From the IMG/VR virus record IMGVR_UViG_2639762779_000001, positions 1 through 64,000 of that record: 64,000 bases of DNA. One strand, written 5' to 3'. The position numbers and the translations under genes are program-made. The notes beneath the pieces were generated by a model that was not told where the DNA came from, ran no database searches, and saw only the letters and a program-made list of their open reading frames with translations. The DNA is from a virus (taxonomy: Duplodnaviria; Caudoviricetes). The stretch's first letter is position 1. Every line of letters begins with the position of its first letter. Positions 1-64,000 of this stretch are shown one piece after another.

Positions 1-381
1 TCAGATGGTGCGGGTCTGATGGACTGGGTCGCGTCGGAGTTCGACCCCGACCGCTTTGGCTACGGCTCGGATATGGTCGATCTCCGCGTAATAGGCTTGG
101 GTGAGATTGTCTATCGTGTCGGCCTTGCTCTTGTCCGCGCGCATCGCGTCGTAGGCCGCGTTGATGGCGGCGGTGGTGAGCAGATCATGCAGTCTGCGAT
201 TCCAGTTGGACACGCCGCCCATGTAAGCGGGCACATGGTTGCAGAGGTTTTCCGTGGTCGTATCGAAGTCGTCGGCATTGCTGAGCGCGTCGAATAGTCG
301 TGTATCGTTTCCGGTTTTCAGGTCCTGTGCAGCGTCTGTCGCGGTGTAGGTGCCGGTGATGGTTTTCTTTCCGTCGAACAT
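1..381 (-). CDS. hypothetical protein
   Basis: 126-aa ORF with coding-like composition and a GAAGG RBS; second gene behind the promoter at ~700. Confidence 0.75.
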   Translation of the reverse strand: MFDGKKTITGTYTATDAAQDLKTGNDTRLFDALSNADDFDTTTENLCNHVPAYMGGVSNWNRRLHDLLTTAAINAAYDAMRADKSKADTIDNLTQAYYAEIDHIRAVAKAVGVELRRDPVHQTRTI

Positions 382-391
382 GGTCAGGCCT

Positions 392-673
392 TCACTTGGT
401 TTCGATGGTGACGGGCTTCTCGTGGCACTGGGGTACGTAATCCTTGTCGAGCGTCCAGTTGCTGATGAAGCGGAGCGGGCAGGACTGATCCCATACGCGT
501 TGCAATCTGCTGACTGGCAGCACCTTGTATCCGGGTTCGCCGTTCTTGGAGAGCATGTACCCGTTTTCGCCGTTCTTGTCGGTGTCGCCGTTGTCGAGCA
601 GGTAGATTTTGTGGCAGCCGTCCCACGCGAATTCCGTGGCTGGGCTGGTTTGGTTGTTGATGGTGACGCTCAT
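392..673 (-). CDS. hypothetical protein (WDGCHKIY motif)
   Basis: 93-aa ORF with a GAGGAG RBS, directly downstream of a GTCCACAT promoter. Confidence 0.8.
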   Translation of the reverse strand: MSVTINNQTSPATEFAWDGCHKIYLLDNGDTDKNGENGYMLSKNGEPGYKVLPVSRLQRVWDQSCPLRFISNWTLDKDYVPQCHEKPVTIETK

Positions 674-699
674 GGCGTTGCTCCTCTTTCGACTATTTT

Positions 700-741
700 A
701 TGTGGACATATTCAGTGTAGCATATTAAACGAGGTTGTCAA
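700..741 (-). promoter_or_regulatory. sigma70-type promoter with conserved GTCCACAT element
   Basis: On the minus strand: TTGACA-16 nt-TACACT-6 nt-GTCCACAT. Confidence 0.75.
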
Positions 742-792
742 AAGAACAAAAAAACGGCGACCATAAAAAGCCGCCGTAACATACGAAACCGA

Positions 793-2091
793 TCAAGCAG
801 ACTGGCTTCTCCGCCAATCCCCGCCATTCGACTCCATAAACCGTTGACAGGCCCGTTCCTCCCACTCTGGCGAATCCGGAGCCTCACAATGGATCCAGCT
901 CATCACCGAAGCGGGCTTAATGCCGTTCGCGGTGATGATCGTATGCGGCGGCTCGTACGGGTTGCTGAAACTCCATTCGGATACCGCCAGCTCGTCATGT
1001 TCGGAACGGAACGTGTGCGTCTTCGCATCCGACACCGTGTATTCGATGGACGGGTCTCGACGGGCCAATTGCAAGGCGCCTTCGACCCCGCGATGCTTTG
1101 CCGCAATCCTGAGCATCGCCGCCTGTCCCACGTCAGGGCCGAGTCCGGCGAACGTTTTCTTCACCTTCTCATTCGGGTCGAATACGTCGGGTTTCGCGGC
1201 CATGAACCGTCGGTATTCCTGTTCGTTGTCGCATAATGCGTCACGCATCTGACGGTAGCGACGGGTCGGTTTCCGACCGTCCAGCAGCTGTTTCTCCAGT
1301 TTTTTGAAGTCCTTGGATTGCCGGTATTCCTTGCCGGCCTGCGGGTTCCAACCGTCTTCCTGAAGCTCATGCAACGTGTCGGCGAAAGCCATTTTGTCAT
1401 CGAACGCGCTGCCGTTGATCAGTCCACGGTCGACGTTCTTCTTGTATAGGTCGCGCATTTCATCGTTCAGTGGATTCAAGTGTTTCTCTGTCGCCGCATC
1501 ATATCGGGCTTGCTTTGTCTGGGTTCCTTTCAATGCGGCTTGGTAGCGGCGCTCCGATTCCTCACTGTAGTAGCTGCCGGCAAGTTCGTTCGGACGGAAG
1601 GGCCATCGTTCGCCCGGCTGTATTGGATCTAGCCCGAGGTCGGCAAACTCCCTGTTCGGATCCAATGCGGTTTCGAGGATATGCTGTCGGGTCTCCTCCA
1701 CCAACTGCGCATGGTCATAGGATTTCACGGGGATACCGTCGTAAGCGGCCTGCACATGGTCGGCGAGATAGTCCGCATGCGAGCCGCCCGGCGCCTGCGG
1801 GTCATATCGCAGGTTCGCGATGATCAACGGCATGTCATCGGTCTCGCCGGGTTTCGCCGGACGGGCGATGAGCTCGTCCAAGCGCCTGGTGGCGTATCCG
1901 GCGCAATCAGCGACATCCGGATCCATGATGATGTTCGTTTCTGCGGCGAGCAGCGCATTGTTCAACCGTTTCCGTTCGAACGTGGACAATGTTTCTCCGG
2001 ATGGCAGACTTTTGTTGTTCTCTTCGGCGAACTCGCCGGTCTGCGTACGCAATTGCCGTTTCGCTTGAGCAGATTTCCTGGAATCAACCAT
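793..2091 (-). CDS. hypothetical protein with conserved N-terminal leader (SRKSAQAKRQLRTQTGEFAEENN)
   Basis: 432-aa ORF; first ~30 aa match the ORFs at 30445 and 31339. Confidence 0.85.
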   Translation of the reverse strand: MVDSRKSAQAKRQLRTQTGEFAEENNKSLPSGETLSTFERKRLNNALLAAETNIIMDPDVADCAGYATRRLDELIARPAKPGETDDMPLIIANLRYDPQAPGGSHADYLADHVQAAYDGIPVKSYDHAQLVEETRQHILETALDPNREFADLGLDPIQPGERWPFRPNELAGSYYSEESERRYQAALKGTQTKQARYDAATEKHLNPLNDEMRDLYKKNVDRGLINGSAFDDKMAFADTLHELQEDGWNPQAGKEYRQSKDFKKLEKQLLDGRKPTRRYRQMRDALCDNEQEYRRFMAAKPDVFDPNEKVKKTFAGLGPDVGQAAMLRIAAKHRGVEGALQLARRDPSIEYTVSDAKTHTFRSEHDELAVSEWSFSNPYEPPHTIITANGIKPASVMSWIHCEAPDSPEWEERACQRFMESNGGDWRRSQSA

Positions 2092-2249
2092 AGTGAAGCC
2101 TCTCGGACTAATGGATAACTGATTCCAGACTACCGCTTTGAGATAAGTTGATTACGGGAAAGTCAGGAGAAAAAACCGGCTATTCCAACTTCTGTTCTTC
2201 CGCGATTCGTCATATGGTGTAAGCGATGCCTACACATTTTTCATATCAT

Positions 2250-2272
2250 AAATGTGTAAGCGTTACACATTT
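2250..2272. promoter_or_regulatory. palindromic operator-like site
   Basis: AAATGTGTAA-GCG-TTACACATTT perfect 10-bp arms; degenerate second copy at ~2217-2241. Confidence 0.5.
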
Positions 2273-2323
2273 TTTATAGGATAAGTTGTCTGAATGTTTT
2301 TTCACGAGCGGAGATGAATTGCA

Positions 2324-2500
2324 TTGACTACGCCCATAAACACAACTCTTACTGGATTCTGTTCTCGCCGTTTCTACGAACCTAGAGAAGCGGCGAACGA
2401 ACTTCGCAATTCCGAAGCCCGTCGCCAAGTCGAAAGCAAGGAATACGTTCGGAGCTTCGACAACGTTGAGGAACTAGGGGAGTTTTTCGATACCATCTAG
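2324..2500 (+). CDS. small protein resembling a RelB/DinJ antitoxin C-terminus (not in ORF track)
   Basis: TTG start after GGAG; 58 aa ending SEARRQVESKEYVRSFDNVEELGEFFDTI. Confidence 0.4.
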   Translation: MTTPINTTLTGFCSRRFYEPREAANELRNSEARRQVESKEYVRSFDNVEELGEFFDTI

Positions 2501-2618
2501 AAGCCGATAGATCAAAATGGTTCTGGTATATTCTCCGCAGAGAAGCTTTCATCGGCAACGGACATGTCCTACGCAGCCTCTTGTTCTCAGAAAACGTATC
2601 CCGCTCCGACGTTCTTCA

Positions 2619-3179
2619 TCATTCGGTCGAAATCCTGCGGCATAGTTTGAGCAGTGGAATCAGGTCCGGAGTTTGGCCTTCTCGTTCGATTCGCACCGCA
2701 TGCGCTACCATTGGCAGCAGCTTTTCTAGGTTTGAGTCCATGACTTTGCGGTTCAGGACACTGTCCCAGTTGGTGGTGATGCGTCGGAATGCGTTGTGGA
2801 ATTGTTCGACTACGACGGATCGTTCGATGTCGGAACCGTATACGGGTTCCATGGTTTCCACCGTTCGACCGGATGCGATCTCGTAGTCTTTCGTCTGCCC
2901 GTCGAGCAGTCGGGCGAGTACCAGAGTGTTCTCCTCGAACTTGTCTGCCGGTAGGCCGAGTGCGCGCATACCGTTGGTGGCCCATTCGTGGTCCGTTTCC
3001 GGAAGTCTCCACGAGCAGCCGCCGCCGTTCAGATGGAACTCGTAGCCGTATACGTCCTTCAACGTTTTCGCCGCGATTTCGCGCGTATGGTCATGCTGGA
3101 TCCGATGCCAGGCGCGTAATGCTTCGCAGAGCATCGCGTAACAGCCGTTCAACTCCAGCTCCTCGTAGGTCATTGACAT
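2619..3179 (-). CDS. hypothetical protein
   Basis: Start re-assigned to MSMTYEE (GAAGGA RBS); last gene of a leftward operon. Confidence 0.75.
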   Translation of the reverse strand: MSMTYEELELNGCYAMLCEALRAWHRIQHDHTREIAAKTLKDVYGYEFHLNGGGCSWRLPETDHEWATNGMRALGLPADKFEENTLVLARLLDGQTKDYEIASGRTVETMEPVYGSDIERSVVVEQFHNAFRRITTNWDSVLNRKVMDSNLEKLLPMVAHAVRIEREGQTPDLIPLLKLCRRISTE

Positions 3180-3183
3180 CTGG

Positions 3184-3459
3184 CTAGTTCCTTCCGTATC
3201 CGCCGATATATCGAATCGCGTACCAAACCGCACCACACGACATGATGCCGCTGGCTGGCAGGCTGATCAACGGTGCATGCCCGCGAACCAAATTGGATAC
3301 GTCAATGATCAAACACATCAGCGCATACATGCCGAACAATACGCTGAGCTTGCCGAACACTTGGCGTGCCAGCCGGTCGTCGGATGCCAGTGTTTCGGCT
3401 CCCATCCAGCAGACGAGCATCAACAGCAGCACATGCACGGCAAGCGCAACAAAACTCAT
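3184..3459 (-). CDS. small membrane protein (3 TM)
   Basis: ATGA overlap with the upstream gene; hydrophobic segments. Confidence 0.7.
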   Translation of the reverse strand: MSFVALAVHVLLLMLVCWMGAETLASDDRLARQVFGKLSVLFGMYALMCLIIDVSNLVRGHAPLISLPASGIMSCGAVWYAIRYIGGYGRN

Positions 3460-3908
3460 TGCTTGCCTTTCAGATTCCAACCGCACGTGATGTAACTGTT
3501 GCTGCCCTCGCAAGGAACCTGTTCACCATCTCCCAGCGTCACGTATGTGGCTTGTCTGTTGGCTTTCTCATTAGGGGTCAGCTGTCTTGGGTTGTCCCAA
3601 TCACAAGTTGGCACAACATTTGTACTGCTATAGGTCTGCAAGGCTGCACCTACGCAATCCACTACTTTTTTGTCTTTCAACTGAATGGTGTAGGGTCCTA
3701 TAGTCGTGGTGGACCATGCCTCTTCTTTGTCCGCTGCTGACGCCTTTTCACGCATCGTTGCCACTTTTCCGACATTATCCGACACTTCCTCCGGATGAGC
3801 GAGATTCCAAACGAGAACGCAAGTCAACACAGCCACCACGAAGACGATAGTCGAGCCGAAGAGAACATACACGAATCGATCTTTTTTGTCAGGCTGCTCG
3901 TTCTGCAT
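3456..3908 (-). CDS. membrane-anchored protein with repeated C-x(8-14)-TCxW units
   Basis: N-terminal TM helix; two Cys-paired repeats. Confidence 0.75.
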   Translation of the reverse strand: MQNEQPDKKDRFVYVLFGSTIVFVVAVLTCVLVWNLAHPEEVSDNVGKVATMREKASAADKEEAWSTTTIGPYTIQLKDKKVVDCVGAALQTYSSTNVVPTCDWDNPRQLTPNEKANRQATYVTLGDGEQVPCEGSNSYITCGWNLKGKQ

Positions 3909-4407
3909 GGAAATCCTCCTCCTGTACCGGCTGGTTGGAGATGATGGCGTCCACGTCCGCGTCCTCCAAGTGGACTTGTACGGGTTTGCCGGTTTTGTTC
4001 GCTTGGATTTGCGCGTCGTGGATGGTTTTCACGTCCGGCCACGTTTCCATCAGTTCCTCGTTGCTTTCGCAGCCGTTGATGACCGGCACCCAGTCGGGAT
4101 GCTGGTTCATCAGCGTGCTGGAGAAGATGGGGACGGTCATGTCATGCAGGTCGTTCATGGCACTGTAGGCGGCGATGGTGTAGATCAGTCGTGATTCCAC
4201 GCTGCCGTCGGTTCCTTTTGCGGACTGGTCGATGAGGTCGGCGAACGCCTGTTTGAACCGTTCGCTGACCTGTTGGACCGCGTCGTACACGCTGCCGGCA
4301 TCATTCCAGTTGATGCCGGTGGAATCCAATGAGGGTGGCGGGAATTTCTCGCTGGCGTCTTCGGTGATGTCGTCGTTGAACGTGAATCCGGATGGTATCT
4401 GTGCCAT
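3889..4407 (-). CDS. hypothetical acidic protein
   Basis: 172-aa ORF in operon, GGAG RBS. Confidence 0.75.
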   Translation of the reverse strand: MAQIPSGFTFNDDITEDASEKFPPPSLDSTGINWNDAGSVYDAVQQVSERFKQAFADLIDQSAKGTDGSVESRLIYTIAAYSAMNDLHDMTVPIFSSTLMNQHPDWVPVINGCESNEELMETWPDVKTIHDAQIQANKTGKPVQVHLEDADVDAIISNQPVQEEDFHAERAA

Positions 4408-4419
4408 ATGCCGCTCCGG

Positions 4420-4812
4420 TCAGGCGATGAGCTGCAGCAGGCTTGTGTCGGCCGGGATGCCGTCGCTGGTGATGCTGTCGTACTGCGGGTCGCGGTTGGG
4501 TGCGATATCAAGCTCGGTGCGCGGCAGTTCCACGTTCGGGCCCAGTTCGTTGCGCAGATACTTGTATGCGCCTTGCGGGTCGAAGATCCAGTTTTCCGGT
4601 TGTGGCGGAATTACTGCACCGTATACGCGGCCGATGGTTCTGTTGGCGAGCTTGAATACGCCTTGGAATCGTCCGTTGATGACTTCGATGATCATGCGGC
4701 CGTCGATGTTTTCCGGGAAGTTCGGGGTGTTGTTTTTTACTCCGATGTTGCCGATGAATCGGCTTCCGTTCTCGAACGTGTGGGTGACGCGGTAGCGCTT
4801 GTTGTATGCCAT
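4420..4812 (-). CDS. hypothetical protein
   Basis: AAGGAG RBS; preceded by a GTCCACAT element. Confidence 0.8.
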   Translation of the reverse strand: MAYNKRYRVTHTFENGSRFIGNIGVKNNTPNFPENIDGRMIIEVINGRFQGVFKLANRTIGRVYGAVIPPQPENWIFDPQGAYKYLRNELGPNVELPRTELDIAPNRDPQYDSITSDGIPADTSLLQLIA

Positions 4813-4835
4813 GATGGCTCCTTTTTTGTTTTTTA

Positions 4836-4864
4836 TGTGGACAGTTGTTGTGGATTGTGGATAA
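4836..4864 (-). promoter_or_regulatory. DnaA-box cluster (one perfect TTATCCACA plus two degenerate) overlapping a GTCCACAT element
   Basis: TGTGGATAA at 4856-4864, TGTGGATTG at 4849-4857, TGTGGACAG at 4836-4844. Confidence 0.45.
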
Positions 4865-4868
4865 CCGG

Positions 4869-5687
4869 TCAGTGCGGCGTGGGGAACGATTCGCCGGCCG
4901 AGAACTTCAACTGGCGGAGAGGCTTGCCCTTACGCCACTTGTTCCACGCCTTGATGGTCAAGGCGGCGATGCGTACACGGTTGTCGCGTGTGGAACGTCC
5001 CGCCTTGTGAGGCTGGGACATCAACGTGTTGCGCAGTATGAGGATCGGATCGTCGGCTTGCAGGTTCGCGCCGCTGACGAGGCTTATGAAGAACCGGTTG
5101 GCCGCATCGGTGTCGATGTGCGCGAACGTCCACCAGAGCGAGGCGAACATGCTGCTGGTCAGCATGTCACCGGATTGGCTGCGGAACGCACGGCTGGCGG
5201 CGAGCACGTCGGCCAGTTGCGGCGTCTGGTCGATGAACGCGATGATTTCCCCGCGCGTGGGTTTCAGATCGTTTTGTGCGGCGGCTTCCATGCCCAGCTG
5301 GTCGGCCAGATATACGGCGCGCGCCAGTGAAGCGAGCTGAGTGGAGTTCTTTTCACCGCGAAGCGTGAGCACGTCGCCCAGGGTGCGGGTTTTGCCGCTG
5401 TCCATAGTCTGCTGGGTTTCGTCCTCCAACCCTCGGATCACGAGCGTGGTCAACGGCTTGTCGGCGGCGATGACGGCGAGCAGTCGATGCTGGCCGTCCA
5501 ACAGGCATCCGTCTTTGCCGAATTTGATGGCCTCACCGTTGAACCGCCATTCGCCGTTGCGCATTTCGCGAGCGAACATATTCACGTTGTCGCGGCTGAT
5601 ACGCCGGTTGTTGACGTTTTCGCCGAGCATGGTCTTCGCTATGTCCGGGGTGATGGTTTCCACCTTGGCGGTGATTTTCTCTTCCAT
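4869..5687 (-). CDS. ParB/Srx-fold (DGQHR) domain protein
   Basis: NNRRIS...NGEAIKF...LLDGQHRLLAV motif; start re-assigned to MEEKIT. Confidence 0.75.
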   Translation of the reverse strand: MEEKITAKVETITPDIAKTMLGENVNNRRISRDNVNMFAREMRNGEWRFNGEAIKFGKDGCLLDGQHRLLAVIAADKPLTTLVIRGLEDETQQTMDSGKTRTLGDVLTLRGEKNSTQLASLARAVYLADQLGMEAAAQNDLKPTRGEIIAFIDQTPQLADVLAASRAFRSQSGDMLTSSMFASLWWTFAHIDTDAANRFFISLVSGANLQADDPILILRNTLMSQPHKAGRSTRDNRVRIAALTIKAWNKWRKGKPLRQLKFSAGESFPTPH

Positions 5688-5712
5688 AATCAGTTTCCTT
5701 TTCTCCTGCGGA

Positions 5713-7053
5713 TTAGATTCCGGCCGTATAGTCCTGTGGCATGTCCTTGAACTTGCTGTTGCGTCCGAGGAATGCGAGATGGAATGTTTCGGTCGGACCG
5801 TTGCGATGCTTGGCCATGATGATGTCGGCCTCACCGGGACGGTCTTCCTTGTCGTATGCGTCGGGACGATGCACGAGGAACACCACGTCGGCATCCTGTT
5901 CGATGGAACCGGATTCGCGTAGGTCGCTCATCTGCGGCACCTTGTCGGCGCGCATTTCCACGTTGCGGTTCAACTGGCTAAGAATCACGACCGGCACTTG
6001 CAGTTCTTTCGCCAACAGTTTGAACTGGCGGCTGAAATCACTGACCTCCTGCTGACGGTTCTCGGTCATCCGTCCGCTGGACATCAATTGCAGGTAGTCG
6101 ACGACCACGAGCTTCAAATCCTTGGTTTCCTTCAACCTGCGGCATTTGGCTCGAATGTCCGGGATTTTCAGATTCGCGGAATCGTCGATATACAGCGGCT
6201 TCTCCTCGAGCTTCTTCCACAGGTCGTTGACCGCATCCCAACGTTCGTCGGTCATCTGCGTCGGATCGCGGAACACGTTCAACGGAATGTTCGTTTCGGC
6301 GGCGAACAGGCGTTGCGCGATTTCCTCGCGGCTCATCTCCAGACTGAACACGACCGAGCACATGTTGTCGTGGATTGCCGCATGCCTTGCGAAGTCCATT
6401 CCCAACGTGGACTTGCCCATTGCGGGTCGGCCGGCCACCACGATCATCTGTCCGGGTTGCAAACCGTGCGTCACATCATCGATGTCACGGAACCCGGTGT
6501 GAACACCCTCCTCGATTTCACCCTTCGCGATCTTGTCGAGATGATCGAGCATGTCCGTGGACACCGTGTAGATATCCCGGTAGTCAGTGCTTGAATCATC
6601 GTCCCCGATGTGGAACGCCTCATCCAATGCCGCGCCGATGATGCTGTCGGTTTCCGCGTCGGGCGTGTAGCCAAGCTGCGTGATCTTGGTGCCGATGCGC
6701 ACGATGTCGCGGCGCTTAGCCGTGTCCTTGACCATGCCCGCATACACGCTGACGTTGGAAGTGGTGGGTGCCGAATCCACGAGCTTCGACACGTAGTCGA
6801 TGCCGCCCACACGGTCAAGCATCTTGCGTTCGTTCAACGTGCTGCACAGCAGGGTGACATCCACGTTGCCGTGCTTGTCGTTCAGCTCGCAGATGGTCTG
6901 CCAGATGGTTCGATGATTCGGCTGGTAGAAGTCGTTTTCGGTGAGCTTCTGCCGTGCTTCGTCAACGGCGTCGCGTGATTGGAGCATAGCTCCGAGTACG
7001 GTGCGTTCCGCATCATCCTTGTGCGGTGGTTCCTGGTTGAAGATGTCGCTCAC
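5713..7053 (-). CDS. dnaB: replicative DNA helicase
   Basis: AERTVLGAML N-domain, Walker A AGRPAMGKS, VVDYLQL, SQLNR, DLRESGSIEQDAD, AKHRNGPT; GTG start with GGAGG RBS. Confidence 0.97.
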   Translation of the reverse strand: MSDIFNQEPPHKDDAERTVLGAMLQSRDAVDEARQKLTENDFYQPNHRTIWQTICELNDKHGNVDVTLLCSTLNERKMLDRVGGIDYVSKLVDSAPTTSNVSVYAGMVKDTAKRRDIVRIGTKITQLGYTPDAETDSIIGAALDEAFHIGDDDSSTDYRDIYTVSTDMLDHLDKIAKGEIEEGVHTGFRDIDDVTHGLQPGQMIVVAGRPAMGKSTLGMDFARHAAIHDNMCSVVFSLEMSREEIAQRLFAAETNIPLNVFRDPTQMTDERWDAVNDLWKKLEEKPLYIDDSANLKIPDIRAKCRRLKETKDLKLVVVDYLQLMSSGRMTENRQQEVSDFSRQFKLLAKELQVPVVILSQLNRNVEMRADKVPQMSDLRESGSIEQDADVVFLVHRPDAYDKEDRPGEADIIMAKHRNGPTETFHLAFLGRNSKFKDMPQDYTAGI

Positions 7054-7424
7054 CGATCCGCCTCCGAATCCTGTTGGAGACGCTTCAGTTCCGCCTCTTG
7101 CCGACGCAGTGATGCGATTTCCCGTTCGATCCAGGCAATCCGTTTTTGCCTGCGCTCCGCTGTGGTCAGGGTCTCCTCGCACTGACACCATCGTGCGATG
7201 CATCTTTCCACACGCTTGTAGCCGATGATTTCCGGGCCGATTCCTCTATCGCGGAAAATCACCGAGGGGCTGTCTCCGCTCTCATATCGGGCGATGGCAT
7301 ATTCTCGGAACTCGGAAGTGTAGTAGATTTTTTCGCCGTTGGAGCTCACGTTCTTCACTACCTTCGGCAGCGTGAGAAGATAGTCGATGGTCTTCTTGTC
7401 GAGACTGATTGATCGCGGTAGCAT
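7050..7424 (-). CDS. HTH domain protein (IS3-OrfA-like fold)
   Basis: YTSEFREYAIARYESGDSPSVIF...RCIARW plus a coiled-coil tail; coupled to dnaB. Confidence 0.7.
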   Translation of the reverse strand: MLPRSISLDKKTIDYLLTLPKVVKNVSSNGEKIYYTSEFREYAIARYESGDSPSVIFRDRGIGPEIIGYKRVERCIARWCQCEETLTTAERRQKRIAWIEREIASLRRQEAELKRLQQDSEADR

Positions 7425-7433
7425 GTTTTCTTC

Positions 7434-7607
7434 CTAATCAATCCTCAATGCGGTGCGGGTTCGCTCGTTGTCCAAAGCGGCGTACAGGTCTCGACGTTCA
7501 AATACGGTGAGTTCGCCTCTCGCGTTCATGTCGAGCATGGTGAGAATGTTCCGGATTCGCAGCTGCTCGCAATAATCGAAGGCTGCCTTTTTCGCTTGTC
7601 CCTTCAA
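7434..7607 (-). CDS. small hypothetical protein (57 aa, not in ORF track)
   Basis: TTG start overlapping the upstream stop; MKGQAKKAAFDYCEQ...; fills the operon gap. Confidence 0.55.
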   Translation of the reverse strand: MKGQAKKAAFDYCEQLRIRNILTMLDMNARGELTVFERRDLYAALDNERTRTALRID

Positions 7608-7852
7608 ATCCGTTGTCCTTTTTCCTTTTCGATGGTTTCGTCGATGAATGACCGAAGCGTGATCAGGTCGCTGATGTTCGTCACGGATGTTCCGTTCGTG
7701 GTCTCGTTCAACGTTTGGCCCGCGGGGGAGATGTAGAAACTTATTCCCCGCATGGCGCCCACACGCATGAGGGTGAGTGTCTTTGCGTCGGCTTTGCTGG
7801 GAATGTCCAGTCGGCTGATGTCTTCGCTGATGTCGATCTGGATTGCGGTCAC
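7604..7852 (-). CDS. hypothetical protein
   Basis: 82-aa ORF with 4-nt overlaps on both sides. Confidence 0.65.
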   Translation of the reverse strand: MTAIQIDISEDISRLDIPSKADAKTLTLMRVGAMRGISFYISPAGQTLNETTNGTSVTNISDLITLRSFIDETIEKEKGQRI

Positions 7853-8028
7853 TGGACGCTCAGCTTCAAAACTCGAAACGAATTCGCATCAAGCTCGTCA
7901 TGCCTTTTCACGTACCGTCTGACCATGGTCTTGGCAAGATGCCTGCGCGTAAACGATGCAGATAGACATCGACGGGCGACGGGTTTCCAGCCGGAGGCCG
8001 TCTTTTCCTGTATGAAATAGATGTTCAT
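7849..8028 (-). CDS. small basic protein (59 aa, not in ORF track)
   Basis: MNIYFIQEKTASGWKPVARR...; AAGGGG RBS; GTGA overlap. Confidence 0.55.
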   Translation of the reverse strand: MNIYFIQEKTASGWKPVARRCLSASFTRRHLAKTMVRRYVKRHDELDANSFRVLKLSVQ

Positions 8029-8143
8029 GTTTTCCCCTTGTCAAAAGTCAATGCATGAATCCGGATTCTGGTAGCGCTCGATTTCCTGCAGCAGCTCCTC
8101 CGCCCATCCGTCGGTATCCACTTGATCTGAAGCGTGGGGTCCG

Positions 8144-8386
8144 TCACTGTGATGCATGCCGTTCTTCCCTCGCATGGGCCAACACTTCAAAGGCGCTGTT
8201 GGTGTAGTGTTTTCGGATTCGTTCGGGTAGTTTGTCGAAGTCCAGAAGGTTTCCGTAACAGCGTTTGCATTCGAGCCGGTAGAGGGCTTTTGCCGCGGCG
8301 TTCAGTTCTATGCCGATGGTCTCCGTGGGTTGTTTGCGTTCGTTCAGGCGAAGCGCCGCGAACGGGTCTCCTTTCTTGTACCTCAT
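8144..8386 (-). CDS. hypothetical protein
   Basis: 80-aa ORF coupled to the upstream gene. Confidence 0.6.
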   Translation of the reverse strand: MRYKKGDPFAALRLNERKQPTETIGIELNAAAKALYRLECKRCYGNLLDFDKLPERIRKHYTNSAFEVLAHAREERHASQ

Positions 8387-9048
8387 CAGATGTTCACCTC
8401 GATTTCAGTGAACGGGGATTGTTTGGCAAGCTCCGCCAATGTGACCGAATCCTCTCCTTCGAGCGCCCTGTCGATGGGTATCACGTCTCCGCTGATCCAG
8501 TGTCCGTTTCTTCTGGACTGTCGGAGGAAGAGAATACCGCTGTTGGCCTTCCAAGCCTCGTACAGGTTGTCTTCGCCGTCTCTCCACAGTCCGGGGTGAT
8601 CTGGGAGCTGGAGCTTCGGGCGCAGCGAGTGGTCGAAGTTTTCACGGCTGAGGGTGATGCTTTGCCCGTATACATCGATGGTGATACGGCCGTCGTTCGC
8701 ACCGAGGATCGGATAATGGTTGCCGTCCTTGGCGACTGCGATGTCCCCCTCGCGGATTTCGTCGCGGTCGGTGATGGTTTCGTATGTCGGTTTGTCGGGG
8801 AGCAGTTCGATTTCGATATCGGCGTTCTGCCGTGAGAGTTCCATGAATCCGTCGTGGCCTTCGTGGAACAGTTCGCCGAATTTCATGCCGGCGATGAGGT
8901 TCTGGCGGGATCCGAGGGAACGGCCGAATCCGGGCGCGAGTTTGATTTCAAGGATGAGTTCCCCGTTATGTGCGGTGAGGCGGACCCGTCTGCCGTTCAG
9001 TTGTCTGAAGGTCATGGTCCGCCAGAACCGTGTGGCGTTTTCTGCCAT
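8386..9048 (-). CDS. hypothetical protein (phage-like, LPxxPGLW motif)
   Basis: Start re-assigned to MAENATRF (AAAGGA RBS); first gene behind the promoter at ~9090. Confidence 0.75.
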   Translation of the reverse strand: MAENATRFWRTMTFRQLNGRRVRLTAHNGELILEIKLAPGFGRSLGSRQNLIAGMKFGELFHEGHDGFMELSRQNADIEIELLPDKPTYETITDRDEIREGDIAVAKDGNHYPILGANDGRITIDVYGQSITLSRENFDHSLRPKLQLPDHPGLWRDGEDNLYEAWKANSGILFLRQSRRNGHWISGDVIPIDRALEGEDSVTLAELAKQSPFTEIEVNI

Positions 9049-9075
9049 GCTGGCGTTTCCTTTTTTTCTCTTTTT

Positions 9076-9164
9076 ATGTGGACTCATTCAATATAACATA
9101 TATCTGTGAAGATGGGGGTAGGGGGCAAAATCGGAGTGTCGCGTTACAGTGAAAACGTCCACAT
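9076..9164. promoter_or_regulatory. divergent pair of GTCCACAT promoters
   Basis: Minus: TGT-TATATT-6 nt-GTCCACAT (9076-9083); plus: TACAGT (9145-9150)-6 nt-GTCCACAT (9157-9164). Confidence 0.7.
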
Positions 9165-9301
9165 AAAACAAAACAGGAAAACGCAATAACCACAACGTCT
9201 GATACGACCTGACACCATCCAAGGCAACAAAAGACCGTTACCTCAGCAGACGATAAGTCGATTGAACGGAAACCGTTAATTGCGAAAACGGAGAATGCAT
9301 C

Positions 9302-9688
9302 ATGCCAACGCAAACGCAACCCCAAAACCCAATCAAAGACGAAGACCGGATCGAATACATCGACAGTCACATCGACTTCCTATTGGGCGCCAAGTCGACA
9401 TTCGTCCGCAACATCGGGCTCGGCACCATCGCGCACGATGAGGCGGTCATGCGCCTGCTCAACAACATCGACATCATGATCTCCAGCGAGGAAGCCGACA
9501 GGGACGTATGCCGGTTCAACAGCGGCGCAATGATGCAGAGCATCCCACCCAAGAGCCGCAACTTCCAGCCGAACCTCGACCAACGGGAAAGCAATCTGCG
9601 AGCGGACGGATATGACGAGACCATGGTCAGCAGCGACCGCCAGCTGTATGCAGGCCAGTCCATCGGACTCAGCATCCTCAGCCGATAA
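9302..9688 (+). CDS. hypothetical protein
   Basis: GGAG RBS, 128 aa, GC3-biased. Confidence 0.75.
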   Translation: MPTQTQPQNPIKDEDRIEYIDSHIDFLLGAKSTFVRNIGLGTIAHDEAVMRLLNNIDIMISSEEADRDVCRFNSGAMMQSIPPKSRNFQPNLDQRESNLRADGYDETMVSSDRQLYAGQSIGLSILSR

Positions 9689-9700
9689 GAGGCGTATCCC

Positions 9701-10024
9701 ATGAGCAAGAAAAGCATCGACGCGAGGCGATCCCGCGTCTACTATCCAAACAGTAAGGAACTTCAAAGACTAAGCCGGCTGCATTCGACCCTCACCCGTA
9801 TCGCCGTGGACAAGAAACAGGGGATCATCTCACACGACAAGGCGATAGACAAGGCGACCGCCGCGACGGCGAAGCTCATGACCGCGGAACAGTTGAAGAA
9901 AATCAACAACGCGTTGCCGGTGACTCGAATCTGGACGCTGTGCAACAACGGGTGGATCCGCGAGGCGGCGGACTCCATGCTGGTGACGTTCCCCGGACTG
10001 AAGAAGAAGTGGCAGTCAAGCTGA
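9701..10024 (+). CDS. hypothetical basic protein
   Basis: GAGG RBS, 107 aa. Confidence 0.7.
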   Translation: MSKKSIDARRSRVYYPNSKELQRLSRLHSTLTRIAVDKKQGIISHDKAIDKATAATAKLMTAEQLKKINNALPVTRIWTLCNNGWIREAADSMLVTFPGLKKKWQSS

Positions 10025-10396
10025 CTTCCATCCTTGTGTTTTTTCCGGTTGAGAATCGTGGTGGTGGCTCTTGCGTAAAACTGACAAACAATCCGGAGAT
10101 CAGAACTCTTGGCGTGTCAGCGATGTCGCGTTTTCCGATCCGGCGTGCCGCATCTACATCACGATGGCGCGTTGGTCTCATGATCGTCTGGATCCCAAGA
10201 CGGTATCGGCTCGAATCCATTATCAGCTGAAGTACATGCAGGAGGATACCTCCGAAAGGTGTTGATCATTGTTCCGTTTTGTGTAAGCAACGAAGCTTCG
10301 TGCGATACTGGATATGTTGGCATGTCTTTCGCAATTCACGGTTAAAATCAACATATAAACATAAAAACCGTTGAATTCAGAAAAAAGGGAAACGAC

Positions 10397-11176
10397 ATGA
10401 AGAACGAATTACTCGAACTGACGTTGGAACCCATCAGCGACATCGACAGTCCGGAATCTTTCAGCACACTATACGTGACGGCGGAAGCCTACCCCTTTTT
10501 CCTGCCAATGAGGAACCAGCCAGGGGTGGAACATAAACTGTCAGGCAGAGTGCCACGCGTCCTCAGCCTTCTTTTCACCACCGCCGTGAACATAAAGACC
10601 AAGGACTACGACCCCAAGACCAGAACCCTCACCATAGGCCGCGACTTCAGACAAGCGGCCAACCGTGCGAAACTGCTAACCGGCGGATCCGGATACGAAG
10701 ACCTTATCAGAACCATCCTCGAATACCGTGACCTGACCTTCACCAACAAATATGGCAAAGAGATTCATCCAATCAAAAGTACGACCATCAAAACCGGTGA
10801 AAGATGGAGCAACAAGACCATCGTGTTCACCGCCGAATACGAGAAGATGATGAAGAGGAATCCGAAGACGCTGCCGCTATCAGCTCTTCCGAAACTCCGT
10901 GGAAGATCAGTCGCCGCCGAGATTCTGGTGCTGGCCGCCCTCTACACACCGGAAGAACAACGACTGGCCATCAGCCGTGACGATCTACCTGTCATCCTCC
11001 AATCAACCGGAACGACAAGCCAATCGCCTGCGAAACTCATAGACACTTTGGAAGTGCTCAACTTCAGCCAGGAATCATGGAACTTCTCGCTGACGGAGAA
11101 CTACATAGTCATTTGTCCGTTTAGGACCGACGTCGAAGTGATAGGAACGATGCAACTGGTTCGGCAGCTTGACTGA
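10397..11176 (+). CDS. repA: plasmid replication initiator, RepA_C (IncW-like) family
   Basis: GRVPRVLSLLFTTAV...RTLTIGRDFRQ...LTGGSG pattern typical of RepA_C proteins. Confidence 0.65.
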   Translation: MKNELLELTLEPISDIDSPESFSTLYVTAEAYPFFLPMRNQPGVEHKLSGRVPRVLSLLFTTAVNIKTKDYDPKTRTLTIGRDFRQAANRAKLLTGGSGYEDLIRTILEYRDLTFTNKYGKEIHPIKSTTIKTGERWSNKTIVFTAEYEKMMKRNPKTLPLSALPKLRGRSVAAEILVLAALYTPEEQRLAISRDDLPVILQSTGTTSQSPAKLIDTLEVLNFSQESWNFSLTENYIVICPFRTDVEVIGTMQLVRQLD

Positions 11177-11185
11177 GCGAAACAA

Positions 11186-11230
11186 ATACGAATGAGGGGA
11201 TGGCTAAAAAAACCATCCCCTCGTTCGTAT
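11186..11230. terminator. bidirectional terminator hairpin
   Basis: ATACGAATGAGGGGATGG / CCATCCCCTCGTTCGTAT inverted repeat between convergent genes. Confidence 0.8.
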
Positions 11231-11247
11231 GCAAGAGGCAACCCCGA

Positions 11248-11859
11248 TCAGATTTTCAGCTTCTCGACGATGCCCAAGTCAACACCGTCGCCCCAATGTT
11301 CGGCGATGGCGGTCACATCCTTCATCGCGTCGCCGGTAGCCCGACCGAAACCGCGCTCAGGTTCAGCGGCGTTCAGCACGGCGAACAGCGTCTTGGACAA
11401 CGACTTGTCCTCCATGAACGCGAAAGCGAGACGCATCTTCAAGTCGGACGGTTGGGCATTGTCAAGCTCGTTGGTGAACTTGGCGAACTTCTCGATCTTC
11501 TTGCGGTTCTTCGTTTCGGTCAGCAACGCCAGCAGCGTGGCCGCATCCGACTTGTTGGTTTCGCACAGGGTCTTTGCGACGCTTGCGGTACGCGAATCGG
11601 AGAGCATGTCAAGCATCTCCTTGATTTTCTCGTAAGCGCTGGCATCGAGGTGGGGGAAATCGCTCGTCTTGCGCGATGGCTTCCGGCGCGCGGTCTTGGC
11701 TGCCTTGGTGTTCTCCTCGGCGACCGGTTCCGTGACATCATTGGCAGCCGCAGGAACCGTTTCCGGTTCAACGCTCCGGTTCGCGTCCGGTGCCGGCTCA
11801 GTCCGATCGACGGTGTTGTTGTCGAAATTGTTGTTCCATGGGAAATCTGGCATTTTCAC
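11248..11859 (-). CDS. hypothetical protein (disordered N-terminus, helical C-terminus)
   Basis: 203-aa ORF with GGAGG RBS; divergent from the transfer operon. Confidence 0.8.
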   Translation of the reverse strand: MKMPDFPWNNNFDNNTVDRTEPAPDANRSVEPETVPAAANDVTEPVAEENTKAAKTARRKPSRKTSDFPHLDASAYEKIKEMLDMLSDSRTASVAKTLCETNKSDAATLLALLTETKNRKKIEKFAKFTNELDNAQPSDLKMRLAFAFMEDKSLSKTLFAVLNAAEPERGFGRATGDAMKDVTAIAEHWGDGVDLGIVEKLKI

Positions 11860-12561
11860 TCCTCCGTTATTTGTGAAAAAAAATCGGTGTATACCGAACT
11901 GACAATCAAGACTCTAGCCGAAGTTTTCCGGAATCATCAGGAAAAGTCTGAACTTTTCGCGCCGCCCGCGCCCCGATGGCAATGGCTTCCAGTGGAACAG
12001 GAAAAAACCGGCAGAAAAAACACAAGAAGCCCACAGAAGAAAAAAGGAAAGAAAGAGCCAAAGAAACATGAATATTAGAAAAACAGAAGAGCAAAGAATC
12101 ACACCACGAGGTCAATTCCAATAAGAAACAAGAAGTAAACAAAGAAAGAAAAAGCAACCGCCACACAGAAACCACCATCATCACTCACCAACCAACGACG
12201 AGCAATCAATAGTCACACAGCACCTAGCATCACAGCAGCAACGCGTCACCCTACGCAAATCTACCGAGAGCAAACCTCTAATAGCTACGCCAACAAAAGA
12301 ACAAACCCCAACTAAGAGAAAGCAGAACCAGACAACAACAAAAGAACGAGTATGTTAATTGCGAAGAATAAAGCGTTAATACCGTAGGGTAGCGTAATAT
12401 CAAGAAATGAACAGACGTAGAGATTGAAAAAACAGAATGCAAAACAGACAAAACAAAACAATCAATAAATCTAAATCAGTCGAATACGTCTAGAAACCGT
12501 GACTTTCCGAGCATAAACGCCGGAACAAGCAAAAAACAAGGCCGAAAAAGCGAGGAAAACG

Positions 12562-13716
12562 ATGGCAAGTCTCATAATCGGGCAAGGCGGACTGCTTGAC
12601 GTGCTTCGAGACAGGGTGCCGATGAGACGTTGGCGGATACCCGCAAGCGAGGATTTCGCAGCCCAATCCGACTTCCTCAAACAGCATCCATTGAAGCCAG
12701 GCCAGCATGGAACCATCTTCACCAACATGCCCGGAAACTGGCTTCCGTTGGCTGACATGGGGTGGAAAATCTACTGGGCGGACACCGGTCAGATACCAGT
12801 CGGAACACAATCCTTTCCCTCATACCTGCTCGACCGGAGCGTCACCGATTTCATCAAGGAGTTCTGGGGCATAGAGGTCATCGACAAGAGGCTGATCGGG
12901 GAAATCATGCTCGGCCGGACACGGCAGATGGCTCCAATGATCATTGTCACATCCAACACCGGCGGCGTTGGCAAGACCGTATCCTCCAGACGATTGTGCG
13001 AGAGGGCGGCGGAAATGAAACTGCATGCGCTGCTCATCGACGGAAACATGCGACAGTCCTCACAACGCTCGTTCTTCGACCCGGCGCATAACATGCGAGT
13101 ACGTACGATAGCCGACTGGCAGCCGGGCATGCCTCCGCAACGTGGAGCCAATCCCGGACGCATGCTCAACGTCGGATACGACCTCTCATTCGCTCCGCCG
13201 GCAGGCATCACCGTCACATGGGAACACTACCGGAAATACATCGAGGAAGCCCGAAAGAAATGGGACTTCGTGGTGCTCGACCTCGACCGAATCAGCGCCG
13301 ACGATCTGTCCGACCGAGACACCGCGGCCGGGGGGATGGTCGTGCCATACGTGCTGGCCGGAGACACATGCCTGGTCATCGTCAAAGCCGGTAGGCAAAC
13401 ACAAGGGGATGCCTTGAACCTGCTCAGCGCATTCCCGAGATACGGTCTCCCGCGCGAATGCATCGGCATCAAGGACACGGTTCCGGAAGGATTGCAGAAC
13501 TATCAGACGCTCGACTATACGCGCTACGGATTGTTCCTGGGAACCGAATACCAGAGTACGCAAACCAGCAATCGGATAGCCGCAGGCGAATCCAACTGGT
13601 CTGATCCGAAACTTGATTTCGTGCGAGAAAAAATTCTCGAATGGGTGCTGCCCAATCATGGTTTCACCCCGGCGAAGTATGCGCCGAAACCGAAGAAGAA
13701 AGGATGGTTCCGCTGA
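12562..13716 (+). CDS. ParA/MinD/CpaE-like P-loop ATPase
   Basis: TSNTGGVGKT Walker A, LLIDGN, WDFVVLDL Walker B. Confidence 0.8.
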   Translation: MASLIIGQGGLLDVLRDRVPMRRWRIPASEDFAAQSDFLKQHPLKPGQHGTIFTNMPGNWLPLADMGWKIYWADTGQIPVGTQSFPSYLLDRSVTDFIKEFWGIEVIDKRLIGEIMLGRTRQMAPMIIVTSNTGGVGKTVSSRRLCERAAEMKLHALLIDGNMRQSSQRSFFDPAHNMRVRTIADWQPGMPPQRGANPGRMLNVGYDLSFAPPAGITVTWEHYRKYIEEARKKWDFVVLDLDRISADDLSDRDTAAGGMVVPYVLAGDTCLVIVKAGRQTQGDALNLLSAFPRYGLPRECIGIKDTVPEGLQNYQTLDYTRYGLFLGTEYQSTQTSNRIAAGESNWSDPKLDFVREKILEWVLPNHGFTPAKYAPKPKKKGWFR

Positions 13717-14915
13717 TGTTAGACCTTTCCATCGCACCCAATCCTGACGATTCGGAACTCTGGAAGATGGGCAGTGACGCCGACTGGATTCGTGGCAGCA
13801 TCGTCGCCACAGACGAACATCCGGGAGTGCTGGCGCAACGACACCAGTGGCTTGTCGCCAACCGTCTGTTTGCGGAAAGCATGATACGGGCGAACGGTGA
13901 ACTCGTCACCAGCATCATCGGCGCACTGCTCTCATGGAGGGTCTGCACCATCGACCAGCTGCGCGCCGGACTATCCGTGAAAGGCGCTCCGGAATTCCAT
14001 CGTGACGAACCGAACCTGTACGGCGCGCTCTGCCGGTTGGGTGCCATCGACATCGGATTCAGCCCATACGAAAGATTCTCCGGTATGGAAGTCAATCAAG
14101 CGTGGGTGTCGTTAAGCTCCGACAAGAAACTCATCCGCAAAACATTGGCGCTCTACAATTCGGCAACATGGTTGAGGCGAATGCTCGCCGACAAACAACT
14201 CATCGGAATGCGACGCCACGTGCGGCACAACACGTACGCGGCGCACGTCGGACTCAGCCTCGCGGAGAACAAGAACATTAGAATCATCGGCGGCGACGGT
14301 TGGGGAGCGTTCCGACTCATCGACCCACAGGCAGTGGGAGAGGCGGGACTGCCGCACAACTGTTCCACCGATCTCGTCGCATTGACTTCCGACAGCGTGC
14401 TCACAGGAATCGAAGTGCAGGTGCACACGAACAACATGAGCCAGAAAATCTCCAACTGGTCGAAACTCCTCGCATACTCTCCAATGAGCAGACGCGGACT
14501 CATGTGCATATGGCTGCTCATCAAGGACACCAGCCAAGGACGATACCCCGCGTTGACCAACATCATCGAAACCGCAAGCCATGCTAGCGAAATGCTCGTC
14601 GGAAACCCGACCGTCGCCTCACGAATGGGATTCGCCTTATGGGAGGAATGGTTCACGCCAGACGGAAAACCAACCGAACAACTCGGAGCATACACGGACA
14701 TGCTCGGCAACAAGCAGAACATGTTCGCACCGTATTGGAAACAGTTCACCCCAAGCACGCGCCCAATTTCCGCAATCCGCGACTGGGGTTGGAGCGTCAT
14801 GACCGAAGCGATCAAACGCAATTGGGGTTGGGATGTCAACGCATGGGAGAAACCGGAAGCGTATCGCGGCGGCTTCTATGGATACATCGGAGGTGACAGC
14901 AGTGAGCTTGCCTGA
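13716..14915 (+). CDS. putative PD-(D/E)XK replication-relaxation family protein (candidate relaxase)
   Basis: wHTH-like N-half, then RHNTYAAH...STDLVAL...GIEVQ...KISNW; TGATG coupling; close to the T4CP. Confidence 0.55.
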   Translation: MLDLSIAPNPDDSELWKMGSDADWIRGSIVATDEHPGVLAQRHQWLVANRLFAESMIRANGELVTSIIGALLSWRVCTIDQLRAGLSVKGAPEFHRDEPNLYGALCRLGAIDIGFSPYERFSGMEVNQAWVSLSSDKKLIRKTLALYNSATWLRRMLADKQLIGMRRHVRHNTYAAHVGLSLAENKNIRIIGGDGWGAFRLIDPQAVGEAGLPHNCSTDLVALTSDSVLTGIEVQVHTNNMSQKISNWSKLLAYSPMSRRGLMCIWLLIKDTSQGRYPALTNIIETASHASEMLVGNPTVASRMGFALWEEWFTPDGKPTEQLGAYTDMLGNKQNMFAPYWKQFTPSTRPISAIRDWGWSVMTEAIKRNWGWDVNAWEKPEAYRGGFYGYIGGDSSELA

Positions 14916-15339
14916 CAACTTCGCATCCAACCAGCAGCGTTTGGAGGAGGCGAAACGCGAACGGTACCGGGTGCTGCAGAAAGTGCAGGATCTTTGCACG
15001 ACCGGTCAGCGTTCGCTTGTCATACCGTTCCTCATGGTCAACATGCAACACAATCCAGCCTTGAAAAAAATCAGACTATGGCAGTTGGACGCGATCATGT
15101 TCAACCAGTCCAAATACATCGCGTTGAAAACAATCCGTCACATGCGCGAGACCATCGGCGACCAAAGCACCGTCAAGGACGGGTACGCGGACCTTGGCTG
15201 GGCTTTGGAAAACAAGAACGCGACCGTACGCATGACCACATGGCTCTACCAGTTATTGGAACGGGGAAAAATCACGACGTTCGAACTTCCGGAAGGGTTC
15301 CCGTTGACGATGCTCTACGAGACAGGAGATGAGAATTGA
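14902..15339 (+). CDS. hypothetical protein, possibly aIHF-like DNA-binding
   Basis: GTG start with GGAGG RBS; weak resemblance to actinobacterial IHF. Confidence 0.6.
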   Translation: MSLPDNFASNQQRLEEAKRERYRVLQKVQDLCTTGQRSLVIPFLMVNMQHNPALKKIRLWQLDAIMFNQSKYIALKTIRHMRETIGDQSTVKDGYADLGWALENKNATVRMTTWLYQLLERGKITTFELPEGFPLTMLYETGDEN

Positions 15340-17957
15340 AACAGAACGAAGTCCCACAATGGTATGAGGTGACACGAAGCATCCAACAATTGGATGCCGA
15401 CCAGCTACGTTCCATAGCCGATGATGTTCCCGGCAATCTCGATGACTGCACCCTGCTGCTGGTCAAAAGAGGAAACGAGCCGGTGAAGGAATACATCTAT
15501 GGCATGGGTGACGGAATCGGCAAGGCCGGCGAACTCGCAGGATTCGCCATCAGTCCTCTTCCCGACAATGAGGATCCGGAACTGCCGGACATGATTCGCA
15601 GATCATCGCACGCACTGGTTCCATGGCGAGCGCGCCTGAACTCGAAAGCGACGATGGAGAAGATGCGTACCGATGCAAGCGGTATACGCAAAAGCGTCGA
15701 AGCTTCCATGCCGCCGGATAGTTATGTGAGTGTCACGCTCCGCAAACAGGGGTACTTCGAACAGATGCGTATCCGTGACTGGGTGGCCGACGAGCATTCC
15801 ACCGTCGAGGATGGCAACGAACTTGTTGCGGCGCACACATTGTGCGCGAGAGTCACCGTTGGATGTGCGGATTCGCGGCAGAACAATCTGTTCGCGCAAC
15901 GGGTTGGGCAAGCCGTGTTCCCGTTGCTGTCGAACATGAGCAGTCATCCGAGCCATCCGAGGCTCGGAGGATTCCTGGCTGCAATCGCGGTCACGCTCCT
16001 GACCGTGCTGCTCAGTATCGTCACTCCGATACGTATGCAGACATACTTCTGGCTTGCGGGCTTCAGCCTGGTGATGCTGTTCGTCCCATGGCTGTTGAGT
16101 GGACTGCTTTTCGGAAATGCGAAGGCATTGCTCGCCGACGATCGAAGCACTCGAATGTACTTCCGTGTTCCACCGCACTACAAGTTCGCATGTTTGGGTT
16201 TGTTCGTCTACTTCAGTCTGATGCTGCTGCCGGTACCGGTGTGGGCGTGGATTGTCCCACTTGTCATTTCCGTGGGTATGGGATTGCGGTGGTGGCAGAA
16301 CACGTTGTGGGATGACATTCTGCAATGTCCGCGCCGCTATTGGTGGCTCCGTCGCAAACGCAAGGCGAACGTCAGTGACACGGAAACCAAGCTCGGTGTG
16401 AAAGACAAGCGGGTGTTCGCCACCGGATACGGTCCGCAGCGCACCACGCTCATATTCAGTCCGATGACCACGACCGCCCTGTTCGTGCCGATACAGAAGT
16501 CCACGGCGGTCAAGCAGGAACTGCATGCCGTGCCGGAACCGTTGTCCCATGGGGGAGTGTTCCTTGGCGTGGATGACAGCGGACGCTCCGGATACTTGGA
16601 TCCGACCCAACTGTTCGGAGGCATCGCCATCAGCGGCGAAGCCGGTTCGGGCAAGACCGTACTCACCCATGGCATCAGCCAATGGGCCATCAAACACAGG
16701 GCGGACACCAGTCCCAAGGTATGGGGGACCGATTCACGGCTCATTCATTTCTGGATGAAGGATGATACCGGAGTGGAACTGCTCGACGCCTATAAAAAGG
16801 ATCAAGGCATAACCGACAAGTCCCGAGTCATTTATCTCACCGACCCGTCAAGCGTCGGACTTGACATGCTCGGCATGCACGAGAACAGGAACGCGAAAGA
16901 GACCGCGGAGAGCGTCGCGAAAACCATGCGATACTCGTTCAACCCCGGTGACATACAGAACGATTCGCAGAACATCATCACGCAGGCGATGACCATCGGA
17001 GTCGCCGCCAGCAGATACGACCAGCAGCGTCCCGGCGACATTCTCCGACGCTGCCATCAGTTGGAAAAACAGTATCCGGGAGCTGAACAACTGCAACAGC
17101 AAGGATCTCCCATCGGCTGGGCAGTGGTGGCCCTCTGCGGCTCCGATGGACAAGCCGGATCGGCCAGGGCATTGGGACAAGTATGCCGCGCATTGGCTTT
17201 GGAATTGAAGGATGACAATCCGTTGCGGATGGATCTCGTCTACGCATCACGTGCGGCGGAACAGCTCTACGGCCGACCCGACCAGAAAGGACAGGCGGCA
17301 AGAAGCGATCGTGAAATCCTGCAACGCGCCAACGCCTCGGTCAACAAGGTCAACCAGTTCCTCGCCATCGACCACATGTTCACCCCGCGACGCAGCACCG
17401 TCACATGGGAATGGATACTCGACCATCCCGGCGACTACCACATTGTGCTCGCACCCCACAACGGGCACGCTTTGCCGGAACTCATGGACAAGATTCTAGG
17501 ATCGTGGATTCTCTACCGGTTCTGGAACACGGTATTCGCCCACTGCAAGGACTGGGCGGTCGCCGGCAAGCACACCATGCTCGTCTGCGACGAGCTCAGC
17601 CTCCTATCCAACGGTTCCGACGATGTGCTGCAGAACCTGCGAGAACAGGGACGAAGCTTCGGACTTATCCTCGTGTTCGCCACCCAATATCCGACGCAAT
17701 TGTCCGACGTGCTCTTGGACTCGTTCCTCGGATACACGACGTTCATCTCCTACAACACGGCAATCCCACGTATCGCGTCGCTCACCGCCGCCCGCCTGAC
17801 CGACAACGAGGGAATGGACGGCTGGACTTCTGGGGCGGTCGCCAATCTACCGAAATACCATGCCGCAGTACGCACCCGAGACGCGGAGCAGATCCAACCG
17901 GCATTCATCGTCAAGATCAAGGACTTCGACGCAAAATACCGTCGTATCCCGGAATAG
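15336..17957 (+). CDS. virD4: type IV secretion coupling protein (VirD4/TraG-like)
   Basis: TM cluster, then Walker A GEAGSGKT, Walker B LVCDEL and REQGRSFGLILVFATQY. Confidence 0.85.
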   Translation: MKQNEVPQWYEVTRSIQQLDADQLRSIADDVPGNLDDCTLLLVKRGNEPVKEYIYGMGDGIGKAGELAGFAISPLPDNEDPELPDMIRRSSHALVPWRARLNSKATMEKMRTDASGIRKSVEASMPPDSYVSVTLRKQGYFEQMRIRDWVADEHSTVEDGNELVAAHTLCARVTVGCADSRQNNLFAQRVGQAVFPLLSNMSSHPSHPRLGGFLAAIAVTLLTVLLSIVTPIRMQTYFWLAGFSLVMLFVPWLLSGLLFGNAKALLADDRSTRMYFRVPPHYKFACLGLFVYFSLMLLPVPVWAWIVPLVISVGMGLRWWQNTLWDDILQCPRRYWWLRRKRKANVSDTETKLGVKDKRVFATGYGPQRTTLIFSPMTTTALFVPIQKSTAVKQELHAVPEPLSHGGVFLGVDDSGRSGYLDPTQLFGGIAISGEAGSGKTVLTHGISQWAIKHRADTSPKVWGTDSRLIHFWMKDDTGVELLDAYKKDQGITDKSRVIYLTDPSSVGLDMLGMHENRNAKETAESVAKTMRYSFNPGDIQNDSQNIITQAMTIGVAASRYDQQRPGDILRRCHQLEKQYPGAEQLQQQGSPIGWAVVALCGSDGQAGSARALGQVCRALALELKDDNPLRMDLVYASRAAEQLYGRPDQKGQAARSDREILQRANASVNKVNQFLAIDHMFTPRRSTVTWEWILDHPGDYHIVLAPHNGHALPELMDKILGSWILYRFWNTVFAHCKDWAVAGKHTMLVCDELSLLSNGSDDVLQNLREQGRSFGLILVFATQYPTQLSDVLLDSFLGYTTFISYNTAIPRIASLTAARLTDNEGMDGWTSGAVANLPKYHAAVRTRDAEQIQPAFIVKIKDFDAKYRRIPE

Positions 17958-18074
17958 GCGCTTTCATTCTTTTTTCGGTAAACACAGAAGAAAATTCAAA
18001 ATAAACATGTTGCGCTGGTAAAATCAAAAACCGCAGGAGGGTTCCTTCAGACATACACCGAAGGGAATCCAATT

Positions 18075-18422
18075 ATGGGTGACACCATTACCATCGCCGC
18101 TTCCAGCAACCTTGTCGGAAGCTATCACGCACTGTTCGACGGCATCCTCAACTCGACCGCCGGACAGGTCATCACCAAAGTGGGAGCCGCGGCAGCGGTG
18201 ATTCTCGCATTGGGACTCATCGCAGGCGGCATCTGCAAGGCATTGGGACGCAGCAACAAGCTCGTCACCACGTTCTGCCCGAACCCAGGCCGCATCATCG
18301 TCGTGCTTGTCGTCACATTCATCCTCGCAGGCCCGACCATCACCGTTCCGGCGTTGCTGACCTGCATCGACTGGTTCGTCAACGCCGCAGGAAACCAAGG
18401 CAAGGACTACCTCGGCATCTGA
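18075..18422 (+). CDS. small membrane protein (VirB2/pilin-like)
   Basis: 115 aa with two hydrophobic helices; first gene of the membrane-channel block. Confidence 0.65.
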   Translation: MGDTITIAASSNLVGSYHALFDGILNSTAGQVITKVGAAAAVILALGLIAGGICKALGRSNKLVTTFCPNPGRIIVVLVVTFILAGPTITVPALLTCIDWFVNAAGNQGKDYLGI

Positions 18423-18458
18423 TCGGAAGCCATATATAAAAAAGGGGAGCGAGCCGCG

Positions 18459-18863
18459 ATGAGCGAACGGAAACAGTTGCATCCTCGGGAAACCATGGAC
18501 GACATCACCGAAGTCAGCAGCACGGTCGAGATTGAACGCAAGAACACGTACATGATCACCAAGAACACGGAAGCACGTTCCAAGACCGTGTTCAGCACCA
18601 TCATCGGCGGTGTCATCGGTCTCGGCCTCTGTCTCCTGTTCGCCCCTCTCATCGGCATCACTTTCAGCGTGGTGTTCGTTCTCATCGGCCTGGTGGCCGT
18701 ACCGTTCCTCATGGTCGGCACCATCAAGGACCGCACCCAACAGGTCCGATGGAAACGATTGCTCCGCCAAATCCAAAGCAAGAACATCGCCGGACAGGTG
18801 TTCTACCCGAACTCGAACCATCCGGAAGACCTCACCAGCTTGAAAGAGATGTGGATACTGTGA
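18459..18863 (+). CDS. two-TM conjugation protein (VirB3/TcpE-like)
   Basis: Two TM helices followed by a basic tail; position in the tra cluster. Confidence 0.65.
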   Translation: MSERKQLHPRETMDDITEVSSTVEIERKNTYMITKNTEARSKTVFSTIIGGVIGLGLCLLFAPLIGITFSVVFVLIGLVAVPFLMVGTIKDRTQQVRWKRLLRQIQSKNIAGQVFYPNSNHPEDLTSLKEMWIL

Positions 18864-21800
18864 GCACGACGACAGCCATTCCGAAACCAAGCATGCCGGT
18901 GCGTGTGGCTGCACGGCGCAACATGATCGCCATCGTCGCCATACTGTTGGTGATGATCGTCGCCGTACTGCCGTCGCAGGCTTTCGCGAATGCCTGGACA
19001 GACGGCGGCTCATCAGCCCCGGTATGCGCCACCTCTTCGGGCACGCAGATCGACTACACCACATGCCTGCCCTCGGGACGGTGGGCTAAAAGCGTCGGCA
19101 GCATCACCAGCCGAATCGAACCGTCCGACGGCATCATCGGGTTCATCACGAACGTTCCCGCCCTGATGGGTCACACCACGAGGCAGATGCTGCCGAACAT
19201 GCTCATGCTCGTCACCCAGGTCTGCTGGAGTTCCGCTCTTGCGCTCAGCCAGTTCGCGGCAAGCTTCAGCCCGATGCAGGCCGCCGGAGCCCAGATAGAC
19301 CATGCCGCGGCCCAGCTGATCAACGACACCATGGATGGGGCGATACCGGCGGCCATCATGGTCGTCGCGATAGTCGCATGGCTTCTCGCCGCCGGCTTCG
19401 AGGTGGGGTCAACCAAGGAGGCCAGCAAACGACTGCTCGCTTCCGTGCTCTGTCTGGCGGCCCTCATCACCATGGGTGCGGGAGCGTCGAAAACGGCGGA
19501 GAACGCCACAACACCCGCGACCGGCAGCCCATGGTGGGTGGTGAACACGATCAACGGCGCCGTCAACAAGCTCACCGTCGGATTGAACCTCGACGGGTTG
19601 AACGATGGCGATTCGAACATGATGGCATACAACAACACGGCCACCGGCCAGGCCGCGAACTGTCAGGACTACCTGTATGCCATGCACAAACAGTATGATG
19701 AGGCGACCTCCAGCAGGGCGGAGGAAACGTCGGCGGTCACGAAAGCGGTCAACCGTCTTTGGGAGGAAACCGCACTCCGTTCATGGGTGACCATGCAATG
19801 GGGCAACCCGGCGCAAAGCGGAACCACTCCGGCCGGTGTCGCGAAGAACGCTCAACAGGCCTACTGCCACGTGATGGACATGTCCACCAACACCGATCCG
19901 GCCGTGCAACAGCAGCTGACCAACGCGGCTACCGGCTTGCATATCAGTTCGGATACCGCCAGATGGCTGTTCAGCGACCAGGGTTGGATCGACCCGCAAT
20001 CCAGTTACGTGAACACCGATGAGAAAACACAGAACGACAGGGACAAGTATGTGCGCCTGACCCGTGCGGGAGTGTTCTGGGAAACCTGCACCACCCAAAA
20101 CGGGAGAGTGGCAACACGTGACGGCTGGACTGAAATCATCAAGAACATGGGTGATGACGGTACCGGAAAAATCAAGAACGGTTCGACCACCGTCCGCGTA
20201 GGCAAAGACGATATAGGCGATGTCGCCAACGATAATTTCTACGTGGCCGGCGCATCCGGTAGCCACGGTGACGACCCGAAAGAAAACGTGTTGAACCTCT
20301 GCCGAGTGGCATTCGGCACCGGAACCGCGAAAAACGGGTTCAAAGCCTTCAACCACGGCAGCGAAAACGATTGGCGTAACGGGGACAGTGTCGCGAACAC
20401 GAACATCGCCGACGCGGCGAACCTTGGATGGCGTTTCGACATTCCGAACCTTGGCGCCTCCTGGAATGAGGCGAATGTTTCGGGAGCCCAAAACCCGGAG
20501 ACCTTGGCAGGCTCCGCGAAAGTAACACTCGACTACCTGTACGGCAACGCCGACCCCGACCTATTGGGTGCGTTCGGCTCGGTGGTCGGAGGCCTCTGCA
20601 ACATGGTCGTATGGGGATTGTTTAGCCTCATACTGATTCTCACCAAACTGACACTCGTCATGATGGGCTTGTTCCTCATCGTCGCGTTCCTCGTCCGCGC
20701 GTTCCCGATAGGGGAGAAGCCGAAGAGCGTGCTGAAGAACTGGGTCAAATACACGTGCAACCTGAGCATGACCGGCGTCCTATATTCGGCAATGGGAACG
20801 ATAGCCACGTTCATCTGCTCGCTGACGCTGCGATTCTGCAGTGGACTCAGCAGCAGTTTCGTCTACAGTGCGATCAACGGAATCGGCCCGGTGCTCGCAC
20901 TGCTTGTCATTGCCATGTTCTTCTCACAGGTGCTGAAGATCAGCAACCCGTTCAGCATCAAGGCGATGATGGGCATCGCAGCCGGTGGCCTCATATCGGA
21001 AGGCATCCTGACCGGATTCCGCCAGACCGGCGGCCTGCGCAACACGCTCGCCATGGGACGATTCCCGAACGGACGCGGACGCCACGGCTCTCCGATGTCC
21101 AGTCGCAACGCCGGAGGCCACTCCGGTTCATATGGTCCGACCGAAGGCGAAACCAAGCTGGACTCCATGACCCAATCGGAACGCAAGGAACTGGATCTCG
21201 ATAATGGCGGAGAGAACCTGTACGGCCGTAGTGTCAAGGACTTCGACGCGATCCACCAGCGCGGGGAAGGCTCATTGAGTGACAAGTTGGGTCGTATGGG
21301 TGAGAACACAGTAAGAGGCTCACTCGCCGGCACCACCGCACGATTCGGCAACAGAGTGGACAACGCTCACGCCTTCCTCAACGGCGGACTTACCCACGAG
21401 GAACGGTTGAACAAGTATATGCAAAGCCATCCGGGCATGGACTTGACCGAAGCGGAACGACATGTGAGCCGTCGTGATCTCCTCTCCGGTGCGGGACATG
21501 CGCTCGGAGCCGGAGCCATGCTCGCCGGAGCCGGAGCCAGAGCCGCTGTCGGAGCGCTACGTTCACGCCCGTTGCGCGACGTTGCAAAACGTACCGCTAA
21601 AGTCGCGGCAACCGGTTTGGTCGCCGCCGCGGCATGGGCTAACCCCATCACGGCGCCTGCGGCTCTCGCGTTGGGTGCGAAGCTTGCAACAGACCGTGAC
21701 GCTTTGCATGGGGCTGCCCTTGGTCTTGGACTGGCCGGACGTGGTTTGAAGACGGCGACCCATACGGTGTCCGATTTCGCTTTTGAAAAGCTGGATGATG

Positions 21801-22609
21801 CCTCTCACATGGTGGGGGACTCCCACGAACAGATGGAATACCGTAACCGGTTCGCCCAGCAAGGCGGAACCGAATACGAATGGGTTCCCGCCGACACCAC
21901 TCCGATACCGAACGCTGATGGCAACAATTTGCCGAATACCCGGAAAATGCCTCCCGTCAACGTGGAACCTGAGTTCACGCTGCCGGATAACGCATTCGTG
22001 CTCAACCAGGACAATCCGTTCAACATGCAGCAGACCCTTGATGAGATGCACGACGAAGACGGAAACCTCACGCCGGAAGGACAAAAAGCGTATGCCATCA
22101 CCGAATATGGGATGCTGAACGCCTACAAGAACCAGGAGCACATGACCCAGGAGGAAGCCGAAGCCGCATTGGAAGGCGACCGGATCACCGGCAAGGTCAG
22201 CGAGGGAGCGGCGCACTATTATATCGACAACATAAAACCAAAACTTCCTAACCAACAGCAGACACCAGTGGCAGCCAAGCCTCAAACGCCGACTGCTCAA
22301 CCGTTCAATGCAAGTCAGCCGGAAACGACAGCCAACCAGCCTCATCGTTACACGCAAAAGGAGTTGGATGCCATGAGTCCGGAAGAACGTCATGTCCTCT
22401 CGCAGTCGGCTACCCGGAATCGTGAACAGTATTACGGCAACATGGCGGCTGGCGCAGGTGAGGCGGCTCGAGCACAGGGCCAGCAGCAGGCCTACCAGAC
22501 GCTTGGCACTACGGAAAGAGAAGCAGCTGCGTTAAAGGCGCTGAATGATGCAGCTAGTGGACAGAAGCCAGGGGGGCAGACGCATCCGAACGGACAGGGG
22601 AGCAACTGA
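18860..22609 (+). CDS. large polytopic membrane protein (VirB6/TcpH-like)
   Basis: GTGA-coupled start; multiple TM clusters, large extracytoplasmic loop, long Gly/Ala-rich cytoplasmic tail. Confidence 0.75.
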   Translation: MSTTTAIPKPSMPVRVAARRNMIAIVAILLVMIVAVLPSQAFANAWTDGGSSAPVCATSSGTQIDYTTCLPSGRWAKSVGSITSRIEPSDGIIGFITNVPALMGHTTRQMLPNMLMLVTQVCWSSALALSQFAASFSPMQAAGAQIDHAAAQLINDTMDGAIPAAIMVVAIVAWLLAAGFEVGSTKEASKRLLASVLCLAALITMGAGASKTAENATTPATGSPWWVVNTINGAVNKLTVGLNLDGLNDGDSNMMAYNNTATGQAANCQDYLYAMHKQYDEATSSRAEETSAVTKAVNRLWEETALRSWVTMQWGNPAQSGTTPAGVAKNAQQAYCHVMDMSTNTDPAVQQQLTNAATGLHISSDTARWLFSDQGWIDPQSSYVNTDEKTQNDRDKYVRLTRAGVFWETCTTQNGRVATRDGWTEIIKNMGDDGTGKIKNGSTTVRVGKDDIGDVANDNFYVAGASGSHGDDPKENVLNLCRVAFGTGTAKNGFKAFNHGSENDWRNGDSVANTNIADAANLGWRFDIPNLGASWNEANVSGAQNPETLAGSAKVTLDYLYGNADPDLLGAFGSVVGGLCNMVVWGLFSLILILTKLTLVMMGLFLIVAFLVRAFPIGEKPKSVLKNWVKYTCNLSMTGVLYSAMGTIATFICSLTLRFCSGLSSSFVYSAINGIGPVLALLVIAMFFSQVLKISNPFSIKAMMGIAAGGLISEGILTGFRQTGGLRNTLAMGRFPNGRGRHGSPMSSRNAGGHSGSYGPTEGETKLDSMTQSERKELDLDNGGENLYGRSVKDFDAIHQRGEGSLSDKLGRMGENTVRGSLAGTTARFGNRVDNAHAFLNGGLTHEERLNKYMQSHPGMDLTEAERHVSRRDLLSGAGHALGAGAMLAGAGARAAVGALRSRPLRDVAKRTAKVAATGLVAAAAWANPITAPAALALGAKLATDRDALHGAALGLGLAGRGLKTATHTVSDFAFEKLDDASHMVGDSHEQMEYRNRFAQQGGTEYEWVPADTTPIPNADGNNLPNTRKMPPVNVEPEFTLPDNAFVLNQDNPFNMQQTLDEMHDEDGNLTPEGQKAYAITEYGMLNAYKNQEHMTQEEAEAALEGDRITGKVSEGAAHYYIDNIKPKLPNQQQTPVAAKPQTPTAQPFNASQPETTANQPHRYTQKELDAMSPEERHVLSQSATRNREQYYGNMAAGAGEAARAQGQQQAYQTLGTTEREAAALKALNDAASGQKPGGQTHPNGQGSN

Positions 22610-22893
22610 TGGAATCAGGTGCGGATTGGATTCCGTCTCAGGCGGAATGGGAGGCCATCGGTTCCGCCATGACGGAGTATCCGGATTTGTTCGACGAACT
22701 CGGTTTCGATATGCGAGGGATTCCAGACGCCGACCCGCAGATGGTTTCCCAGGAAATCCAGTCGATGTCCGTCTACGATCCCGCGGCATACCGGGTACTG
22801 CAGCAGGCGGCCGAAATCAACGGAGGAAGCCTTGACCCGCAAACCTGGGCCGACACCTTGGATCAGATAGCCGACGAACAAGCCAAGAAGTAG
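22609..22893 (+). CDS. small acidic hypothetical protein
   Basis: TGATG coupling. Confidence 0.7.
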   Translation: MESGADWIPSQAEWEAIGSAMTEYPDLFDELGFDMRGIPDADPQMVSQEIQSMSVYDPAAYRVLQQAAEINGGSLDPQTWADTLDQIADEQAKK

Positions 22894-22906
22894 AAGGAGA
22901 ACAGCA

Positions 22907-23251
22907 ATGAGCGCCGACACCGCAGCCCAGACCGCAGGACAGGGAGCCTCCGACTTCCTGACGGTTCTGTTCGCCTGGATTTTCACGCCGGTCGGAGCGA
23001 TACTCACCCTGTTGCTGATCTGCATCGGGGGAGTGAGCGTCGCCATGCGGATCATGGGTCGTGCCGTGCGCGGTCTCACCATTGCGGCTACCATCTGCGC
23101 GGTTTTGTTTTTCATATGGATCATCAGCGGCGTATTGGAGGCCATGGGCATTCCCGTGAGGGAGTGGATGCAGAGCATCGCCGCACAATTGCCGGAGATC
23201 GGTTCTTGGTTCAAGGCGTTTATGGAGCGGCTGTTGTTCACAGCATCCTAG
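22907..23251 (+). CDS. small membrane protein
   Basis: AAGGAG RBS; two TM helices. Confidence 0.75.
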   Translation: MSADTAAQTAGQGASDFLTVLFAWIFTPVGAILTLLLICIGGVSVAMRIMGRAVRGLTIAATICAVLFFIWIISGVLEAMGIPVREWMQSIAAQLPEIGSWFKAFMERLLFTAS

Positions 23252-23426
23252 GATTTTTCTGCGAACGGTCGTTTGTTCTCAGCCGCATGTTTTCTCATTT
23301 AGTTGCTTCTGTGAATTCACACGTGTCTGCACCCTCACCCAAACAACTAGCTGATACACTGAATGCAGTCACATATCGTGGCGGGGACCTGATACCTCCC
23401 CAACCACGAAACAAAGAGGAGAACAC

Positions 23427-24080
23427 ATGCCGCAGAACACGATTCTCGTGGCGGTCGCATGCATCAAAGGCGGCGTCGGGAAAACCACGACCGCCATGTC
23501 CATCGCCGCATGCCTGGCCCGCCGAGGAGAGAAAGTAACCGTACTCGATGCGGACAACACCGGGGGAGCGACGCTCTGGGAAGAATACGTGCATGAGGAA
23601 GACGATCGCCGCCGAGTGGAAGACGAAGCCAACGGCGTAGCGCACAAGCCGTACAAGCTCAACTTCGACGTGGTGCAAACCAACGAAGCAGTTCTCGCAC
23701 GCCCCGACCGTATTCGCGAACGCTACCAAGGGTGGGTCATCATCGACACCCCGCCATCCGATGCGGGAACCGTGCAGACCGCATTGCAGTCAGCCGACGT
23801 GAGCATCATCCCATGCACCCCGTCAGTCAGCGATCTGAGCCATGCGGGCAAAACATACGCCGCCGCACGCAACGGCATCGTTCTCGTCACCATGGTCAAA
23901 TCCAACACAAAGCTTTACAGGGCCGCCATCCAACAATTGGACGACCTGCATATCACCCGGTTCGAAAACGTCATCTACCAGCGGGAAGCCATCAAAAGCC
24001 TGTACGGGACGAACCAGTTCAAAACTGATTACGTTGATGTCACACAGGAACTCATCGAATACCTAGGCCAGATCAACTAA
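23427..24080 (+). CDS. parA: plasmid partition ATPase (type Ib)
   Basis: KGGVGKTT, VLDAD, IIDTPP, IIPCTPS motifs. Confidence 0.92.
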   Translation: MPQNTILVAVACIKGGVGKTTTAMSIAACLARRGEKVTVLDADNTGGATLWEEYVHEEDDRRRVEDEANGVAHKPYKLNFDVVQTNEAVLARPDRIRERYQGWVIIDTPPSDAGTVQTALQSADVSIIPCTPSVSDLSHAGKTYAAARNGIVLVTMVKSNTKLYRAAIQQLDDLHITRFENVIYQREAIKSLYGTNQFKTDYVDVTQELIEYLGQIN

Positions 24081-24097
24081 GGAAAGCAGGCAGCAAA

Positions 24098-24454
24098 ATG
24101 GTAAAGAACGTCGTGAACAACGCATTCGGTCACGGATTGAATGACACAAGGGACATGGGGACGAAACGGCCCCTGCTTTCCGAGGAGACGGAGCCGGTCC
24201 GCACGGAACCCGAAACCCCCGCGCAAGGTTCGGGGAAACACGTGTACAGGAACGAAATCATGTTCGCGAAACGTTTCGGCAGCGCACTGACCGAAGACAA
24301 CTACAAGGCGTTGAAACTCTTCGGCTTCAACGAGGAGTATTCGATACGCGCGATGCTGAACGCCGCAGTGGAACAATGCTTCGTGCGCGGCGAGATCGAC
24401 CGTGACCTGTTGGACAAGTATCGGGAATGGGATAAGAACTACACGTTCCGCTGA
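24098..24454 (+). CDS. ParA partner / centromere-binding protein (ParG-like)
   Basis: Immediately downstream of parA; unstructured N-terminus and RHH-like C-terminus. Confidence 0.6.
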   Translation: MVKNVVNNAFGHGLNDTRDMGTKRPLLSEETEPVRTEPETPAQGSGKHVYRNEIMFAKRFGSALTEDNYKALKLFGFNEEYSIRAMLNAAVEQCFVRGEIDRDLLDKYREWDKNYTFR

Positions 24455-24546
24455 AACGGAAGCTCCGACGAATTCCGGGCCTCGAGAAACAGGAAACCTA
24501 TTAATCTGGAAGTATTCAAATACTTTCGGATTAATTAGGAGGACGC

Positions 24547-25746
24547 GTGGCCCGCAAACATGCAGTCGCGGAATCGCCGATGGACATCGACGAAGACCAG
24601 CGCAAGCACCAGGTCGAATTCGATGCCATGAAACAGGCCGCGAAAAACACCCGATGGTGGAAAGTGCTCATCACCGTTTTTCTTCTGGCCGGAATCATCG
24701 CCCCGATCATCAGCGTGCGCGCCATCAGCACACTGCAATCCATGGGCGATACCCTAAGCGCCAAATACAAGGAAATCAGCGGAGATAAGCCCGGCAAACA
24801 GGCGGCATTGACGGCCGTCAACAAATGGTTGGACGGGAATAAGGGCCCGTTCCGTGACGGCACATCCAATCTCATCTGGGATACGGCGGAAAAGGTCGGT
24901 TCCAGCGATGCGGATACCGGCAACGGCAAGGAGCACACCGACTATTGGGCGCACCAGTTCAGTTTCACGAACCTTGCGGACGGTTCCACCCGCGACGTGA
25001 CCCAACTGGTGTCGTTGAAGAACGGGGTGGCCACCGCGATGGGTTCGCCAACCGTATTGCCGATGAAAGCGATAGGTTCCGGCAACTCCCAGTCATACAA
25101 TCCGAGCGGGTATTCCCGAGTGGATCAGGCCGCCAGCTTCCAGAACGTGGTCAACGCCTGGGCCAAAGCCTATACAGGCAAGGACGCGAACGCTTTCACC
25201 GTGCTCGTGGGCGACCCGAACAGCGAACACGTGTATCAGCCCGCTTCAATCGGCGCGTTCAAAAGCGCCGCCGTCAACTGGCTCGTGGAATGCGACAAGA
25301 ACGGCAAACCGATCGACAAGGACAAGTCGAGCGACACCCCGGAATACGGTGCGGCTTCCATTTCCATCACGTTCGAGCCTTATGCGAAAACGCAGGACGT
25401 GTCCGACAACGGCAGTGAAGCCCAAACCAACGATGGGTCTTCCTCTTCCATGAACATCACCGTCCTGGTCAAGAATCCGATGGCCGGCAGCGCGAAAATC
25501 ATCGACTGGGGTGCCGATGGCTCCATTCAGACCCTTTCACCGTTTGCGAACGCCTTGGATAAGAGTTCTGTGACCACAAGCACCGGTGATGAGGAGGACA
25601 GTGCCAGCAGTGCGGACAGCCAATCATCAGCCGGTTCCGATAATGGTTCGAATACCACGGATACAGCCAATGGTGCCGATTCATCCGGTGCGGACGCTTC
25701 CGCCACGGACGGCTCCTCATCCGATTCGTCCACACCAAGCAATTAA
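24547..25746 (+). CDS. bitopic conjugation protein (VirB8/TcpC-like)
   Basis: Single TM near the N-terminus, two-domain ectodomain, Ser/Asp-rich tail. Confidence 0.65.
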   Translation: MARKHAVAESPMDIDEDQRKHQVEFDAMKQAAKNTRWWKVLITVFLLAGIIAPIISVRAISTLQSMGDTLSAKYKEISGDKPGKQAALTAVNKWLDGNKGPFRDGTSNLIWDTAEKVGSSDADTGNGKEHTDYWAHQFSFTNLADGSTRDVTQLVSLKNGVATAMGSPTVLPMKAIGSGNSQSYNPSGYSRVDQAASFQNVVNAWAKAYTGKDANAFTVLVGDPNSEHVYQPASIGAFKSAAVNWLVECDKNGKPIDKDKSSDTPEYGAASISITFEPYAKTQDVSDNGSEAQTNDGSSSSMNITVLVKNPMAGSAKIIDWGADGSIQTLSPFANALDKSSVTTSTGDEEDSASSADSQSSAGSDNGSNTTDTANGADSSGADASATDGSSSDSSTPSN

Positions 25747-25812
25747 AGGAAATCTACCTATCTGCGAGAGAGTGCTCCACCCTTTAGGTTGGTGGTGAAT
25801 CGCGCTTGGTTT

Positions 25813-26229
25813 TTAGTTGGGGCGTCGTTGGTTTTGCACGTATCGTTTGATGGTTTCGAGGTTGGCTCCGCCTGTGGTTCCGCAATAGTAGGAACGGCTC
25901 CAGAGATGGCCTCCCCATAGGTAGTGTTTGAGGTGTTGCCCGTGGTCTCTCATGAGGATGCGGCTGGATACGCCTTTGAGGCTGTTGACCAGTCTGGTGA
26001 GCTGCACGGTTGCCGGGTATGTGACGAGTAGGTGGACGTGATCCTCTTCGCCGTTGAACTCGTCCAGGGTGCATCCGTAGTCATCGCATACTTTGCGCAT
26101 AACGTTTTCGCAGTCTTCGAGTATGGGTTCGGTGAATGCTCCGCGACGGTATTTCGTGACGAACACCAAATGAGCATGGCAGTCCCAGACTGCATGTCTC
26201 CCTTGCCTTACCGGGTTGTTTTCTTTCAT
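25813..26229 (-). CDS. tnpA: Y1 HUH transposase
   Basis: HLVFVTKYRR, EEDHVHLL (HUH), LWSRSYY, IKRYVQNQ (catalytic Tyr). Confidence 0.97.
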   Translation of the reverse strand: MKENNPVRQGRHAVWDCHAHLVFVTKYRRGAFTEPILEDCENVMRKVCDDYGCTLDEFNGEEDHVHLLVTYPATVQLTRLVNSLKGVSSRILMRDHGQHLKHYLWGGHLWSRSYYCGTTGGANLETIKRYVQNQRRPN

Positions 26230-26273
26230 GACACCAAGTATAATTGATGGTGGTTACAGGAGGTGATTCCCAT

Positions 26274-27518
26274 ATGCCGATCAGCAAACGATCCCTGAAA
26301 GCCCGTAACAAGCGGATCAAGGCTTCACGGAAAACGACGCGCAATCGTCGCAAGACTCAGGTATGCCGCGTGTTCACATGCAAGGTCGACTACGGGAAAC
26401 TCACCGAAAAGCAGAGGAATGCTCTGACCGAGCTGTTCCGTGACGCGAAGCGACTGTACAACGACTGCGTGCTCGCCGACAGCGTGTTCGACTACGCGAT
26501 ACCCAAGAGCGTGACCGTGCGCATGCCCGACGGCAGCTTCGAGAACCGTGACCTCAACCGTATCGGAGCCCAGTCGGCCCAAGGCGTCGTCCAGCAGGCC
26601 AAGGACAACATCCGAGGCCTGAAGGCATTGAAAGAGCATGGGCATAAGGTCGGAGCCTTGAAGCCGGTCAAGCATGTGGACTGCATACCGTTGAAGCAGG
26701 CGGGCCGCACCTACCGGTTGAACGGCAGCTACATCAAGGTCGAGAAGATCCCCGGAATGATGCATCTGACCGGAACCCGCCGATTGGAAAGCTGGGAGGT
26801 CGGTCCGGCAAAACTCCTGCGCAGGGCGACGGGATACTATATCGCGTTCTCCTGCTTCAAAGACAAGGCAGAGTATGAGAAGTCCCGACCCGCGAAACCG
26901 GCTCCCCTCATCCCCATCGGAGGGATCGACGCCGGATTGAAGGCGGACATCACCGAATCGGACGGAACCACGACCATCCGGCACTACCCAGATAGTGCCA
27001 AGGCCCGATACTGGGCCCGACGCATGAGTAAACGAGACAAGGCCGACAAGGGCTGGTGGAAAGCCAACCGGCAATACCGTATGGAAATGGACAGGCTGAA
27101 AGCACGCCGCAAGCATGCCGCCATAGCCGAACGCCAACGCCTTGAAGCCAAGTACGCGACCATCGTCATCCAGGACGAACAATACGCCCAATGGCGCAAA
27201 CGCAAGGGCTGGTTTAAGGCCGGACGGATCCTGCAGGGCGGGATTCTCGGCCGCCTGTACGCCCTGCTCAAACCATTGCCGCAGGTCATCGTATTGGACA
27301 AATGGCAGCCGACCACCGCATGGTGCCGCAACTGCGGAAGACGAACACCAACCCCGTTGAAGAAGCGCACTTACACGTGCGCATACTGCGGAGTCAGGGA
27401 AGACCGAGACCAGCACGCCGCATTGAACATGATCGCATTGAAGGATATGCCCCTCACCCACGAGGAACTGCGTAGGCCGCGGGACATACCAATCGGCCCC
27501 TATGGTCTGACCGCCTGA
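26274..27518 (+). CDS. tnpB: RNA-guided endonuclease TnpB
   Basis: RuvC-I GGIDAG, RuvC-II region IVIQDEQ, Zn ribbon CRNC/CAYC, RuvC-III DRDQHAALN; AGGAGG RBS. Confidence 0.93.
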   Translation: MPISKRSLKARNKRIKASRKTTRNRRKTQVCRVFTCKVDYGKLTEKQRNALTELFRDAKRLYNDCVLADSVFDYAIPKSVTVRMPDGSFENRDLNRIGAQSAQGVVQQAKDNIRGLKALKEHGHKVGALKPVKHVDCIPLKQAGRTYRLNGSYIKVEKIPGMMHLTGTRRLESWEVGPAKLLRRATGYYIAFSCFKDKAEYEKSRPAKPAPLIPIGGIDAGLKADITESDGTTTIRHYPDSAKARYWARRMSKRDKADKGWWKANRQYRMEMDRLKARRKHAAIAERQRLEAKYATIVIQDEQYAQWRKRKGWFKAGRILQGGILGRLYALLKPLPQVIVLDKWQPTTAWCRNCGRRTPTPLKKRTYTCAYCGVREDRDQHAALNMIALKDMPLTHEELRRPRDIPIGPYGLTA

Positions 27519-27734
27519 GTTCGTCCCGCTAACCTCATCGCAAAACCTAACCAAACACACGACCATGCAAGACCATCGCCCGCGTGAACGCGGGTGCGGT
27601 AGAGTCCTCGGACACGGGGAACCAGCCTATGCGTAAGACCAACGGACACCACGGTGCCCAAGGCGGCAGGGCGCAGCCCGCGAAGCCACCACCTTCAGGT
27701 GGTGCGTAGTTCACTAAACTGGAATCGTCCACAT
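27519..27734 (+). ncRNA. predicted omegaRNA (reRNA): scaffold to 27714 plus guide from flanking DNA
   Basis: ~200-nt non-coding structured segment between the tnpB stop and the right-end TCAC; 5' boundary uncertain. Confidence 0.7.
27715..27734 (+). promoter_or_regulatory. GTCCACAT promoter (-10 TAAACT) separated from its upstream region by the IS
   Basis: TAAACT-6 nt-GTCCACAT, same spacing as the other copies. Confidence 0.6.
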
Positions 27735-27754
27735 AGATAAAAAAAGGAGCCATC

Positions 27755-27889
27755 ATGGCGAAAAACGACAAACCAGAACTGCCTCCGTTCGCGGACTTCA
27801 TCAACAGCAACGCGCCACTCATCGGAGCCATCATCGTCATTCTTTTCATAATCGCTGTCGCATGGAGCGCGATCAGCAGCCTCTTCTAA
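27755..27889 (+). CDS. 44-aa single-TM protein (not in ORF track)
   Basis: AAGGAG RBS; MAKNDKPELPPFADFINSNAPLIGAIIVILFIIAVAWSAISSLF. Confidence 0.7.
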   Translation: MAKNDKPELPPFADFINSNAPLIGAIIVILFIIAVAWSAISSLF

Positions 27890-27899
27890 GGAGCGGGCC

Positions 27900-28880
27900 A
27901 TGGCAGGAAGAAGAGGCAAAACCGGAATCACCATCGCCGGAGTGTTCGGCGGCGTGGCGATCATACTCATCACCATCATCGTCATCATCCAGACCGGAGC
28001 ATGGGCGTTGGTGGCACCTCAATTCGGGTTGACTCCCATCACCAGTATCAGCCAACTGCTGCCAGGGGAGGATTCGATGCGGAAGGCGAACATCGGACTC
28101 GGGTTGAAGAAGCCGACTTTCACGACACCGGACAACAGCGGCGGTTCGACCGCGACGCCGGATACTTCGACGGGGGATAGCCTGACCACGAACGGTCTGA
28201 CTCTTCCCGCCGCAGCCTCCAGCCCGTTGAGCATCAGCGACGCGATTACCGCTACGGAACAACTCGAAACAGCAGCCCCTCATCCCAAGGGATACAATCG
28301 CGCCGAAGAGTTCGGTGACTGGCAGAACAGTGACCAACTGTGCGGCTACGGCACCACGCGAGACCTCATCCTCAAACGAGACATGAGCAACGTGGTCATG
28401 AATTCCAATTGCAAGGTCCAATCCGGCACGTTGAACGACCCATACACGGGAACCGTCATCAATTTCCAGAAAAGCGTGGTCAGCAAAGGCAAGACCGTAA
28501 GCGGTGACAGTACCGCCGTGCAGATCGACCACGTGGTCGCGTTGAACGATGCTTGGGCTTCGGGACTATGGAAGACCGACCGGAAGAACGACCGTGTGAA
28601 GTACGCGAACGATCCGGACGTGCTGCTCGCCAGCCAGGGTGATGCGAACAATGCGAAAAGCGAGGGCATCAACCTGTATAACGCCGGTGTGCCGAAGAAA
28701 TCATTGGGACGGTGGACGGCATCGACCCCATCCGTATGGCTGCCGTCGAACACCGGATACCAGTGCGACTACATGGCGAAGCGCGTATACATCAAGCAGA
28801 AGTATCGGCTGTCGATGAGCAGTTGGGAGAAATCGGAGACGTTGGCTTTCCTGCGGCAATGCCAGACATCAGGCCGCTAA
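27900..28880 (+). CDS. membrane-anchored extracellular HNH nuclease (DUF1524 family)
   Basis: N-terminal TM; YNRAEEFG, TRDLILKRD, DPYTG, QIDHVVAL..AW, ANDP, NNAKS motifs. Confidence 0.88.
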   Translation: MAGRRGKTGITIAGVFGGVAIILITIIVIIQTGAWALVAPQFGLTPITSISQLLPGEDSMRKANIGLGLKKPTFTTPDNSGGSTATPDTSTGDSLTTNGLTLPAAASSPLSISDAITATEQLETAAPHPKGYNRAEEFGDWQNSDQLCGYGTTRDLILKRDMSNVVMNSNCKVQSGTLNDPYTGTVINFQKSVVSKGKTVSGDSTAVQIDHVVALNDAWASGLWKTDRKNDRVKYANDPDVLLASQGDANNAKSEGINLYNAGVPKKSLGRWTASTPSVWLPSNTGYQCDYMAKRVYIKQKYRLSMSSWEKSETLAFLRQCQTSGR

Positions 28881-29144
28881 CTGGGAATTTTCTGGGTTTT
28901 CCGAATTTTCTGATGTTTCCGGAATTTTATCGGCTAGTTTGATTATCAGGATGCTTCGCACAAGTTTTCCAATCACGCGGGGCATCCTCCTCGGTGGCAA
29001 TCCTGTTGGATTCTCCTAGTGCGGTCTTCCCTTGTGGACTCTTTGGGGTGGCCGCACTTTTCTTTGCTGTTTTCCCATTCTTTTGACGGAACATGTTATA
29101 GTGAATATGTCCACATAGTGATAATCGGAAAAAGGAACCCAACA

Positions 29145-29423
29145 TTGACCGAAACCACACCGGTTGAAAACCTCGGCGACTTCATCAGCCGAGTGAAGCC
29201 AGAAACAGTCATCAACCTGTTCTTCAACACCGAAGACGGATTGAAAAGAATCCCGCCCGTCCTGTTCGGCAATCCGACCGCCGAACAGCTGAAGAACAGC
29301 AAATACCTCAAATCCCAGATCATCTCGAGCCGCAAACACTACTGCACCGTTGACATCACCAGCGGCTGGAACGTATACATCGACAGCGTGTTCGATCCGA
29401 ACCAATACGAACTGAAAGCCTGA
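29145..29423 (+). CDS. hypothetical protein
   Basis: TTG start after AAAGGA; behind TATAGT-6 nt-GTCCACAT (29097-29116). Confidence 0.7.
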   Translation: MTETTPVENLGDFISRVKPETVINLFFNTEDGLKRIPPVLFGNPTAEQLKNSKYLKSQIISSRKHYCTVDITSGWNVYIDSVFDPNQYELKA

Positions 29424-29427
29424 ACCC

Positions 29428-30001
29428 ATGCAAACACTCTCCAAGCAGCGTCGCGAGGAACTGCGGACAATACTCCTTTTTTTTTCTGATTCCGCTCATG
29501 CTGCTTTTCCTGCTCATGCTGGTCGCGGGCGTATACATGTTTGCTCTTGACGTTCGAACCAAGTCGCTGTTTGAACTCCTCATAGCGCTCATCGTTCTCG
29601 GACAAGCGCTTGTGAGCCTGGTGTTTCTGAAAAAAGGCTTTGACGTATACGTGTATACCCGATGCTCGTACGAGGCTCGTGACCTGGTGAAAGCCAATCT
29701 TCTGGAACTGGTCACTTGGATGGTTTCCGAACCGAGATTCGGGTCCAATGTTGAGGCTCGTGAAGCTCAGGATGAGGCCCGGCGTTGGCTGGAGGAGCAT
29801 GCCGACAAGCTGGCGGAACCGTTCGAGAACATTCTGGATGAGTTGAATGCCCTATTGAACCTGATGGAGAAGATGGATTCGACCGGCGAATATTATGAGT
29901 GTTTTACCCGGTTCACCGATGAGATGCTTTCCCGTCCTTCCCGTTGCGGGAGGCTGGATGCCGAATACCGGTTGGAGATGTCCGGACTGGCTGGGGCTTG
30001 A
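29428..30001 (+). pseudogene. membrane protein frameshifted at a T9 tract (or assembly error)
   Basis: ATG 29428 joins ORF 29498..30001 if T9 (29477-29485) is T8: MQTLSKQRREELRTILLFFLIPLM... Confidence 0.55.
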
Positions 30002-30015
30002 AAACAGAATAAATA

Positions 30016-30038
30016 TGTTATACTGAGAATGTCCACAT
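30016..30038 (+). promoter_or_regulatory. extended -10 promoter with GTCCACAT
   Basis: TGT-TATACT-6 nt-GTCCACAT. Confidence 0.75.
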
Positions 30039-30064
30039 AAACAATCGAAGAGGAAGCCAAAACC

Positions 30065-30427
30065 ATGACATACTCAGACACCCTGCTCACCGTCGAACAC
30101 CAGACAATCGTCCACACCCAGCATGAACTCGAACAGGAACAGGAATACGAGCAGCAGCTGCAGGACGCGCGCAACGGACTGGGAGACCTTGCTCTTCTGC
30201 CAGAAGCCAACCCAAACAAGCTCGACAGCTACGTAAGCCTGCCCAAGCAAACCAAGTTCAACACCTGCTCCCACGGCCATCTCTACAAAGAAGGCATAAA
30301 AACGCGCATGACCTACCACGATGACGGCAGCGGGGACTGGGTGCTCTGCAGCGATGACCCTGACTACGAGCAATACATCATGGCCGGAAACCCGACACAC
30401 GTTCCAGCAAACCCACTCAACGCCTGA
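30065..30427 (+). CDS. hypothetical protein
   Basis: GAGGA RBS; first gene after the promoter. Confidence 0.6.
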   Translation: MTYSDTLLTVEHQTIVHTQHELEQEQEYEQQLQDARNGLGDLALLPEANPNKLDSYVSLPKQTKFNTCSHGHLYKEGIKTRMTYHDDGSGDWVLCSDDPDYEQYIMAGNPTHVPANPLNA

Positions 30428-30444
30428 ACAGAAAGAACACGATC

Positions 30445-31332
30445 ATGTCCAACAAATCCGCACAAGCGAAACGACAACTCCGCAACGAGGACGGCACGTT
30501 CGCCAACGAGAACAAGAATGCAGGACTGCCATCCAACGACATGATTCAACATGCGAAATCATTACTGGACTCGAAGTCCGAAGCGGAAGAGAACGTGTTG
30601 ACGAGTCCGTTTCTCGCTATGAGCGAGCGAGTTGATTTATGTGAACGGTATCTTGCCGGAGAAGTCGAAGATACAGACGGGACTCTCGAATACCTGACCA
30701 ACCAGGCCAAAACGATTGAAGAGCGTAACGATGGGTCTCAAGTGCTTACTGACACTTGGGATGATGCACGTGACGAGGATATCGAATGGGCAACCCGTCA
30801 ATTCAATGAATTGCATCAAGATTACCCACTAGAACCCGAAGAGGTAATCAAAGCGAAGAGGGCATACCAGGATGGAACTCTTGCATCCTTGGATCTTACA
30901 CACTGCCAAGTGATGGACGCAGCAGTCGGCCGGTCAATAGGCCCATTGCTACCGGATCCGACATATTCCTCCATCAAGGAATCTCTTTCTCGTGAAATGG
31001 ATAAACCTGTTGCGATGTATGCAAATGTTGCCGATAGATTCTCTTATAGTGTTCAAAATAGTGTCGCACGCCCCGGTGAACCTTGCTGGCATACGCCGCA
31101 AGGCTATGTAAGCATGACTTCTTATCACGCGATCCTCGATGATGGGGGACCGGCATCAGATCGGTATTTCATCTACGTCAACGGAACCGACGAAGACCGC
31201 CGTGAACTTTCACAACATTGGGATGATCGTGACTGGCTTCGCGGACGAGCCGATGAATGTGAACCGGAAGCAACAGGTCGAGCGACAGATTTGTATGTGA
31301 CCACTTATCCGGAACCGGAATACAGGGAGTAA
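30445..31332 (+). CDS. acidic hypothetical protein with conserved N-terminal leader
   Basis: Starts MSNKSAQAKRQLRNEDGTFANENKNAGLPSNDMIQ. Confidence 0.85.
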   Translation: MSNKSAQAKRQLRNEDGTFANENKNAGLPSNDMIQHAKSLLDSKSEAEENVLTSPFLAMSERVDLCERYLAGEVEDTDGTLEYLTNQAKTIEERNDGSQVLTDTWDDARDEDIEWATRQFNELHQDYPLEPEEVIKAKRAYQDGTLASLDLTHCQVMDAAVGRSIGPLLPDPTYSSIKESLSREMDKPVAMYANVADRFSYSVQNSVARPGEPCWHTPQGYVSMTSYHAILDDGGPASDRYFIYVNGTDEDRRELSQHWDDRDWLRGRADECEPEATGRATDLYVTTYPEPEYRE

Positions 31333-31338
31333 GGGAAA

Positions 31339-32091
31339 ATGGATTCACGTAAATCAGCTCAAGCAAAACGACAGCTTCGTACTACGACTGGCGAATTCGC
31401 TAACGAGAACAAGAATGCGGGACTTCCCTCCAACGACATGATTCAGCGTGCCTCCAAATTGTTAGCGAAAAGCTCGGCGACCGTTGATGAGCCGATCATC
31501 AAGCCCTCCGTGAAGTCGGAAGGCTACATGGGATCCACCGCCATCACCGGCGGCAAATACGATGCCAGTCGCACTCCGGCGGAAAACGTGAAACTCATGC
31601 GAGCGGACATCAAAGCGTTGCAGAAGAACGGTGAACTGCCGAAGGATTGGAAGATCGGCGTCCGTACGAACACGAGTTCCATGAATTGGAACGCGCGCTT
31701 CACCATCCAACTGCCGGAAGGCGAATCCTCCACCTATGTGCCGACCCACGCCGAATATCTGGCTGCGGACGAGGAAGACCGGATTATCGGTCCCGAGCAT
31801 AAGGCAGGTCGAGGAATCATCGAAAACCATGGCGGAAGCATTTCCACTGAGGATTGGGATGAGACAGCGCGCCTCATCAACCAGAAAATCCGGAATGGCG
31901 AACAACTATCCACCGCGGAACAGGCCTGCGTCATCGAAACCCCGAAAGTCCGCAACGCGAAGAAACTCTGCCAACAGGTAGGCGAACAGTACACATATCA
32001 GAACAACAACGCCATGGTCGACTACTTCGACACGGACGGATACATCACCGTACGAGCAGTGACCGGAATCAGGAAACCGGAAAAACAATGA
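31339..32091 (+). CDS. LPD29-like polyvalent-protein domain with conserved N-terminal leader
   Basis: Leader, then KLMRADIKAL...KIGVRT and C-terminal YTYQNNNAMVDYFD, recalling LPD29. Confidence 0.75.
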   Translation: MDSRKSAQAKRQLRTTTGEFANENKNAGLPSNDMIQRASKLLAKSSATVDEPIIKPSVKSEGYMGSTAITGGKYDASRTPAENVKLMRADIKALQKNGELPKDWKIGVRTNTSSMNWNARFTIQLPEGESSTYVPTHAEYLAADEEDRIIGPEHKAGRGIIENHGGSISTEDWDETARLINQKIRNGEQLSTAEQACVIETPKVRNAKKLCQQVGEQYTYQNNNAMVDYFDTDGYITVRAVTGIRKPEKQ

Positions 32092-32468
32092 GTGAACCAG
32101 TCCAAAACTTCAACCAGTCGATTCACGTCAAAGGAGCCAAGGAGACTCATTACCCGGTTCCGGGAACCTTGATGCTATGGGGTGACAACTGGACGCTGTT
32201 TGATTGGATTCGTCAGAACACCGACTACAACACGGATACCGAAACGGCAACCGTTGATGCTGACATGTTGGATCGGCTTCACGAATACGCATCCGGCATA
32301 GCCAATCAGAGGGGACGGCGTGACGCACGCCGTGGAGAGGCCGCCTGCATCGTAGAAGGTGTAGAAGCGGTGCAATCCTATCTACGCCGTCACCCAGATT
32401 TGGCATTGGAATTCGCGGTAATCCACTTGGAATCGCATCCGTCCGTCTATGTCAAGGAAGAAGTCTGA
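32088..32468 (+). CDS. hypothetical protein
   Basis: ATGA coupling. Confidence 0.7.
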   Translation: MSEPVQNFNQSIHVKGAKETHYPVPGTLMLWGDNWTLFDWIRQNTDYNTDTETATVDADMLDRLHEYASGIANQRGRRDARRGEAACIVEGVEAVQSYLRRHPDLALEFAVIHLESHPSVYVKEEV

Positions 32469-32470
32469 CA

Positions 32471-33019
32471 TTGGTTGAGAAAATCAACTTGCAACAGGAA
32501 GCATTGAACGCTTTGACGGATACTGCTCTCAGCAGCGAGAAGCCGGGGCAAGCGTTCATCAAAGGCTATTGCTCCCACGCCTACCGTCAACCCAGTCAAG
32601 AGGAGGAGCATGCCGCAGCCGTCATGATGGCGAGGCGCATACGCTCCATCTTCCATCTGGAGGAACCGGACGAAGATGATCTGGTCGGCCAATGCGCATG
32701 CATCTACCGGGATATTCAAACCAGCCTGCATGATGCCTACGACCGGTTCAAAGCCGAAGACGAGCGGCAACTCGTGGAGATTACCGACTACATCGGCCGC
32801 AACTGCCATGAGCTGGAGGGATGCGCCGTCATCTTCACCTGGAAAGGCGAAACGAAAGCCGGAACGCTCCAATACAACGGCATGAGCAATCTCAGCATCC
32901 GCGGATTGGACTATGACACGGATTACGTGCTGGGAGTCTGGCCGGACGGTTCTGTGCATAGCGTCAACAAGAACATATACGACTTGCATGTGTTTGCCAG
33001 CAAAAGGGACAACAGATAG
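32471..33019 (+). CDS. hypothetical protein
   Basis: Tightly packed operon ORF. Confidence 0.7.
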   Translation: MVEKINLQQEALNALTDTALSSEKPGQAFIKGYCSHAYRQPSQEEEHAAAVMMARRIRSIFHLEEPDEDDLVGQCACIYRDIQTSLHDAYDRFKAEDERQLVEITDYIGRNCHELEGCAVIFTWKGETKAGTLQYNGMSNLSIRGLDYDTDYVLGVWPDGSVHSVNKNIYDLHVFASKRDNR

Positions 33020-33021
33020 GC

Positions 33022-33438
33022 ATGGAGACATATTGGAATCCAGCCACGAGGAAAAATGGGCTGTCCGATAAGAACGGCCGTGGTGTATATGCGAGAGAAC
33101 ATAAGCCACTACTCGATAAAGAAATCGCCAAAGTCCGCGAAAAATACGGTAACAAACTGGCCGAGGTGACGTTCGACGAAACAGCACCAAGACAGTTGCG
33201 GAATCGTATCGTCACCGCACCGGTGCAGGTCATCGAACACGATAGGGGCTCATGGTGGGAGCGGACTATCACCGCACGCATCACCGACGGTTCCCTGATT
33301 CCCGTGATTCTCGACCACGTGTACTGGAACTGGCCGGCGGACAGTCCAGCCCACATCGGATTGAACGGCATCAAAACAATTCATCTCATCAACCAGCAGC
33401 AGAAGAAGGAAACAGAGTGGAATACTCACATCCGTTGA
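33022..33438 (+). CDS. hypothetical protein
   Basis: Tightly packed operon ORF. Confidence 0.7.
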   Translation: METYWNPATRKNGLSDKNGRGVYAREHKPLLDKEIAKVREKYGNKLAEVTFDETAPRQLRNRIVTAPVQVIEHDRGSWWERTITARITDGSLIPVILDHVYWNWPADSPAHIGLNGIKTIHLINQQQKKETEWNTHIR

Positions 33439-33734
33439 CCGACGAGGAAGCCAAAACGTTCTTCAAGAACGGGGTGGAGGAGCAGTATTCGCTCACAGCC
33501 AACCCGCAACTGGCAGGCCCCAGCCGATTGTTCGACGAATGGATTGCCGACCACGACCGGCAACTGTTGGAACGGGTCAAATCCGAAGCCACCGAACGAA
33601 TCGGCATGGAAATCAAACTCGAACACAAGACCGGCATGCATACGCGCACGGAACCGTCACGCGCATACATCCAAGGCTGCAAAGCCGGTAAGGAACTTCT
33701 GCTTGAAGCGATAACCGCGGCAGCCGAACACTGA
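33417..33734 (+). CDS. hypothetical protein (phage-like FDxWIAxHD motif)
   Basis: GTG start after AAGGA. Confidence 0.65.
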   Translation: MEYSHPLTDEEAKTFFKNGVEEQYSLTANPQLAGPSRLFDEWIADHDRQLLERVKSEATERIGMEIKLEHKTGMHTRTEPSRAYIQGCKAGKELLLEAITAAAEH

Positions 33735-33757
33735 TACAACGTCACAGGGAAAAAATT

Positions 33758-34123
33758 ATGAAGCAGTATGTCGATTCTTTGAAACAGATCGCGGAAAAAC
33801 ACGAATGGAAGCAGGTTTCCGAAACCGAACACTCCATCACCTATTCGCCTGACGGCATGGACGGTTGGGCGTTCAGCGGTATGAACCTCGAATACGCGCA
33901 GCATCGCCTCGCGTTCTTCCGTAAAAACCGGTTGATCAGCGAAATCAAACTCTACGACCTGCAACTGGCCGAACAGATTATCGACGGATACATGGAAGGC
34001 AGTTTCGTGCCCAGTGGTTTCATTTCCTTGGATACGACCATGCTCCAATGGTGTGAACAAGTGGAAGCCTCCTATCAAGGACAATCCACCGATACGACGG
34101 AGAACGAGCATGGCGAACAATGA
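33758..34123 (+). CDS. hypothetical protein
   Basis: AGGGA RBS. Confidence 0.7.
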   Translation: MKQYVDSLKQIAEKHEWKQVSETEHSITYSPDGMDGWAFSGMNLEYAQHRLAFFRKNRLISEIKLYDLQLAEQIIDGYMEGSFVPSGFISLDTTMLQWCEQVEASYQGQSTDTTENEHGEQ

Positions 34124-34532
34124 CAGCATCGAACCGTTCACCATGCTCGGCGGAATCCTGTACCTGGACGAAACCACACTATTGGACGGGTTGACCGCCA
34201 CAGCCTGCCGGCAGATAGGGCAAATACGTCGGAAAGCCGTAGCCGCCCACTTGGCCGGAGAACAGAAAACCGTCATCTCCTGCGCCAAACAGATCAGCCG
34301 TGCCGTAGAAGCGGACAAGCGTCGTCGCGAACGGCAGGATTCCAGAAAAGGCCATCCCACGCCGAAACGGAAAACGGTACGCAAATCAAAGGATCCCAGT
34401 GTGGAGTCCGAGGTGGAATACCGGCATTTCAGGGAACAGTTCCTAAAGGAAGTCAACGATCCGAAGAAAATACGCGAAGCCGACCGGCTCGCATTCCTCA
34501 GCGGTACGCAAATCATTCTCGAAAACAACTAG
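34110..34532 (+). CDS. hypothetical basic protein
   Basis: Start re-assigned to MANNDS (GGAG RBS). Confidence 0.7.
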   Translation: MANNDSIEPFTMLGGILYLDETTLLDGLTATACRQIGQIRRKAVAAHLAGEQKTVISCAKQISRAVEADKRRRERQDSRKGHPTPKRKTVRKSKDPSVESEVEYRHFREQFLKEVNDPKKIREADRLAFLSGTQIILENN

Positions 34533-34556
34533 CGGAAAACAGAAAGGGAAAAAACC

Positions 34557-34655
34557 ATGAAGCATCCAGTAAGAACACCACTCCTCATCATCCTCGGACT
34601 CATTATGACGGCAATCATCGCCGTCGCTGCCTGTCTTGCAAAAGATCCTGACTAA
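34557..34655 (+). CDS. 32-aa hydrophobic peptide (not in ORF track)
   Basis: MKHPVRTPLLIILGLIMTAIIAVAACLAKDPD; AAGGGA RBS; fills the operon gap. Confidence 0.5.
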   Translation: MKHPVRTPLLIILGLIMTAIIAVAACLAKDPD

Positions 34656-34660
34656 AAAAA

Positions 34661-35515
34661 ATGACCCGATATCACAGTCGAGCCGAACGGGCAGCCGACC
34701 TGTTGCAGTCGCGTCGTTCCACAGTGGATTCCGTTGCCAAGCAGACCGGACTGCCCGTTGACATCGTCCGACAGATCAATGCTCCCATCGCCAAGAAACG
34801 AGCGGAACAGGATGCAGTGGATTCAGCGGAACGAAGTATGAGGCAAGCCGAGGCGAAGATACTCCGAGAACAGTATCCATGCCCACTCTGCACGACAGGA
34901 CATGCGGAACCACATGACTGCGACACGTTTCTCCCCATCGGATTCATGCACGGAGGCGAACACGACGGACAAATGGACGGCTTCTGGTGCCACCCGTACT
35001 TCTGCTCCTGTTCGAACCAACGATGCATCGCCTGCAACGTTTTCCCCAGCGAAAGCAGAGAGGAAGCCGTCGAACGGTTCTGCGCCGGAGACTTCGCCCA
35101 CGAAGATGATTTCATCGAACTGAAAACCGGCAAACGTTACCAATACTCGCGATACGGCATCGAACAGCAAATCCTCCGATACCTAGCACATTGGAGCGCG
35201 GAACAAGTCAAAAGGCTCGGCTTCGACCCGAAGCTCGTGGACACGTTGGCCATGCAACGCGCATTGGATCGCATGGGCAGCAAATACGTTGACGTGTTCG
35301 ACACGACGCTACTATGCCCCAACTGCGGAATGAAAGGCGAATACCGGAAAGCCATCAGTCCAATCACGCACACGAAGACATGGTGGCGGGTTGGCTGTCC
35401 TTATTGCAAAACCAGAACCCGATACTCGTTCCCCAGCCAGAAAGAAGCATCGGAAGCATTCGAGACAGGCAAGTTGGAGAAGAAGCCAGCAATACTACAG
35501 GAAGGAAAACGTTGA
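34661..35515 (+). CDS. HTH plus two Lar-like Zn-finger domains (candidate restriction alleviation)
   Basis: CPLC...CSNQRC...FPSESREEAVERF and CPNCG...VGCPYC...FPSQKEASEAF. Confidence 0.6.
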   Translation: MTRYHSRAERAADLLQSRRSTVDSVAKQTGLPVDIVRQINAPIAKKRAEQDAVDSAERSMRQAEAKILREQYPCPLCTTGHAEPHDCDTFLPIGFMHGGEHDGQMDGFWCHPYFCSCSNQRCIACNVFPSESREEAVERFCAGDFAHEDDFIELKTGKRYQYSRYGIEQQILRYLAHWSAEQVKRLGFDPKLVDTLAMQRALDRMGSKYVDVFDTTLLCPNCGMKGEYRKAISPITHTKTWWRVGCPYCKTRTRYSFPSQKEASEAFETGKLEKKPAILQEGKR

Positions 35516-35970
35516 GCAATTTCTACAAGGCGGGCGCAGCCGCCATGACCTCGAACAAAGACGATTGGGAAACACCTCAAGCCTTGTTCGACCAGTTGGA
35601 CAAGGAGTTCCACTTCACTCTCGATGCCGCCTCAAACGACCAGAACGCGAAGTGCGAACATCACTACACGGCTGAAAATAGCGGTCTCGAGCATTCATGG
35701 GGGGGAGAGACGGTTTTCTGCAATCCTCCCTACGGTCGGAACATCGGCGATTGGATTCGCAAAGCCTCACAGGAAGCCAGCAAGCCGGATACGCTTGTGG
35801 TCCTGTTGGTTCCCGCACGCACTGATACCCGTTGGTTCCAGAACTATATCCTGCATCGTGCGGAAGTCCGGTTTTTGCCCGGCCGTTTGAAGTACGAGGT
35901 GGATGGGCAGGCCGGTGAAGCGGCGCCATTCCCCAGCATGGTCGTGATTATGAGAACAGGAGAGAGATAG
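35512..35970 (+). CDS. phage-type N6-adenine methyltransferase (Dam-like), orphan
   Basis: DDWETPQ, FTLDAAS, VFCNPPYG, LVPARTDT, APFPS motifs. Confidence 0.92.
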   Translation: MSNFYKAGAAAMTSNKDDWETPQALFDQLDKEFHFTLDAASNDQNAKCEHHYTAENSGLEHSWGGETVFCNPPYGRNIGDWIRKASQEASKPDTLVVLLVPARTDTRWFQNYILHRAEVRFLPGRLKYEVDGQAGEAAPFPSMVVIMRTGER

Positions 35971-35973
35971 CGT

Positions 35974-36919
35974 ATGCGCTCCACCGCCGACCTGGTGAAA
36001 GCCCAGAAGAACAAGGCCGACAGTTTCTATACCACAGAGGACATGGTCGAAAAGGAACTATCCCACTACACCGATTCGCTATCGGGGAAGACGATTCTCT
36101 GCAATTGCAATGACGGCGACTGGAGCGCATTCGTCGCATGGTTCCTCGCAAACTCGGAGACTACAGCTGGAGAAACTAATCAGCGTCAGCCACACAATGG
36201 ACGGCGGACTCTTGGGCGAACACGGGAAACTGTACACATGGGCCGTTCCCGATCAGCCACCCAAGATCAAGGAACTCGAAGAGGACGGCGACTTCCGGTC
36301 AGTCGAATGCGAGAACCTGCTGCAGGAAGCCGATGTTGTATGCTCCAACCCGCCGTTCTCCCTTTTCCGGGATTACGTTGACCAGCTTGTCAAGCATTCT
36401 TCGAAGTTTATAATCGTGGGCACCTTGAACGCGGTGACCTATCGGAACGTGTTCCCGCTAATCCAGAAGAACCTCATCCACTTCGGCGTCAGCGTTCACG
36501 GGGGGGGGCGTGCGTTCCATGTACCAGATGATTACCCGTTGGAAGCCGATTCCTGCGGCATAACGGAAGACGGCAGGAAATACATCAAAGTCACCGGCAT
36601 CCGATGGTTCACGAATCTGAACGCCGATATCCCGTTCTTCGAACAACTGGAACTAACCAAAACATATGCAGGCAACGAAGCCTCATATCCAAAATATGAC
36701 GGGTTCGACGCGATCAATGTTGACAAGAGCATTGATGTTCCCATCGATTATCCTGGCGTGATAGGTGTCCCGATTTCGTTCCTGGACAAGCTTGATCCGA
36801 CCGAGTTCGAGATTGTCGGTTTGAGTAAATACGTTCGCGGGGAAAAGGCTGGTTTTTCTGTGAATGGTGAGAGCCGGTACGTGCGATTGCTGATTCGTCG
36901 TGTTGCTCCAAAGAATTAA
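35974..36919 (+). pseudogene. EcoRI-family adenine methyltransferase, split by a +1 frameshift near 36155
   Basis: Frame 1: KADSFYT...ILCNCND; frame 2: GDFRSVEC...CSNPPFSLF...YDGFDAINV...GVPISFLDK. Confidence 0.8.
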
Positions 36920-36921
36920 TA

Positions 36922-36944
36922 TGCTATACTGGATATGTCCACAT
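36922..36944 (+). promoter_or_regulatory. extended -10 promoter with GTCCACAT
   Basis: TGC-TATACT-6 nt-GTCCACAT; TTGCTC 16 nt upstream. Confidence 0.75.
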
Positions 36945-36969
36945 TAAATAATTGAAAGAGGAGAACACC

Positions 36970-37749
36970 ATGACCGACAACGACAAAATCATCGAACGCA
37001 TCCAACAGTTGCTCGCCCTCGCGGAAGACAAAGGCGCCAGCGAAAACGAGGCGACACTCGCATACGAGCAGGCGCAACGCCTGATGCACAAGCACAGTGC
37101 GGAGCAGTGTCAGTTGCGCAACAAGGACAAGCAGTCCCTGCACATCATCAGCAAGACCATTTGGATCAAATACACACCAAACAACAACGACAAGGCCGAT
37201 CTTGCCCGCATCGTGGCGCGAGCCAACCAATGCGAAATCTACTGTCACTGCAACAGTGTGAACACAATTCTAGGCATCGCGTTCGTTGGCACCGAAAAAG
37301 ATATCGAGAAAACGATTCTCCTCTGGCAGTCGATGGAACTGTACCGTGCCTCTCATTGGCGCAAGGCCCGCCGGCGGAAGGCGCTGGACATCCTCGAACA
37401 GAACGACATGCTGGACATGGCCGATGACAAGCCGACGTTCAATATGTTCCTCAAAGGCATCCCCGTTGCTGGTTTCCGTAACGGCTTCTACTCTGGGTTC
37501 CAGCAGCGTCTCAAGGAACGTTTTGCAGAGCTAGAAGACGAGCTTAACTCCACAACGACCGGTAGCGAGCTGGTTACTACAGCCAAGAATGCTGTCAATG
37601 AATACATGAGCGGGATGAACATCGGCTCGTTCATCCCACGCAAACGCCGCATCGACGCAATGGGCTACGATTCGGGACGCGATGCTGCTGAGCATGTGGG
37701 CATGGGTTCTCTTGAGGTTCGCGGTATGATGCCCCGCCTGACCGCCTGA
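36970..37749 (+). CDS. DUF2786 domain protein
   Basis: KIIERIQQLLALAE...ENEA...AQRLMHKH N-terminus; FRNGFYSGF; GYDSGR. Confidence 0.85.
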   Translation: MTDNDKIIERIQQLLALAEDKGASENEATLAYEQAQRLMHKHSAEQCQLRNKDKQSLHIISKTIWIKYTPNNNDKADLARIVARANQCEIYCHCNSVNTILGIAFVGTEKDIEKTILLWQSMELYRASHWRKARRRKALDILEQNDMLDMADDKPTFNMFLKGIPVAGFRNGFYSGFQQRLKERFAELEDELNSTTTGSELVTTAKNAVNEYMSGMNIGSFIPRKRRIDAMGYDSGRDAAEHVGMGSLEVRGMMPRLTA

Positions 37750-37750
37750 T

Positions 37751-39172
37751 TCAGGCAACCGGTTTGCCGCAGTTGGGGCAGAAGTTCGTCGTCTCCTCGA
37801 GTTTCTGCCCGCAGTTGGGACAATAGTTCGGTCGTGCTGCCGGCTCCGGTTCATCCGGCTGTTGCATCGTATTCGCATTGGGTGCCACCGTTGCCGGGGA
37901 GGCCGGTGCCGGTTGAGGCGCCGTCTCCGCAACGGTTGCCGTCGGCGTGGCCGTCTTCTGTGTAATACGTGGCACGTCCGGGGTCAGAGGGACGTTCTTG
38001 TGTTCGCGGATGGCACGCATCTTGACCGAGCTTCCGAACACTTCGAACACGTTCTGTGGAATGTTGTCGATCGGCAGCAGGTCTATGGCGCGGATTTCGG
38101 CCACCAATTGTTCTGGCGTGACAACCCGTATGCCGCCGGGCCATGTGGCTTCGCTTACGTCGGGTGTGCCGTTGTGTCCGGCCGGGGTCATGCAGATGAG
38201 CCATTCGGCTTGAATATGGTAGCTGGTCAACGTGGACTGCCAGTTGGCTTTCTGCATCGCCATGTTCTTGGTTAGGTGAATATATGGTTTGCCGCCCGCG
38301 CCTTTGATGAGGGCGCGTTGGCTGATGCTGAACCGGACCAGAGTCTTCACGTCCATGTTCACATACTTGGTGTCGGCGCCGCCCTTGTAGTTCTTCGCAT
38401 CCACGAACCAGGCATGCACCTGCTGCTGCGAATCGATGCCGACCAGCACGCAGTCGATATCCGCATTGATGGGCTTGCGCTCCTCGTTCAAACCGTAGAG
38501 CGACCAGAAGCTGATCACCTCGAGTTTCGAATAGGAGATGATCTTGGCAAGATTGCTTTCGCCGCGCTGCCCTGATTGCACTGCCGTATCGTCGAACGAG
38601 GAGGAGTCCAAACCGGAACCGGGGTCACCATACAGGTACCCGCATTCGCGCTCATGTTCCAGATCAACGCTTTGGATGGCTTCCAACAACGGGTCGGGGT
38701 CTCCACCGTTGTCATGGTCGACAAGATACCAGCCTTCACACTCCGGTTCGCCTTTCATGGCGGCGATCAGATTGTATTTTCGTCCGACATTATCCAGTTC
38801 GGTTTTCGTATCTATTATCACATGGGACGTTTTCGCCGGAGTCTTTTCCTCCTGGTCGGTCAGGGCGCCTTTCATGATCAAGATGCCGATATATGCTACG
38901 AAAATTCCGATGAGCAGCTGGATGAAGGCGATGGCGCCGGTGGCAGTGGTGACGCTTGTCCCGGTGAACGGGTTGACGGCGTAATTAATGCCCAGTGCGG
39001 CTATCACGGCTCCGGGAATACCGATGGCGAGACAGCCGATACGGTGCGAACGATCCTTGAAGAGGGAGCCGATACCCACGATGGCGAGCGTGATGATTAT
39101 CGCCAGGAATCCAATGACGTTCAAACTCATGAAGAACGGGTCCAGATGCCCGGTATTCTGTTGCGCTAACAT
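37751..39172 (-). CDS. membrane protein with NERD/PD-(D/E)XK nuclease domain and C-terminal double Zn ribbon
   Basis: 3 TM; GQRGE, DIDCVLVG, VDAKNYKG; CPNCG x2. Confidence 0.8.
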   Translation of the reverse strand: MLAQQNTGHLDPFFMSLNVIGFLAIIITLAIVGIGSLFKDRSHRIGCLAIGIPGAVIAALGINYAVNPFTGTSVTTATGAIAFIQLLIGIFVAYIGILIMKGALTDQEEKTPAKTSHVIIDTKTELDNVGRKYNLIAAMKGEPECEGWYLVDHDNGGDPDPLLEAIQSVDLEHERECGYLYGDPGSGLDSSSFDDTAVQSGQRGESNLAKIISYSKLEVISFWSLYGLNEERKPINADIDCVLVGIDSQQQVHAWFVDAKNYKGGADTKYVNMDVKTLVRFSISQRALIKGAGGKPYIHLTKNMAMQKANWQSTLTSYHIQAEWLICMTPAGHNGTPDVSEATWPGGIRVVTPEQLVAEIRAIDLLPIDNIPQNVFEVFGSSVKMRAIREHKNVPLTPDVPRITQKTATPTATVAETAPQPAPASPATVAPNANTMQQPDEPEPAARPNYCPNCGQKLEETTNFCPNCGKPVA

Positions 39173-39186
39173 GTTCGTTCCTTCTT

Positions 39187-39636
39187 CTAATCTGTTCGAA
39201 CGGCGGTTTTGTATTCCAGTATGCGTCGATAATCCTCCAACACAAAAACGGTGACATCCAGTTCGCAGGCCATCTGGTAAATCTCGCCATCGTATTCGCG
39301 TTCGGCACGCACGTAGTCCGCCGGGTTGATCAGGAACATGGCGGTCTCCCGACGTACACGCCATTCCGCATGGGTCTTCCCGTATTCGGCGTGGGAGTCG
39401 TCAGCGTGAAGCCAATGGAACAGCTCGTGAACGAGGGAGCAGCGTTTCTGCACGTCGGTCATACGCTCGTCTATGACGATGGTCTGCACCGCCTCACAGT
39501 AGATGCCCGAGGTCTTGTCATCCAAGGACGCTTCGATGACATGCACCTGCTGCCCGTCCACGGTGTCAAGCATCTGCTCATAGGTCATGTCACGAGACAC
39601 TGGCATTTGGCGGTCGTAACTTGCGGCCGTCAGCAC
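39187..39636 (-). CDS. ImmA/IrrE family metallo-endopeptidase (anti-repressor)
   Basis: RCSLVHELFHW, AEWRVRRETAMFLI, ACELDVT; start uncertain. Confidence 0.9.
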   Translation of the reverse strand: MLTAASYDRQMPVSRDMTYEQMLDTVDGQQVHVIEASLDDKTSGIYCEAVQTIVIDERMTDVQKRCSLVHELFHWLHADDSHAEYGKTHAEWRVRRETAMFLINPADYVRAEREYDGEIYQMACELDVTVFVLEDYRRILEYKTAVRTD

Positions 39637-39728
39637 GATTCCAAATCCTCCTATCGAATCGGTTCGAGAAGAGGATACTGTATCAAAACCGGTAAGAGCA
39701 TTAAGCGCGGAGCTGACAGTCTTTACCA

Positions 39729-40283
39729 CTAGCGGCCGTCACCGCCGTTCATCTCCTCACGCTTGTAGGGATCCTTGTGCGCCGCCAACGACATGTCGCC
39801 CCTGCGTAGCTTCTCCAGGACGATACGTTTACGGTCCTCATCGGTGAGGGGTTTCGATTTTGCCATATGCTGCCCTTGAGGAACGGTGTCTGAAACCGTG
39901 TCTTCGTAATCCGAGCTGGTGAGCGATGGCATGCCGTTCAGTACCTGTACGACTTTGCCACCATCCATTATGGCGACGAATTGTCGGATGGTGACGCTGT
40001 CAGGGTCGATTTGATCGGGGGATTCCCCTGTGATTTTTTGCGGATCGGCAAGATCGACATATGAGGTCAGTTGCCCAAAAGTCATGTTCCATAGCTTGCA
40101 CATAAGCTGCAGGTCTCCGATTCGCCATTCCTGCTCATCCTTGACGCGATCCCGTATGTATCGTTCGCTGCGTCCGATTAGTTTTCCCAAGGCGCGATTG
40201 GATAGCTGGCGTATGCCCATCTGAGCCTTTACGCCGATGTTGATACGTCGGGCGAATTCGCATACCTCAATCTTTGTGACCAT
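39729..40283 (-). CDS. XRE-family repressor (ImmR/CI-like)
   Basis: N-terminal HTH LSNRALGKLIGRSERYIRDR; C-terminal SLAAHKD typical of ImmA-cleaved repressors. Confidence 0.85.
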   Translation of the reverse strand: MVTKIEVCEFARRINIGVKAQMGIRQLSNRALGKLIGRSERYIRDRVKDEQEWRIGDLQLMCKLWNMTFGQLTSYVDLADPQKITGESPDQIDPDSVTIRQFVAIMDGGKVVQVLNGMPSLTSSDYEDTVSDTVPQGQHMAKSKPLTDEDRKRIVLEKLRRGDMSLAAHKDPYKREEMNGGDGR

Positions 40284-40344
40284 ATATCAATTGTACAACG
40301 GTATGCGTTCAATGCCTCCTACTATTCGACACGCCAGCACGATT

Positions 40345-40397
40345 TGCGTGTTCCTCGTCGCATACGTTATAACAGTCAGTGCGACGAGGAACACGCA
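40345..40397. promoter_or_regulatory. 18-bp inverted-repeat operator pair flanking the rightward -10
   Basis: TGCGTGTTCCTCGTCGCA-17 nt (contains TATAAC)-TGCGACGAGGAACACGCA. Confidence 0.75.
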
Positions 40398-40425
40398 CTA
40401 GATGGAAAAAGAAAACGGAGAAAAC

Positions 40426-40689
40426 GTGTCAAATACAAGCGATAAAGCCTCAAAGACTGGACTCGTAATCCGCGACCGTATAAACGCAATAGCCGGGGTC
40501 AACAGGCACTCCAACTATAAGATCGCAGAAATCATCGGAAAGTCGGAACGGTATGTCCGAGATCGAAAAGACGGGAAAAGCGACTGGAAGCTCGGCGACA
40601 TCGAGCTGTATGGCGAGGCCACCGGTTACACAATCAGCGAAATCACCGCGAAGGAATTCAACATCAAGCCGGCTGTAAACGAACGGTAA
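40426..40689 (+). CDS. Cro-like HTH regulator
   Basis: Divergent from the repressor; HSNYKIAEIIGKSERYVRDR; GTG start after GGAG. Confidence 0.85.
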   Translation: MSNTSDKASKTGLVIRDRINAIAGVNRHSNYKIAEIIGKSERYVRDRKDGKSDWKLGDIELYGEATGYTISEITAKEFNIKPAVNER

Positions 40690-40709
40690 CGTCAGAAGAA
40701 AAGAGAACC

Positions 40710-41771
40710 ATGCGCATCAGGAGCATCAAGCCGGAGTTCTGGCGCAGTCGAGATATAGCAAAGCTCGATTGGGACACGAGACTGGTTTTCATCGGCCTAT
40801 GGAGTTACGTGGACGATAACGGGGTAGGTAAGGACATCGACTACGACATCATCGGCGACCTGTTCGCGTCTGATCTCATAAAAGACCCTCGCGAGACTGT
40901 CGCGAGAGTGTCGCGAGCCCTCGCGAGTCTTTCTGAAGCTGGATTGATATATCGCTACGAGGTCGATAACACTCCTTATCTGGAGATTGCGACATGGTCA
41001 AGGCATCAGAGAATCGACAAACCAGGCAAGCCGAGGTATCCGTCTCACAAGATGTCAAACCCCAATGATTCCAACGGTTCCGACCTAGATTCGCGAGACT
41101 GTCGCGAGAGTGTCGCGAGACTCCCGCGAGATTTCCACGCCCGGAACAGGGGAACAGAGGAACAGAGGAACAGAGGAACAGAGGATATCTACTCCTCTCT
41201 ATCCCCTCAAAATCCAGAATCGGTAAAAACGGAAAAATCGGCGGACAAGTCCGCCTCAGAGCTGGAAAACGAGAATGATGTTTTCGATGTCGTGACCATT
41301 GACAACGTGGTTGAGGATTCGACTCCGAATGAGGATAAGACTTCAACGGCTTCTTCGAAGAAAAGAAAAGTTCCGAAAAAAGAAAAGAAGCCCTCCCGCA
41401 AGACCGGCACCACATTGACACCGGATTGGAAGCCATCGCCCGACATGCTCAGATGGGTAGCTCGCAATGGCATCAAGGTGATGCGCGAGACCGAACTGTT
41501 CGTCGCCTACTACACGCAGGAGCACCCCGACTACCGGTGCAGCGATTGGGACGCGACCTACAAGCGTTGGGTCGAGAAAGACATTCTCAGCATCCAGAAC
41601 GGACGCGACCCCAACAACGTCGCGTTGAACCCGGAGAAGCTGCGCCCCGTCAGCAAGATGCAGGCGAACTACGAGGAGTACGAGCGGCGTATCAGGGAAG
41701 CGCACGCGCAGCGGCTCGAGCATGAAGCCAAGTACGGGAAACCAGAAATACCTTTGGAGGCTGAACTATGA
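40710..41771 (+). CDS. phage-type replication initiator (replisome organiser)
   Basis: MRIRSIKPEFW...FIGLWSYVDDNG N-domain; internal iterons; C-terminal DWDATYKRW. Confidence 0.85.
   Translation: MRIRSIKPEFWRSRDIAKLDWDTRLVFIGLWSYVDDNGVGKDIDYDIIGDLFASDLIKDPRETVARVSRALASLSEAGLIYRYEVDNTPYLEIATWSRHQRIDKPGKPRYPSHKMSNPNDSNGSDLDSRDCRESVARLPRDFHARNRGTEEQRNRGTEDIYSSLSPQNPESVKTEKSADKSASELENENDVFDVVTIDNVVEDSTPNEDKTSTASSKKRKVPKKEKKPSRKTGTTLTPDWKPSPDMLRWVARNGIKVMRETELFVAYYTQEHPDYRCSDWDATYKRWVEKDILSIQNGRDPNNVALNPEKLRPVSKMQANYEEYERRIREAHAQRLEHEAKYGKPEIPLEAEL
40889..41130 (+). repeat. two iteron clusters, (T/C)CGCGAG x4 each at 10-11 bp phasing
   Basis: Units at 40889, 40900, 40911, 40921 and 41091, 41102, 41113, 41124; 29 bp identical between clusters. 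Confidence 0.85.
41143..41182 (+). repeat. GGAACAG(A/G) x5 tandem repeat
   Basis: Direct reading of the sequence. Confidence 0.9.
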
Positions 41772-42298
41772 GCAGAGACGAAGCACTGCTGGTGTTGACG
41801 CGCATCATGACGCACCACGGGTTCGCGCAGGTCAACGAGCTACAGGTCACGTGCTTCTGCGACGAGATCAAACCGTACGTGACGCTGCCCATGGCCATCG
41901 CCGCCGTCAACGAGTATTACGCGAACCCGCCGGAAAACGGACGGTGGATGATGGCCGGCGACGTGAACCGTATCGTCAGCCGACACCATCGTGCCGGACT
42001 GCCCACCGAAGCCGAAGTCACCAAACTGTTGGAAACAAACCGTATCGACGACCCGGACGCCGCATGGCAGTTCCGCCGGACCCTATTCAAGGCGTTGCGC
42101 AACGGACGCACCCCTCAACAGGCGATAGCCAAAGCGTTGGAATTGTCCGAGAAGCCCATGATCGCCGCACGCCCTCATACGGAAAACAAAGCCTTGCCGT
42201 CGAAACGGTCACCGCGACAACCTGATTCCGCCCGGCCGGCCTCATTGGCGGCAGCCGTTCATAGTCCCGAAGAGCTCTTCACCAACAACCGCAAATAG
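41768..42298 (+). CDS. putative helicase loader/inhibitor (P/G39P-like)
   Basis: ATGA-coupled to the initiator; MSRDEALLVL...AIAAVNEYY...WMMAGDV pattern. Confidence 0.6.
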   Translation: MSRDEALLVLTRIMTHHGFAQVNELQVTCFCDEIKPYVTLPMAIAAVNEYYANPPENGRWMMAGDVNRIVSRHHRAGLPTEAEVTKLLETNRIDDPDAAWQFRRTLFKALRNGRTPQQAIAKALELSEKPMIAARPHTENKALPSKRSPRQPDSARPASLAAAVHSPEELFTNNRK

Positions 42299-42343
42299 AA
42301 AAAACCGTTCCGCCATTGCGCGGAATCATGATTGGAGAAAAAA

Positions 42344-42697
42344 ATGGCCGATACCACCATTGAAAATCAGAACAGCATCCATACGGAACTGCCGGAGCCG
42401 CCGGCCGGCTTCGCATACGAGTCCATCGATGACAGCGAACTGGGGGAGGAGATTCCCCTGTCCGTGGCCGATGAGCCGTTGGGCGAAACCCAGAAGCGTG
42501 ACCTGCTGGGATTGGTTCACGACAACACCGTGAACAGTGCCGAACTGGCTCGCATCATTCTCGACTCAAAGTATTTCGCTGATCCGCAGGTCAATGAATT
42601 GGTTCGCAAGACATTCAAGGATCTGGAATGCGCCGCGGATCATGCTGTGGATGCGTTGAAGCTTCTCGGGTGGGACGCTGATTCCGAAGAACGCTAG
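42344..42697 (+). CDS. acidic hypothetical protein
   Basis: GGAG RBS. Confidence 0.7.
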   Translation: MADTTIENQNSIHTELPEPPAGFAYESIDDSELGEEIPLSVADEPLGETQKRDLLGLVHDNTVNSAELARIILDSKYFADPQVNELVRKTFKDLECAADHAVDALKLLGWDADSEER

Positions 42698-42741
42698 GCG
42701 TATTCCGAAATCACGGGTTGGCGGTGAGTGCCGTTCGAACC

Positions 42742-42777
42742 TGATGAAGCCGCTTGTCGAAACGAGCGGCTTCATCA
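42742..42777. terminator. terminator-like hairpin
   Basis: TGATGAAGCCGCT / AGCGGCTTCATCA. Confidence 0.7.
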
Positions 42778-42879
42778 TTCAAAAAAAATGTATTTAGATA
42801 AAAAACCGGCGTTAATTGCGAAATCATCGGCTACAGTGGGCTGTGTTTGAGAAAACCTCGAAAAGGAGAAAAACTCGAT

Positions 42880-45609
42880 ATGTCCACAAGCAAGCATGCC
42901 GGATTGCGCAAAGCCGGCACCGCCGCAACCGTAGCGGCGCTCACGTTCGGCATGGCAGGCGCCACCGCCATCACCGCATTGGCCGACGAGCCAACAGCCG
43001 GAGGAAGCACCGGCAGCGACAACCAGACCACACCGGACACGGGAATCGAATACACGGCGACGGTAGCCGGAGAGCAAGTCTCCTTCACAAAAGACGCTGA
43101 CGGCAATTACTCCGCAAACGTGGACTCCATCGACCAGATGCCGGCCAGCAAGCTCGTCGTGCTCGACCAGGACGCCAAGCAGGTCGCCACCTTGAATCTG
43201 CAAAGGAACGACGCGCCGGACGACACGAGCGTGGTCGGCGTGGTGAAGAAATCCGGTTCCGCAACCTACACGGGCAGGGCCACGGCGGTATCACCGACAT
43301 TCACCGTCAACATCGGCAAATACTCGCAGAAATTCGGACAACCAGTCCAATATGCCGGCAAGGACATCACCGAAGGTGAACCCATCAATCTGGGAACCAC
43401 CAAGCTGCCTGACGACAACAATCCGACCGACACCTTCAAATTCAACGACAAGGTTCTCGGCTTCGACTGGGGCGACCTCTCGACGGACACCAGCAATGGA
43501 ACCTACACGCTGTACCGTCAGGGCACCTCACAGGACACCATCAATCTGACCAACGTCGGCGCAGGAATCGACAAGACGTGGGTTGTTCAGTTCACCAAGC
43601 GAGCGGTACGCTCCCACGTCTGGAACACCACGGTCGATGGGAAAGACTACACGTTCACGCTTGACAATAAAGGCGTCGAACAAGTGACCCTCGACAAGGG
43701 CAGCTCCTACCCGCAGGACAAGATCACCGTCGACGGATCCAGCAAGTTCGACATGCCCGGCTCCATCACGGTCAGCAAGGCCGACCCCTCCTCCAAGCTC
43801 GGACAAGTGGACGTGGAAGGCAGCGTCACCTATGACAAGGCCGCCGACCCCAAGACGCCAACCCCGGCCTTCCATGCGGAGAGAACCTTCGCATACACTG
43901 GTGGCACGGCGCTGACCATCAAAGGCAGCCGCAGGAACCTGCTCAAGGGGACCAACGGGAAAACGTATTATACGAAAGTCTCGACCCTTAACCTCGGTCC
44001 GGACAACGAGCCCACGGACGATTCCAAGCAAATCGTTCTGACCGACGGAGAGAAGGATGTCGCCACTGCCGATATCAATTGGGCGAAAGACGAGAACGGC
44101 AAGCCCGATGTCACCGTCGAAGACAAGACCGTGGACGGGGCCACCAGCAAATTCGTACGTCGTGTCGGAACAGCCGACGGCACAGTGAAGGTCACCGACC
44201 CCGGTAGCGGCAAGACCATGGAAGTTCCCTTCCATATCATCGCCACCGCCGACCGTGCCCAGGATAAGAGCTTCACTGGTTTGACCGTCACCCGTACCGA
44301 TGCCAAAGGCCAAACCACCGTCTATGACGGCACCAAGGATTTCGATCAGAAATTCAGTCCGGACGTGCATGAATACACGCTCACCCTTCCTGCCAGTGCG
44401 ACCGGTGACAGCTACACGCTCGGACTCACCCGCGGCGTGGACTCCGAGGCCGGGACTCCGACCATCGCCCTAGGCGAGGGTGCATCCCGAGTGTTGAAAG
44501 TCACCGTCAACGGTGTCGAATACAAGGTGAACGTGAAATTCCAAACCTCCGACATCCAAGCGGATTCACCGGCGAAACTGTCCGGAATCTACGTGAATCG
44601 CACAGGCGAGAACACGAAGGGCCAGCTCATTGACAACTGGAACCCGAACCGTCTCGACTATGTGCTCGCCTTGGGTGAGAAGGACCCCAGCCCATATGTC
44701 TTGCCTGAAGCGCCGGAAGGCGTGACAATCAAAGGCGGCAACGTTACACAGAACGCCCAATCCACGAAACAGGAATGGATCGTCACCGATACCGCTTCGG
44801 GCGTGAGCCGCACATATTCGCTCACCGTCACACGTCCAGTCAAAACCGCAGTGACCGAGTTCAAACCGAACGATCCAGCGAAGCAGGATCCATCCGAGGA
44901 TGTGAAGACTCCGCAGGACACGGATCTCACATCCCACGGATACGTCGGCAAGGATGGCAAGTATGTCAAGGTGGACAAGGACACTTATGAGATTCCGGAA
45001 GGCGGCGCATTCGCCTACGAGCCGAAGAACGGTCAATCCGCCACCGTCACCGTCTCTCACGAGGGCATGACCTATACGTACACGGTCAATGTGCTCGCCC
45101 AAGACGGCTACGCATTCGCCCAGCATACGTACAAGGTCACCTACATCACCCAACCCACCCATTTGGCGCAACTGACCGGCATCCTCGTTGACGGCACCTC
45201 CGTCAACGGTTTTGACCCAGACAAACGTGAATACACGGCTGCAGTGAACGACCCGAACGAATGGATGATCAGCCCCCAGTACGACAAGACCACCGGCATG
45301 TCCGTCAGCACCGAGAAGAACGGGCCCGACGCGGTCATCACCGTAACCAGTGGAGACGGATTGGAGAAAGCCGTCTATAAGGTGCATGTCACCAAGAAGC
45401 TGCTCGGCGGCGACGGCAACAGCGCCATGGGCTTGGCTGAGACCGGTGTCGGAGCCAGTGTACTCTCCTGGATTGTCGGCATCCTCATCGTCCTCGGCGG
45501 TGCAATCGGAATCTTCGCCACCGTGCGTAAGCCAAAGTCCAGTGATGACGGCGAAAGCCCCGAGGATCCGACCGGCACTCAGCCGGACGAGGCATCGAAG
45601 TCCGAGTGA
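42880..45609 (+). CDS. sortase-anchored surface protein with cadherin-like beta-sandwich repeats
   Basis: Signal peptide (ALA-D), repeated L.G...F.P....Y units, LAETG + TM + basic tail. Confidence 0.9.
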   Translation: MSTSKHAGLRKAGTAATVAALTFGMAGATAITALADEPTAGGSTGSDNQTTPDTGIEYTATVAGEQVSFTKDADGNYSANVDSIDQMPASKLVVLDQDAKQVATLNLQRNDAPDDTSVVGVVKKSGSATYTGRATAVSPTFTVNIGKYSQKFGQPVQYAGKDITEGEPINLGTTKLPDDNNPTDTFKFNDKVLGFDWGDLSTDTSNGTYTLYRQGTSQDTINLTNVGAGIDKTWVVQFTKRAVRSHVWNTTVDGKDYTFTLDNKGVEQVTLDKGSSYPQDKITVDGSSKFDMPGSITVSKADPSSKLGQVDVEGSVTYDKAADPKTPTPAFHAERTFAYTGGTALTIKGSRRNLLKGTNGKTYYTKVSTLNLGPDNEPTDDSKQIVLTDGEKDVATADINWAKDENGKPDVTVEDKTVDGATSKFVRRVGTADGTVKVTDPGSGKTMEVPFHIIATADRAQDKSFTGLTVTRTDAKGQTTVYDGTKDFDQKFSPDVHEYTLTLPASATGDSYTLGLTRGVDSEAGTPTIALGEGASRVLKVTVNGVEYKVNVKFQTSDIQADSPAKLSGIYVNRTGENTKGQLIDNWNPNRLDYVLALGEKDPSPYVLPEAPEGVTIKGGNVTQNAQSTKQEWIVTDTASGVSRTYSLTVTRPVKTAVTEFKPNDPAKQDPSEDVKTPQDTDLTSHGYVGKDGKYVKVDKDTYEIPEGGAFAYEPKNGQSATVTVSHEGMTYTYTVNVLAQDGYAFAQHTYKVTYITQPTHLAQLTGILVDGTSVNGFDPDKREYTAAVNDPNEWMISPQYDKTTGMSVSTEKNGPDAVITVTSGDGLEKAVYKVHVTKKLLGGDGNSAMGLAETGVGASVLSWIVGILIVLGGAIGIFATVRKPKSSDDGESPEDPTGTQPDEASKSE

Positions 45610-45613
45610 CTTA

Positions 45614-45753
45614 TGGGGCGATGAAAAGCTTCGCCCCCACTTTTTCAAGGCTTGGTGCTCCCGTGGGGAACTCTCCTGCAAAGCGTCTCTATCGCGGGAG
45701 CACCAAAAAAACACAAAGGCTTTCGGATGTTCAGCGAATATCTGAAAGCCTTT
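45614..45753 (+). terminator. three consecutive hairpins (two terminator-like)
   Basis: IRs at 45614-45639, 45652-45706 and 45715-45753, with T-tracts after the first and third. Confidence 0.65.
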
Positions 45754-45894
45754 TCTTATTTTCAATAATCACGGAAATAATTTCATAATTCACGGAACGT
45801 TATATGTAGAATAAAGCCGATAGCCGGAATTGGCATGGAATTCCAATCAGACAATTTCCCATACAAAAAAATCAATAGGAGACAAGGAAGAACA

Positions 45895-47664
45895 ATGCGA
45901 CGTAAGAATCTTGGAGTCACGGCATCGATTTGCGCGGCGGCCATGCTGCTCGCAGGATTGGCCGTAGCCCCCTCTGCTATGGCGGCGGGCGCGACCATCA
46001 CCCTGAACGGGGCCGACGGCAATTCGCTGGCCGGCCACACGTTCAACGTGTACCAGATCGGCACGTACACCGACCAGATCCTGAACGGCACGCAGATTTC
46101 CAGTCTCGGCGTGCGCGGCACCGCGGCAAGCAACGCGTGGGCGGCCGACGCGATCAGCATCGCCAACGCATACGATCCGGGCACGTACGACGACATCGCC
46201 AAGGTGTACGGCTACGATGACGCGGGCAACATCGCCAACATCAAGATGGACTCCCAGACCAGGCAGTTGCGCAACATCAGCAAGGCCCTGTCCCAGTCCC
46301 CGAGGAAGCCGGCCGCCATCCAGGGCGGCGCGAACCTGACGACCACCCAGTCCACGCTGACGATCAACGTGCCCGCCGAAGGCCTCTACTACATCACGGA
46401 CAGCGCGGGCAACCCGATCATGATCGGCACGAAATCCGGCAACGCGAACATCATGAAGAACGACGCGAAGGACCCGCAGTGGCGGACCCTGGGCACCGCG
46501 GTCGTCAAGTCGAAGAGCATGAGGGCCGACAAGAAGGTCCAGGTGCAGCGCAACGGCGCGACGGTGGGCAAGGACGGCACCACCAACGACCCGGTCGGCG
46601 TGACCGTCGGCGACACCGTCACCAACACGGTCGAGGTGACCGTGCCGAACAAGCAGGCCGCCTCCGCCGTCAAGTTCAAGCTCATCGACCAGCCGAAGGG
46701 CCAGACGTACGTGAAGGGCTCGCTGAGCGTCCGCCTGAAGAACGCGCCGCGGACCGACATCACGGCCGACGCGGTCATCTACGACGGGACCACGCAGAAC
46801 AACGCGAAAAGCATCCCCGGCGACCTGGCTTTGAAGACCGCGGACAACAGGCCCGCCGACCCGGATCTCGCCATCCCGCAGGGCGGCTGGGGCATCGACG
46901 GCAGGAACCTTCTCGACAAATACTCCAACAGGACGATCGTCATCACCTACAAAATGACCGTCGACAAGGCGAGCATCACCGACCCGGCGAACAACACCGT
47001 CCACACGTACGGCACGTTCACCGACGGCGTCCGGTTCACCACCATCACCGACCAGGACAAGGTCGACATCAAGGCGTACGACTTCACCTTGCGGAAGGTG
47101 GACGCGGGCAACGTGAACACGCTGCTCGACGGCGCCCAGTTCCAGATCCAGCGTGACGGCAAGTGGATGAATCTCGACTGGAACACCGGCAAATGGTCGG
47201 ATGCGGCCAACCAGGGTTCCGCCACCGTGTTCGTGACCGGCGACACGAACCATGACGGCACGGTCGACAACAGGGACGACGCGGGCCAGAGGGGCCTCAT
47301 CCGGTTCAAGGGCCTCGGCTACGGCACGTACACGGTCGTCGAAACCAGGGAGCCGGCCGGCTACGCCAGCTACGCGAAACCGACGTTCACCGTCACCATC
47401 GACGACGCGGGCACCAGCATCCAGTACAGGGGGACCGGCACCGTGCCGAACCTGACCAGCAGGCTGGACAACAACACCGTGCAGGTGAAGAACGTCGCGA
47501 ACCTGACCCAACTGCCGCAGACGGGCGGCGTGCTCGCGTTCGCGTTCTGGCTGGCCTGCGCCATGCCCCTGTTCGCGATCGGCGGCACCATGGCCGTGCG
47601 CGGCGCGCGCAACCGCCGCGACGCGCTGATGCTCACGCACGACGGCGGCAATCCGGCCGTCTGA
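45895..47664 (+). CDS. sortase-dependent major pilin (SpaH/EbpB-like)
   Basis: Signal peptide, E-box YTVVETREPAGY, LPQTG + TM. Confidence 0.9.
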   Translation: MRRKNLGVTASICAAAMLLAGLAVAPSAMAAGATITLNGADGNSLAGHTFNVYQIGTYTDQILNGTQISSLGVRGTAASNAWAADAISIANAYDPGTYDDIAKVYGYDDAGNIANIKMDSQTRQLRNISKALSQSPRKPAAIQGGANLTTTQSTLTINVPAEGLYYITDSAGNPIMIGTKSGNANIMKNDAKDPQWRTLGTAVVKSKSMRADKKVQVQRNGATVGKDGTTNDPVGVTVGDTVTNTVEVTVPNKQAASAVKFKLIDQPKGQTYVKGSLSVRLKNAPRTDITADAVIYDGTTQNNAKSIPGDLALKTADNRPADPDLAIPQGGWGIDGRNLLDKYSNRTIVITYKMTVDKASITDPANNTVHTYGTFTDGVRFTTITDQDKVDIKAYDFTLRKVDAGNVNTLLDGAQFQIQRDGKWMNLDWNTGKWSDAANQGSATVFVTGDTNHDGTVDNRDDAGQRGLIRFKGLGYGTYTVVETREPAGYASYAKPTFTVTIDDAGTSIQYRGTGTVPNLTSRLDNNTVQVKNVANLTQLPQTGGVLAFAFWLACAMPLFAIGGTMAVRGARNRRDALMLTHDGGNPAV

Positions 47665-47843
47665 CACACGTCCCGGCCCGACTGCGGGTCGGGACCGCCG
47701 GTGGGGCGGGGACGCGTTCTCCCCCCCACCCCACCGGCTTTTCCGTTCGATGATTCTTTTTTTGGCCGGCGACGAGGGGTTTCCCGCCGGCTCGAGCCCA
47801 TTCCTTCGGCGTACGGCACGATGAGGATGAGGGAAGGAAAACA

Positions 47844-50800
47844 ATGCGTACATGGTTGAAACGGATGGTCGCCGGACTGCTGTCGGCGGCCACCCTGGGG
47901 GGCGGCGGGCTCCTGACGGCGGGCACCGCGAACGCGGACGAGATCCGCATGCCCGACATCGGCAAGACCATCACGAGACCGGCGGCATCGACCGCCACGA
48001 CGTATCCAAGGGAGCTCGTCAACGGCGGATTCGACTACCTGCCCGCGGGCGGCTGGAACGCCATCAGCCCCAAGCTGAACACCTCAGGAGGCAGGTTCAC
48101 AAGCGTCGACCCGGTCAACGGGCAGTACATCCGCAACGCGTATGTCACGGACGGGAACGCCGCATGGGTGAAATGGAACGGTTTCGACGCCTCCGAATTC
48201 GGGTGGATCTCCGACCAGAAAGGCGGGAAACCCCAAGGCTTCGTCACCGACCATGCAAACAGCGTCGAATTGCAGCGGGACAACGGCACGGGCAATACGT
48301 ACGCGGAGATCGTCGGCAGCGAAATCGGCAAAAGCATCTATCAGAAGATCGACACGCGGAACAGCACGGACGCCGTGTACACGGTGCGTTTCGACCATGC
48401 GGCACTGAGTTCCGAGCATGCCGACGGGATGCAGGCGCTGGTCAACGGCAAGCCCGTGACCATGACCCGAATCGGCGGCAACAAGGCCGGGGACAAGACC
48501 GGTTGGACGGGTACGGACATCGTCACCCACGCGACCAACACGGATCATTACCGTCATGACGGTCAGTGGGCGACCTACGAGGGCAAGGTCACGATCCCGG
48601 CGAACACGCCTGTCAGCACGTTCACGTTCAGATCGCTGAATGAAGCGAAACCCGACATGGGCAACCTGATCGACAACCTGACGTTCAAGATCGCGTACAG
48701 GCTGAGCTACGACTCGAACGGCGGCACGAAGGCGAAGGCCAGCCAAATCAGTTCCAGGACCGAGGGCAAGGCGTCCGAGACCGACGGCAAGGTGAAGACG
48801 GTGGCGGACGACGCGGCCGGTTCCATCCCGTCCAACGAAACCGCCGGCGCCGTCAAGCAGGCCAAGTCGAAGACCAATGGCAGCGTGCGTCTCGCGGCGG
48901 ATGACGATGTGGCGGAATACGCCGCCAACGGCCTGCCGGACCATCTGGTGAACGGCACGTTCGATTATCGCGGCAACGAGATCATCAACGAGAACCAGAG
49001 GGTCTACGGCCGGCACGACACAACCTACCTCGCCATAATCAGCGCGAAGACCGGCATCATCGGCAACCCGCTGCACAGCAAGCTCGACAACTGGGATTCC
49101 GGCAAGTTCGGCTGGAGATCCAACGACGACACCGCCGGTGCCGACACCGTCGAGGTGCAGCGCCGCAACCACACCCCGTATCCGACCAACGCGGGCAACG
49201 TGTGGGGCGAGATCGCCGCAGCCAAGCGGGGCAAGTACATCTACCAGGACATCGCCACCACGCCCGGCGTCGTGTACAAGTGGAGCCTCAAGCACGCGTC
49301 CCGCAACGCGGACCAGGACGACAGCATGCAGGTCATGATCGGCATGCCCGGAGCCGAGGCCGTGCAGGAGGCAACCCGCACCACTTCCAACGGCACCGAC
49401 AAGGTCGGCGAGAAGTCCACCACGATCACCACGCACGGCACCGCGCAGGACGGCAGATGGGAGACCTATACCGGCGACTACCTCGCCACCTCGACCACGA
49501 CCCGCTTCACGTTCAGGAGCGTCAGGGACTCCAACGGTCAGGGCCTCGACTTCACCGCCGAAGGCAACTGCGTCGACGACCTAAGCTTCGACAAGGCGTA
49601 CAAGCTCTCTTACGACAAGAATTCTTCGGACGCGACCGGCAGCGTGCCATCCAATCAGTACGGCAAGGAGAACACCGTACAGCCCGCCAAGTCCAAGACC
49701 ACGGGCAGTGTCGGACTCGCGGCTGACAAAACCGCTTCCGGCCTGACGGTGCATGATCTGAAGAAGAACGACAAGGGCAAGGTGCCCTCCAATTCGAAGG
49801 CGGATTCCACGCAGCCGGCCGCGTTCAAGGCTCCGGACGCCAAGGCGGAGGCCATCGCCTCCAGGGCCGCGGGTGATGAGCTGGCCGTGAACGGCGGGTT
49901 CGACACCCCGAAGTGGAGCATCGCGAAGGAGGGGCAGGGCCTGCCCTGGATCTACGTGTACTCGGACAAGGGCGTGATCAGCTCCTACTACCAGTACGCG
50001 AACGGGCAGGAGGGCACCAAGATACCGGGCCTGACCACCTCCTCGTTCGTATGGCGGGACGTGGACAACTTCGGCGGACACCAGGCCATGGAACTGCACC
50101 GCGAGAAGGACGGGAACACGGCCGCCGACGTGCACGCGGGCCGTACGGTCGCCCAGACCGTCGCCACGACGCCGGGAGCCGCCTACACGTTCAGCATCCG
50201 CCACTCCGGCCGCAGCAAGGGCAACGCGGGCGGAGTGACATTGCTCACCGGCCCCGACAAGGATCATCTCACCCCGGTCAAACTGACCCGCACCACGGTC
50301 TCCAAGACCGGCCAGAAGTACGGGGACAAGACCGGCGACGTGGGCACCGTCGCCTACACGCACTCCGATTCCGCGGACGCCACGGAAGGCAACCACGACC
50401 CGTGGGACCATTCCGACGACTGGGAATCCTACGAGGGCACGGTCATCATCCCAGCCGGACAATCCCGCACGATGATCGCCTACAGGGGCGTCGCCAAGGA
50501 CGGGAAACTGACGGCATCCGCCAATGACAGCATCATCGACGACCTGAGCTTCCGCCTCTCCTACAGGCTCTCCTATGATGCCAACGGCGGCAACAAGACG
50601 AACACCAGCAAGATCAGCGCATCCTCGAACGGCCGGGTACAGCCGGCCGCCTCCAGGGCGACCATCCCCTCCCATGATCTCGAGGACACGGACGTGCCCG
50701 CCAACTACCGCAACTTCACGTTCGACACCACCAGAACCAGACTGGCCGACGCCAGGTTCGACGCGAACTGGACGACCACACGGGACGACGCCGGCGGCAG

Positions 50801-53800
50801 CATCCACTGGCCGACCAGACTCGGCGCATCCGTCACCCTGCCGGACACCGGCACATGGACGGATCCGAACGGCACGGAACACCGGATCAGCGCGCGCATC
50901 GCGTTGAAACAGTGGAACGGCGGCAACATCGGCCAACTGAACAAGTTCGACGCGAACGGGAAGATCGTCGGAGACGGCCTGTTCTGGATCAACGTCGTCT
51001 ACGACAACAAGCAGCCGCCAGCAAGCGTCCGCAAGACGCTGGGGAACATCGACACGTCGAAACGCGTCGGCTGCCAGTGGACCGTCAGCTTCACATACGC
51101 GGACGGCACGCCCGTGCCCTCCACGTTCAAAGGCGTCACCGGCTTCAACGACCTCGACGGCTTCGACGCGCAGCCCGACCTGAGATTCGAGGGCGTGCAG
51201 CTGCTCTCCGGGTTCGACGGCGCCTACAAGACCCGGGACGCGGAGCTCGCCCCCTACGGGACCAACGGGTACGCGGGCATCAAGCATGATGCGGGCGACG
51301 AGTCGAACCTGAACGGCGCACAGCAGGTCAGACACCGTCTGGCCGCCACATGGACCGGCCCCACGTTCACCTACTCGTACGATCTGCGGAACCCGGCGGG
51401 ACGTGCGGACGGCGTGCGCATGACGTTCGGCATGCCCGTCACCCGCACCCAGATCCTCACCTACAAGGCGAACGGCGGAACCGGCCAAGTGCCCTCGCGC
51501 ACCGAGACGGGCAGGACCGAAACCGCCGCATCCGGGACGGATGGCACGGTCAGGCTTGCGGCCGACAAGAGCGCCGAACCGGAATCCGGAACCATCGCGG
51601 ACGACCGCAGGGTGCTGACCGACACGACCGCCAGACAGGATGACGGGACCAGCCAGCGGACGATCACCCGATCCGACGGTTCCGTGCGCGTGGAGACCAT
51701 CGCCACGACGGGCGCCGTATCCGGCTGCCAGGTCTACTATCCGGCCGGCACCAGGATCACACTGGCGACCGCGAAGATGGACTCCGACTGCTGGGATTCC
51801 AGCCAGATCGGCAAGACCAACCGCACGTTCTACGGGTGGAGCGCGAACACGGACTCCAACGACAGGGACGTGCCCGTCGCCGACACCATGGACCGGAACA
51901 CGCTGGACGCGAACGCCAGGACGGAGATCGTCATGCCCGCCAGGGCGAAGACCGTATACGCATTGTGGGCCATCAACCCCACCCTGTCGTACAACGTGAA
52001 CACGCCCGCCGGATCCAATGCGCCCGGCACGCCCGCAAGCCGGATCGTGCCCTACAACACGGCCGCACCGGATACGAGCGGCTGGCAGACGGGCGACACG
52101 GGCAAGATTCCCGGCTACCGGTTCGACGGCTGGTACACGGCCCCGAACGGCGGAAACAAATACGATTTCAACACGCCGCTCACCAACAACGTGACCGTGT
52201 ACGCGCATTGGATCGGCAACGGGTACACCGTCAGATTCACCGGCAACGGGGCGACCGGCGGCAACACGCCGGACCAGGCGTTCCAATACAACATCGGCCA
52301 GAACCTGCGCCGGAACGGGTTCGTCCGCGACGGGTACACGTTCACCGGGTGGAAGCGCGCCGACAACCAGCAGGCGTACGGCGACGGCCAGTGGGTCACG
52401 AACCTGACCACGCAGCCGAACGGGATTGTCACCATGGTTGCCCAATGGTCGGCCAACGAGGCCCACATCCGCTACAATCCGAACCCGCCCGCGGGCAAGA
52501 CCACGGGAGGCCAGGGCACCCCCAACTGGGATGGCCACACCGGAGACACGCCGACCATCGGCCAGAACGGCTGGACGATCGACGGGTACACGTTCGCCGG
52601 CTGGGCCACCAGCCCGGACGGGAGCGGCGCCAGGTACGCGCCGGGAGCCAGGTGGACGGCGAACGGCACGCTCACCCTGTACGCGCAGTGGACGCCCGGC
52701 CAGGCCAGCCTCACCTACGACGGCAACGGGGCGACTGGCGGCAAGACCGACCCGCAGAACGGGGTCACCGACCAGAAGGTCAACGTGCGCCGGAACGGGT
52801 TCACGCGCGACGGGTACGCGTTCACCGGGTGGAACACGCAGCCGGACGGCAGGGGCCAGGCATGGGCGCCGGACGCGGTCTGGACTTTGCACGGGACCGG
52901 CGTCCTGTACGCGCGATGGCGCGGCAACCAGCAGAGGCTGAACTACCACGGCAACGGCAACACCGGCGGCAACACGGAATCCCAGGACGGCAGGACGGGC
53001 GACGTGCTCGACACGCGCGCCAACGGGTTCACGCGCGACGGATACGAGTTCGTCGAATGGAACACCAGGGCCGACGGCACCGGCGACCACTACGGCAAGG
53101 GCAGCAACGGCGTCGCCAAATGGACCATGCTCCCCGCAGGCAACGACCTGTACGCGATCTGGCAGGCCAACCCCGCCAGCATCCAATACAGGGACGACTG
53201 GGGGGCCACCGGTTCGACGCCCGACACCACGGGCGTCACCGGCCAGGACGTGACCATCGCCCGAAACGGGTTCACCCGCCCCGGCTACACGTTCACCGGC
53301 TGGGCCAGGGACAGGCGCACCAACCCGAGCCTCCAGCCCGGAGGCCGGTACACGCTCACTCCCGGCACCACGACACTGTGGGCCCAATGGAAGGCCGACC
53401 CGGCGCACCTGATCTACAACGCGAACACCGGCTCCACCAGCCAGACCCGCAGGACGGACGGCGTGGTCGACCAGACGCTCACCGTCATCGCCAACCCGTT
53501 CACCCGCCCCGGCTACACGTTCACCGGCTGGAACACGCAGGCCGACGGCAGGGGCAGGGCGTACACGGCGGGCAACGGGTTCAGACTGGCCGCCGACCCG
53601 AAGAGCAACCCGGTCAACACGAGCGTCCTGTACGCGCAGTGGAGGATCAACCGGGTCACCCTGAAGTTCAATCCGAACGGCGGCACCGGCGGATACCCGG
53701 ACCTCACCGTCGACGCGTTCACGACGGTCACCATCCCGGCCGACGCGAAGGAGCCCAAGGTGCAAAGGCCCGGCTTCCGGTTCACCGGCTGGGCCATGAA

Positions 53801-54086
53801 ACCCACGCCCGGCAACGGTGACACGATCCTCAGCCCCGGCAAGGGCACGGTCAGCATGCCCGACCGGGGCAGCATCACCGTGTACGCGCAATGGGCGCCG
53901 GCCATGACCACGCTCCCGTTCACCGGCGGCCACGCCCAGGTGCCGACCATCGGCCTGTACGCGGGCCTCGCGTTCATGATCCTCGCCATGGGCGCGCTCA
54001 TGCCCGTGATCCGGCTGCGCATGGCCGCGGCGCGCAGGGGACGCCACGCCGGCGGCACGGGCACGGCCGGAAGGCATGCCAGGTGA
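47844..54086 (+). CDS. large pilus-associated adhesin with InlB B-repeats
   Basis: Signal peptide; three NGxFD...YQ/TTPG domains; about seven R.GYTF.GW...LYAQW repeats; LPFTG + TM. Confidence 0.92.
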   Translation: MRTWLKRMVAGLLSAATLGGGGLLTAGTANADEIRMPDIGKTITRPAASTATTYPRELVNGGFDYLPAGGWNAISPKLNTSGGRFTSVDPVNGQYIRNAYVTDGNAAWVKWNGFDASEFGWISDQKGGKPQGFVTDHANSVELQRDNGTGNTYAEIVGSEIGKSIYQKIDTRNSTDAVYTVRFDHAALSSEHADGMQALVNGKPVTMTRIGGNKAGDKTGWTGTDIVTHATNTDHYRHDGQWATYEGKVTIPANTPVSTFTFRSLNEAKPDMGNLIDNLTFKIAYRLSYDSNGGTKAKASQISSRTEGKASETDGKVKTVADDAAGSIPSNETAGAVKQAKSKTNGSVRLAADDDVAEYAANGLPDHLVNGTFDYRGNEIINENQRVYGRHDTTYLAIISAKTGIIGNPLHSKLDNWDSGKFGWRSNDDTAGADTVEVQRRNHTPYPTNAGNVWGEIAAAKRGKYIYQDIATTPGVVYKWSLKHASRNADQDDSMQVMIGMPGAEAVQEATRTTSNGTDKVGEKSTTITTHGTAQDGRWETYTGDYLATSTTTRFTFRSVRDSNGQGLDFTAEGNCVDDLSFDKAYKLSYDKNSSDATGSVPSNQYGKENTVQPAKSKTTGSVGLAADKTASGLTVHDLKKNDKGKVPSNSKADSTQPAAFKAPDAKAEAIASRAAGDELAVNGGFDTPKWSIAKEGQGLPWIYVYSDKGVISSYYQYANGQEGTKIPGLTTSSFVWRDVDNFGGHQAMELHREKDGNTAADVHAGRTVAQTVATTPGAAYTFSIRHSGRSKGNAGGVTLLTGPDKDHLTPVKLTRTTVSKTGQKYGDKTGDVGTVAYTHSDSADATEGNHDPWDHSDDWESYEGTVIIPAGQSRTMIAYRGVAKDGKLTASANDSIIDDLSFRLSYRLSYDANGGNKTNTSKISASSNGRVQPAASRATIPSHDLEDTDVPANYRNFTFDTTRTRLADARFDANWTTTRDDAGGSIHWPTRLGASVTLPDTGTWTDPNGTEHRISARIALKQWNGGNIGQLNKFDANGKIVGDGLFWINVVYDNKQPPASVRKTLGNIDTSKRVGCQWTVSFTYADGTPVPSTFKGVTGFNDLDGFDAQPDLRFEGVQLLSGFDGAYKTRDAELAPYGTNGYAGIKHDAGDESNLNGAQQVRHRLAATWTGPTFTYSYDLRNPAGRADGVRMTFGMPVTRTQILTYKANGGTGQVPSRTETGRTETAASGTDGTVRLAADKSAEPESGTIADDRRVLTDTTARQDDGTSQRTITRSDGSVRVETIATTGAVSGCQVYYPAGTRITLATAKMDSDCWDSSQIGKTNRTFYGWSANTDSNDRDVPVADTMDRNTLDANARTEIVMPARAKTVYALWAINPTLSYNVNTPAGSNAPGTPASRIVPYNTAAPDTSGWQTGDTGKIPGYRFDGWYTAPNGGNKYDFNTPLTNNVTVYAHWIGNGYTVRFTGNGATGGNTPDQAFQYNIGQNLRRNGFVRDGYTFTGWKRADNQQAYGDGQWVTNLTTQPNGIVTMVAQWSANEAHIRYNPNPPAGKTTGGQGTPNWDGHTGDTPTIGQNGWTIDGYTFAGWATSPDGSGARYAPGARWTANGTLTLYAQWTPGQASLTYDGNGATGGKTDPQNGVTDQKVNVRRNGFTRDGYAFTGWNTQPDGRGQAWAPDAVWTLHGTGVLYARWRGNQQRLNYHGNGNTGGNTESQDGRTGDVLDTRANGFTRDGYEFVEWNTRADGTGDHYGKGSNGVAKWTMLPAGNDLYAIWQANPASIQYRDDWGATGSTPDTTGVTGQDVTIARNGFTRPGYTFTGWARDRRTNPSLQPGGRYTLTPGTTTLWAQWKADPAHLIYNANTGSTSQTRRTDGVVDQTLTVIANPFTRPGYTFTGWNTQADGRGRAYTAGNGFRLAADPKSNPVNTSVLYAQWRINRVTLKFNPNGGTGGYPDLTVDAFTTVTIPADAKEPKVQRPGFRFTGWAMKPTPGNGDTILSPGKGTVSMPDRGSITVYAQWAPAMTTLPFTGGHAQVPTIGLYAGLAFMILAMGALMPVIRLRMAAARRGRHAGGTGTAGRHAR

Positions 54087-55030
54087 GCATGGGCATGGCC
54101 ACGCCCGACGTGTGGACGGACATCGCGGACGCCGTCCGCGACCGGCGGGACCGTGACAGGCGGGCCCGCCGGCTCCTCGCCCGCGGCCGCATATACGCGG
54201 CCGCGGCCCTCGCCTGCCTGATCATCGGGGGAATCCTCGTCTGCATGCCCCGCATCCAGCAGCTGGTCGGGGATCGGACCGTCGACCGGCAGGCGCGCGG
54301 CGTCAGCCAATCCGCGGCCACGTTCCCCTCATCCAGCCGCCAGGACGCGATCCGCAGCGCCGTCGAATACAATGAGAGGCTCTACCGGAGCGGGCAGCCC
54401 CAAATCGGGGAGCCCGTGTTCGACGGCAAGACCAAGGGCGACTTCCAGGGCGATGACGAATACCGGCGCCAGCTGTCCGTCAACGGGTTGGACGCGATGG
54501 GCGAGCTCCTGATCCCGAAGCTCAGCGTCGACCTGCCCATCATGCACGGAGCCGGCCAGGACGTGCTCGAACACGCCGCCGGCCATCTCGCCGGCACCAG
54601 CCTGCCCGTCGGAGGCAGGAACACGCGCGCCGTGATCACCGGCCATTCGAACCTGAAGGGCGCGACCCTGTTCACCCGGTTGGGCGAACTCGAGAAGGGC
54701 GACCCGTTCTACATCAAGGTCATGGGCAACACCATGGCCTACCGGGTCAGCGACATCCGGATCGTTGCCCCCACGGACACGAAGGCGCTGAGGATCCGGA
54801 AGGGCCGGGACGAGGTCACGCTCCTGACCTGCACCGGCCAGGGCAACACGCTCCGCCTCCTCGTCACCGGGGAACGCAACAGCATGCCCGACCAAGCCCC
54901 GCTGCCCGGCGATGCGCCGGGCGACACGAAGGAGGCGATTCTTATATCAGCCGTCATTACGACTGGCGTTTTGATTGTTGGATTCGTTGTCTGTCGTAAT
55001 CGGTGTGTCTCGGGTAAACACTTGTCCTGA
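54083..55030 (+). CDS. srtC: class C (pilus-polymerising) sortase
   Basis: GHLAGTSLPVGG, ITGHS, TLLTC, RLLVTG; N- and C-terminal TM; GTGA coupling. Confidence 0.95.
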   Translation: MSMGMATPDVWTDIADAVRDRRDRDRRARRLLARGRIYAAAALACLIIGGILVCMPRIQQLVGDRTVDRQARGVSQSAATFPSSSRQDAIRSAVEYNERLYRSGQPQIGEPVFDGKTKGDFQGDDEYRRQLSVNGLDAMGELLIPKLSVDLPIMHGAGQDVLEHAAGHLAGTSLPVGGRNTRAVITGHSNLKGATLFTRLGELEKGDPFYIKVMGNTMAYRVSDIRIVAPTDTKALRIRKGRDEVTLLTCTGQGNTLRLLVTGERNSMPDQAPLPGDAPGDTKEAILISAVITTGVLIVGFVVCRNRCVSGKHLS

Positions 55031-55188
55031 TTGGCTTGTCACTGGTTCAAAACATTTAATATTGCTAATATTTTGTATTACTAATATTTTATGTTACTAT
55101 TTGTTGGTGGAACATATACGCCACGTCTCCAGATGATGCATAAGCTTGAAACCGGAGACACAACCAAGAGAAAAGAGAAACGACTCTC

Positions 55189-58131
55189 ATGAAGCACAAC
55201 ATCACCAAGGCAGCGATGGCTGCCACTGCAGCAGTAGCAACTCTTGCCGCCCCGGCAGTTGCCATGGCAGACGAGGTTACGACTACAGACAATCAGACTG
55301 GGCAAGCCATCAGCCAGGCGCAGGAGAGCGTCCAGCAGGCGCAGCAGAGCACGCAGGAAGCCAATCAGGCCATGCAGCAGGCCACACCGACCGGCGTGAC
55401 CGAAGCACAGGCCAAGGCCGACGCCGCAGCCAGCGCACTGAACACGGCCAAGCAGAATCTCGACAACGCCGCTGCGCAGCAGCAGTCCGCCAACACGGCC
55501 CAGCAGCAGGCGCAGCAGAACTACAACAATGCCAACACGGCCCAGCAGCAGGCCGCCGAGGACGCGACCAACACCGCGAACAAGATCGCCGCCGCCCAGC
55601 AGGCCGCAAACACGGCCTCAAACGCAATCGCCGACGCGAACAAGGCCATGCAGCAGGCGCAAGCGGATCAGGCCGCCGCGCAACGGCAGCAGGCCGCCGC
55701 GCAGAACGCGAAGGACGAGGCCTCCAAGCAGTCCGCACAGCACCAGGCCGACGCAGACAAGGCGCAGCAGCAGGTTGACGCCGCCTCGAAGCAGTCCGCA
55801 CAGGCCCAGTCCAAGGCCGACGACGCGGACAAGACAATCGCGGAAGCCCAGGCCAAGGCCGCCAATGCGGACAAGACCGCCGAACAGGCGAAGACGGACA
55901 AGACCGCCGCCGAACAGGAGCTTGCGGCCGCCAAGGCCCAGCAGGCTTCGGCCACCGGCGACAAGAGCCAGGCGGATCAGGCGGTGAAGGCCGCCCAGTC
56001 GAAGCTGGACACGGCCAGAAGGAACGAGGCGGACGCCCTGGTCGCCAAGAAGAAGGCCGACCGGAAGGTCGAACAGCTGTCCAAGGATGACGGGGACCTG
56101 AGCGATCTCGCCGCCCAATTGGATGCGGCGAACAAGGCCGCCGAACAGGCCAGGCAGGCCCAGAAGGCCGCGGAGCAGGCGCGGAAGGACGCCGACAAGG
56201 CCTCCTCGGACGCCTCCGCGAACGCGGACGCGAAACGACAGGCCGCGGAACAGGCGAGGGCGGATGCCGCGGCGAAGAAGGACGCCGCGGATTCCGCCCA
56301 ATCGAAGCTCGCCGCGGGCGCCATCAGCTACTTCCGCGACCGCAAGGACGCCGCGCAGGCCGTGAAGATCCTCACCGATCCGAGCGTCACCAAGTACCTC
56401 AACAGCATCCATCTGGGCGCGGAGGGCGACTCCACCACGTTGGACAATCTGATTGCCGCAGTTAAGTGGATTCAGGAAGGCAACGAGATCCGCGTCAAGG
56501 AAGGTTTGAAGCCTCTGCAGATCAGCGACACGTTGATGGCGCAGGCCATGGCGAACGTGGACTGGGCGAACGACCATGATCGTCATCCCGGCCAGTTCGG
56601 CGCCGGCGAGAACCTCGCTTGGGGTTACGACGACCCGTACGACGGCTGGTACACGGAGGAGAAGAACAACTACAACGCCGACATGTCGGACGGCAAACTG
56701 GACTGCAAGGCCGGCGACCAGGTCATTGCCTTGTGCGACTACGGCCACTACACCACTCTTATCAACCCGAACCTGACCATCACCGGCTTCGGCGTCAGTC
56801 AGAACGGCACCATCATCGGTGTGGGCGGCAACACCCACAGCCAGACGTTCATGGACAACGCATGGTCGCTCGGCATGGACTCAGGCCGCATCATGGACGC
56901 GGACGCCTACCTCAAGGACGTCACCGACTGGAAGACGAGCCTCGAAAACGCGGGCAACACGTACCGGACGGCCCTCGCCAAATCCGAGCAGGCCGCCAAG
57001 GACGCGCAAACCGCCGCCAACGCCCTCGCCACGGCACAGCAGGCCGCCCAGAAGGCCGCCGAGGAAGCCAAGGCCGCAGCCGATAAGGCCGCCCGACTGC
57101 AGGCCGCCGCCGACGAGGCCAGGAAGGCCTACGATGAGGCAGTCAAGGCCCAAGGCGACAAGGCGCAGGCCCTGCTCGACGCGAAGAAGGATCAGACCTT
57201 GAAGAACGAGGCGTACGCGAACGCCCAGAACGCGACCAAGGCCGCCCAGGATGCAGTCGATGCCGCCACCGCCGAACAGTCTGAAGCTCAGTCCAAGGTC
57301 AATACCGCAGATAAGGCGGTCGCCGCCGCCCGGTCCAGGATCGACACCGCCGTGAACAACGCCGCCGCTGCGGCCAAGGACAAGACGGACGCCGAGAACG
57401 CGATCAGACAGGCCACGGCCGACAAGGCCCAGGCGTCGAGGAATCTCGCAAAGGCCAACGAAGCCAAGGCCGAGGCCGAGCAGGCCAAGGCCGCCGCGCT
57501 TGCCGCGAAGAACGTCTCCGACCGGAAGGTCGCGGAGGCCGACGCGAAGGTCAAGGCCGCCGACGAGGCGATCGCCAACGCGAAGAACGCGATTACGGCC
57601 GCCGAAACCGCGAAGAACGACGCCCAGGCGAAGCTGGACGAGGCGAACAAGACCATCGACCGTCTCAACCGTGCGGAGGAGAACCTCAAGAAGGCGAATG
57701 AGAAGCTGGCTGACGCCCAAGCGAAGCTCGACGAGGCGAACAAGGCGAAGGCCGAGGCCGACAAGGCGTACGGGCAGGCCAAGGTCGACTACGAGGCCAA
57801 GCTGGCCGATAAGGAGGCCTCCGACAAGGAGCTCGCCGCCGCCAAGCAGGCCGAAGCCGAAGCCAAGAAGCAGGCCGAGGAGGAAGCCAGGAAGCAGCAG
57901 GCCGCCCAGCAGAAGGCCGACCAGGCCAAGAAGGATGCGGAAGCCAAGAAGCAGGCTGCGGATAAGGCCAAGGCCACTGCGGACGGCAAGAACGATGGTC
58001 TGTCGGACACCGGTTCCGACACTGCGACCATCGTGACCCTTGCGGCCATCATGGCCGTAGCCGGCGCGGGTTGCGTGCTGATGCGTGTACGCTCCGCCAA
58101 GCACGCCTCCTCATGGCATGTCGAGGACTGA
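55189..58131 (+). CDS. CAP-domain coiled-coil surface protein (PrgA/Sec10-like architecture)
   Basis: Signal peptide, Ala/Gln/Lys coiled coils flanking a CAP domain (GENLAWG, WYTEEK, GHYTTL), LSDTG + TM. Confidence 0.88.
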   Translation: MKHNITKAAMAATAAVATLAAPAVAMADEVTTTDNQTGQAISQAQESVQQAQQSTQEANQAMQQATPTGVTEAQAKADAAASALNTAKQNLDNAAAQQQSANTAQQQAQQNYNNANTAQQQAAEDATNTANKIAAAQQAANTASNAIADANKAMQQAQADQAAAQRQQAAAQNAKDEASKQSAQHQADADKAQQQVDAASKQSAQAQSKADDADKTIAEAQAKAANADKTAEQAKTDKTAAEQELAAAKAQQASATGDKSQADQAVKAAQSKLDTARRNEADALVAKKKADRKVEQLSKDDGDLSDLAAQLDAANKAAEQARQAQKAAEQARKDADKASSDASANADAKRQAAEQARADAAAKKDAADSAQSKLAAGAISYFRDRKDAAQAVKILTDPSVTKYLNSIHLGAEGDSTTLDNLIAAVKWIQEGNEIRVKEGLKPLQISDTLMAQAMANVDWANDHDRHPGQFGAGENLAWGYDDPYDGWYTEEKNNYNADMSDGKLDCKAGDQVIALCDYGHYTTLINPNLTITGFGVSQNGTIIGVGGNTHSQTFMDNAWSLGMDSGRIMDADAYLKDVTDWKTSLENAGNTYRTALAKSEQAAKDAQTAANALATAQQAAQKAAEEAKAAADKAARLQAAADEARKAYDEAVKAQGDKAQALLDAKKDQTLKNEAYANAQNATKAAQDAVDAATAEQSEAQSKVNTADKAVAAARSRIDTAVNNAAAAAKDKTDAENAIRQATADKAQASRNLAKANEAKAEAEQAKAAALAAKNVSDRKVAEADAKVKAADEAIANAKNAITAAETAKNDAQAKLDEANKTIDRLNRAEENLKKANEKLADAQAKLDEANKAKAEADKAYGQAKVDYEAKLADKEASDKELAAAKQAEAEAKKQAEEEARKQQAAQQKADQAKKDAEAKKQAADKAKATADGKNDGLSDTGSDTATIVTLAAIMAVAGAGCVLMRVRSAKHASSWHVED

Positions 58132-58145
58132 TTTCCTCTCCTGAT

Positions 58146-58193
58146 GTTTTGCCCGCTTTTCTTCCGCTGCAGCGAAGGGAAAGCGGGCAAAAC
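58146..58193. terminator. terminator hairpin
   Basis: GTTTTGCCCGCTTT / AAAGCGGGCAAAAC. Confidence 0.75.
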
Positions 58194-58276
58194 GGTATTA
58201 CCTCCCGTTATCCGTTCGACCGATGATTTCCCTTGCTATTATCGAATGCAGGACATGTGAAAGAAAGGAGCCCGCA

Positions 58277-58555
58277 ATGAGCAACGACGGTCATGCGCCG
58301 CTCCCCGGTGAAGTGTTGGTGGACAAATTCTTGCGGCCGAACGATATCACCATGTATCGGCTGGCAAAAGCCATGAACGTGCCTCAGACTTATATCAATT
58401 ACATTGTCGTGGGGAAAAAACGAATCACCGTTCCCACTGCTTTCCAACTCGCCTATGTGCTGGGAACAACGCCGGAATACTGGCTGGAACTGCAATTACA
58501 CTACGATGTAGATCACTTCGAACTCGATGAAAACGGACTGACCACGCTTCTCTAA
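58277..58555 (+). CDS. higA: HigA/VapI family antitoxin, orphan
   Basis: PGEVL..KFL.P..IT...LAKAM.V...RIT...A..LA..LGTTPEYWL.LQ. Confidence 0.88.
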   Translation: MSNDGHAPLPGEVLVDKFLRPNDITMYRLAKAMNVPQTYINYIVVGKKRITVPTAFQLAYVLGTTPEYWLELQLHYDVDHFELDENGLTTLL

Positions 58556-58685
58556 AAAAGGCCACTGGTATCACTGCACCAGCAGGCTTTGATGGGTGGA
58601 TGCCAGCCATGCCAGTCGATTCGCTGCCCATCCCATGCGGACGGCAACCGGAAGTCGGTCAGGTCGGCGGGCCATTCCAATCCGC

Positions 58686-59225
58686 TCATCGGCCGATCTC
58701 CTTCATGCTTTCGTCGAGAATCCGCTGGATTTCCTCGCCCGTATAGGAGCCGTACCGGTCGAGCCTGCCGGCGACCGTTTGGACCAGCGCCCTGTTGTTC
58801 CTCGCCATGAGCCGCGCCCTGACCCATAGCGCGTCCATGATCTCCTCGGTGGAGCCCATCGCGGGGTCTATCCGGTGGATGATCGCTGCGTTCACCAGCT
58901 CCATCTGCACGTCGCCGCCGATTCGGAGCGCGTCGGTCTTATATTCCGGATATTCCATGGTCACGGCGAAACCGGTCATCGAGATGATCATCTCCGTCTG
59001 CAACCGGACGGACATATCATCGTCCGGGCCGGTGGCGTACCGCTGGCTGGTCTGGCCGGTATCATCCTCGCGCAGCATGATGCCCTGCTGCACGTATCCG
59101 AACCGGTGGCCGGCGACCGCATGCCCGGCCTCATGCAGACGCAGCCGCATCGGCGGTTCGGGCGGCCTGGGATGGCTGACGACCGCCTTGCACCGGGCGA
59201 TGAACCGGTCGTATGCGCCCATCAT
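58686..59225 (-). CDS. HExxH zincin (peptidase M41-like) protein
   Basis: LHEAGHAVAG...GGD...TGEEI. Confidence 0.75.
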   Translation of the reverse strand: MMGAYDRFIARCKAVVSHPRPPEPPMRLRLHEAGHAVAGHRFGYVQQGIMLREDDTGQTSQRYATGPDDDMSVRLQTEMIISMTGFAVTMEYPEYKTDALRIGGDVQMELVNAAIIHRIDPAMGSTEEIMDALWVRARLMARNNRALVQTVAGRLDRYGSYTGEEIQRILDESMKEIGR

Positions 59226-59512
59226 CGCCCGACTCCCGTCATCGCGTCCAATACGACGGCCAACGGGACGGCATCATGGTTGGCATGCGCTTTGCATACA
59301 GGTCCGTATACGCCCTCCTCGGGCAGGAGTTCGCAGTCGTCGTACCCGTCGTCGCGGGTCCAACGGCGGATGGCGACCGGCGGCCTGCCGCACTGTTTGA
59401 AGTTCTCGCCCTTCCAGCAGCCGGCCGTGCAGCCGGACCGCAGGGTCAACGGGTCGCATTGGGCGGCGATGAGCTTTGGGTCGTACGGCGTTGGTTTCTT
59501 GCATTTGGTCAT
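59222..59512 (-). CDS. Cys-rich hypothetical protein
   Basis: Start re-assigned to MTKCKKP; coupled to the downstream gene. Confidence 0.6.
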   Translation of the reverse strand: MTKCKKPTPYDPKLIAAQCDPLTLRSGCTAGCWKGENFKQCGRPPVAIRRWTRDDGYDDCELLPEEGVYGPVCKAHANHDAVPLAVVLDAMTGVGR

Positions 59513-59539
59513 TGCTTTTCTCGTTTCCGACTTTACTTT

Positions 59540-59559
59540 ATATACCTTATATGGTATAT
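59540..59559. promoter_or_regulatory. TA operator palindrome overlapping the -10
   Basis: ATATACC-TTATAT-GGTATAT; TATATT 7 nt before the ATG (probably leaderless). Confidence 0.6.
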
Positions 59560-59567
59560 TTATGGGT

Positions 59568-59927
59568 ATGTGGCAGATAGAGATGGAACCCATCAAGGAC
59601 TGGCTTGACGGACTTGACAAACAGACCGCCTACCAGGTCTACGCGGCCCTAGACCTCCTTCGGGAACGCGGACCGAACCTCAAACGCCCCCTGGTGGGGA
59701 AAATCGAGGGCTCCATCATCGGCTCCATGAAGGAACTGAGACCCGGTTCGGCAGGCCGAAGCGAAGTCCGAATCCTGTTCGTCTTCGACCCGGAACGCAA
59801 AGCGGTCCTATTGGTCGGCGGAGACAAACAGAACAAATGGAACAAATGGTATAAGACAGCCATCCGCGAAGCCGAACGACGATACATCCGATGGCTGGAA
59901 GAACAACATGGGAAGGACACGAAATGA
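59568..59927 (+). CDS. RelE/ParE superfamily toxin (HigB/Gp49-like)
   Basis: GPNLKRPLVGKI.GS...MKELRPGS...RILFVFDP...LLVGGDK...WY. Confidence 0.92.
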   Translation: MWQIEMEPIKDWLDGLDKQTAYQVYAALDLLRERGPNLKRPLVGKIEGSIIGSMKELRPGSAGRSEVRILFVFDPERKAVLLVGGDKQNKWNKWYKTAIREAERRYIRWLEEQHGKDTK

Positions 59928-60232
59928 GCTACACGTTGGAGGACTTCAAGGCCGATCACGACCTTGACCAGAAGACCATCGACGAGCGCAAGGAACAGCT
60001 TCTTGAGGAGATGCGCCTGTACGAGCTGAAAGAGGCCCGCAAGCGGCAGGACGTGACCCAGAAGCAGCTCGCCGAACGCATGGGCGTCAGCCAGAAGCGG
60101 GTCAGCAGCCTCGAATCCGGCGACGTCGACAAAACCGAAATCCGCACTCTGCGCAGATACCTCGACGCGATTGGAGGCAAGCTGCAGGTCAATGCGGTCA
60201 TGCCTGACGGCCGCACCCTGCAACTGGTCTGA
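59924..60232 (+). CDS. XRE-HTH antitoxin
   Basis: LKEARKRQDVTQKQLAERMGVSQKRVS.LE.G; ATGA coupling to the toxin. Confidence 0.92.
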   Translation: MSYTLEDFKADHDLDQKTIDERKEQLLEEMRLYELKEARKRQDVTQKQLAERMGVSQKRVSSLESGDVDKTEIRTLRRYLDAIGGKLQVNAVMPDGRTLQLV

Positions 60233-60246
60233 ACCGAAACGTCCCA

Positions 60247-60534
60247 TCAAATCACCGGCTTCCAGTCGAAGTACGGGCTGCCGGCCTTCACCCATGCCCT
60301 GTGGTTGATGCGATGCCGTTTGGTCAGCCGGTGCGCCTGGAATCTCGCCCATGCGATGAGACCCGGCACCGGATGGCTGTCCCGTTCCGCGATGACGGCC
60401 TCGCCGCAGCAATAGCACTCCCATCCGTACGACGCCGGAAACAGTGCGGACGCCACGAGCCCGAGGAACACGAGCGCCGCGACGGCCGGCAGCGTGACGA
60501 GGCCGAGGATGTATCCGATCCAGAACCCGCTCAC
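60247..60534 (-). CDS. membrane-anchored Zn-finger-like protein
   Basis: TM, then CYCCG...H. Confidence 0.65.
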   Translation of the reverse strand: MSGFWIGYILGLVTLPAVAALVFLGLVASALFPASYGWECYCCGEAVIAERDSHPVPGLIAWARFQAHRLTKRHRINHRAWVKAGSPYFDWKPVI

Positions 60535-61001
60535 CGTTCCGCCTCCTTCAATAGTTCCCCGTCGGGGCCGGCCAGTCCGACCTTGTTCCCGTCGTCAATG
60601 ATGAAGCGCCCCTGTTCGAGCCGACCGTCCTTCAGCCAGCTTGCGGAGGTGTTGTCCGCGGGCAGGTCGTATGCCGGGCAATCCGCTCCATCGCAGCGCA
60701 GATGTTCGATACCGTACATGTTCTCGGTATGCGTTGCGAACGGTTCCACGCCATTGGGTCCGGATGCCGTCGCGAACAGCAACGCGATGACGGACGCGAC
60801 GCATCCCAGGGCCATCACGGCCGTGATCCGGACGTTGGCCTTCACGAATTCTTCGGACGGCCTATGAAGGCGATGCCGCCCACGAATGCGATGACCATGC
60901 CGGCGAAGCAGAACACGGACAGCACGGCGAGGATGATGGCGTCCTTTCGCCGGCCGCACCGCCTCGGACACCGTTTCCAGCCATTGCGAGTAATCGGTCA
61001 T
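60531..61001 (-). CDS. membrane protein, probably with frameshifted middle segment
   Basis: Open frame, but ~60860-60950 is coding-like only in the +1 frame. Confidence 0.5.
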   Translation of the reverse strand: MTDYSQWLETVSEAVRPAKGRHHPRRAVRVLLRRHGHRIRGRHRLHRPSEEFVKANVRITAVMALGCVASVIALLFATASGPNGVEPFATHTENMYGIEHLRCDGADCPAYDLPADNTSASWLKDGRLEQGRFIIDDGNKVGLAGPDGELLKEAER

Positions 61002-61198
61002 CACTCCTCCTTGTATTCGTCGAGCCTGTCGGCCAGGAGCCGCAGGCCGAAGGACAGCGCATGCCGGGCTCCCGGCTTGAAGTCGCGGGTGTTGATGGCC
61101 GCATGCCATGGTCTGCTACTGATGTCGAGCGTCGCCATTGTATCGGCGTTCTCGCCGTCCGTGATATACACGCCGATGATGTATTTTCTTCCGGCCAT
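61001..61198 (-). CDS. small hypothetical protein
   Basis: MAGRKYIIGVY...; GGAGG RBS; coupled on both sides. Confidence 0.6.
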   Translation of the reverse strand: MAGRKYIIGVYITDGENADTMATLDISSRPWHAAINTRDFKPGARHALSFGLRLLADRLDEYKEE

Positions 61199-61838
61199 CA
61201 CGCCTCCCAGCTGACCGGGATGCCCGCGCTTTTCGCCGTCTCCAACAGGAGCCGGAACGACTGGATGGTATCCTCCTTGCCTTCCATGGGGTCGAACCGG
61301 ATGCCGTCGCCGTTGTTCATGCCGGTCTCCAGCATGAAAGCCACCTGACTGTCCGCCCCGAGGAACGCGAGCCCGGTGCCCGCCTCGACCCATTCCCCGC
61401 GATCCCTGTCCCAACGGAGGTTCAGATATCGGCCGAATCCACGGAGGACATCTGCGCCGATCCACATGGACCGGCAGCAGCCAGGAACTCCGCCGACGTG
61501 ATATTGACGTTGAAGCCGTTCGATGTATCGCCCATCATGAATCCCACCTGGTCGCCGTCCTTCCCCTCCACGAACGGGACGAGGGTGGCGAGGACGGCGG
61601 CAAGAAGGGCGAGCAGTGCGTGATCGCCGTCCTTCAGCAGTGTCCGCTCCCCGTTCACGATGCTCATGTTGACATGGTTGAACGCCTCCACGATGGCGGC
61701 GGACTCCTCGAAGGCGGCGGGCATATCCCCGTCACCGGTCATGCGGAACACGCCGTCCGGGCCGAACTCCCAATCGTATTCAACCGGATTGTTGCCGGTC
61801 TCGTCATTGGTTTCTACGATGATGCGTTCGACGTTCAT
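61198..61838 (-). pseudogene. hypothetical gene apparently split near 61480 (ORFs 61422..61838 and 61198..61467)
   Basis: Overlapping ORFs merge if one G is added at CTG-G(G)C-TGC. Confidence 0.45.
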
Positions 61839-62428
61839 TGCTTCTCCTTGTCCAATACGGTTCTGGATACTTTCAGATATCGTGTGCCGCCCGATTGGCG
61901 TAGCTGGCGGTTGTTGATGCTGTCGATGACCGGGGCTGGGGGATCCGTATACGATTCATGCGCCCGGACGATCACATGATGATTCGGGTTGAACCCGGAG
62001 TACAGGTGCGTGATCGCGAAGGTCACCGATAGTACGTCCAGATCCTTGAAATCGTAGATGGTGTCCGTTCGGAACCCGTCGATGCCGGTCGGCGGTTCGA
62101 CCGGTTCGAGACCATGGACGCCGAACATCGCCACCCTGACCCTCATGCCCGGATCATGCTCGAACAGGTGCGCATATTCGTCGCGCAGCACATCATATTC
62201 GGCTATCGCCCGTTTCGCGGTCATCGGCATGCTCTCCGGGTCGGCAAGCATACGTTTCACGAACGCAATGCCCTCGTCGGTGATGATCCGGTCATGCTGC
62301 CCGAAATCGACCAGGCCGCGTTCCTTCAACGCGTCGAAACCATAGGGGCCGGTATGCCACGAGTCTTCCTTGAGCCTGTCGACGGCGAAAAACAGCATGG
62401 CGTACTGGGCTTTCGTGATGCTCTTCAT
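61835..62428 (-). CDS. hypothetical protein
   Basis: ATGA coupling. Confidence 0.7.
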   Translation of the reverse strand: MKSITKAQYAMLFFAVDRLKEDSWHTGPYGFDALKERGLVDFGQHDRIITDEGIAFVKRMLADPESMPMTAKRAIAEYDVLRDEYAHLFEHDPGMRVRVAMFGVHGLEPVEPPTGIDGFRTDTIYDFKDLDVLSVTFAITHLYSGFNPNHHVIVRAHESYTDPPAPVIDSINNRQLRQSGGTRYLKVSRTVLDKEKQ

Positions 62429-63213
62429 CGATTGTCCCCCGTCCATTGGCTCAGGTATCCGCGCACGTCGGCCGCCGTGCCCTCCCTGTCGGAGTCGAAG
62501 CCGTCCGGCTGCCAGGTGCCGTCCGACATGATCAGCAGGTCCAGACTGATGGGATGGTCTTCCGCACCTTGGCTTTGGAATATGACGGCGCCGGTTTCGA
62601 CCGGGTCGCCGTTCGAGAACAGGTCATCCCAGTACACGTCATCCGCCTCCAATGCCTCGACCCTGCCAAGACCGGCGACGGTCTTCCGGTAGCCATCGAG
62701 AATCTTCTCGCGATTTCTGACCGCTTCGATCAGCCGACTTGCCGCATGCGTCGGATCGGCGGGCAATAGCGCACGGAACACGCTTTCGCCGACCTCGAAC
62801 ACCAGATAGTCCGGATCCGAAGAGCGCGTGGCGGGGATACCTGAATCGTTCAACCGTTTCACGGCCTTGTCGGCCTCGTCCATGATGCCGCGGTCCTTGC
62901 GCCACTGGTCGTATCCGACGTCGAACAGGACCGTCATGGTCGTCTCATAGTCGGTGTCGAAGGTCGTTGTTTTCGGATGCCACCAGCCGTCGGAAACCGT
63001 CCAGTGGATCAGGTTCCCGTCGAATTCAAGGCGAATGCGCCAGTAGTCGAACGGTCCGCTTCGTGTTTCGAATGTGGATTTGCAGTCGAACAGTCTTCTC
63101 AGGTTCGACCATTCGTACGGTAACATCGGCGTGATTTTGAGCAGAATGATGTTGTCGGCCATCAACCAGTGACAGTCTGCGAAGAAACGAATCTCGGGCG
63201 TGACGACGCTCAT
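62425..63213 (-). CDS. hypothetical protein
   Basis: ATGA coupling. Confidence 0.7.
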   Translation of the reverse strand: MSVVTPEIRFFADCHWLMADNIILLKITPMLPYEWSNLRRLFDCKSTFETRSGPFDYWRIRLEFDGNLIHWTVSDGWWHPKTTTFDTDYETTMTVLFDVGYDQWRKDRGIMDEADKAVKRLNDSGIPATRSSDPDYLVFEVGESVFRALLPADPTHAASRLIEAVRNREKILDGYRKTVAGLGRVEALEADDVYWDDLFSNGDPVETGAVIFQSQGAEDHPISLDLLIMSDGTWQPDGFDSDREGTAADVRGYLSQWTGDNR

Positions 63214-63632
63214 TCCCTGCACCATCCTCTCTGTTTCGTCTCCACATACATGGCGTCGCGCACCTCGGTGTCGTTCCAACCCCATTCGCGGGCGAGATGC
63301 AGGTAGTGTTCGCCTATCACATCGATGACGGATTGCAGGCCCGCACGGTCGGGCACCCCGTAATCGTTGGCCTCCGTATTGAATTCCAGCCAGTCCGCTT
63401 CGGATACCGAACGCGGTCCGTCATGGTCGGTGATATCCGGTGTGGCCGGTTTGGGTTCCGGCTTCCATTCTGGTTGTGGCGGTGTGTAGTCGGTCCAGCT
63501 GAAACGGGTACGGCAGTTCGGGTTGGAGCAGCGCGCCGTCGGAATGCCACGATGATTCAGAGCCGGTTCCAACGGGGAACCACACCACCAGCAGCGGCCA
63601 TCCACCGGTTTGAGGAAAGAACTCCCTTTCAT
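63210..63632 (-). CDS. Zn-finger hypothetical protein
   Basis: CWWC...CSNPNC; ATGA coupling. Confidence 0.7.
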   Translation of the reverse strand: MKGSSFLKPVDGRCWWCGSPLEPALNHRGIPTARCSNPNCRTRFSWTDYTPPQPEWKPEPKPATPDITDHDGPRSVSEADWLEFNTEANDYGVPDRAGLQSVIDVIGEHYLHLAREWGWNDTEVRDAMYVETKQRGWCRE

Positions 63633-63991
63633 GATCCGTTCTCCCTTCCCATCTGTCTTATCGTCTGCCGTATGCGTTCCTTCTGTTCCCGGTCGTGTTC
63701 CAGGGAGAGGAGGATGAACCCGATCCCGCACAGGATGAAGAACAGGAACAGCAGGACGATGAACGTCGCCCGCATGTGCGCCGCGACGAACCCGGCGATC
63801 GCGCGCGACATGCCCATGTCGAGACGGTCGCCGATCAGGTACCATGGCAGGGCCAAGACCGTCCATATCATGCGCGGCATAGTGACATGCCTGTCCACCA
63901 TGGAGCGGATGAGAACGCCTGCCGCTGCCAGCAGGACGAGCCGGCGCGAAAACCGCAGCAGGACGCCGACGGCGAAGACGGCCGCGCTCAT
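63629..63991 (-). CDS. membrane protein
   Basis: Hydrophobic segments; coupled to the next gene. Confidence 0.65.
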   Translation of the reverse strand: MSAAVFAVGVLLRFSRRLVLLAAAGVLIRSMVDRHVTMPRMIWTVLALPWYLIGDRLDMGMSRAIAGFVAAHMRATFIVLLFLFFILCGIGFILLSLEHDREQKERIRQTIRQMGRENGS

Positions 63992-64000
63992 TGCCGGACT

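Follow-up and report, generated by a model that had tools for sequence, protein, structure and literature searches.

Copies of the motif in the window

The short sequence GTCCACAT lies ahead of several operons in the 64-kb stretch of DNA analysed here (the window), which raises the question of what kind of signal it forms and what reads it. All eight intergenic coordinates and strands given in an earlier, sequence-only reading were correct on rescan. Altogether the window holds nine exact matches, against a mean of 2.37 (sd 1.57, largest 7) in 100 dinucleotide-preserving shuffles of the window, none of which reached nine. The ninth copy, missed in the earlier reading, lies at 26674-26681(-) inside an IS200/IS605 tnpB frame (26244-27518, Pfam) and has neither a -10 box nor a leader. 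As had been described, exactly 6 nt separate the G from a preceding TAnnnT hexamer at seven of the eight intergenic sites (TACACT, TATATT, TACAGT, TAAACT, TATAGT, TATACT and TATACT), the exception being 4835(-) with the in-register hexamer TCCACA, and the TG extension said to be present at most sites occupies -15/-14 in five of the eight. The copies at 4835 and 27727 do have the leader end AAAAAGGAGCCATCATGGC in common, and every site points the same way as the gene that follows it. Seven window sites have a Shine-Dalgarno sequence and start codon 28-36 nt past the G. The exception is 9157(+), where the first start with a Shine-Dalgarno-like sequence is TTG 9280 of a 53-aa frame and the first long frame is the annotated gene starting at 9302. 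The sites and the genes behind them are as follows.

699..722 (-): motif block -15..+9, TGC TACACT GAATAT GTCCACATA, predicted +1 the G at 707; ATG 673 opens a 93-aa ORF (392-673), then ORF 1-381; the cas6e-casA-casB genes lie past these two ORFs, outside the window start
4834..4857 (-): core-only copy, GTCCACATA and A-rich leader without an in-register -10 (TCCACA); ATG 4812 opens a 130-aa ORF (4420-4812); positioned within the dnaB operon, after ORF 4869-5894
4855-4849 (-): ATCCACA, directly after TTATCCACA and just upstream of the 4835 core
4864-4856 (-): TTATCCACA, a perfect 9-mer DnaA box of type A (box types from the legend in PMC2430713)
9075..9098 (-): motif block TGT TATATT GAATGA GTCCACATA; ATG 9048 opens a 220-aa ORF; head of the operon with dnaB (5713-7203)
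9142..9165 (+): motif block CGT TACAGT GAAAAC GTCCACATA; first long ORF 9302-9688
27712..27735 (+): motif block CAC TAAACT GGAATC GTCCACATA, weak upstream half; ATG 27755 opens a 44-aa ORF (RefSeq: record 37326-37460)
27900-28880: DUF1524/GmrSD_C gene, after this 44-aa ORF
29094..29117 (+): motif block TGT TATAGT GAATAT GTCCACATA; TTG 29145 opens a 92-aa ORF
30016..30039 (+): motif block TGT TATACT GAGAAT GTCCACATA; ATG 30065 opens a 120-aa ORF; head of a long operon on the + strand reaching the Dam and EcoRI-like methylase genes (35314-36919)
36922..36945 (+): motif block TGC TATACT GGATAT GTCCACATT; ATG 36970 opens a 259-aa DUF2786/DUF7168 protein

The 9142..9165 block diverges from the 9076 site, 81 bp apart, and has a weaker -10 without TG and a longer leader; the back-to-back pair 9076/9157 is also found in B. 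longum plasmids.

The window is pMP7017 and the motif is published

The window is DNA of the Bifidobacterium breve megaplasmid pMP7017, and its positions 27000-38000 are 100% identical to NZ_KM406416.1. For this plasmid, the accessible text of Dineen et al. 2024 (PMC10832533) describes a 34-bp motif, AWAYATGYTATACTGAATATGTCCACATAAAAWA, that overlaps the -10 box upstream of many operons (19 copies, 56 genes); related megaplasmids also carry it, and bifidobacterial chromosomes are reported to lack it. In the same text the authors read it as "likely a transcription factor binding site" specific to the plasmid family and propose a presumed pMP7017-specific regulon. Since window positions 27000-38000 are identical to NZ_KM406416.1 and the consensus and reading are those of that text, the eight sites represent the published motif, with the same sequence on the same plasmid and no difference in kind. 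The recurrence of GTCCACAT is genuine, and the motif behind it has been in print since 2024. According to that text, the motif came to light in genes strongly transcribed in established plasmid carriers during exponential growth (PMC10832533), so the motif promoters are not silent at steady state, which bears on the zygotic induction suggested in the sequence-only reading. RepA repeats were rejected as the identity of the motif.

Distribution and anatomy of the promoter cassette

The claim that the signature is element-wide was borne out by 20 copies in the 140-kb record, compared with one for a reversed control pattern. Complete pMP7017 carries 32 exact cores, 24 of them with TAnnnT exactly 6 nt upstream, and in our scan 27 in-register copies plus four leader-type copies without -10, compared with the 19 given in the accessible text of PMC10832533; four related B. 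longum megaplasmids carry 20-27 copies each (2-5 for the control pattern). As an unbiased check on the core columns, given that -12, -11, -7 and +5..+8 were forced by selection elsewhere, a core-blind search was performed with TGNTANNNTGA. It gave 101 matches in five plasmid sequences: 61 have the exact core behind them at the fixed distance, 26 have variants that differ from it only within +1..+5, and 14 are unrelated; C+6, A+7 and T+8 were kept in all 87 motif-bearing matches. The comparison with the host suggested in the sequence-only reading also favoured the plasmid: the 14-base pattern TANNNTGANNNNGTCCACAT occurred 17 times on one 190-kb plasmid, and of 151 probable host-genus genomes only 9 had it, each in a single copy. 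Of 401 genomes from the wider order, 8 contained a 12-mer, compared with seven matches for the control. Among the 80 IMG/VR loci listed of at least 139, every genuine match had pMP7017-family promoter context.

A full copy has five parts: an extended -10 promoter (TGnTATACT) without a conserved -35, a discriminator of fixed length (6 nt, GAATAT), the GTCCACATA block, whose G occupies the expected transcription start position (predicted +1), a leader that is short, rich in A and without structure, and, about 30 nt downstream, a Shine-Dalgarno sequence with start codon. The start is a presumed one, RNA contigs placed on the sequence having yielded no 5' ends. In the logo of 92 unique sequences the unforced columns were T-15 (79/92), G-14 (86/92), C-8 (86/92), G-6 (90/92), A-5 (82/92), A-4 (85/92), T-3 (78/92) and T+2 (82/92), and no -35 position exceeded 0.31 bit. 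Mean identity between pMP7017 and the B. longum plasmids over 15 orthologous promoter groups was 0.89 at -15..-7, 0.83 at -6..-1 and 0.95 at +1..+9, values that, like the logo and the plasmid count, are inflated at the forced columns; in the same groups it was 0.51 upstream of -22, 0.53 at +10..+30 and, for coding sequence, 0.70. Positions -15 to +9 form the selected block. Within it, TATGT-CC-ACATA forms a 5-2-5 palindrome whose left arm varies (T-3 in 78, A-2 in 67 and T-1 in 65 of 92) and whose right arm does not. The higher copy count, the narrowing of the selected block to -15..+9 and the missing -35 are what is added here to the published motif.

What reads the conserved block

The sequence-only reading had proposed one promoter family whose sequence at the expected +1 is constant, with operons co-signalled across the plasmid, which stands and agrees with the accessible text of PMC10832533; it had also proposed one repressor or activator, and none was tied to the motif. 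We tentatively favour, at a little under an even chance, an operator over the transcription start that would be read by a plasmid-encoded regulator. Housekeeping-sigma RNA polymerase would account for -15 to -7 but not for the near-invariant -6 to +9, and this asymmetric 15-bp stretch would most likely serve as the target of a single sequence-specific DNA-binding protein from the plasmid family. Placed over the start site, such a regulator would hold down about 30 strong promoters jointly, making up a putative plasmid-wide regulon comparable to the IncP kor regulon; the promoters would still fire at steady state, and their activity could increase if the regulator became scarce or were removed. 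Two candidates were found.

record 106877-107530: candidate regulator, Xre-type HTH protein, conserved in all five plasmids
window 39729-40283: candidate regulator, HTH protein adjoining an ImmA/IrrE-type metalloprotease, conserved in all five plasmids
window 40346-40396: 17-bp perfect inverted repeat, promoter region of a candidate HTH gene

Both candidates are present in all four B. longum plasmids. Their own promoter regions hold other repeats (TTTTCTGAGT twice and the 17-bp perfect inverted repeat), which look more like operators of the candidate HTH genes themselves and speak against a link to the motif. The 184-residue HTH protein of pMP7017 had no sequence match to any solved structure, and its model has a single confident HTH domain, beyond which confidence is low; fold matches of the HTH domain beside the ImmA/IrrE-type protease were generic Xre (E 0.012-0.09). 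The block itself is without convincing two-fold symmetry, one arm being variable and the other fixed, and the arm centres of the palindrome are 7 bp apart, short for a helix-turn-helix dimer; both observations count against an operator. High transcription of the motif genes in established carriers, as given in the accessible text of PMC10832533, is as compatible with a strength element as with a repressor site, if not more so.

Such a strength element, an intrinsic high-expression cassette without a dedicated regulator, is in our estimate unlikely. It would be a very tight extended -10 promoter reused before many operons, in which -6..+9 would set, for the host RNA polymerase, the stability of the open complex, the choice of start site and the escape from the promoter. 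The discovery of the motif among genes highly transcribed at steady state (accessible text of PMC10832533) favours it, as do the end of the conserved stretch at +9, which may roughly match the extent of the initial RNA-DNA hybrid, and agreement with the usual start-site rule (pyrimidine at -1 in 85/92; at +1 81 G and 11 A, the purine being forced by selection). The whole cassette including the Shine-Dalgarno sequence also stands in front of an array of 18 tRNAs, where no ORF follows it, which suggests copying as a unit, and a lone copy lies on a chromosome-type contig of another genome. However, polymerase kinetics tolerate many initial sequences, and 9-15 near-invariant bp at about 30 loci exceed that expectation; the block is near-invariant across plasmids whose flanks fell to about 50% identity, C-8 is kept in 86/92 instead of the consensus A, the four leader-type copies keep GTCCACATA without an in-register -10, and host chromosomes, which should use the cassette too were it simply the best promoter, do not. 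A tag read in RNA is improbable: all messages would begin with the same 9-12 nt (GUCCACAUAAAA), and a plasmid or host RNA-binding factor or a complementary small RNA would set their stability or translation. The G at the expected +1 would make the tag the very 5' end, the copies without -10 at record 60373, 107051 and 157281 keep core, A-rich leader, Shine-Dalgarno sequence and ATG, and the leaders are unstructured and hence accessible (84 leaders, mean MFE z +0.18, on average 2.1 of the first 9 nt paired). Yet -6..-3 is conserved upstream of the start, so conservation there (G-6 in 90/92, A-5 in 82/92, A-4 in 85/92) lies beyond RNA reading. RNA structure was rejected, with no conserved structure in the 84 leaders and no Rfam family in the window. 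Pairing with 16S rRNA was rejected as no better than chance (357 of 500 shuffles equalled it for one 16S rRNA of the probable host genus), as was a CRISPR guide, no crRNA-like guide carrying the sequence.

Highly improbable, and the least probable of these readings, is recognition of the core by host DnaA as a box xxGTCCACA at the start site, which would tie a quarter of the plasmid's genes to host replication state. Seven DnaA box types (A-G) are given for the B. longum oriC in PMC2430713 (Additional file 4 legend); GTCCACA equals positions 3-9 of type B, TTGTCCACA, so that seven of nine positions are shared, and most strong copies read ATGTCCACA, an 8/9 match. The 4835 copy lies 13 nt from the perfect TTATCCACA, the only one on pMP7017 (record 60351), and beside ATCCACA, giving three TCCACA elements in one orientation (4849..4864 and the core), and the core-only copy and this arrangement are kept in three B. 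longum plasmids. The accessible text of PMC10832533 does not bring up DnaA for the motif (0 occurrences). On the other hand, TT completes the box in 2 of 50 pMP7017 copies (AT precedes GTCCACA in 14), box positions 4 (T+2) and 6 (C+4) vary in the natural variants GCCCACAT, GGCCACAT and GTCTACAT, and T+8 and A+9, outside the box, do not vary. Conservation exceeds the box on both sides, reaching back to G-6, A-5, A-4 and T-3, and the sites are at promoters, not in an origin. Each plasmid carries only 4-8 perfect boxes of the seven types, one probable host-genus genome has TTATCCACA five times and no GTCCACA in its oriC-like cluster, and DnaA alone cannot explain the confinement of the motif to one plasmid family. 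The DnaA alternative raised in the sequence-only reading is thus weak.

Relation to other repeated operators

In the IncP-1 kor regulon, KorA and KorB operators stand at many promoters of replication, maintenance and transfer genes, some overlapping the -10, and are palindromes read by known dimeric repressors. The likeness is that a single short operator recurs at numerous strong promoters on a large conjugative plasmid; the pMP7017 site, in contrast, is asymmetric and fixed at +1, with a candidate reader only. The CUP repeats of IncN (pKM101), a comparison made in the sequence-only reading, are likewise promoter-bearing sequences repeated before anti-restriction and establishment genes, but they are longer, confined to the leading region and controlled by the plasmid repressor ArdK, whereas the pMP7017 copies measure 24-34 bp and are scattered over the whole plasmid on both strands; this comparison is an analogy only. 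Cluster A mycobacteriophages (L5, TipsytheTRex) offer another actinobacterial mobile element with many asymmetric sites: the accessible text of PMC9283540 describes more than 20 copies of a 13-bp stoperator in promoters and short intergenic spaces, with orientation following transcription, and an L5 repressor that is a 183-residue monomer with two DNA-binding domains and silences the prophage. The 184-residue HTH protein of pMP7017, however, models with one confident HTH domain, and the motif genes are transcribed at steady state. In Deinococcus, according to the accessible text of PMC8533742, the RDRM, a 17-bp palindrome with half-sites beginning TATGY, lies near the start sites of DNA-metabolism genes (ssb and others) and is bound by the Xre-family repressor DdrO, which is inactivated by the M78 metalloprotease IrrE. 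The palindrome arms of pMP7017 are 3 bp closer and unequal and the HTH protein there is a candidate reader only, but TATGY resembles the TATGT of the motif, and the HTH protein adjoins an ImmA/IrrE-type protease in all five plasmids.

Core copies in the window

The core GTCCACAT, whose G is the presumed transcription start (+1), is present in nine exact copies in the 64-kb window, whereas 100 dinucleotide-preserving shuffles averaged 2.37 copies and never exceeded 7. Eight of these sites had been noticed in the sequence-only reading, with correct coordinates and strands in all cases (8/8), but the ninth was overlooked.

Exact copies of the core in the window
700-707 (-): core in full block
4835-4842 (-): core without in-register -10 box
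9076-9083 (-): core in full block
9157-9164 (+): core with in-register -10 box and a longer leader
26674-26681 (-): ninth core, within the IS200/IS605 tnpB frame (26244-27518), without -10 box and without leader
27727-27734 (+): core with in-register -10 box
29109-29116 (+): core in full block
30031-30038 (+): core in full block
36937-36944 (+): core in full block

The full block (extended -10, 6-nt discriminator and core) is found at five of the eight sites. In seven of the eight, exactly 6 nt separate a TAnnnT hexamer from the core G, 4835 (-) being the exception; TG is present at -15/-14 in five, and the copies at 4835 and 27727 have the same leader end, as had been described. At all sites except 9157 (7/8), a start codon with its Shine-Dalgarno sequence lies 28-36 nt after the core G. 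The IS200/IS605 element that contains the ninth copy (25813-27518; tnpA 25813-26229 (-), tnpB 26244-27518 (+)) is located upstream of the 27727 site, with the partition genes on its other side, and several further copies of this family interrupt related plasmids at differing places. A contig scan with the IS200 transposase matched Rhodococcus, Arthrobacter and others, with no Bifidobacterium among the matches.

Window positions 27000-38000 are 100% identical to the reverse strand of the Bifidobacterium breve JCM 7017 megaplasmid pMP7017 (NZ_KM406416.1, 190,178 bp), and the source record of the window is a 140-kb piece of this plasmid filed as a provirus. Window and RefSeq record differ by one base in length. 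Below, record coordinates refer to the complete plasmid.

Copies across the plasmid family and anatomy of the block

Some 30 promoter-leader cassettes of the extended -10 type share a 24-bp block on which purifying selection acts, and they are restricted to this one plasmid family. For the copy count, the complete pMP7017 sequence was assembled from annotated stretches. It contains 32 exact cores, 24 of them with an in-register TAnnnT; four are intragenic or leaderless, and another four are of a leader type, in which an A-rich leader, a Shine-Dalgarno sequence and ATG follow the core without an in-register -10.

Leader-type cores on pMP7017
record 60373 (window 4835)
record 107051
record 147856
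record 157281

One-base variants of the core occur at three more promoters (AGTCACAT, GCCCACATA, which precedes ssb, and GTCTACATA), giving 27 promoter copies and four leader-type copies, all co-oriented with the next gene. The four related B. longum megaplasmids (~82% DNA identity) contain 20-27 exact cores each, compared with 2-5 for a reversed control pattern. When the five plasmid sequences were searched with the core-blind pattern TGNTANNNTGA, 101 matches were obtained; by our own count, an exact core followed at the fixed distance in 61 and a core variant altered only at +1 to +5 in 26, while 14 were unrelated. C+6, A+7 and T+8 were kept in all 87 motif-bearing matches (87/87), so that the start region tolerates R-N-Y-Y while ACATA is near-invariant.

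A logo of 92 unique sequences carries information from about -21 to +12. No conserved -35 element was found in these sequences (at most 0.31 bit at every -35 position), and the four motif promoters within 27000-38000 were all missed by a two-hexamer promoter scan. Conservation was compared across 15 groups of orthologous promoters that pMP7017 has in common with the B. longum plasmids; since the selection forced -12, -11, -7 and +5 to +8, identity in these columns is inflated.

Mean identity in 15 orthologous promoter groups (columns -12, -11, -7 and +5 to +8 inflated by selection)
upstream flank beyond -22: 0.51
-15 to -7: 0.89
-6 to -1: 0.83
+1 to +9: 0.95
+10 to +30 (leader): 0.53
coding sequence: 0.70

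The unforced positions -15, -14, -13, -9, -8, -6 to -1 and +2 also lie far above the flanks, and the selected block therefore comprises 24 bp, from -15 to +9.

At record 120557 (position 5458 onward of the annotated stretch L073) a full cassette, Shine-Dalgarno sequence included, has no ORF behind it; divergent from the replication gene, it is directed towards 18 tRNA genes in an array (L073:6276-10705). The core at record 147856 (-), which corresponds to 106869-106876 (+) of the source record G000 and lies outside the window, has an A-rich tail and neither a -10 box nor an ORF; it directly follows a hairpin with an 8-bp stem, 88 bp from a strong divergent cassette. At the equivalent place in the B. 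longum plasmids, the core precedes a 12-codon frame.

Confinement to the family and identity with a published motif

Among the IMG/VR loci covered (80 of at least 139), every genuine match lies in a promoter context of the pMP7017 family, the rest being chance matches without the block. Among 401 genomes of an actinobacterial order, GTCCACATAAAA occurs once each in eight, compared with seven control matches. The longer TANNNTGANNNNGTCCACAT occurs once each in nine of 151 genomes of the probable host genus; by our own count, it is found 17 times on pMP7017 alone. We infer indirectly that this is the host genus because its centre genome contains an 82% match to the IS3 element of the plasmid, and TTATCCACA boxes form an oriC-like cluster at the start of the single contig of that genome. 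A true lone cassette (TTATACTGAATGCGTCCACATA) was recognized in one of the nine genomes, on a 98-kb chromosome-type contig (G463:C5:31885-31905 (-), locus L223), where it precedes an uncharacterised 306-aa gene near genes for a DUF4143 ATPase and a melibiase; no other motif-like copies were found in that genome. Given this rarity of TANNNTGANNNNGTCCACAT, with single matches in 9/151 genomes, equal frequency of the motif at host promoters, the outcome that the sequence-only reading had named as speaking against its regulon, was not observed.

The motif and its plasmid-wide promoter family are already known from a 2024 paper (Dineen et al., 2024; PMC10832533). That paper describes a 34-bp pMP7017 promoter motif (19 copies in print), which was found among highly expressed genes and in 13 additional copies upstream of start codons; the copies are predicted to drive 56 genes (~24% of pMP7017). 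Related plasmids have it before comparable genes, and bifidobacterial chromosomes lack it. The window sites match the published AWAYATGYTATACTGAATATGTCCACATAAAAWA, which has the -10 hexamer inside, with an in-register -10 in seven of eight. They also agree with it in lying on pMP7017 within ~60 bp upstream of a translation start (with a longer leader at 9157), in recurring before comparable genes of related megaplasmids (15 orthologous groups) and in the scarcity of the motif elsewhere, with nine single matches in the 151 genomes of the probable host genus. No regulator is named in the accessible part of PMC10832533, a text search of it returned no mention of DnaA, and a full-text literature search yielded no other relevant paper carrying motif strings. 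Our results add to the printed account by sharpening the anatomy (-15 to +9, no -35, leader-type copies that lack a -10) and by excluding several readers. Two public RNA runs in contig form cover the stretch but reveal no transcription starts; a raw-read RNA run of the same species label contained no plasmid reads.

Candidate readers

Two proteins with DNA-binding domains recur in each of the four B. longum plasmids: an Xre-type protein (record 106877-107530; HTH_3/HTH_31) and a 184-aa protein encoded in the window within the following group.

37751-39172 (-): zinc-ribbon protein, same group as the 184-aa gene
39187-39606 (-): ImmA/IrrE-type metalloprotease, after the 184-aa gene
39729-40283 (-): 184-aa HTH protein, matching a phage "transcriptional repressor" family
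40402-40689 (+): 95-aa HTH protein, divergent paralogue of the same family

The arrangement from 39187 to 40689 is that of a phage-like switch. Both HTH proteins share the motif SERY(I/V)RDR. Between their genes lies a TATAAC box resembling a -10, flanked by the arms of a perfect 17-bp inverted repeat (40346-40362 / 40380-40396); the 184-aa gene appears to be leaderless (TACAAT, 6 nt, ATG). A model of the 184-aa protein based on 11 sequences (pLDDT 60) reaches confidence only in an N-terminal domain of five helices (residues ~8-75), and a single-sequence fold reached a pLDDT of 38. The N-terminal fold resembles Xre-family HTH proteins (C.BclI, ClgR, P22 c2, DdrO) with weak E-values of 0.012-0.09, and no sequence match was found in the PDB. 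Both candidate genes carry repeats other than the motif in their own promoter regions, that of the Xre gene at record 106877 being TTTTCTGAGT in its intergenic region. An in-frame internal GTCCACATAAAA..ATG in the Xre gene was discounted, as it is found only in pMP7017 and is absent from the B. longum orthologues.

Several other readers were rejected. WhiB, DnaB, DUF4192 and DUF2786 proteins are each absent from at least one motif-bearing plasmid, and the eight promoter repeats of RepA (GGTGTCAGAATTCTAAG) are unlike the motif. Cascade was considered since ATG plus TCCACATA resembles a PAM plus seed. pMP7017 encodes a type I-E system (cas6e, casA, casB, cas7e, cas5e and cas1e, with cas3 and cas2 not annotated) just beyond the window start (record 65226-73520; L071:127-8421) and has two CRISPR arrays, with 11 and 16 matched repeats and 25 spacers between them. 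The core is found at the start of, or inside, none of the 25 spacers, and no repeat-like handle lies beside the core on any plasmid, the single match being a chance AAACC..CCACAT. Furthermore, plasmid W03 contains 20 cores although it is free of CRISPR repeats and gave no match to cas7e or casA. On pMP7017, casB and cas7e are separated by an insertion of two unrelated genes, and both cas gene groups stand behind motif promoters (the window 700 site and record 68481); this region is missing as a whole from one related plasmid.

Possible functions of the block

The sequence-only reading had proposed the signature of a regulon that may be induced zygotically, with a DnaA box as the alternative. 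This interpretation is partly supported: the regulon signature is borne out by our results, and the DnaA reading is weak. Were the core a box read by host DnaA, its agreement at seven of nine positions with TTGTCCACA, the type B box of B. longum (PMC2430713), and the perfect TTATCCACA next to the 4835 copy would be explained. However, TT precedes the core in only two of 50 copies, box position 1 (-2) is A in 67/92 sequences and position 2 (-1) is T in 65/92, natural core variants alter box positions 4 and 6, and conservation runs past the box on both sides (T+8 in 92/92, A+9 in 88/92), so that the profile of the 92 sequences is not confined to a 9-mer whose positions 1, 2 and 4 are T. Perfect DnaA boxes are not enriched, and none of seven B. 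longum oriC 9-mers (TTATCCACA, TTGTCCACA and five others) occurs at the eight window sites, which match at 7 or 8 of nine positions; across the whole plasmid, only the cores at record 108568 (promoter-type) and 70378 (intragenic) contain TTGTCCACA. We regard this as the least probable of the readings. A common 5' RNA tag is also very improbable: the conservation of -6 to -3 favours a reader of DNA over one of RNA. RNA structure and 16S pairing were likewise rejected: 84 leaders were no more structured than shuffles with the first 9 nt mostly unpaired, Rfam covariance models matched no family in the window, and pairing with a 16S rRNA stayed at chance level.

An intrinsic high-expression cassette is unlikely, though clearly ahead of these two: the strictness of +5 to +9 favours a sequence-specific reader over polymerase kinetics. 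We tentatively prefer, at somewhat short of an even chance, that -6 to +9, the part that RNA polymerase would not need, forms an asymmetric operator over the presumed start for a putative plasmid-encoded regulator. The same short site does lie over the -10 or +1 at many promoters of one plasmid; against an operator stand the lack of clear symmetry of the site and the high steady-state transcription reported in PMC10832533. A more specific version, a plasmid-borne repressor-plus-protease switch, is improbable. Here the 184-aa Xre-type protein, encoded in every family plasmid, would bind TATGT-CC-ACATA at the presumed start of the ~30 cassettes and at a few promoter-less, stoperator-like intergenic copies. 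This protein, encoded beside the ImmA/IrrE-type metalloprotease, would be removed by proteolysis upon stress or entry into a new cell, which would jointly free the genes for replication, recombination, anti-restriction, CRISPR-Cas and tRNAs. The two arms of the 5-2-5 palindrome TATGT-CC-ACATA are unequally conserved, the left arm being kept in 65-82 and the right arm in 88-92 of the 92 sequences.

At window 4849-4864 (-), the only perfect TTATCCACA on pMP7017 is followed by ATCCACA and, 6 nt on, by the GTCCACATA core. These three like-oriented DnaA-box-like elements lie inside the dnaB operon in an arrangement kept in three B. longum plasmids, and they could constitute a DnaA or helicase-loading site in their own right.

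Comparison with known systems

KorA/KorB of IncP-1 and CUP/ArdK of IncN are global plasmid regulons, and in its proposed working the motif would resemble these most. Among actinobacterial elements, the nearest likeness is to the operator/stoperator sites of cluster A mycobacteriophages, which are asymmetric, number more than 20 and are oriented with transcription (PMC9283540); pMP7017 likewise has more than 20 asymmetric, transcription-oriented sites, some of them intergenic and without promoter (27 + 4). In contrast to the cluster A repressor, the 184-aa protein did not show the two-domain build of N-terminal HTH and 'Stoperator' domain, a negative that is not strong with a model of pLDDT 60. 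A likeness also exists to the Deinococcus DdrO/IrrE system with its RDRM motif (PMC8533742), in the pairing of an Xre-type protein with an M78 protease and in a motif that here begins with TATGT, but the half-sites are spaced 3 bp differently.

If its reader were found, the motif would help to show how the plasmid sets its burden on the host and how it becomes established after transfer. To our knowledge, pMP7017 is the only well-studied conjugative megaplasmid of bifidobacteria, and its plasmid family occurs in infant gut microbiomes. As a compact strong promoter-leader unit, the cassette could serve as a tool for Bifidobacterium genetics. About a quarter of the pMP7017 genes (56 in print) are marked by the motif, among them those for a helicase, ssb, nucleases, methylases, cas genes and the tRNA array. 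An EcoRI-like adenine methylase at window 35974-36919 (+) is encoded in two overlapping frames that match profile positions 2-57 (35974-36381) and 118-303 (36110-36919), indicating that this gene is split or frameshifted.
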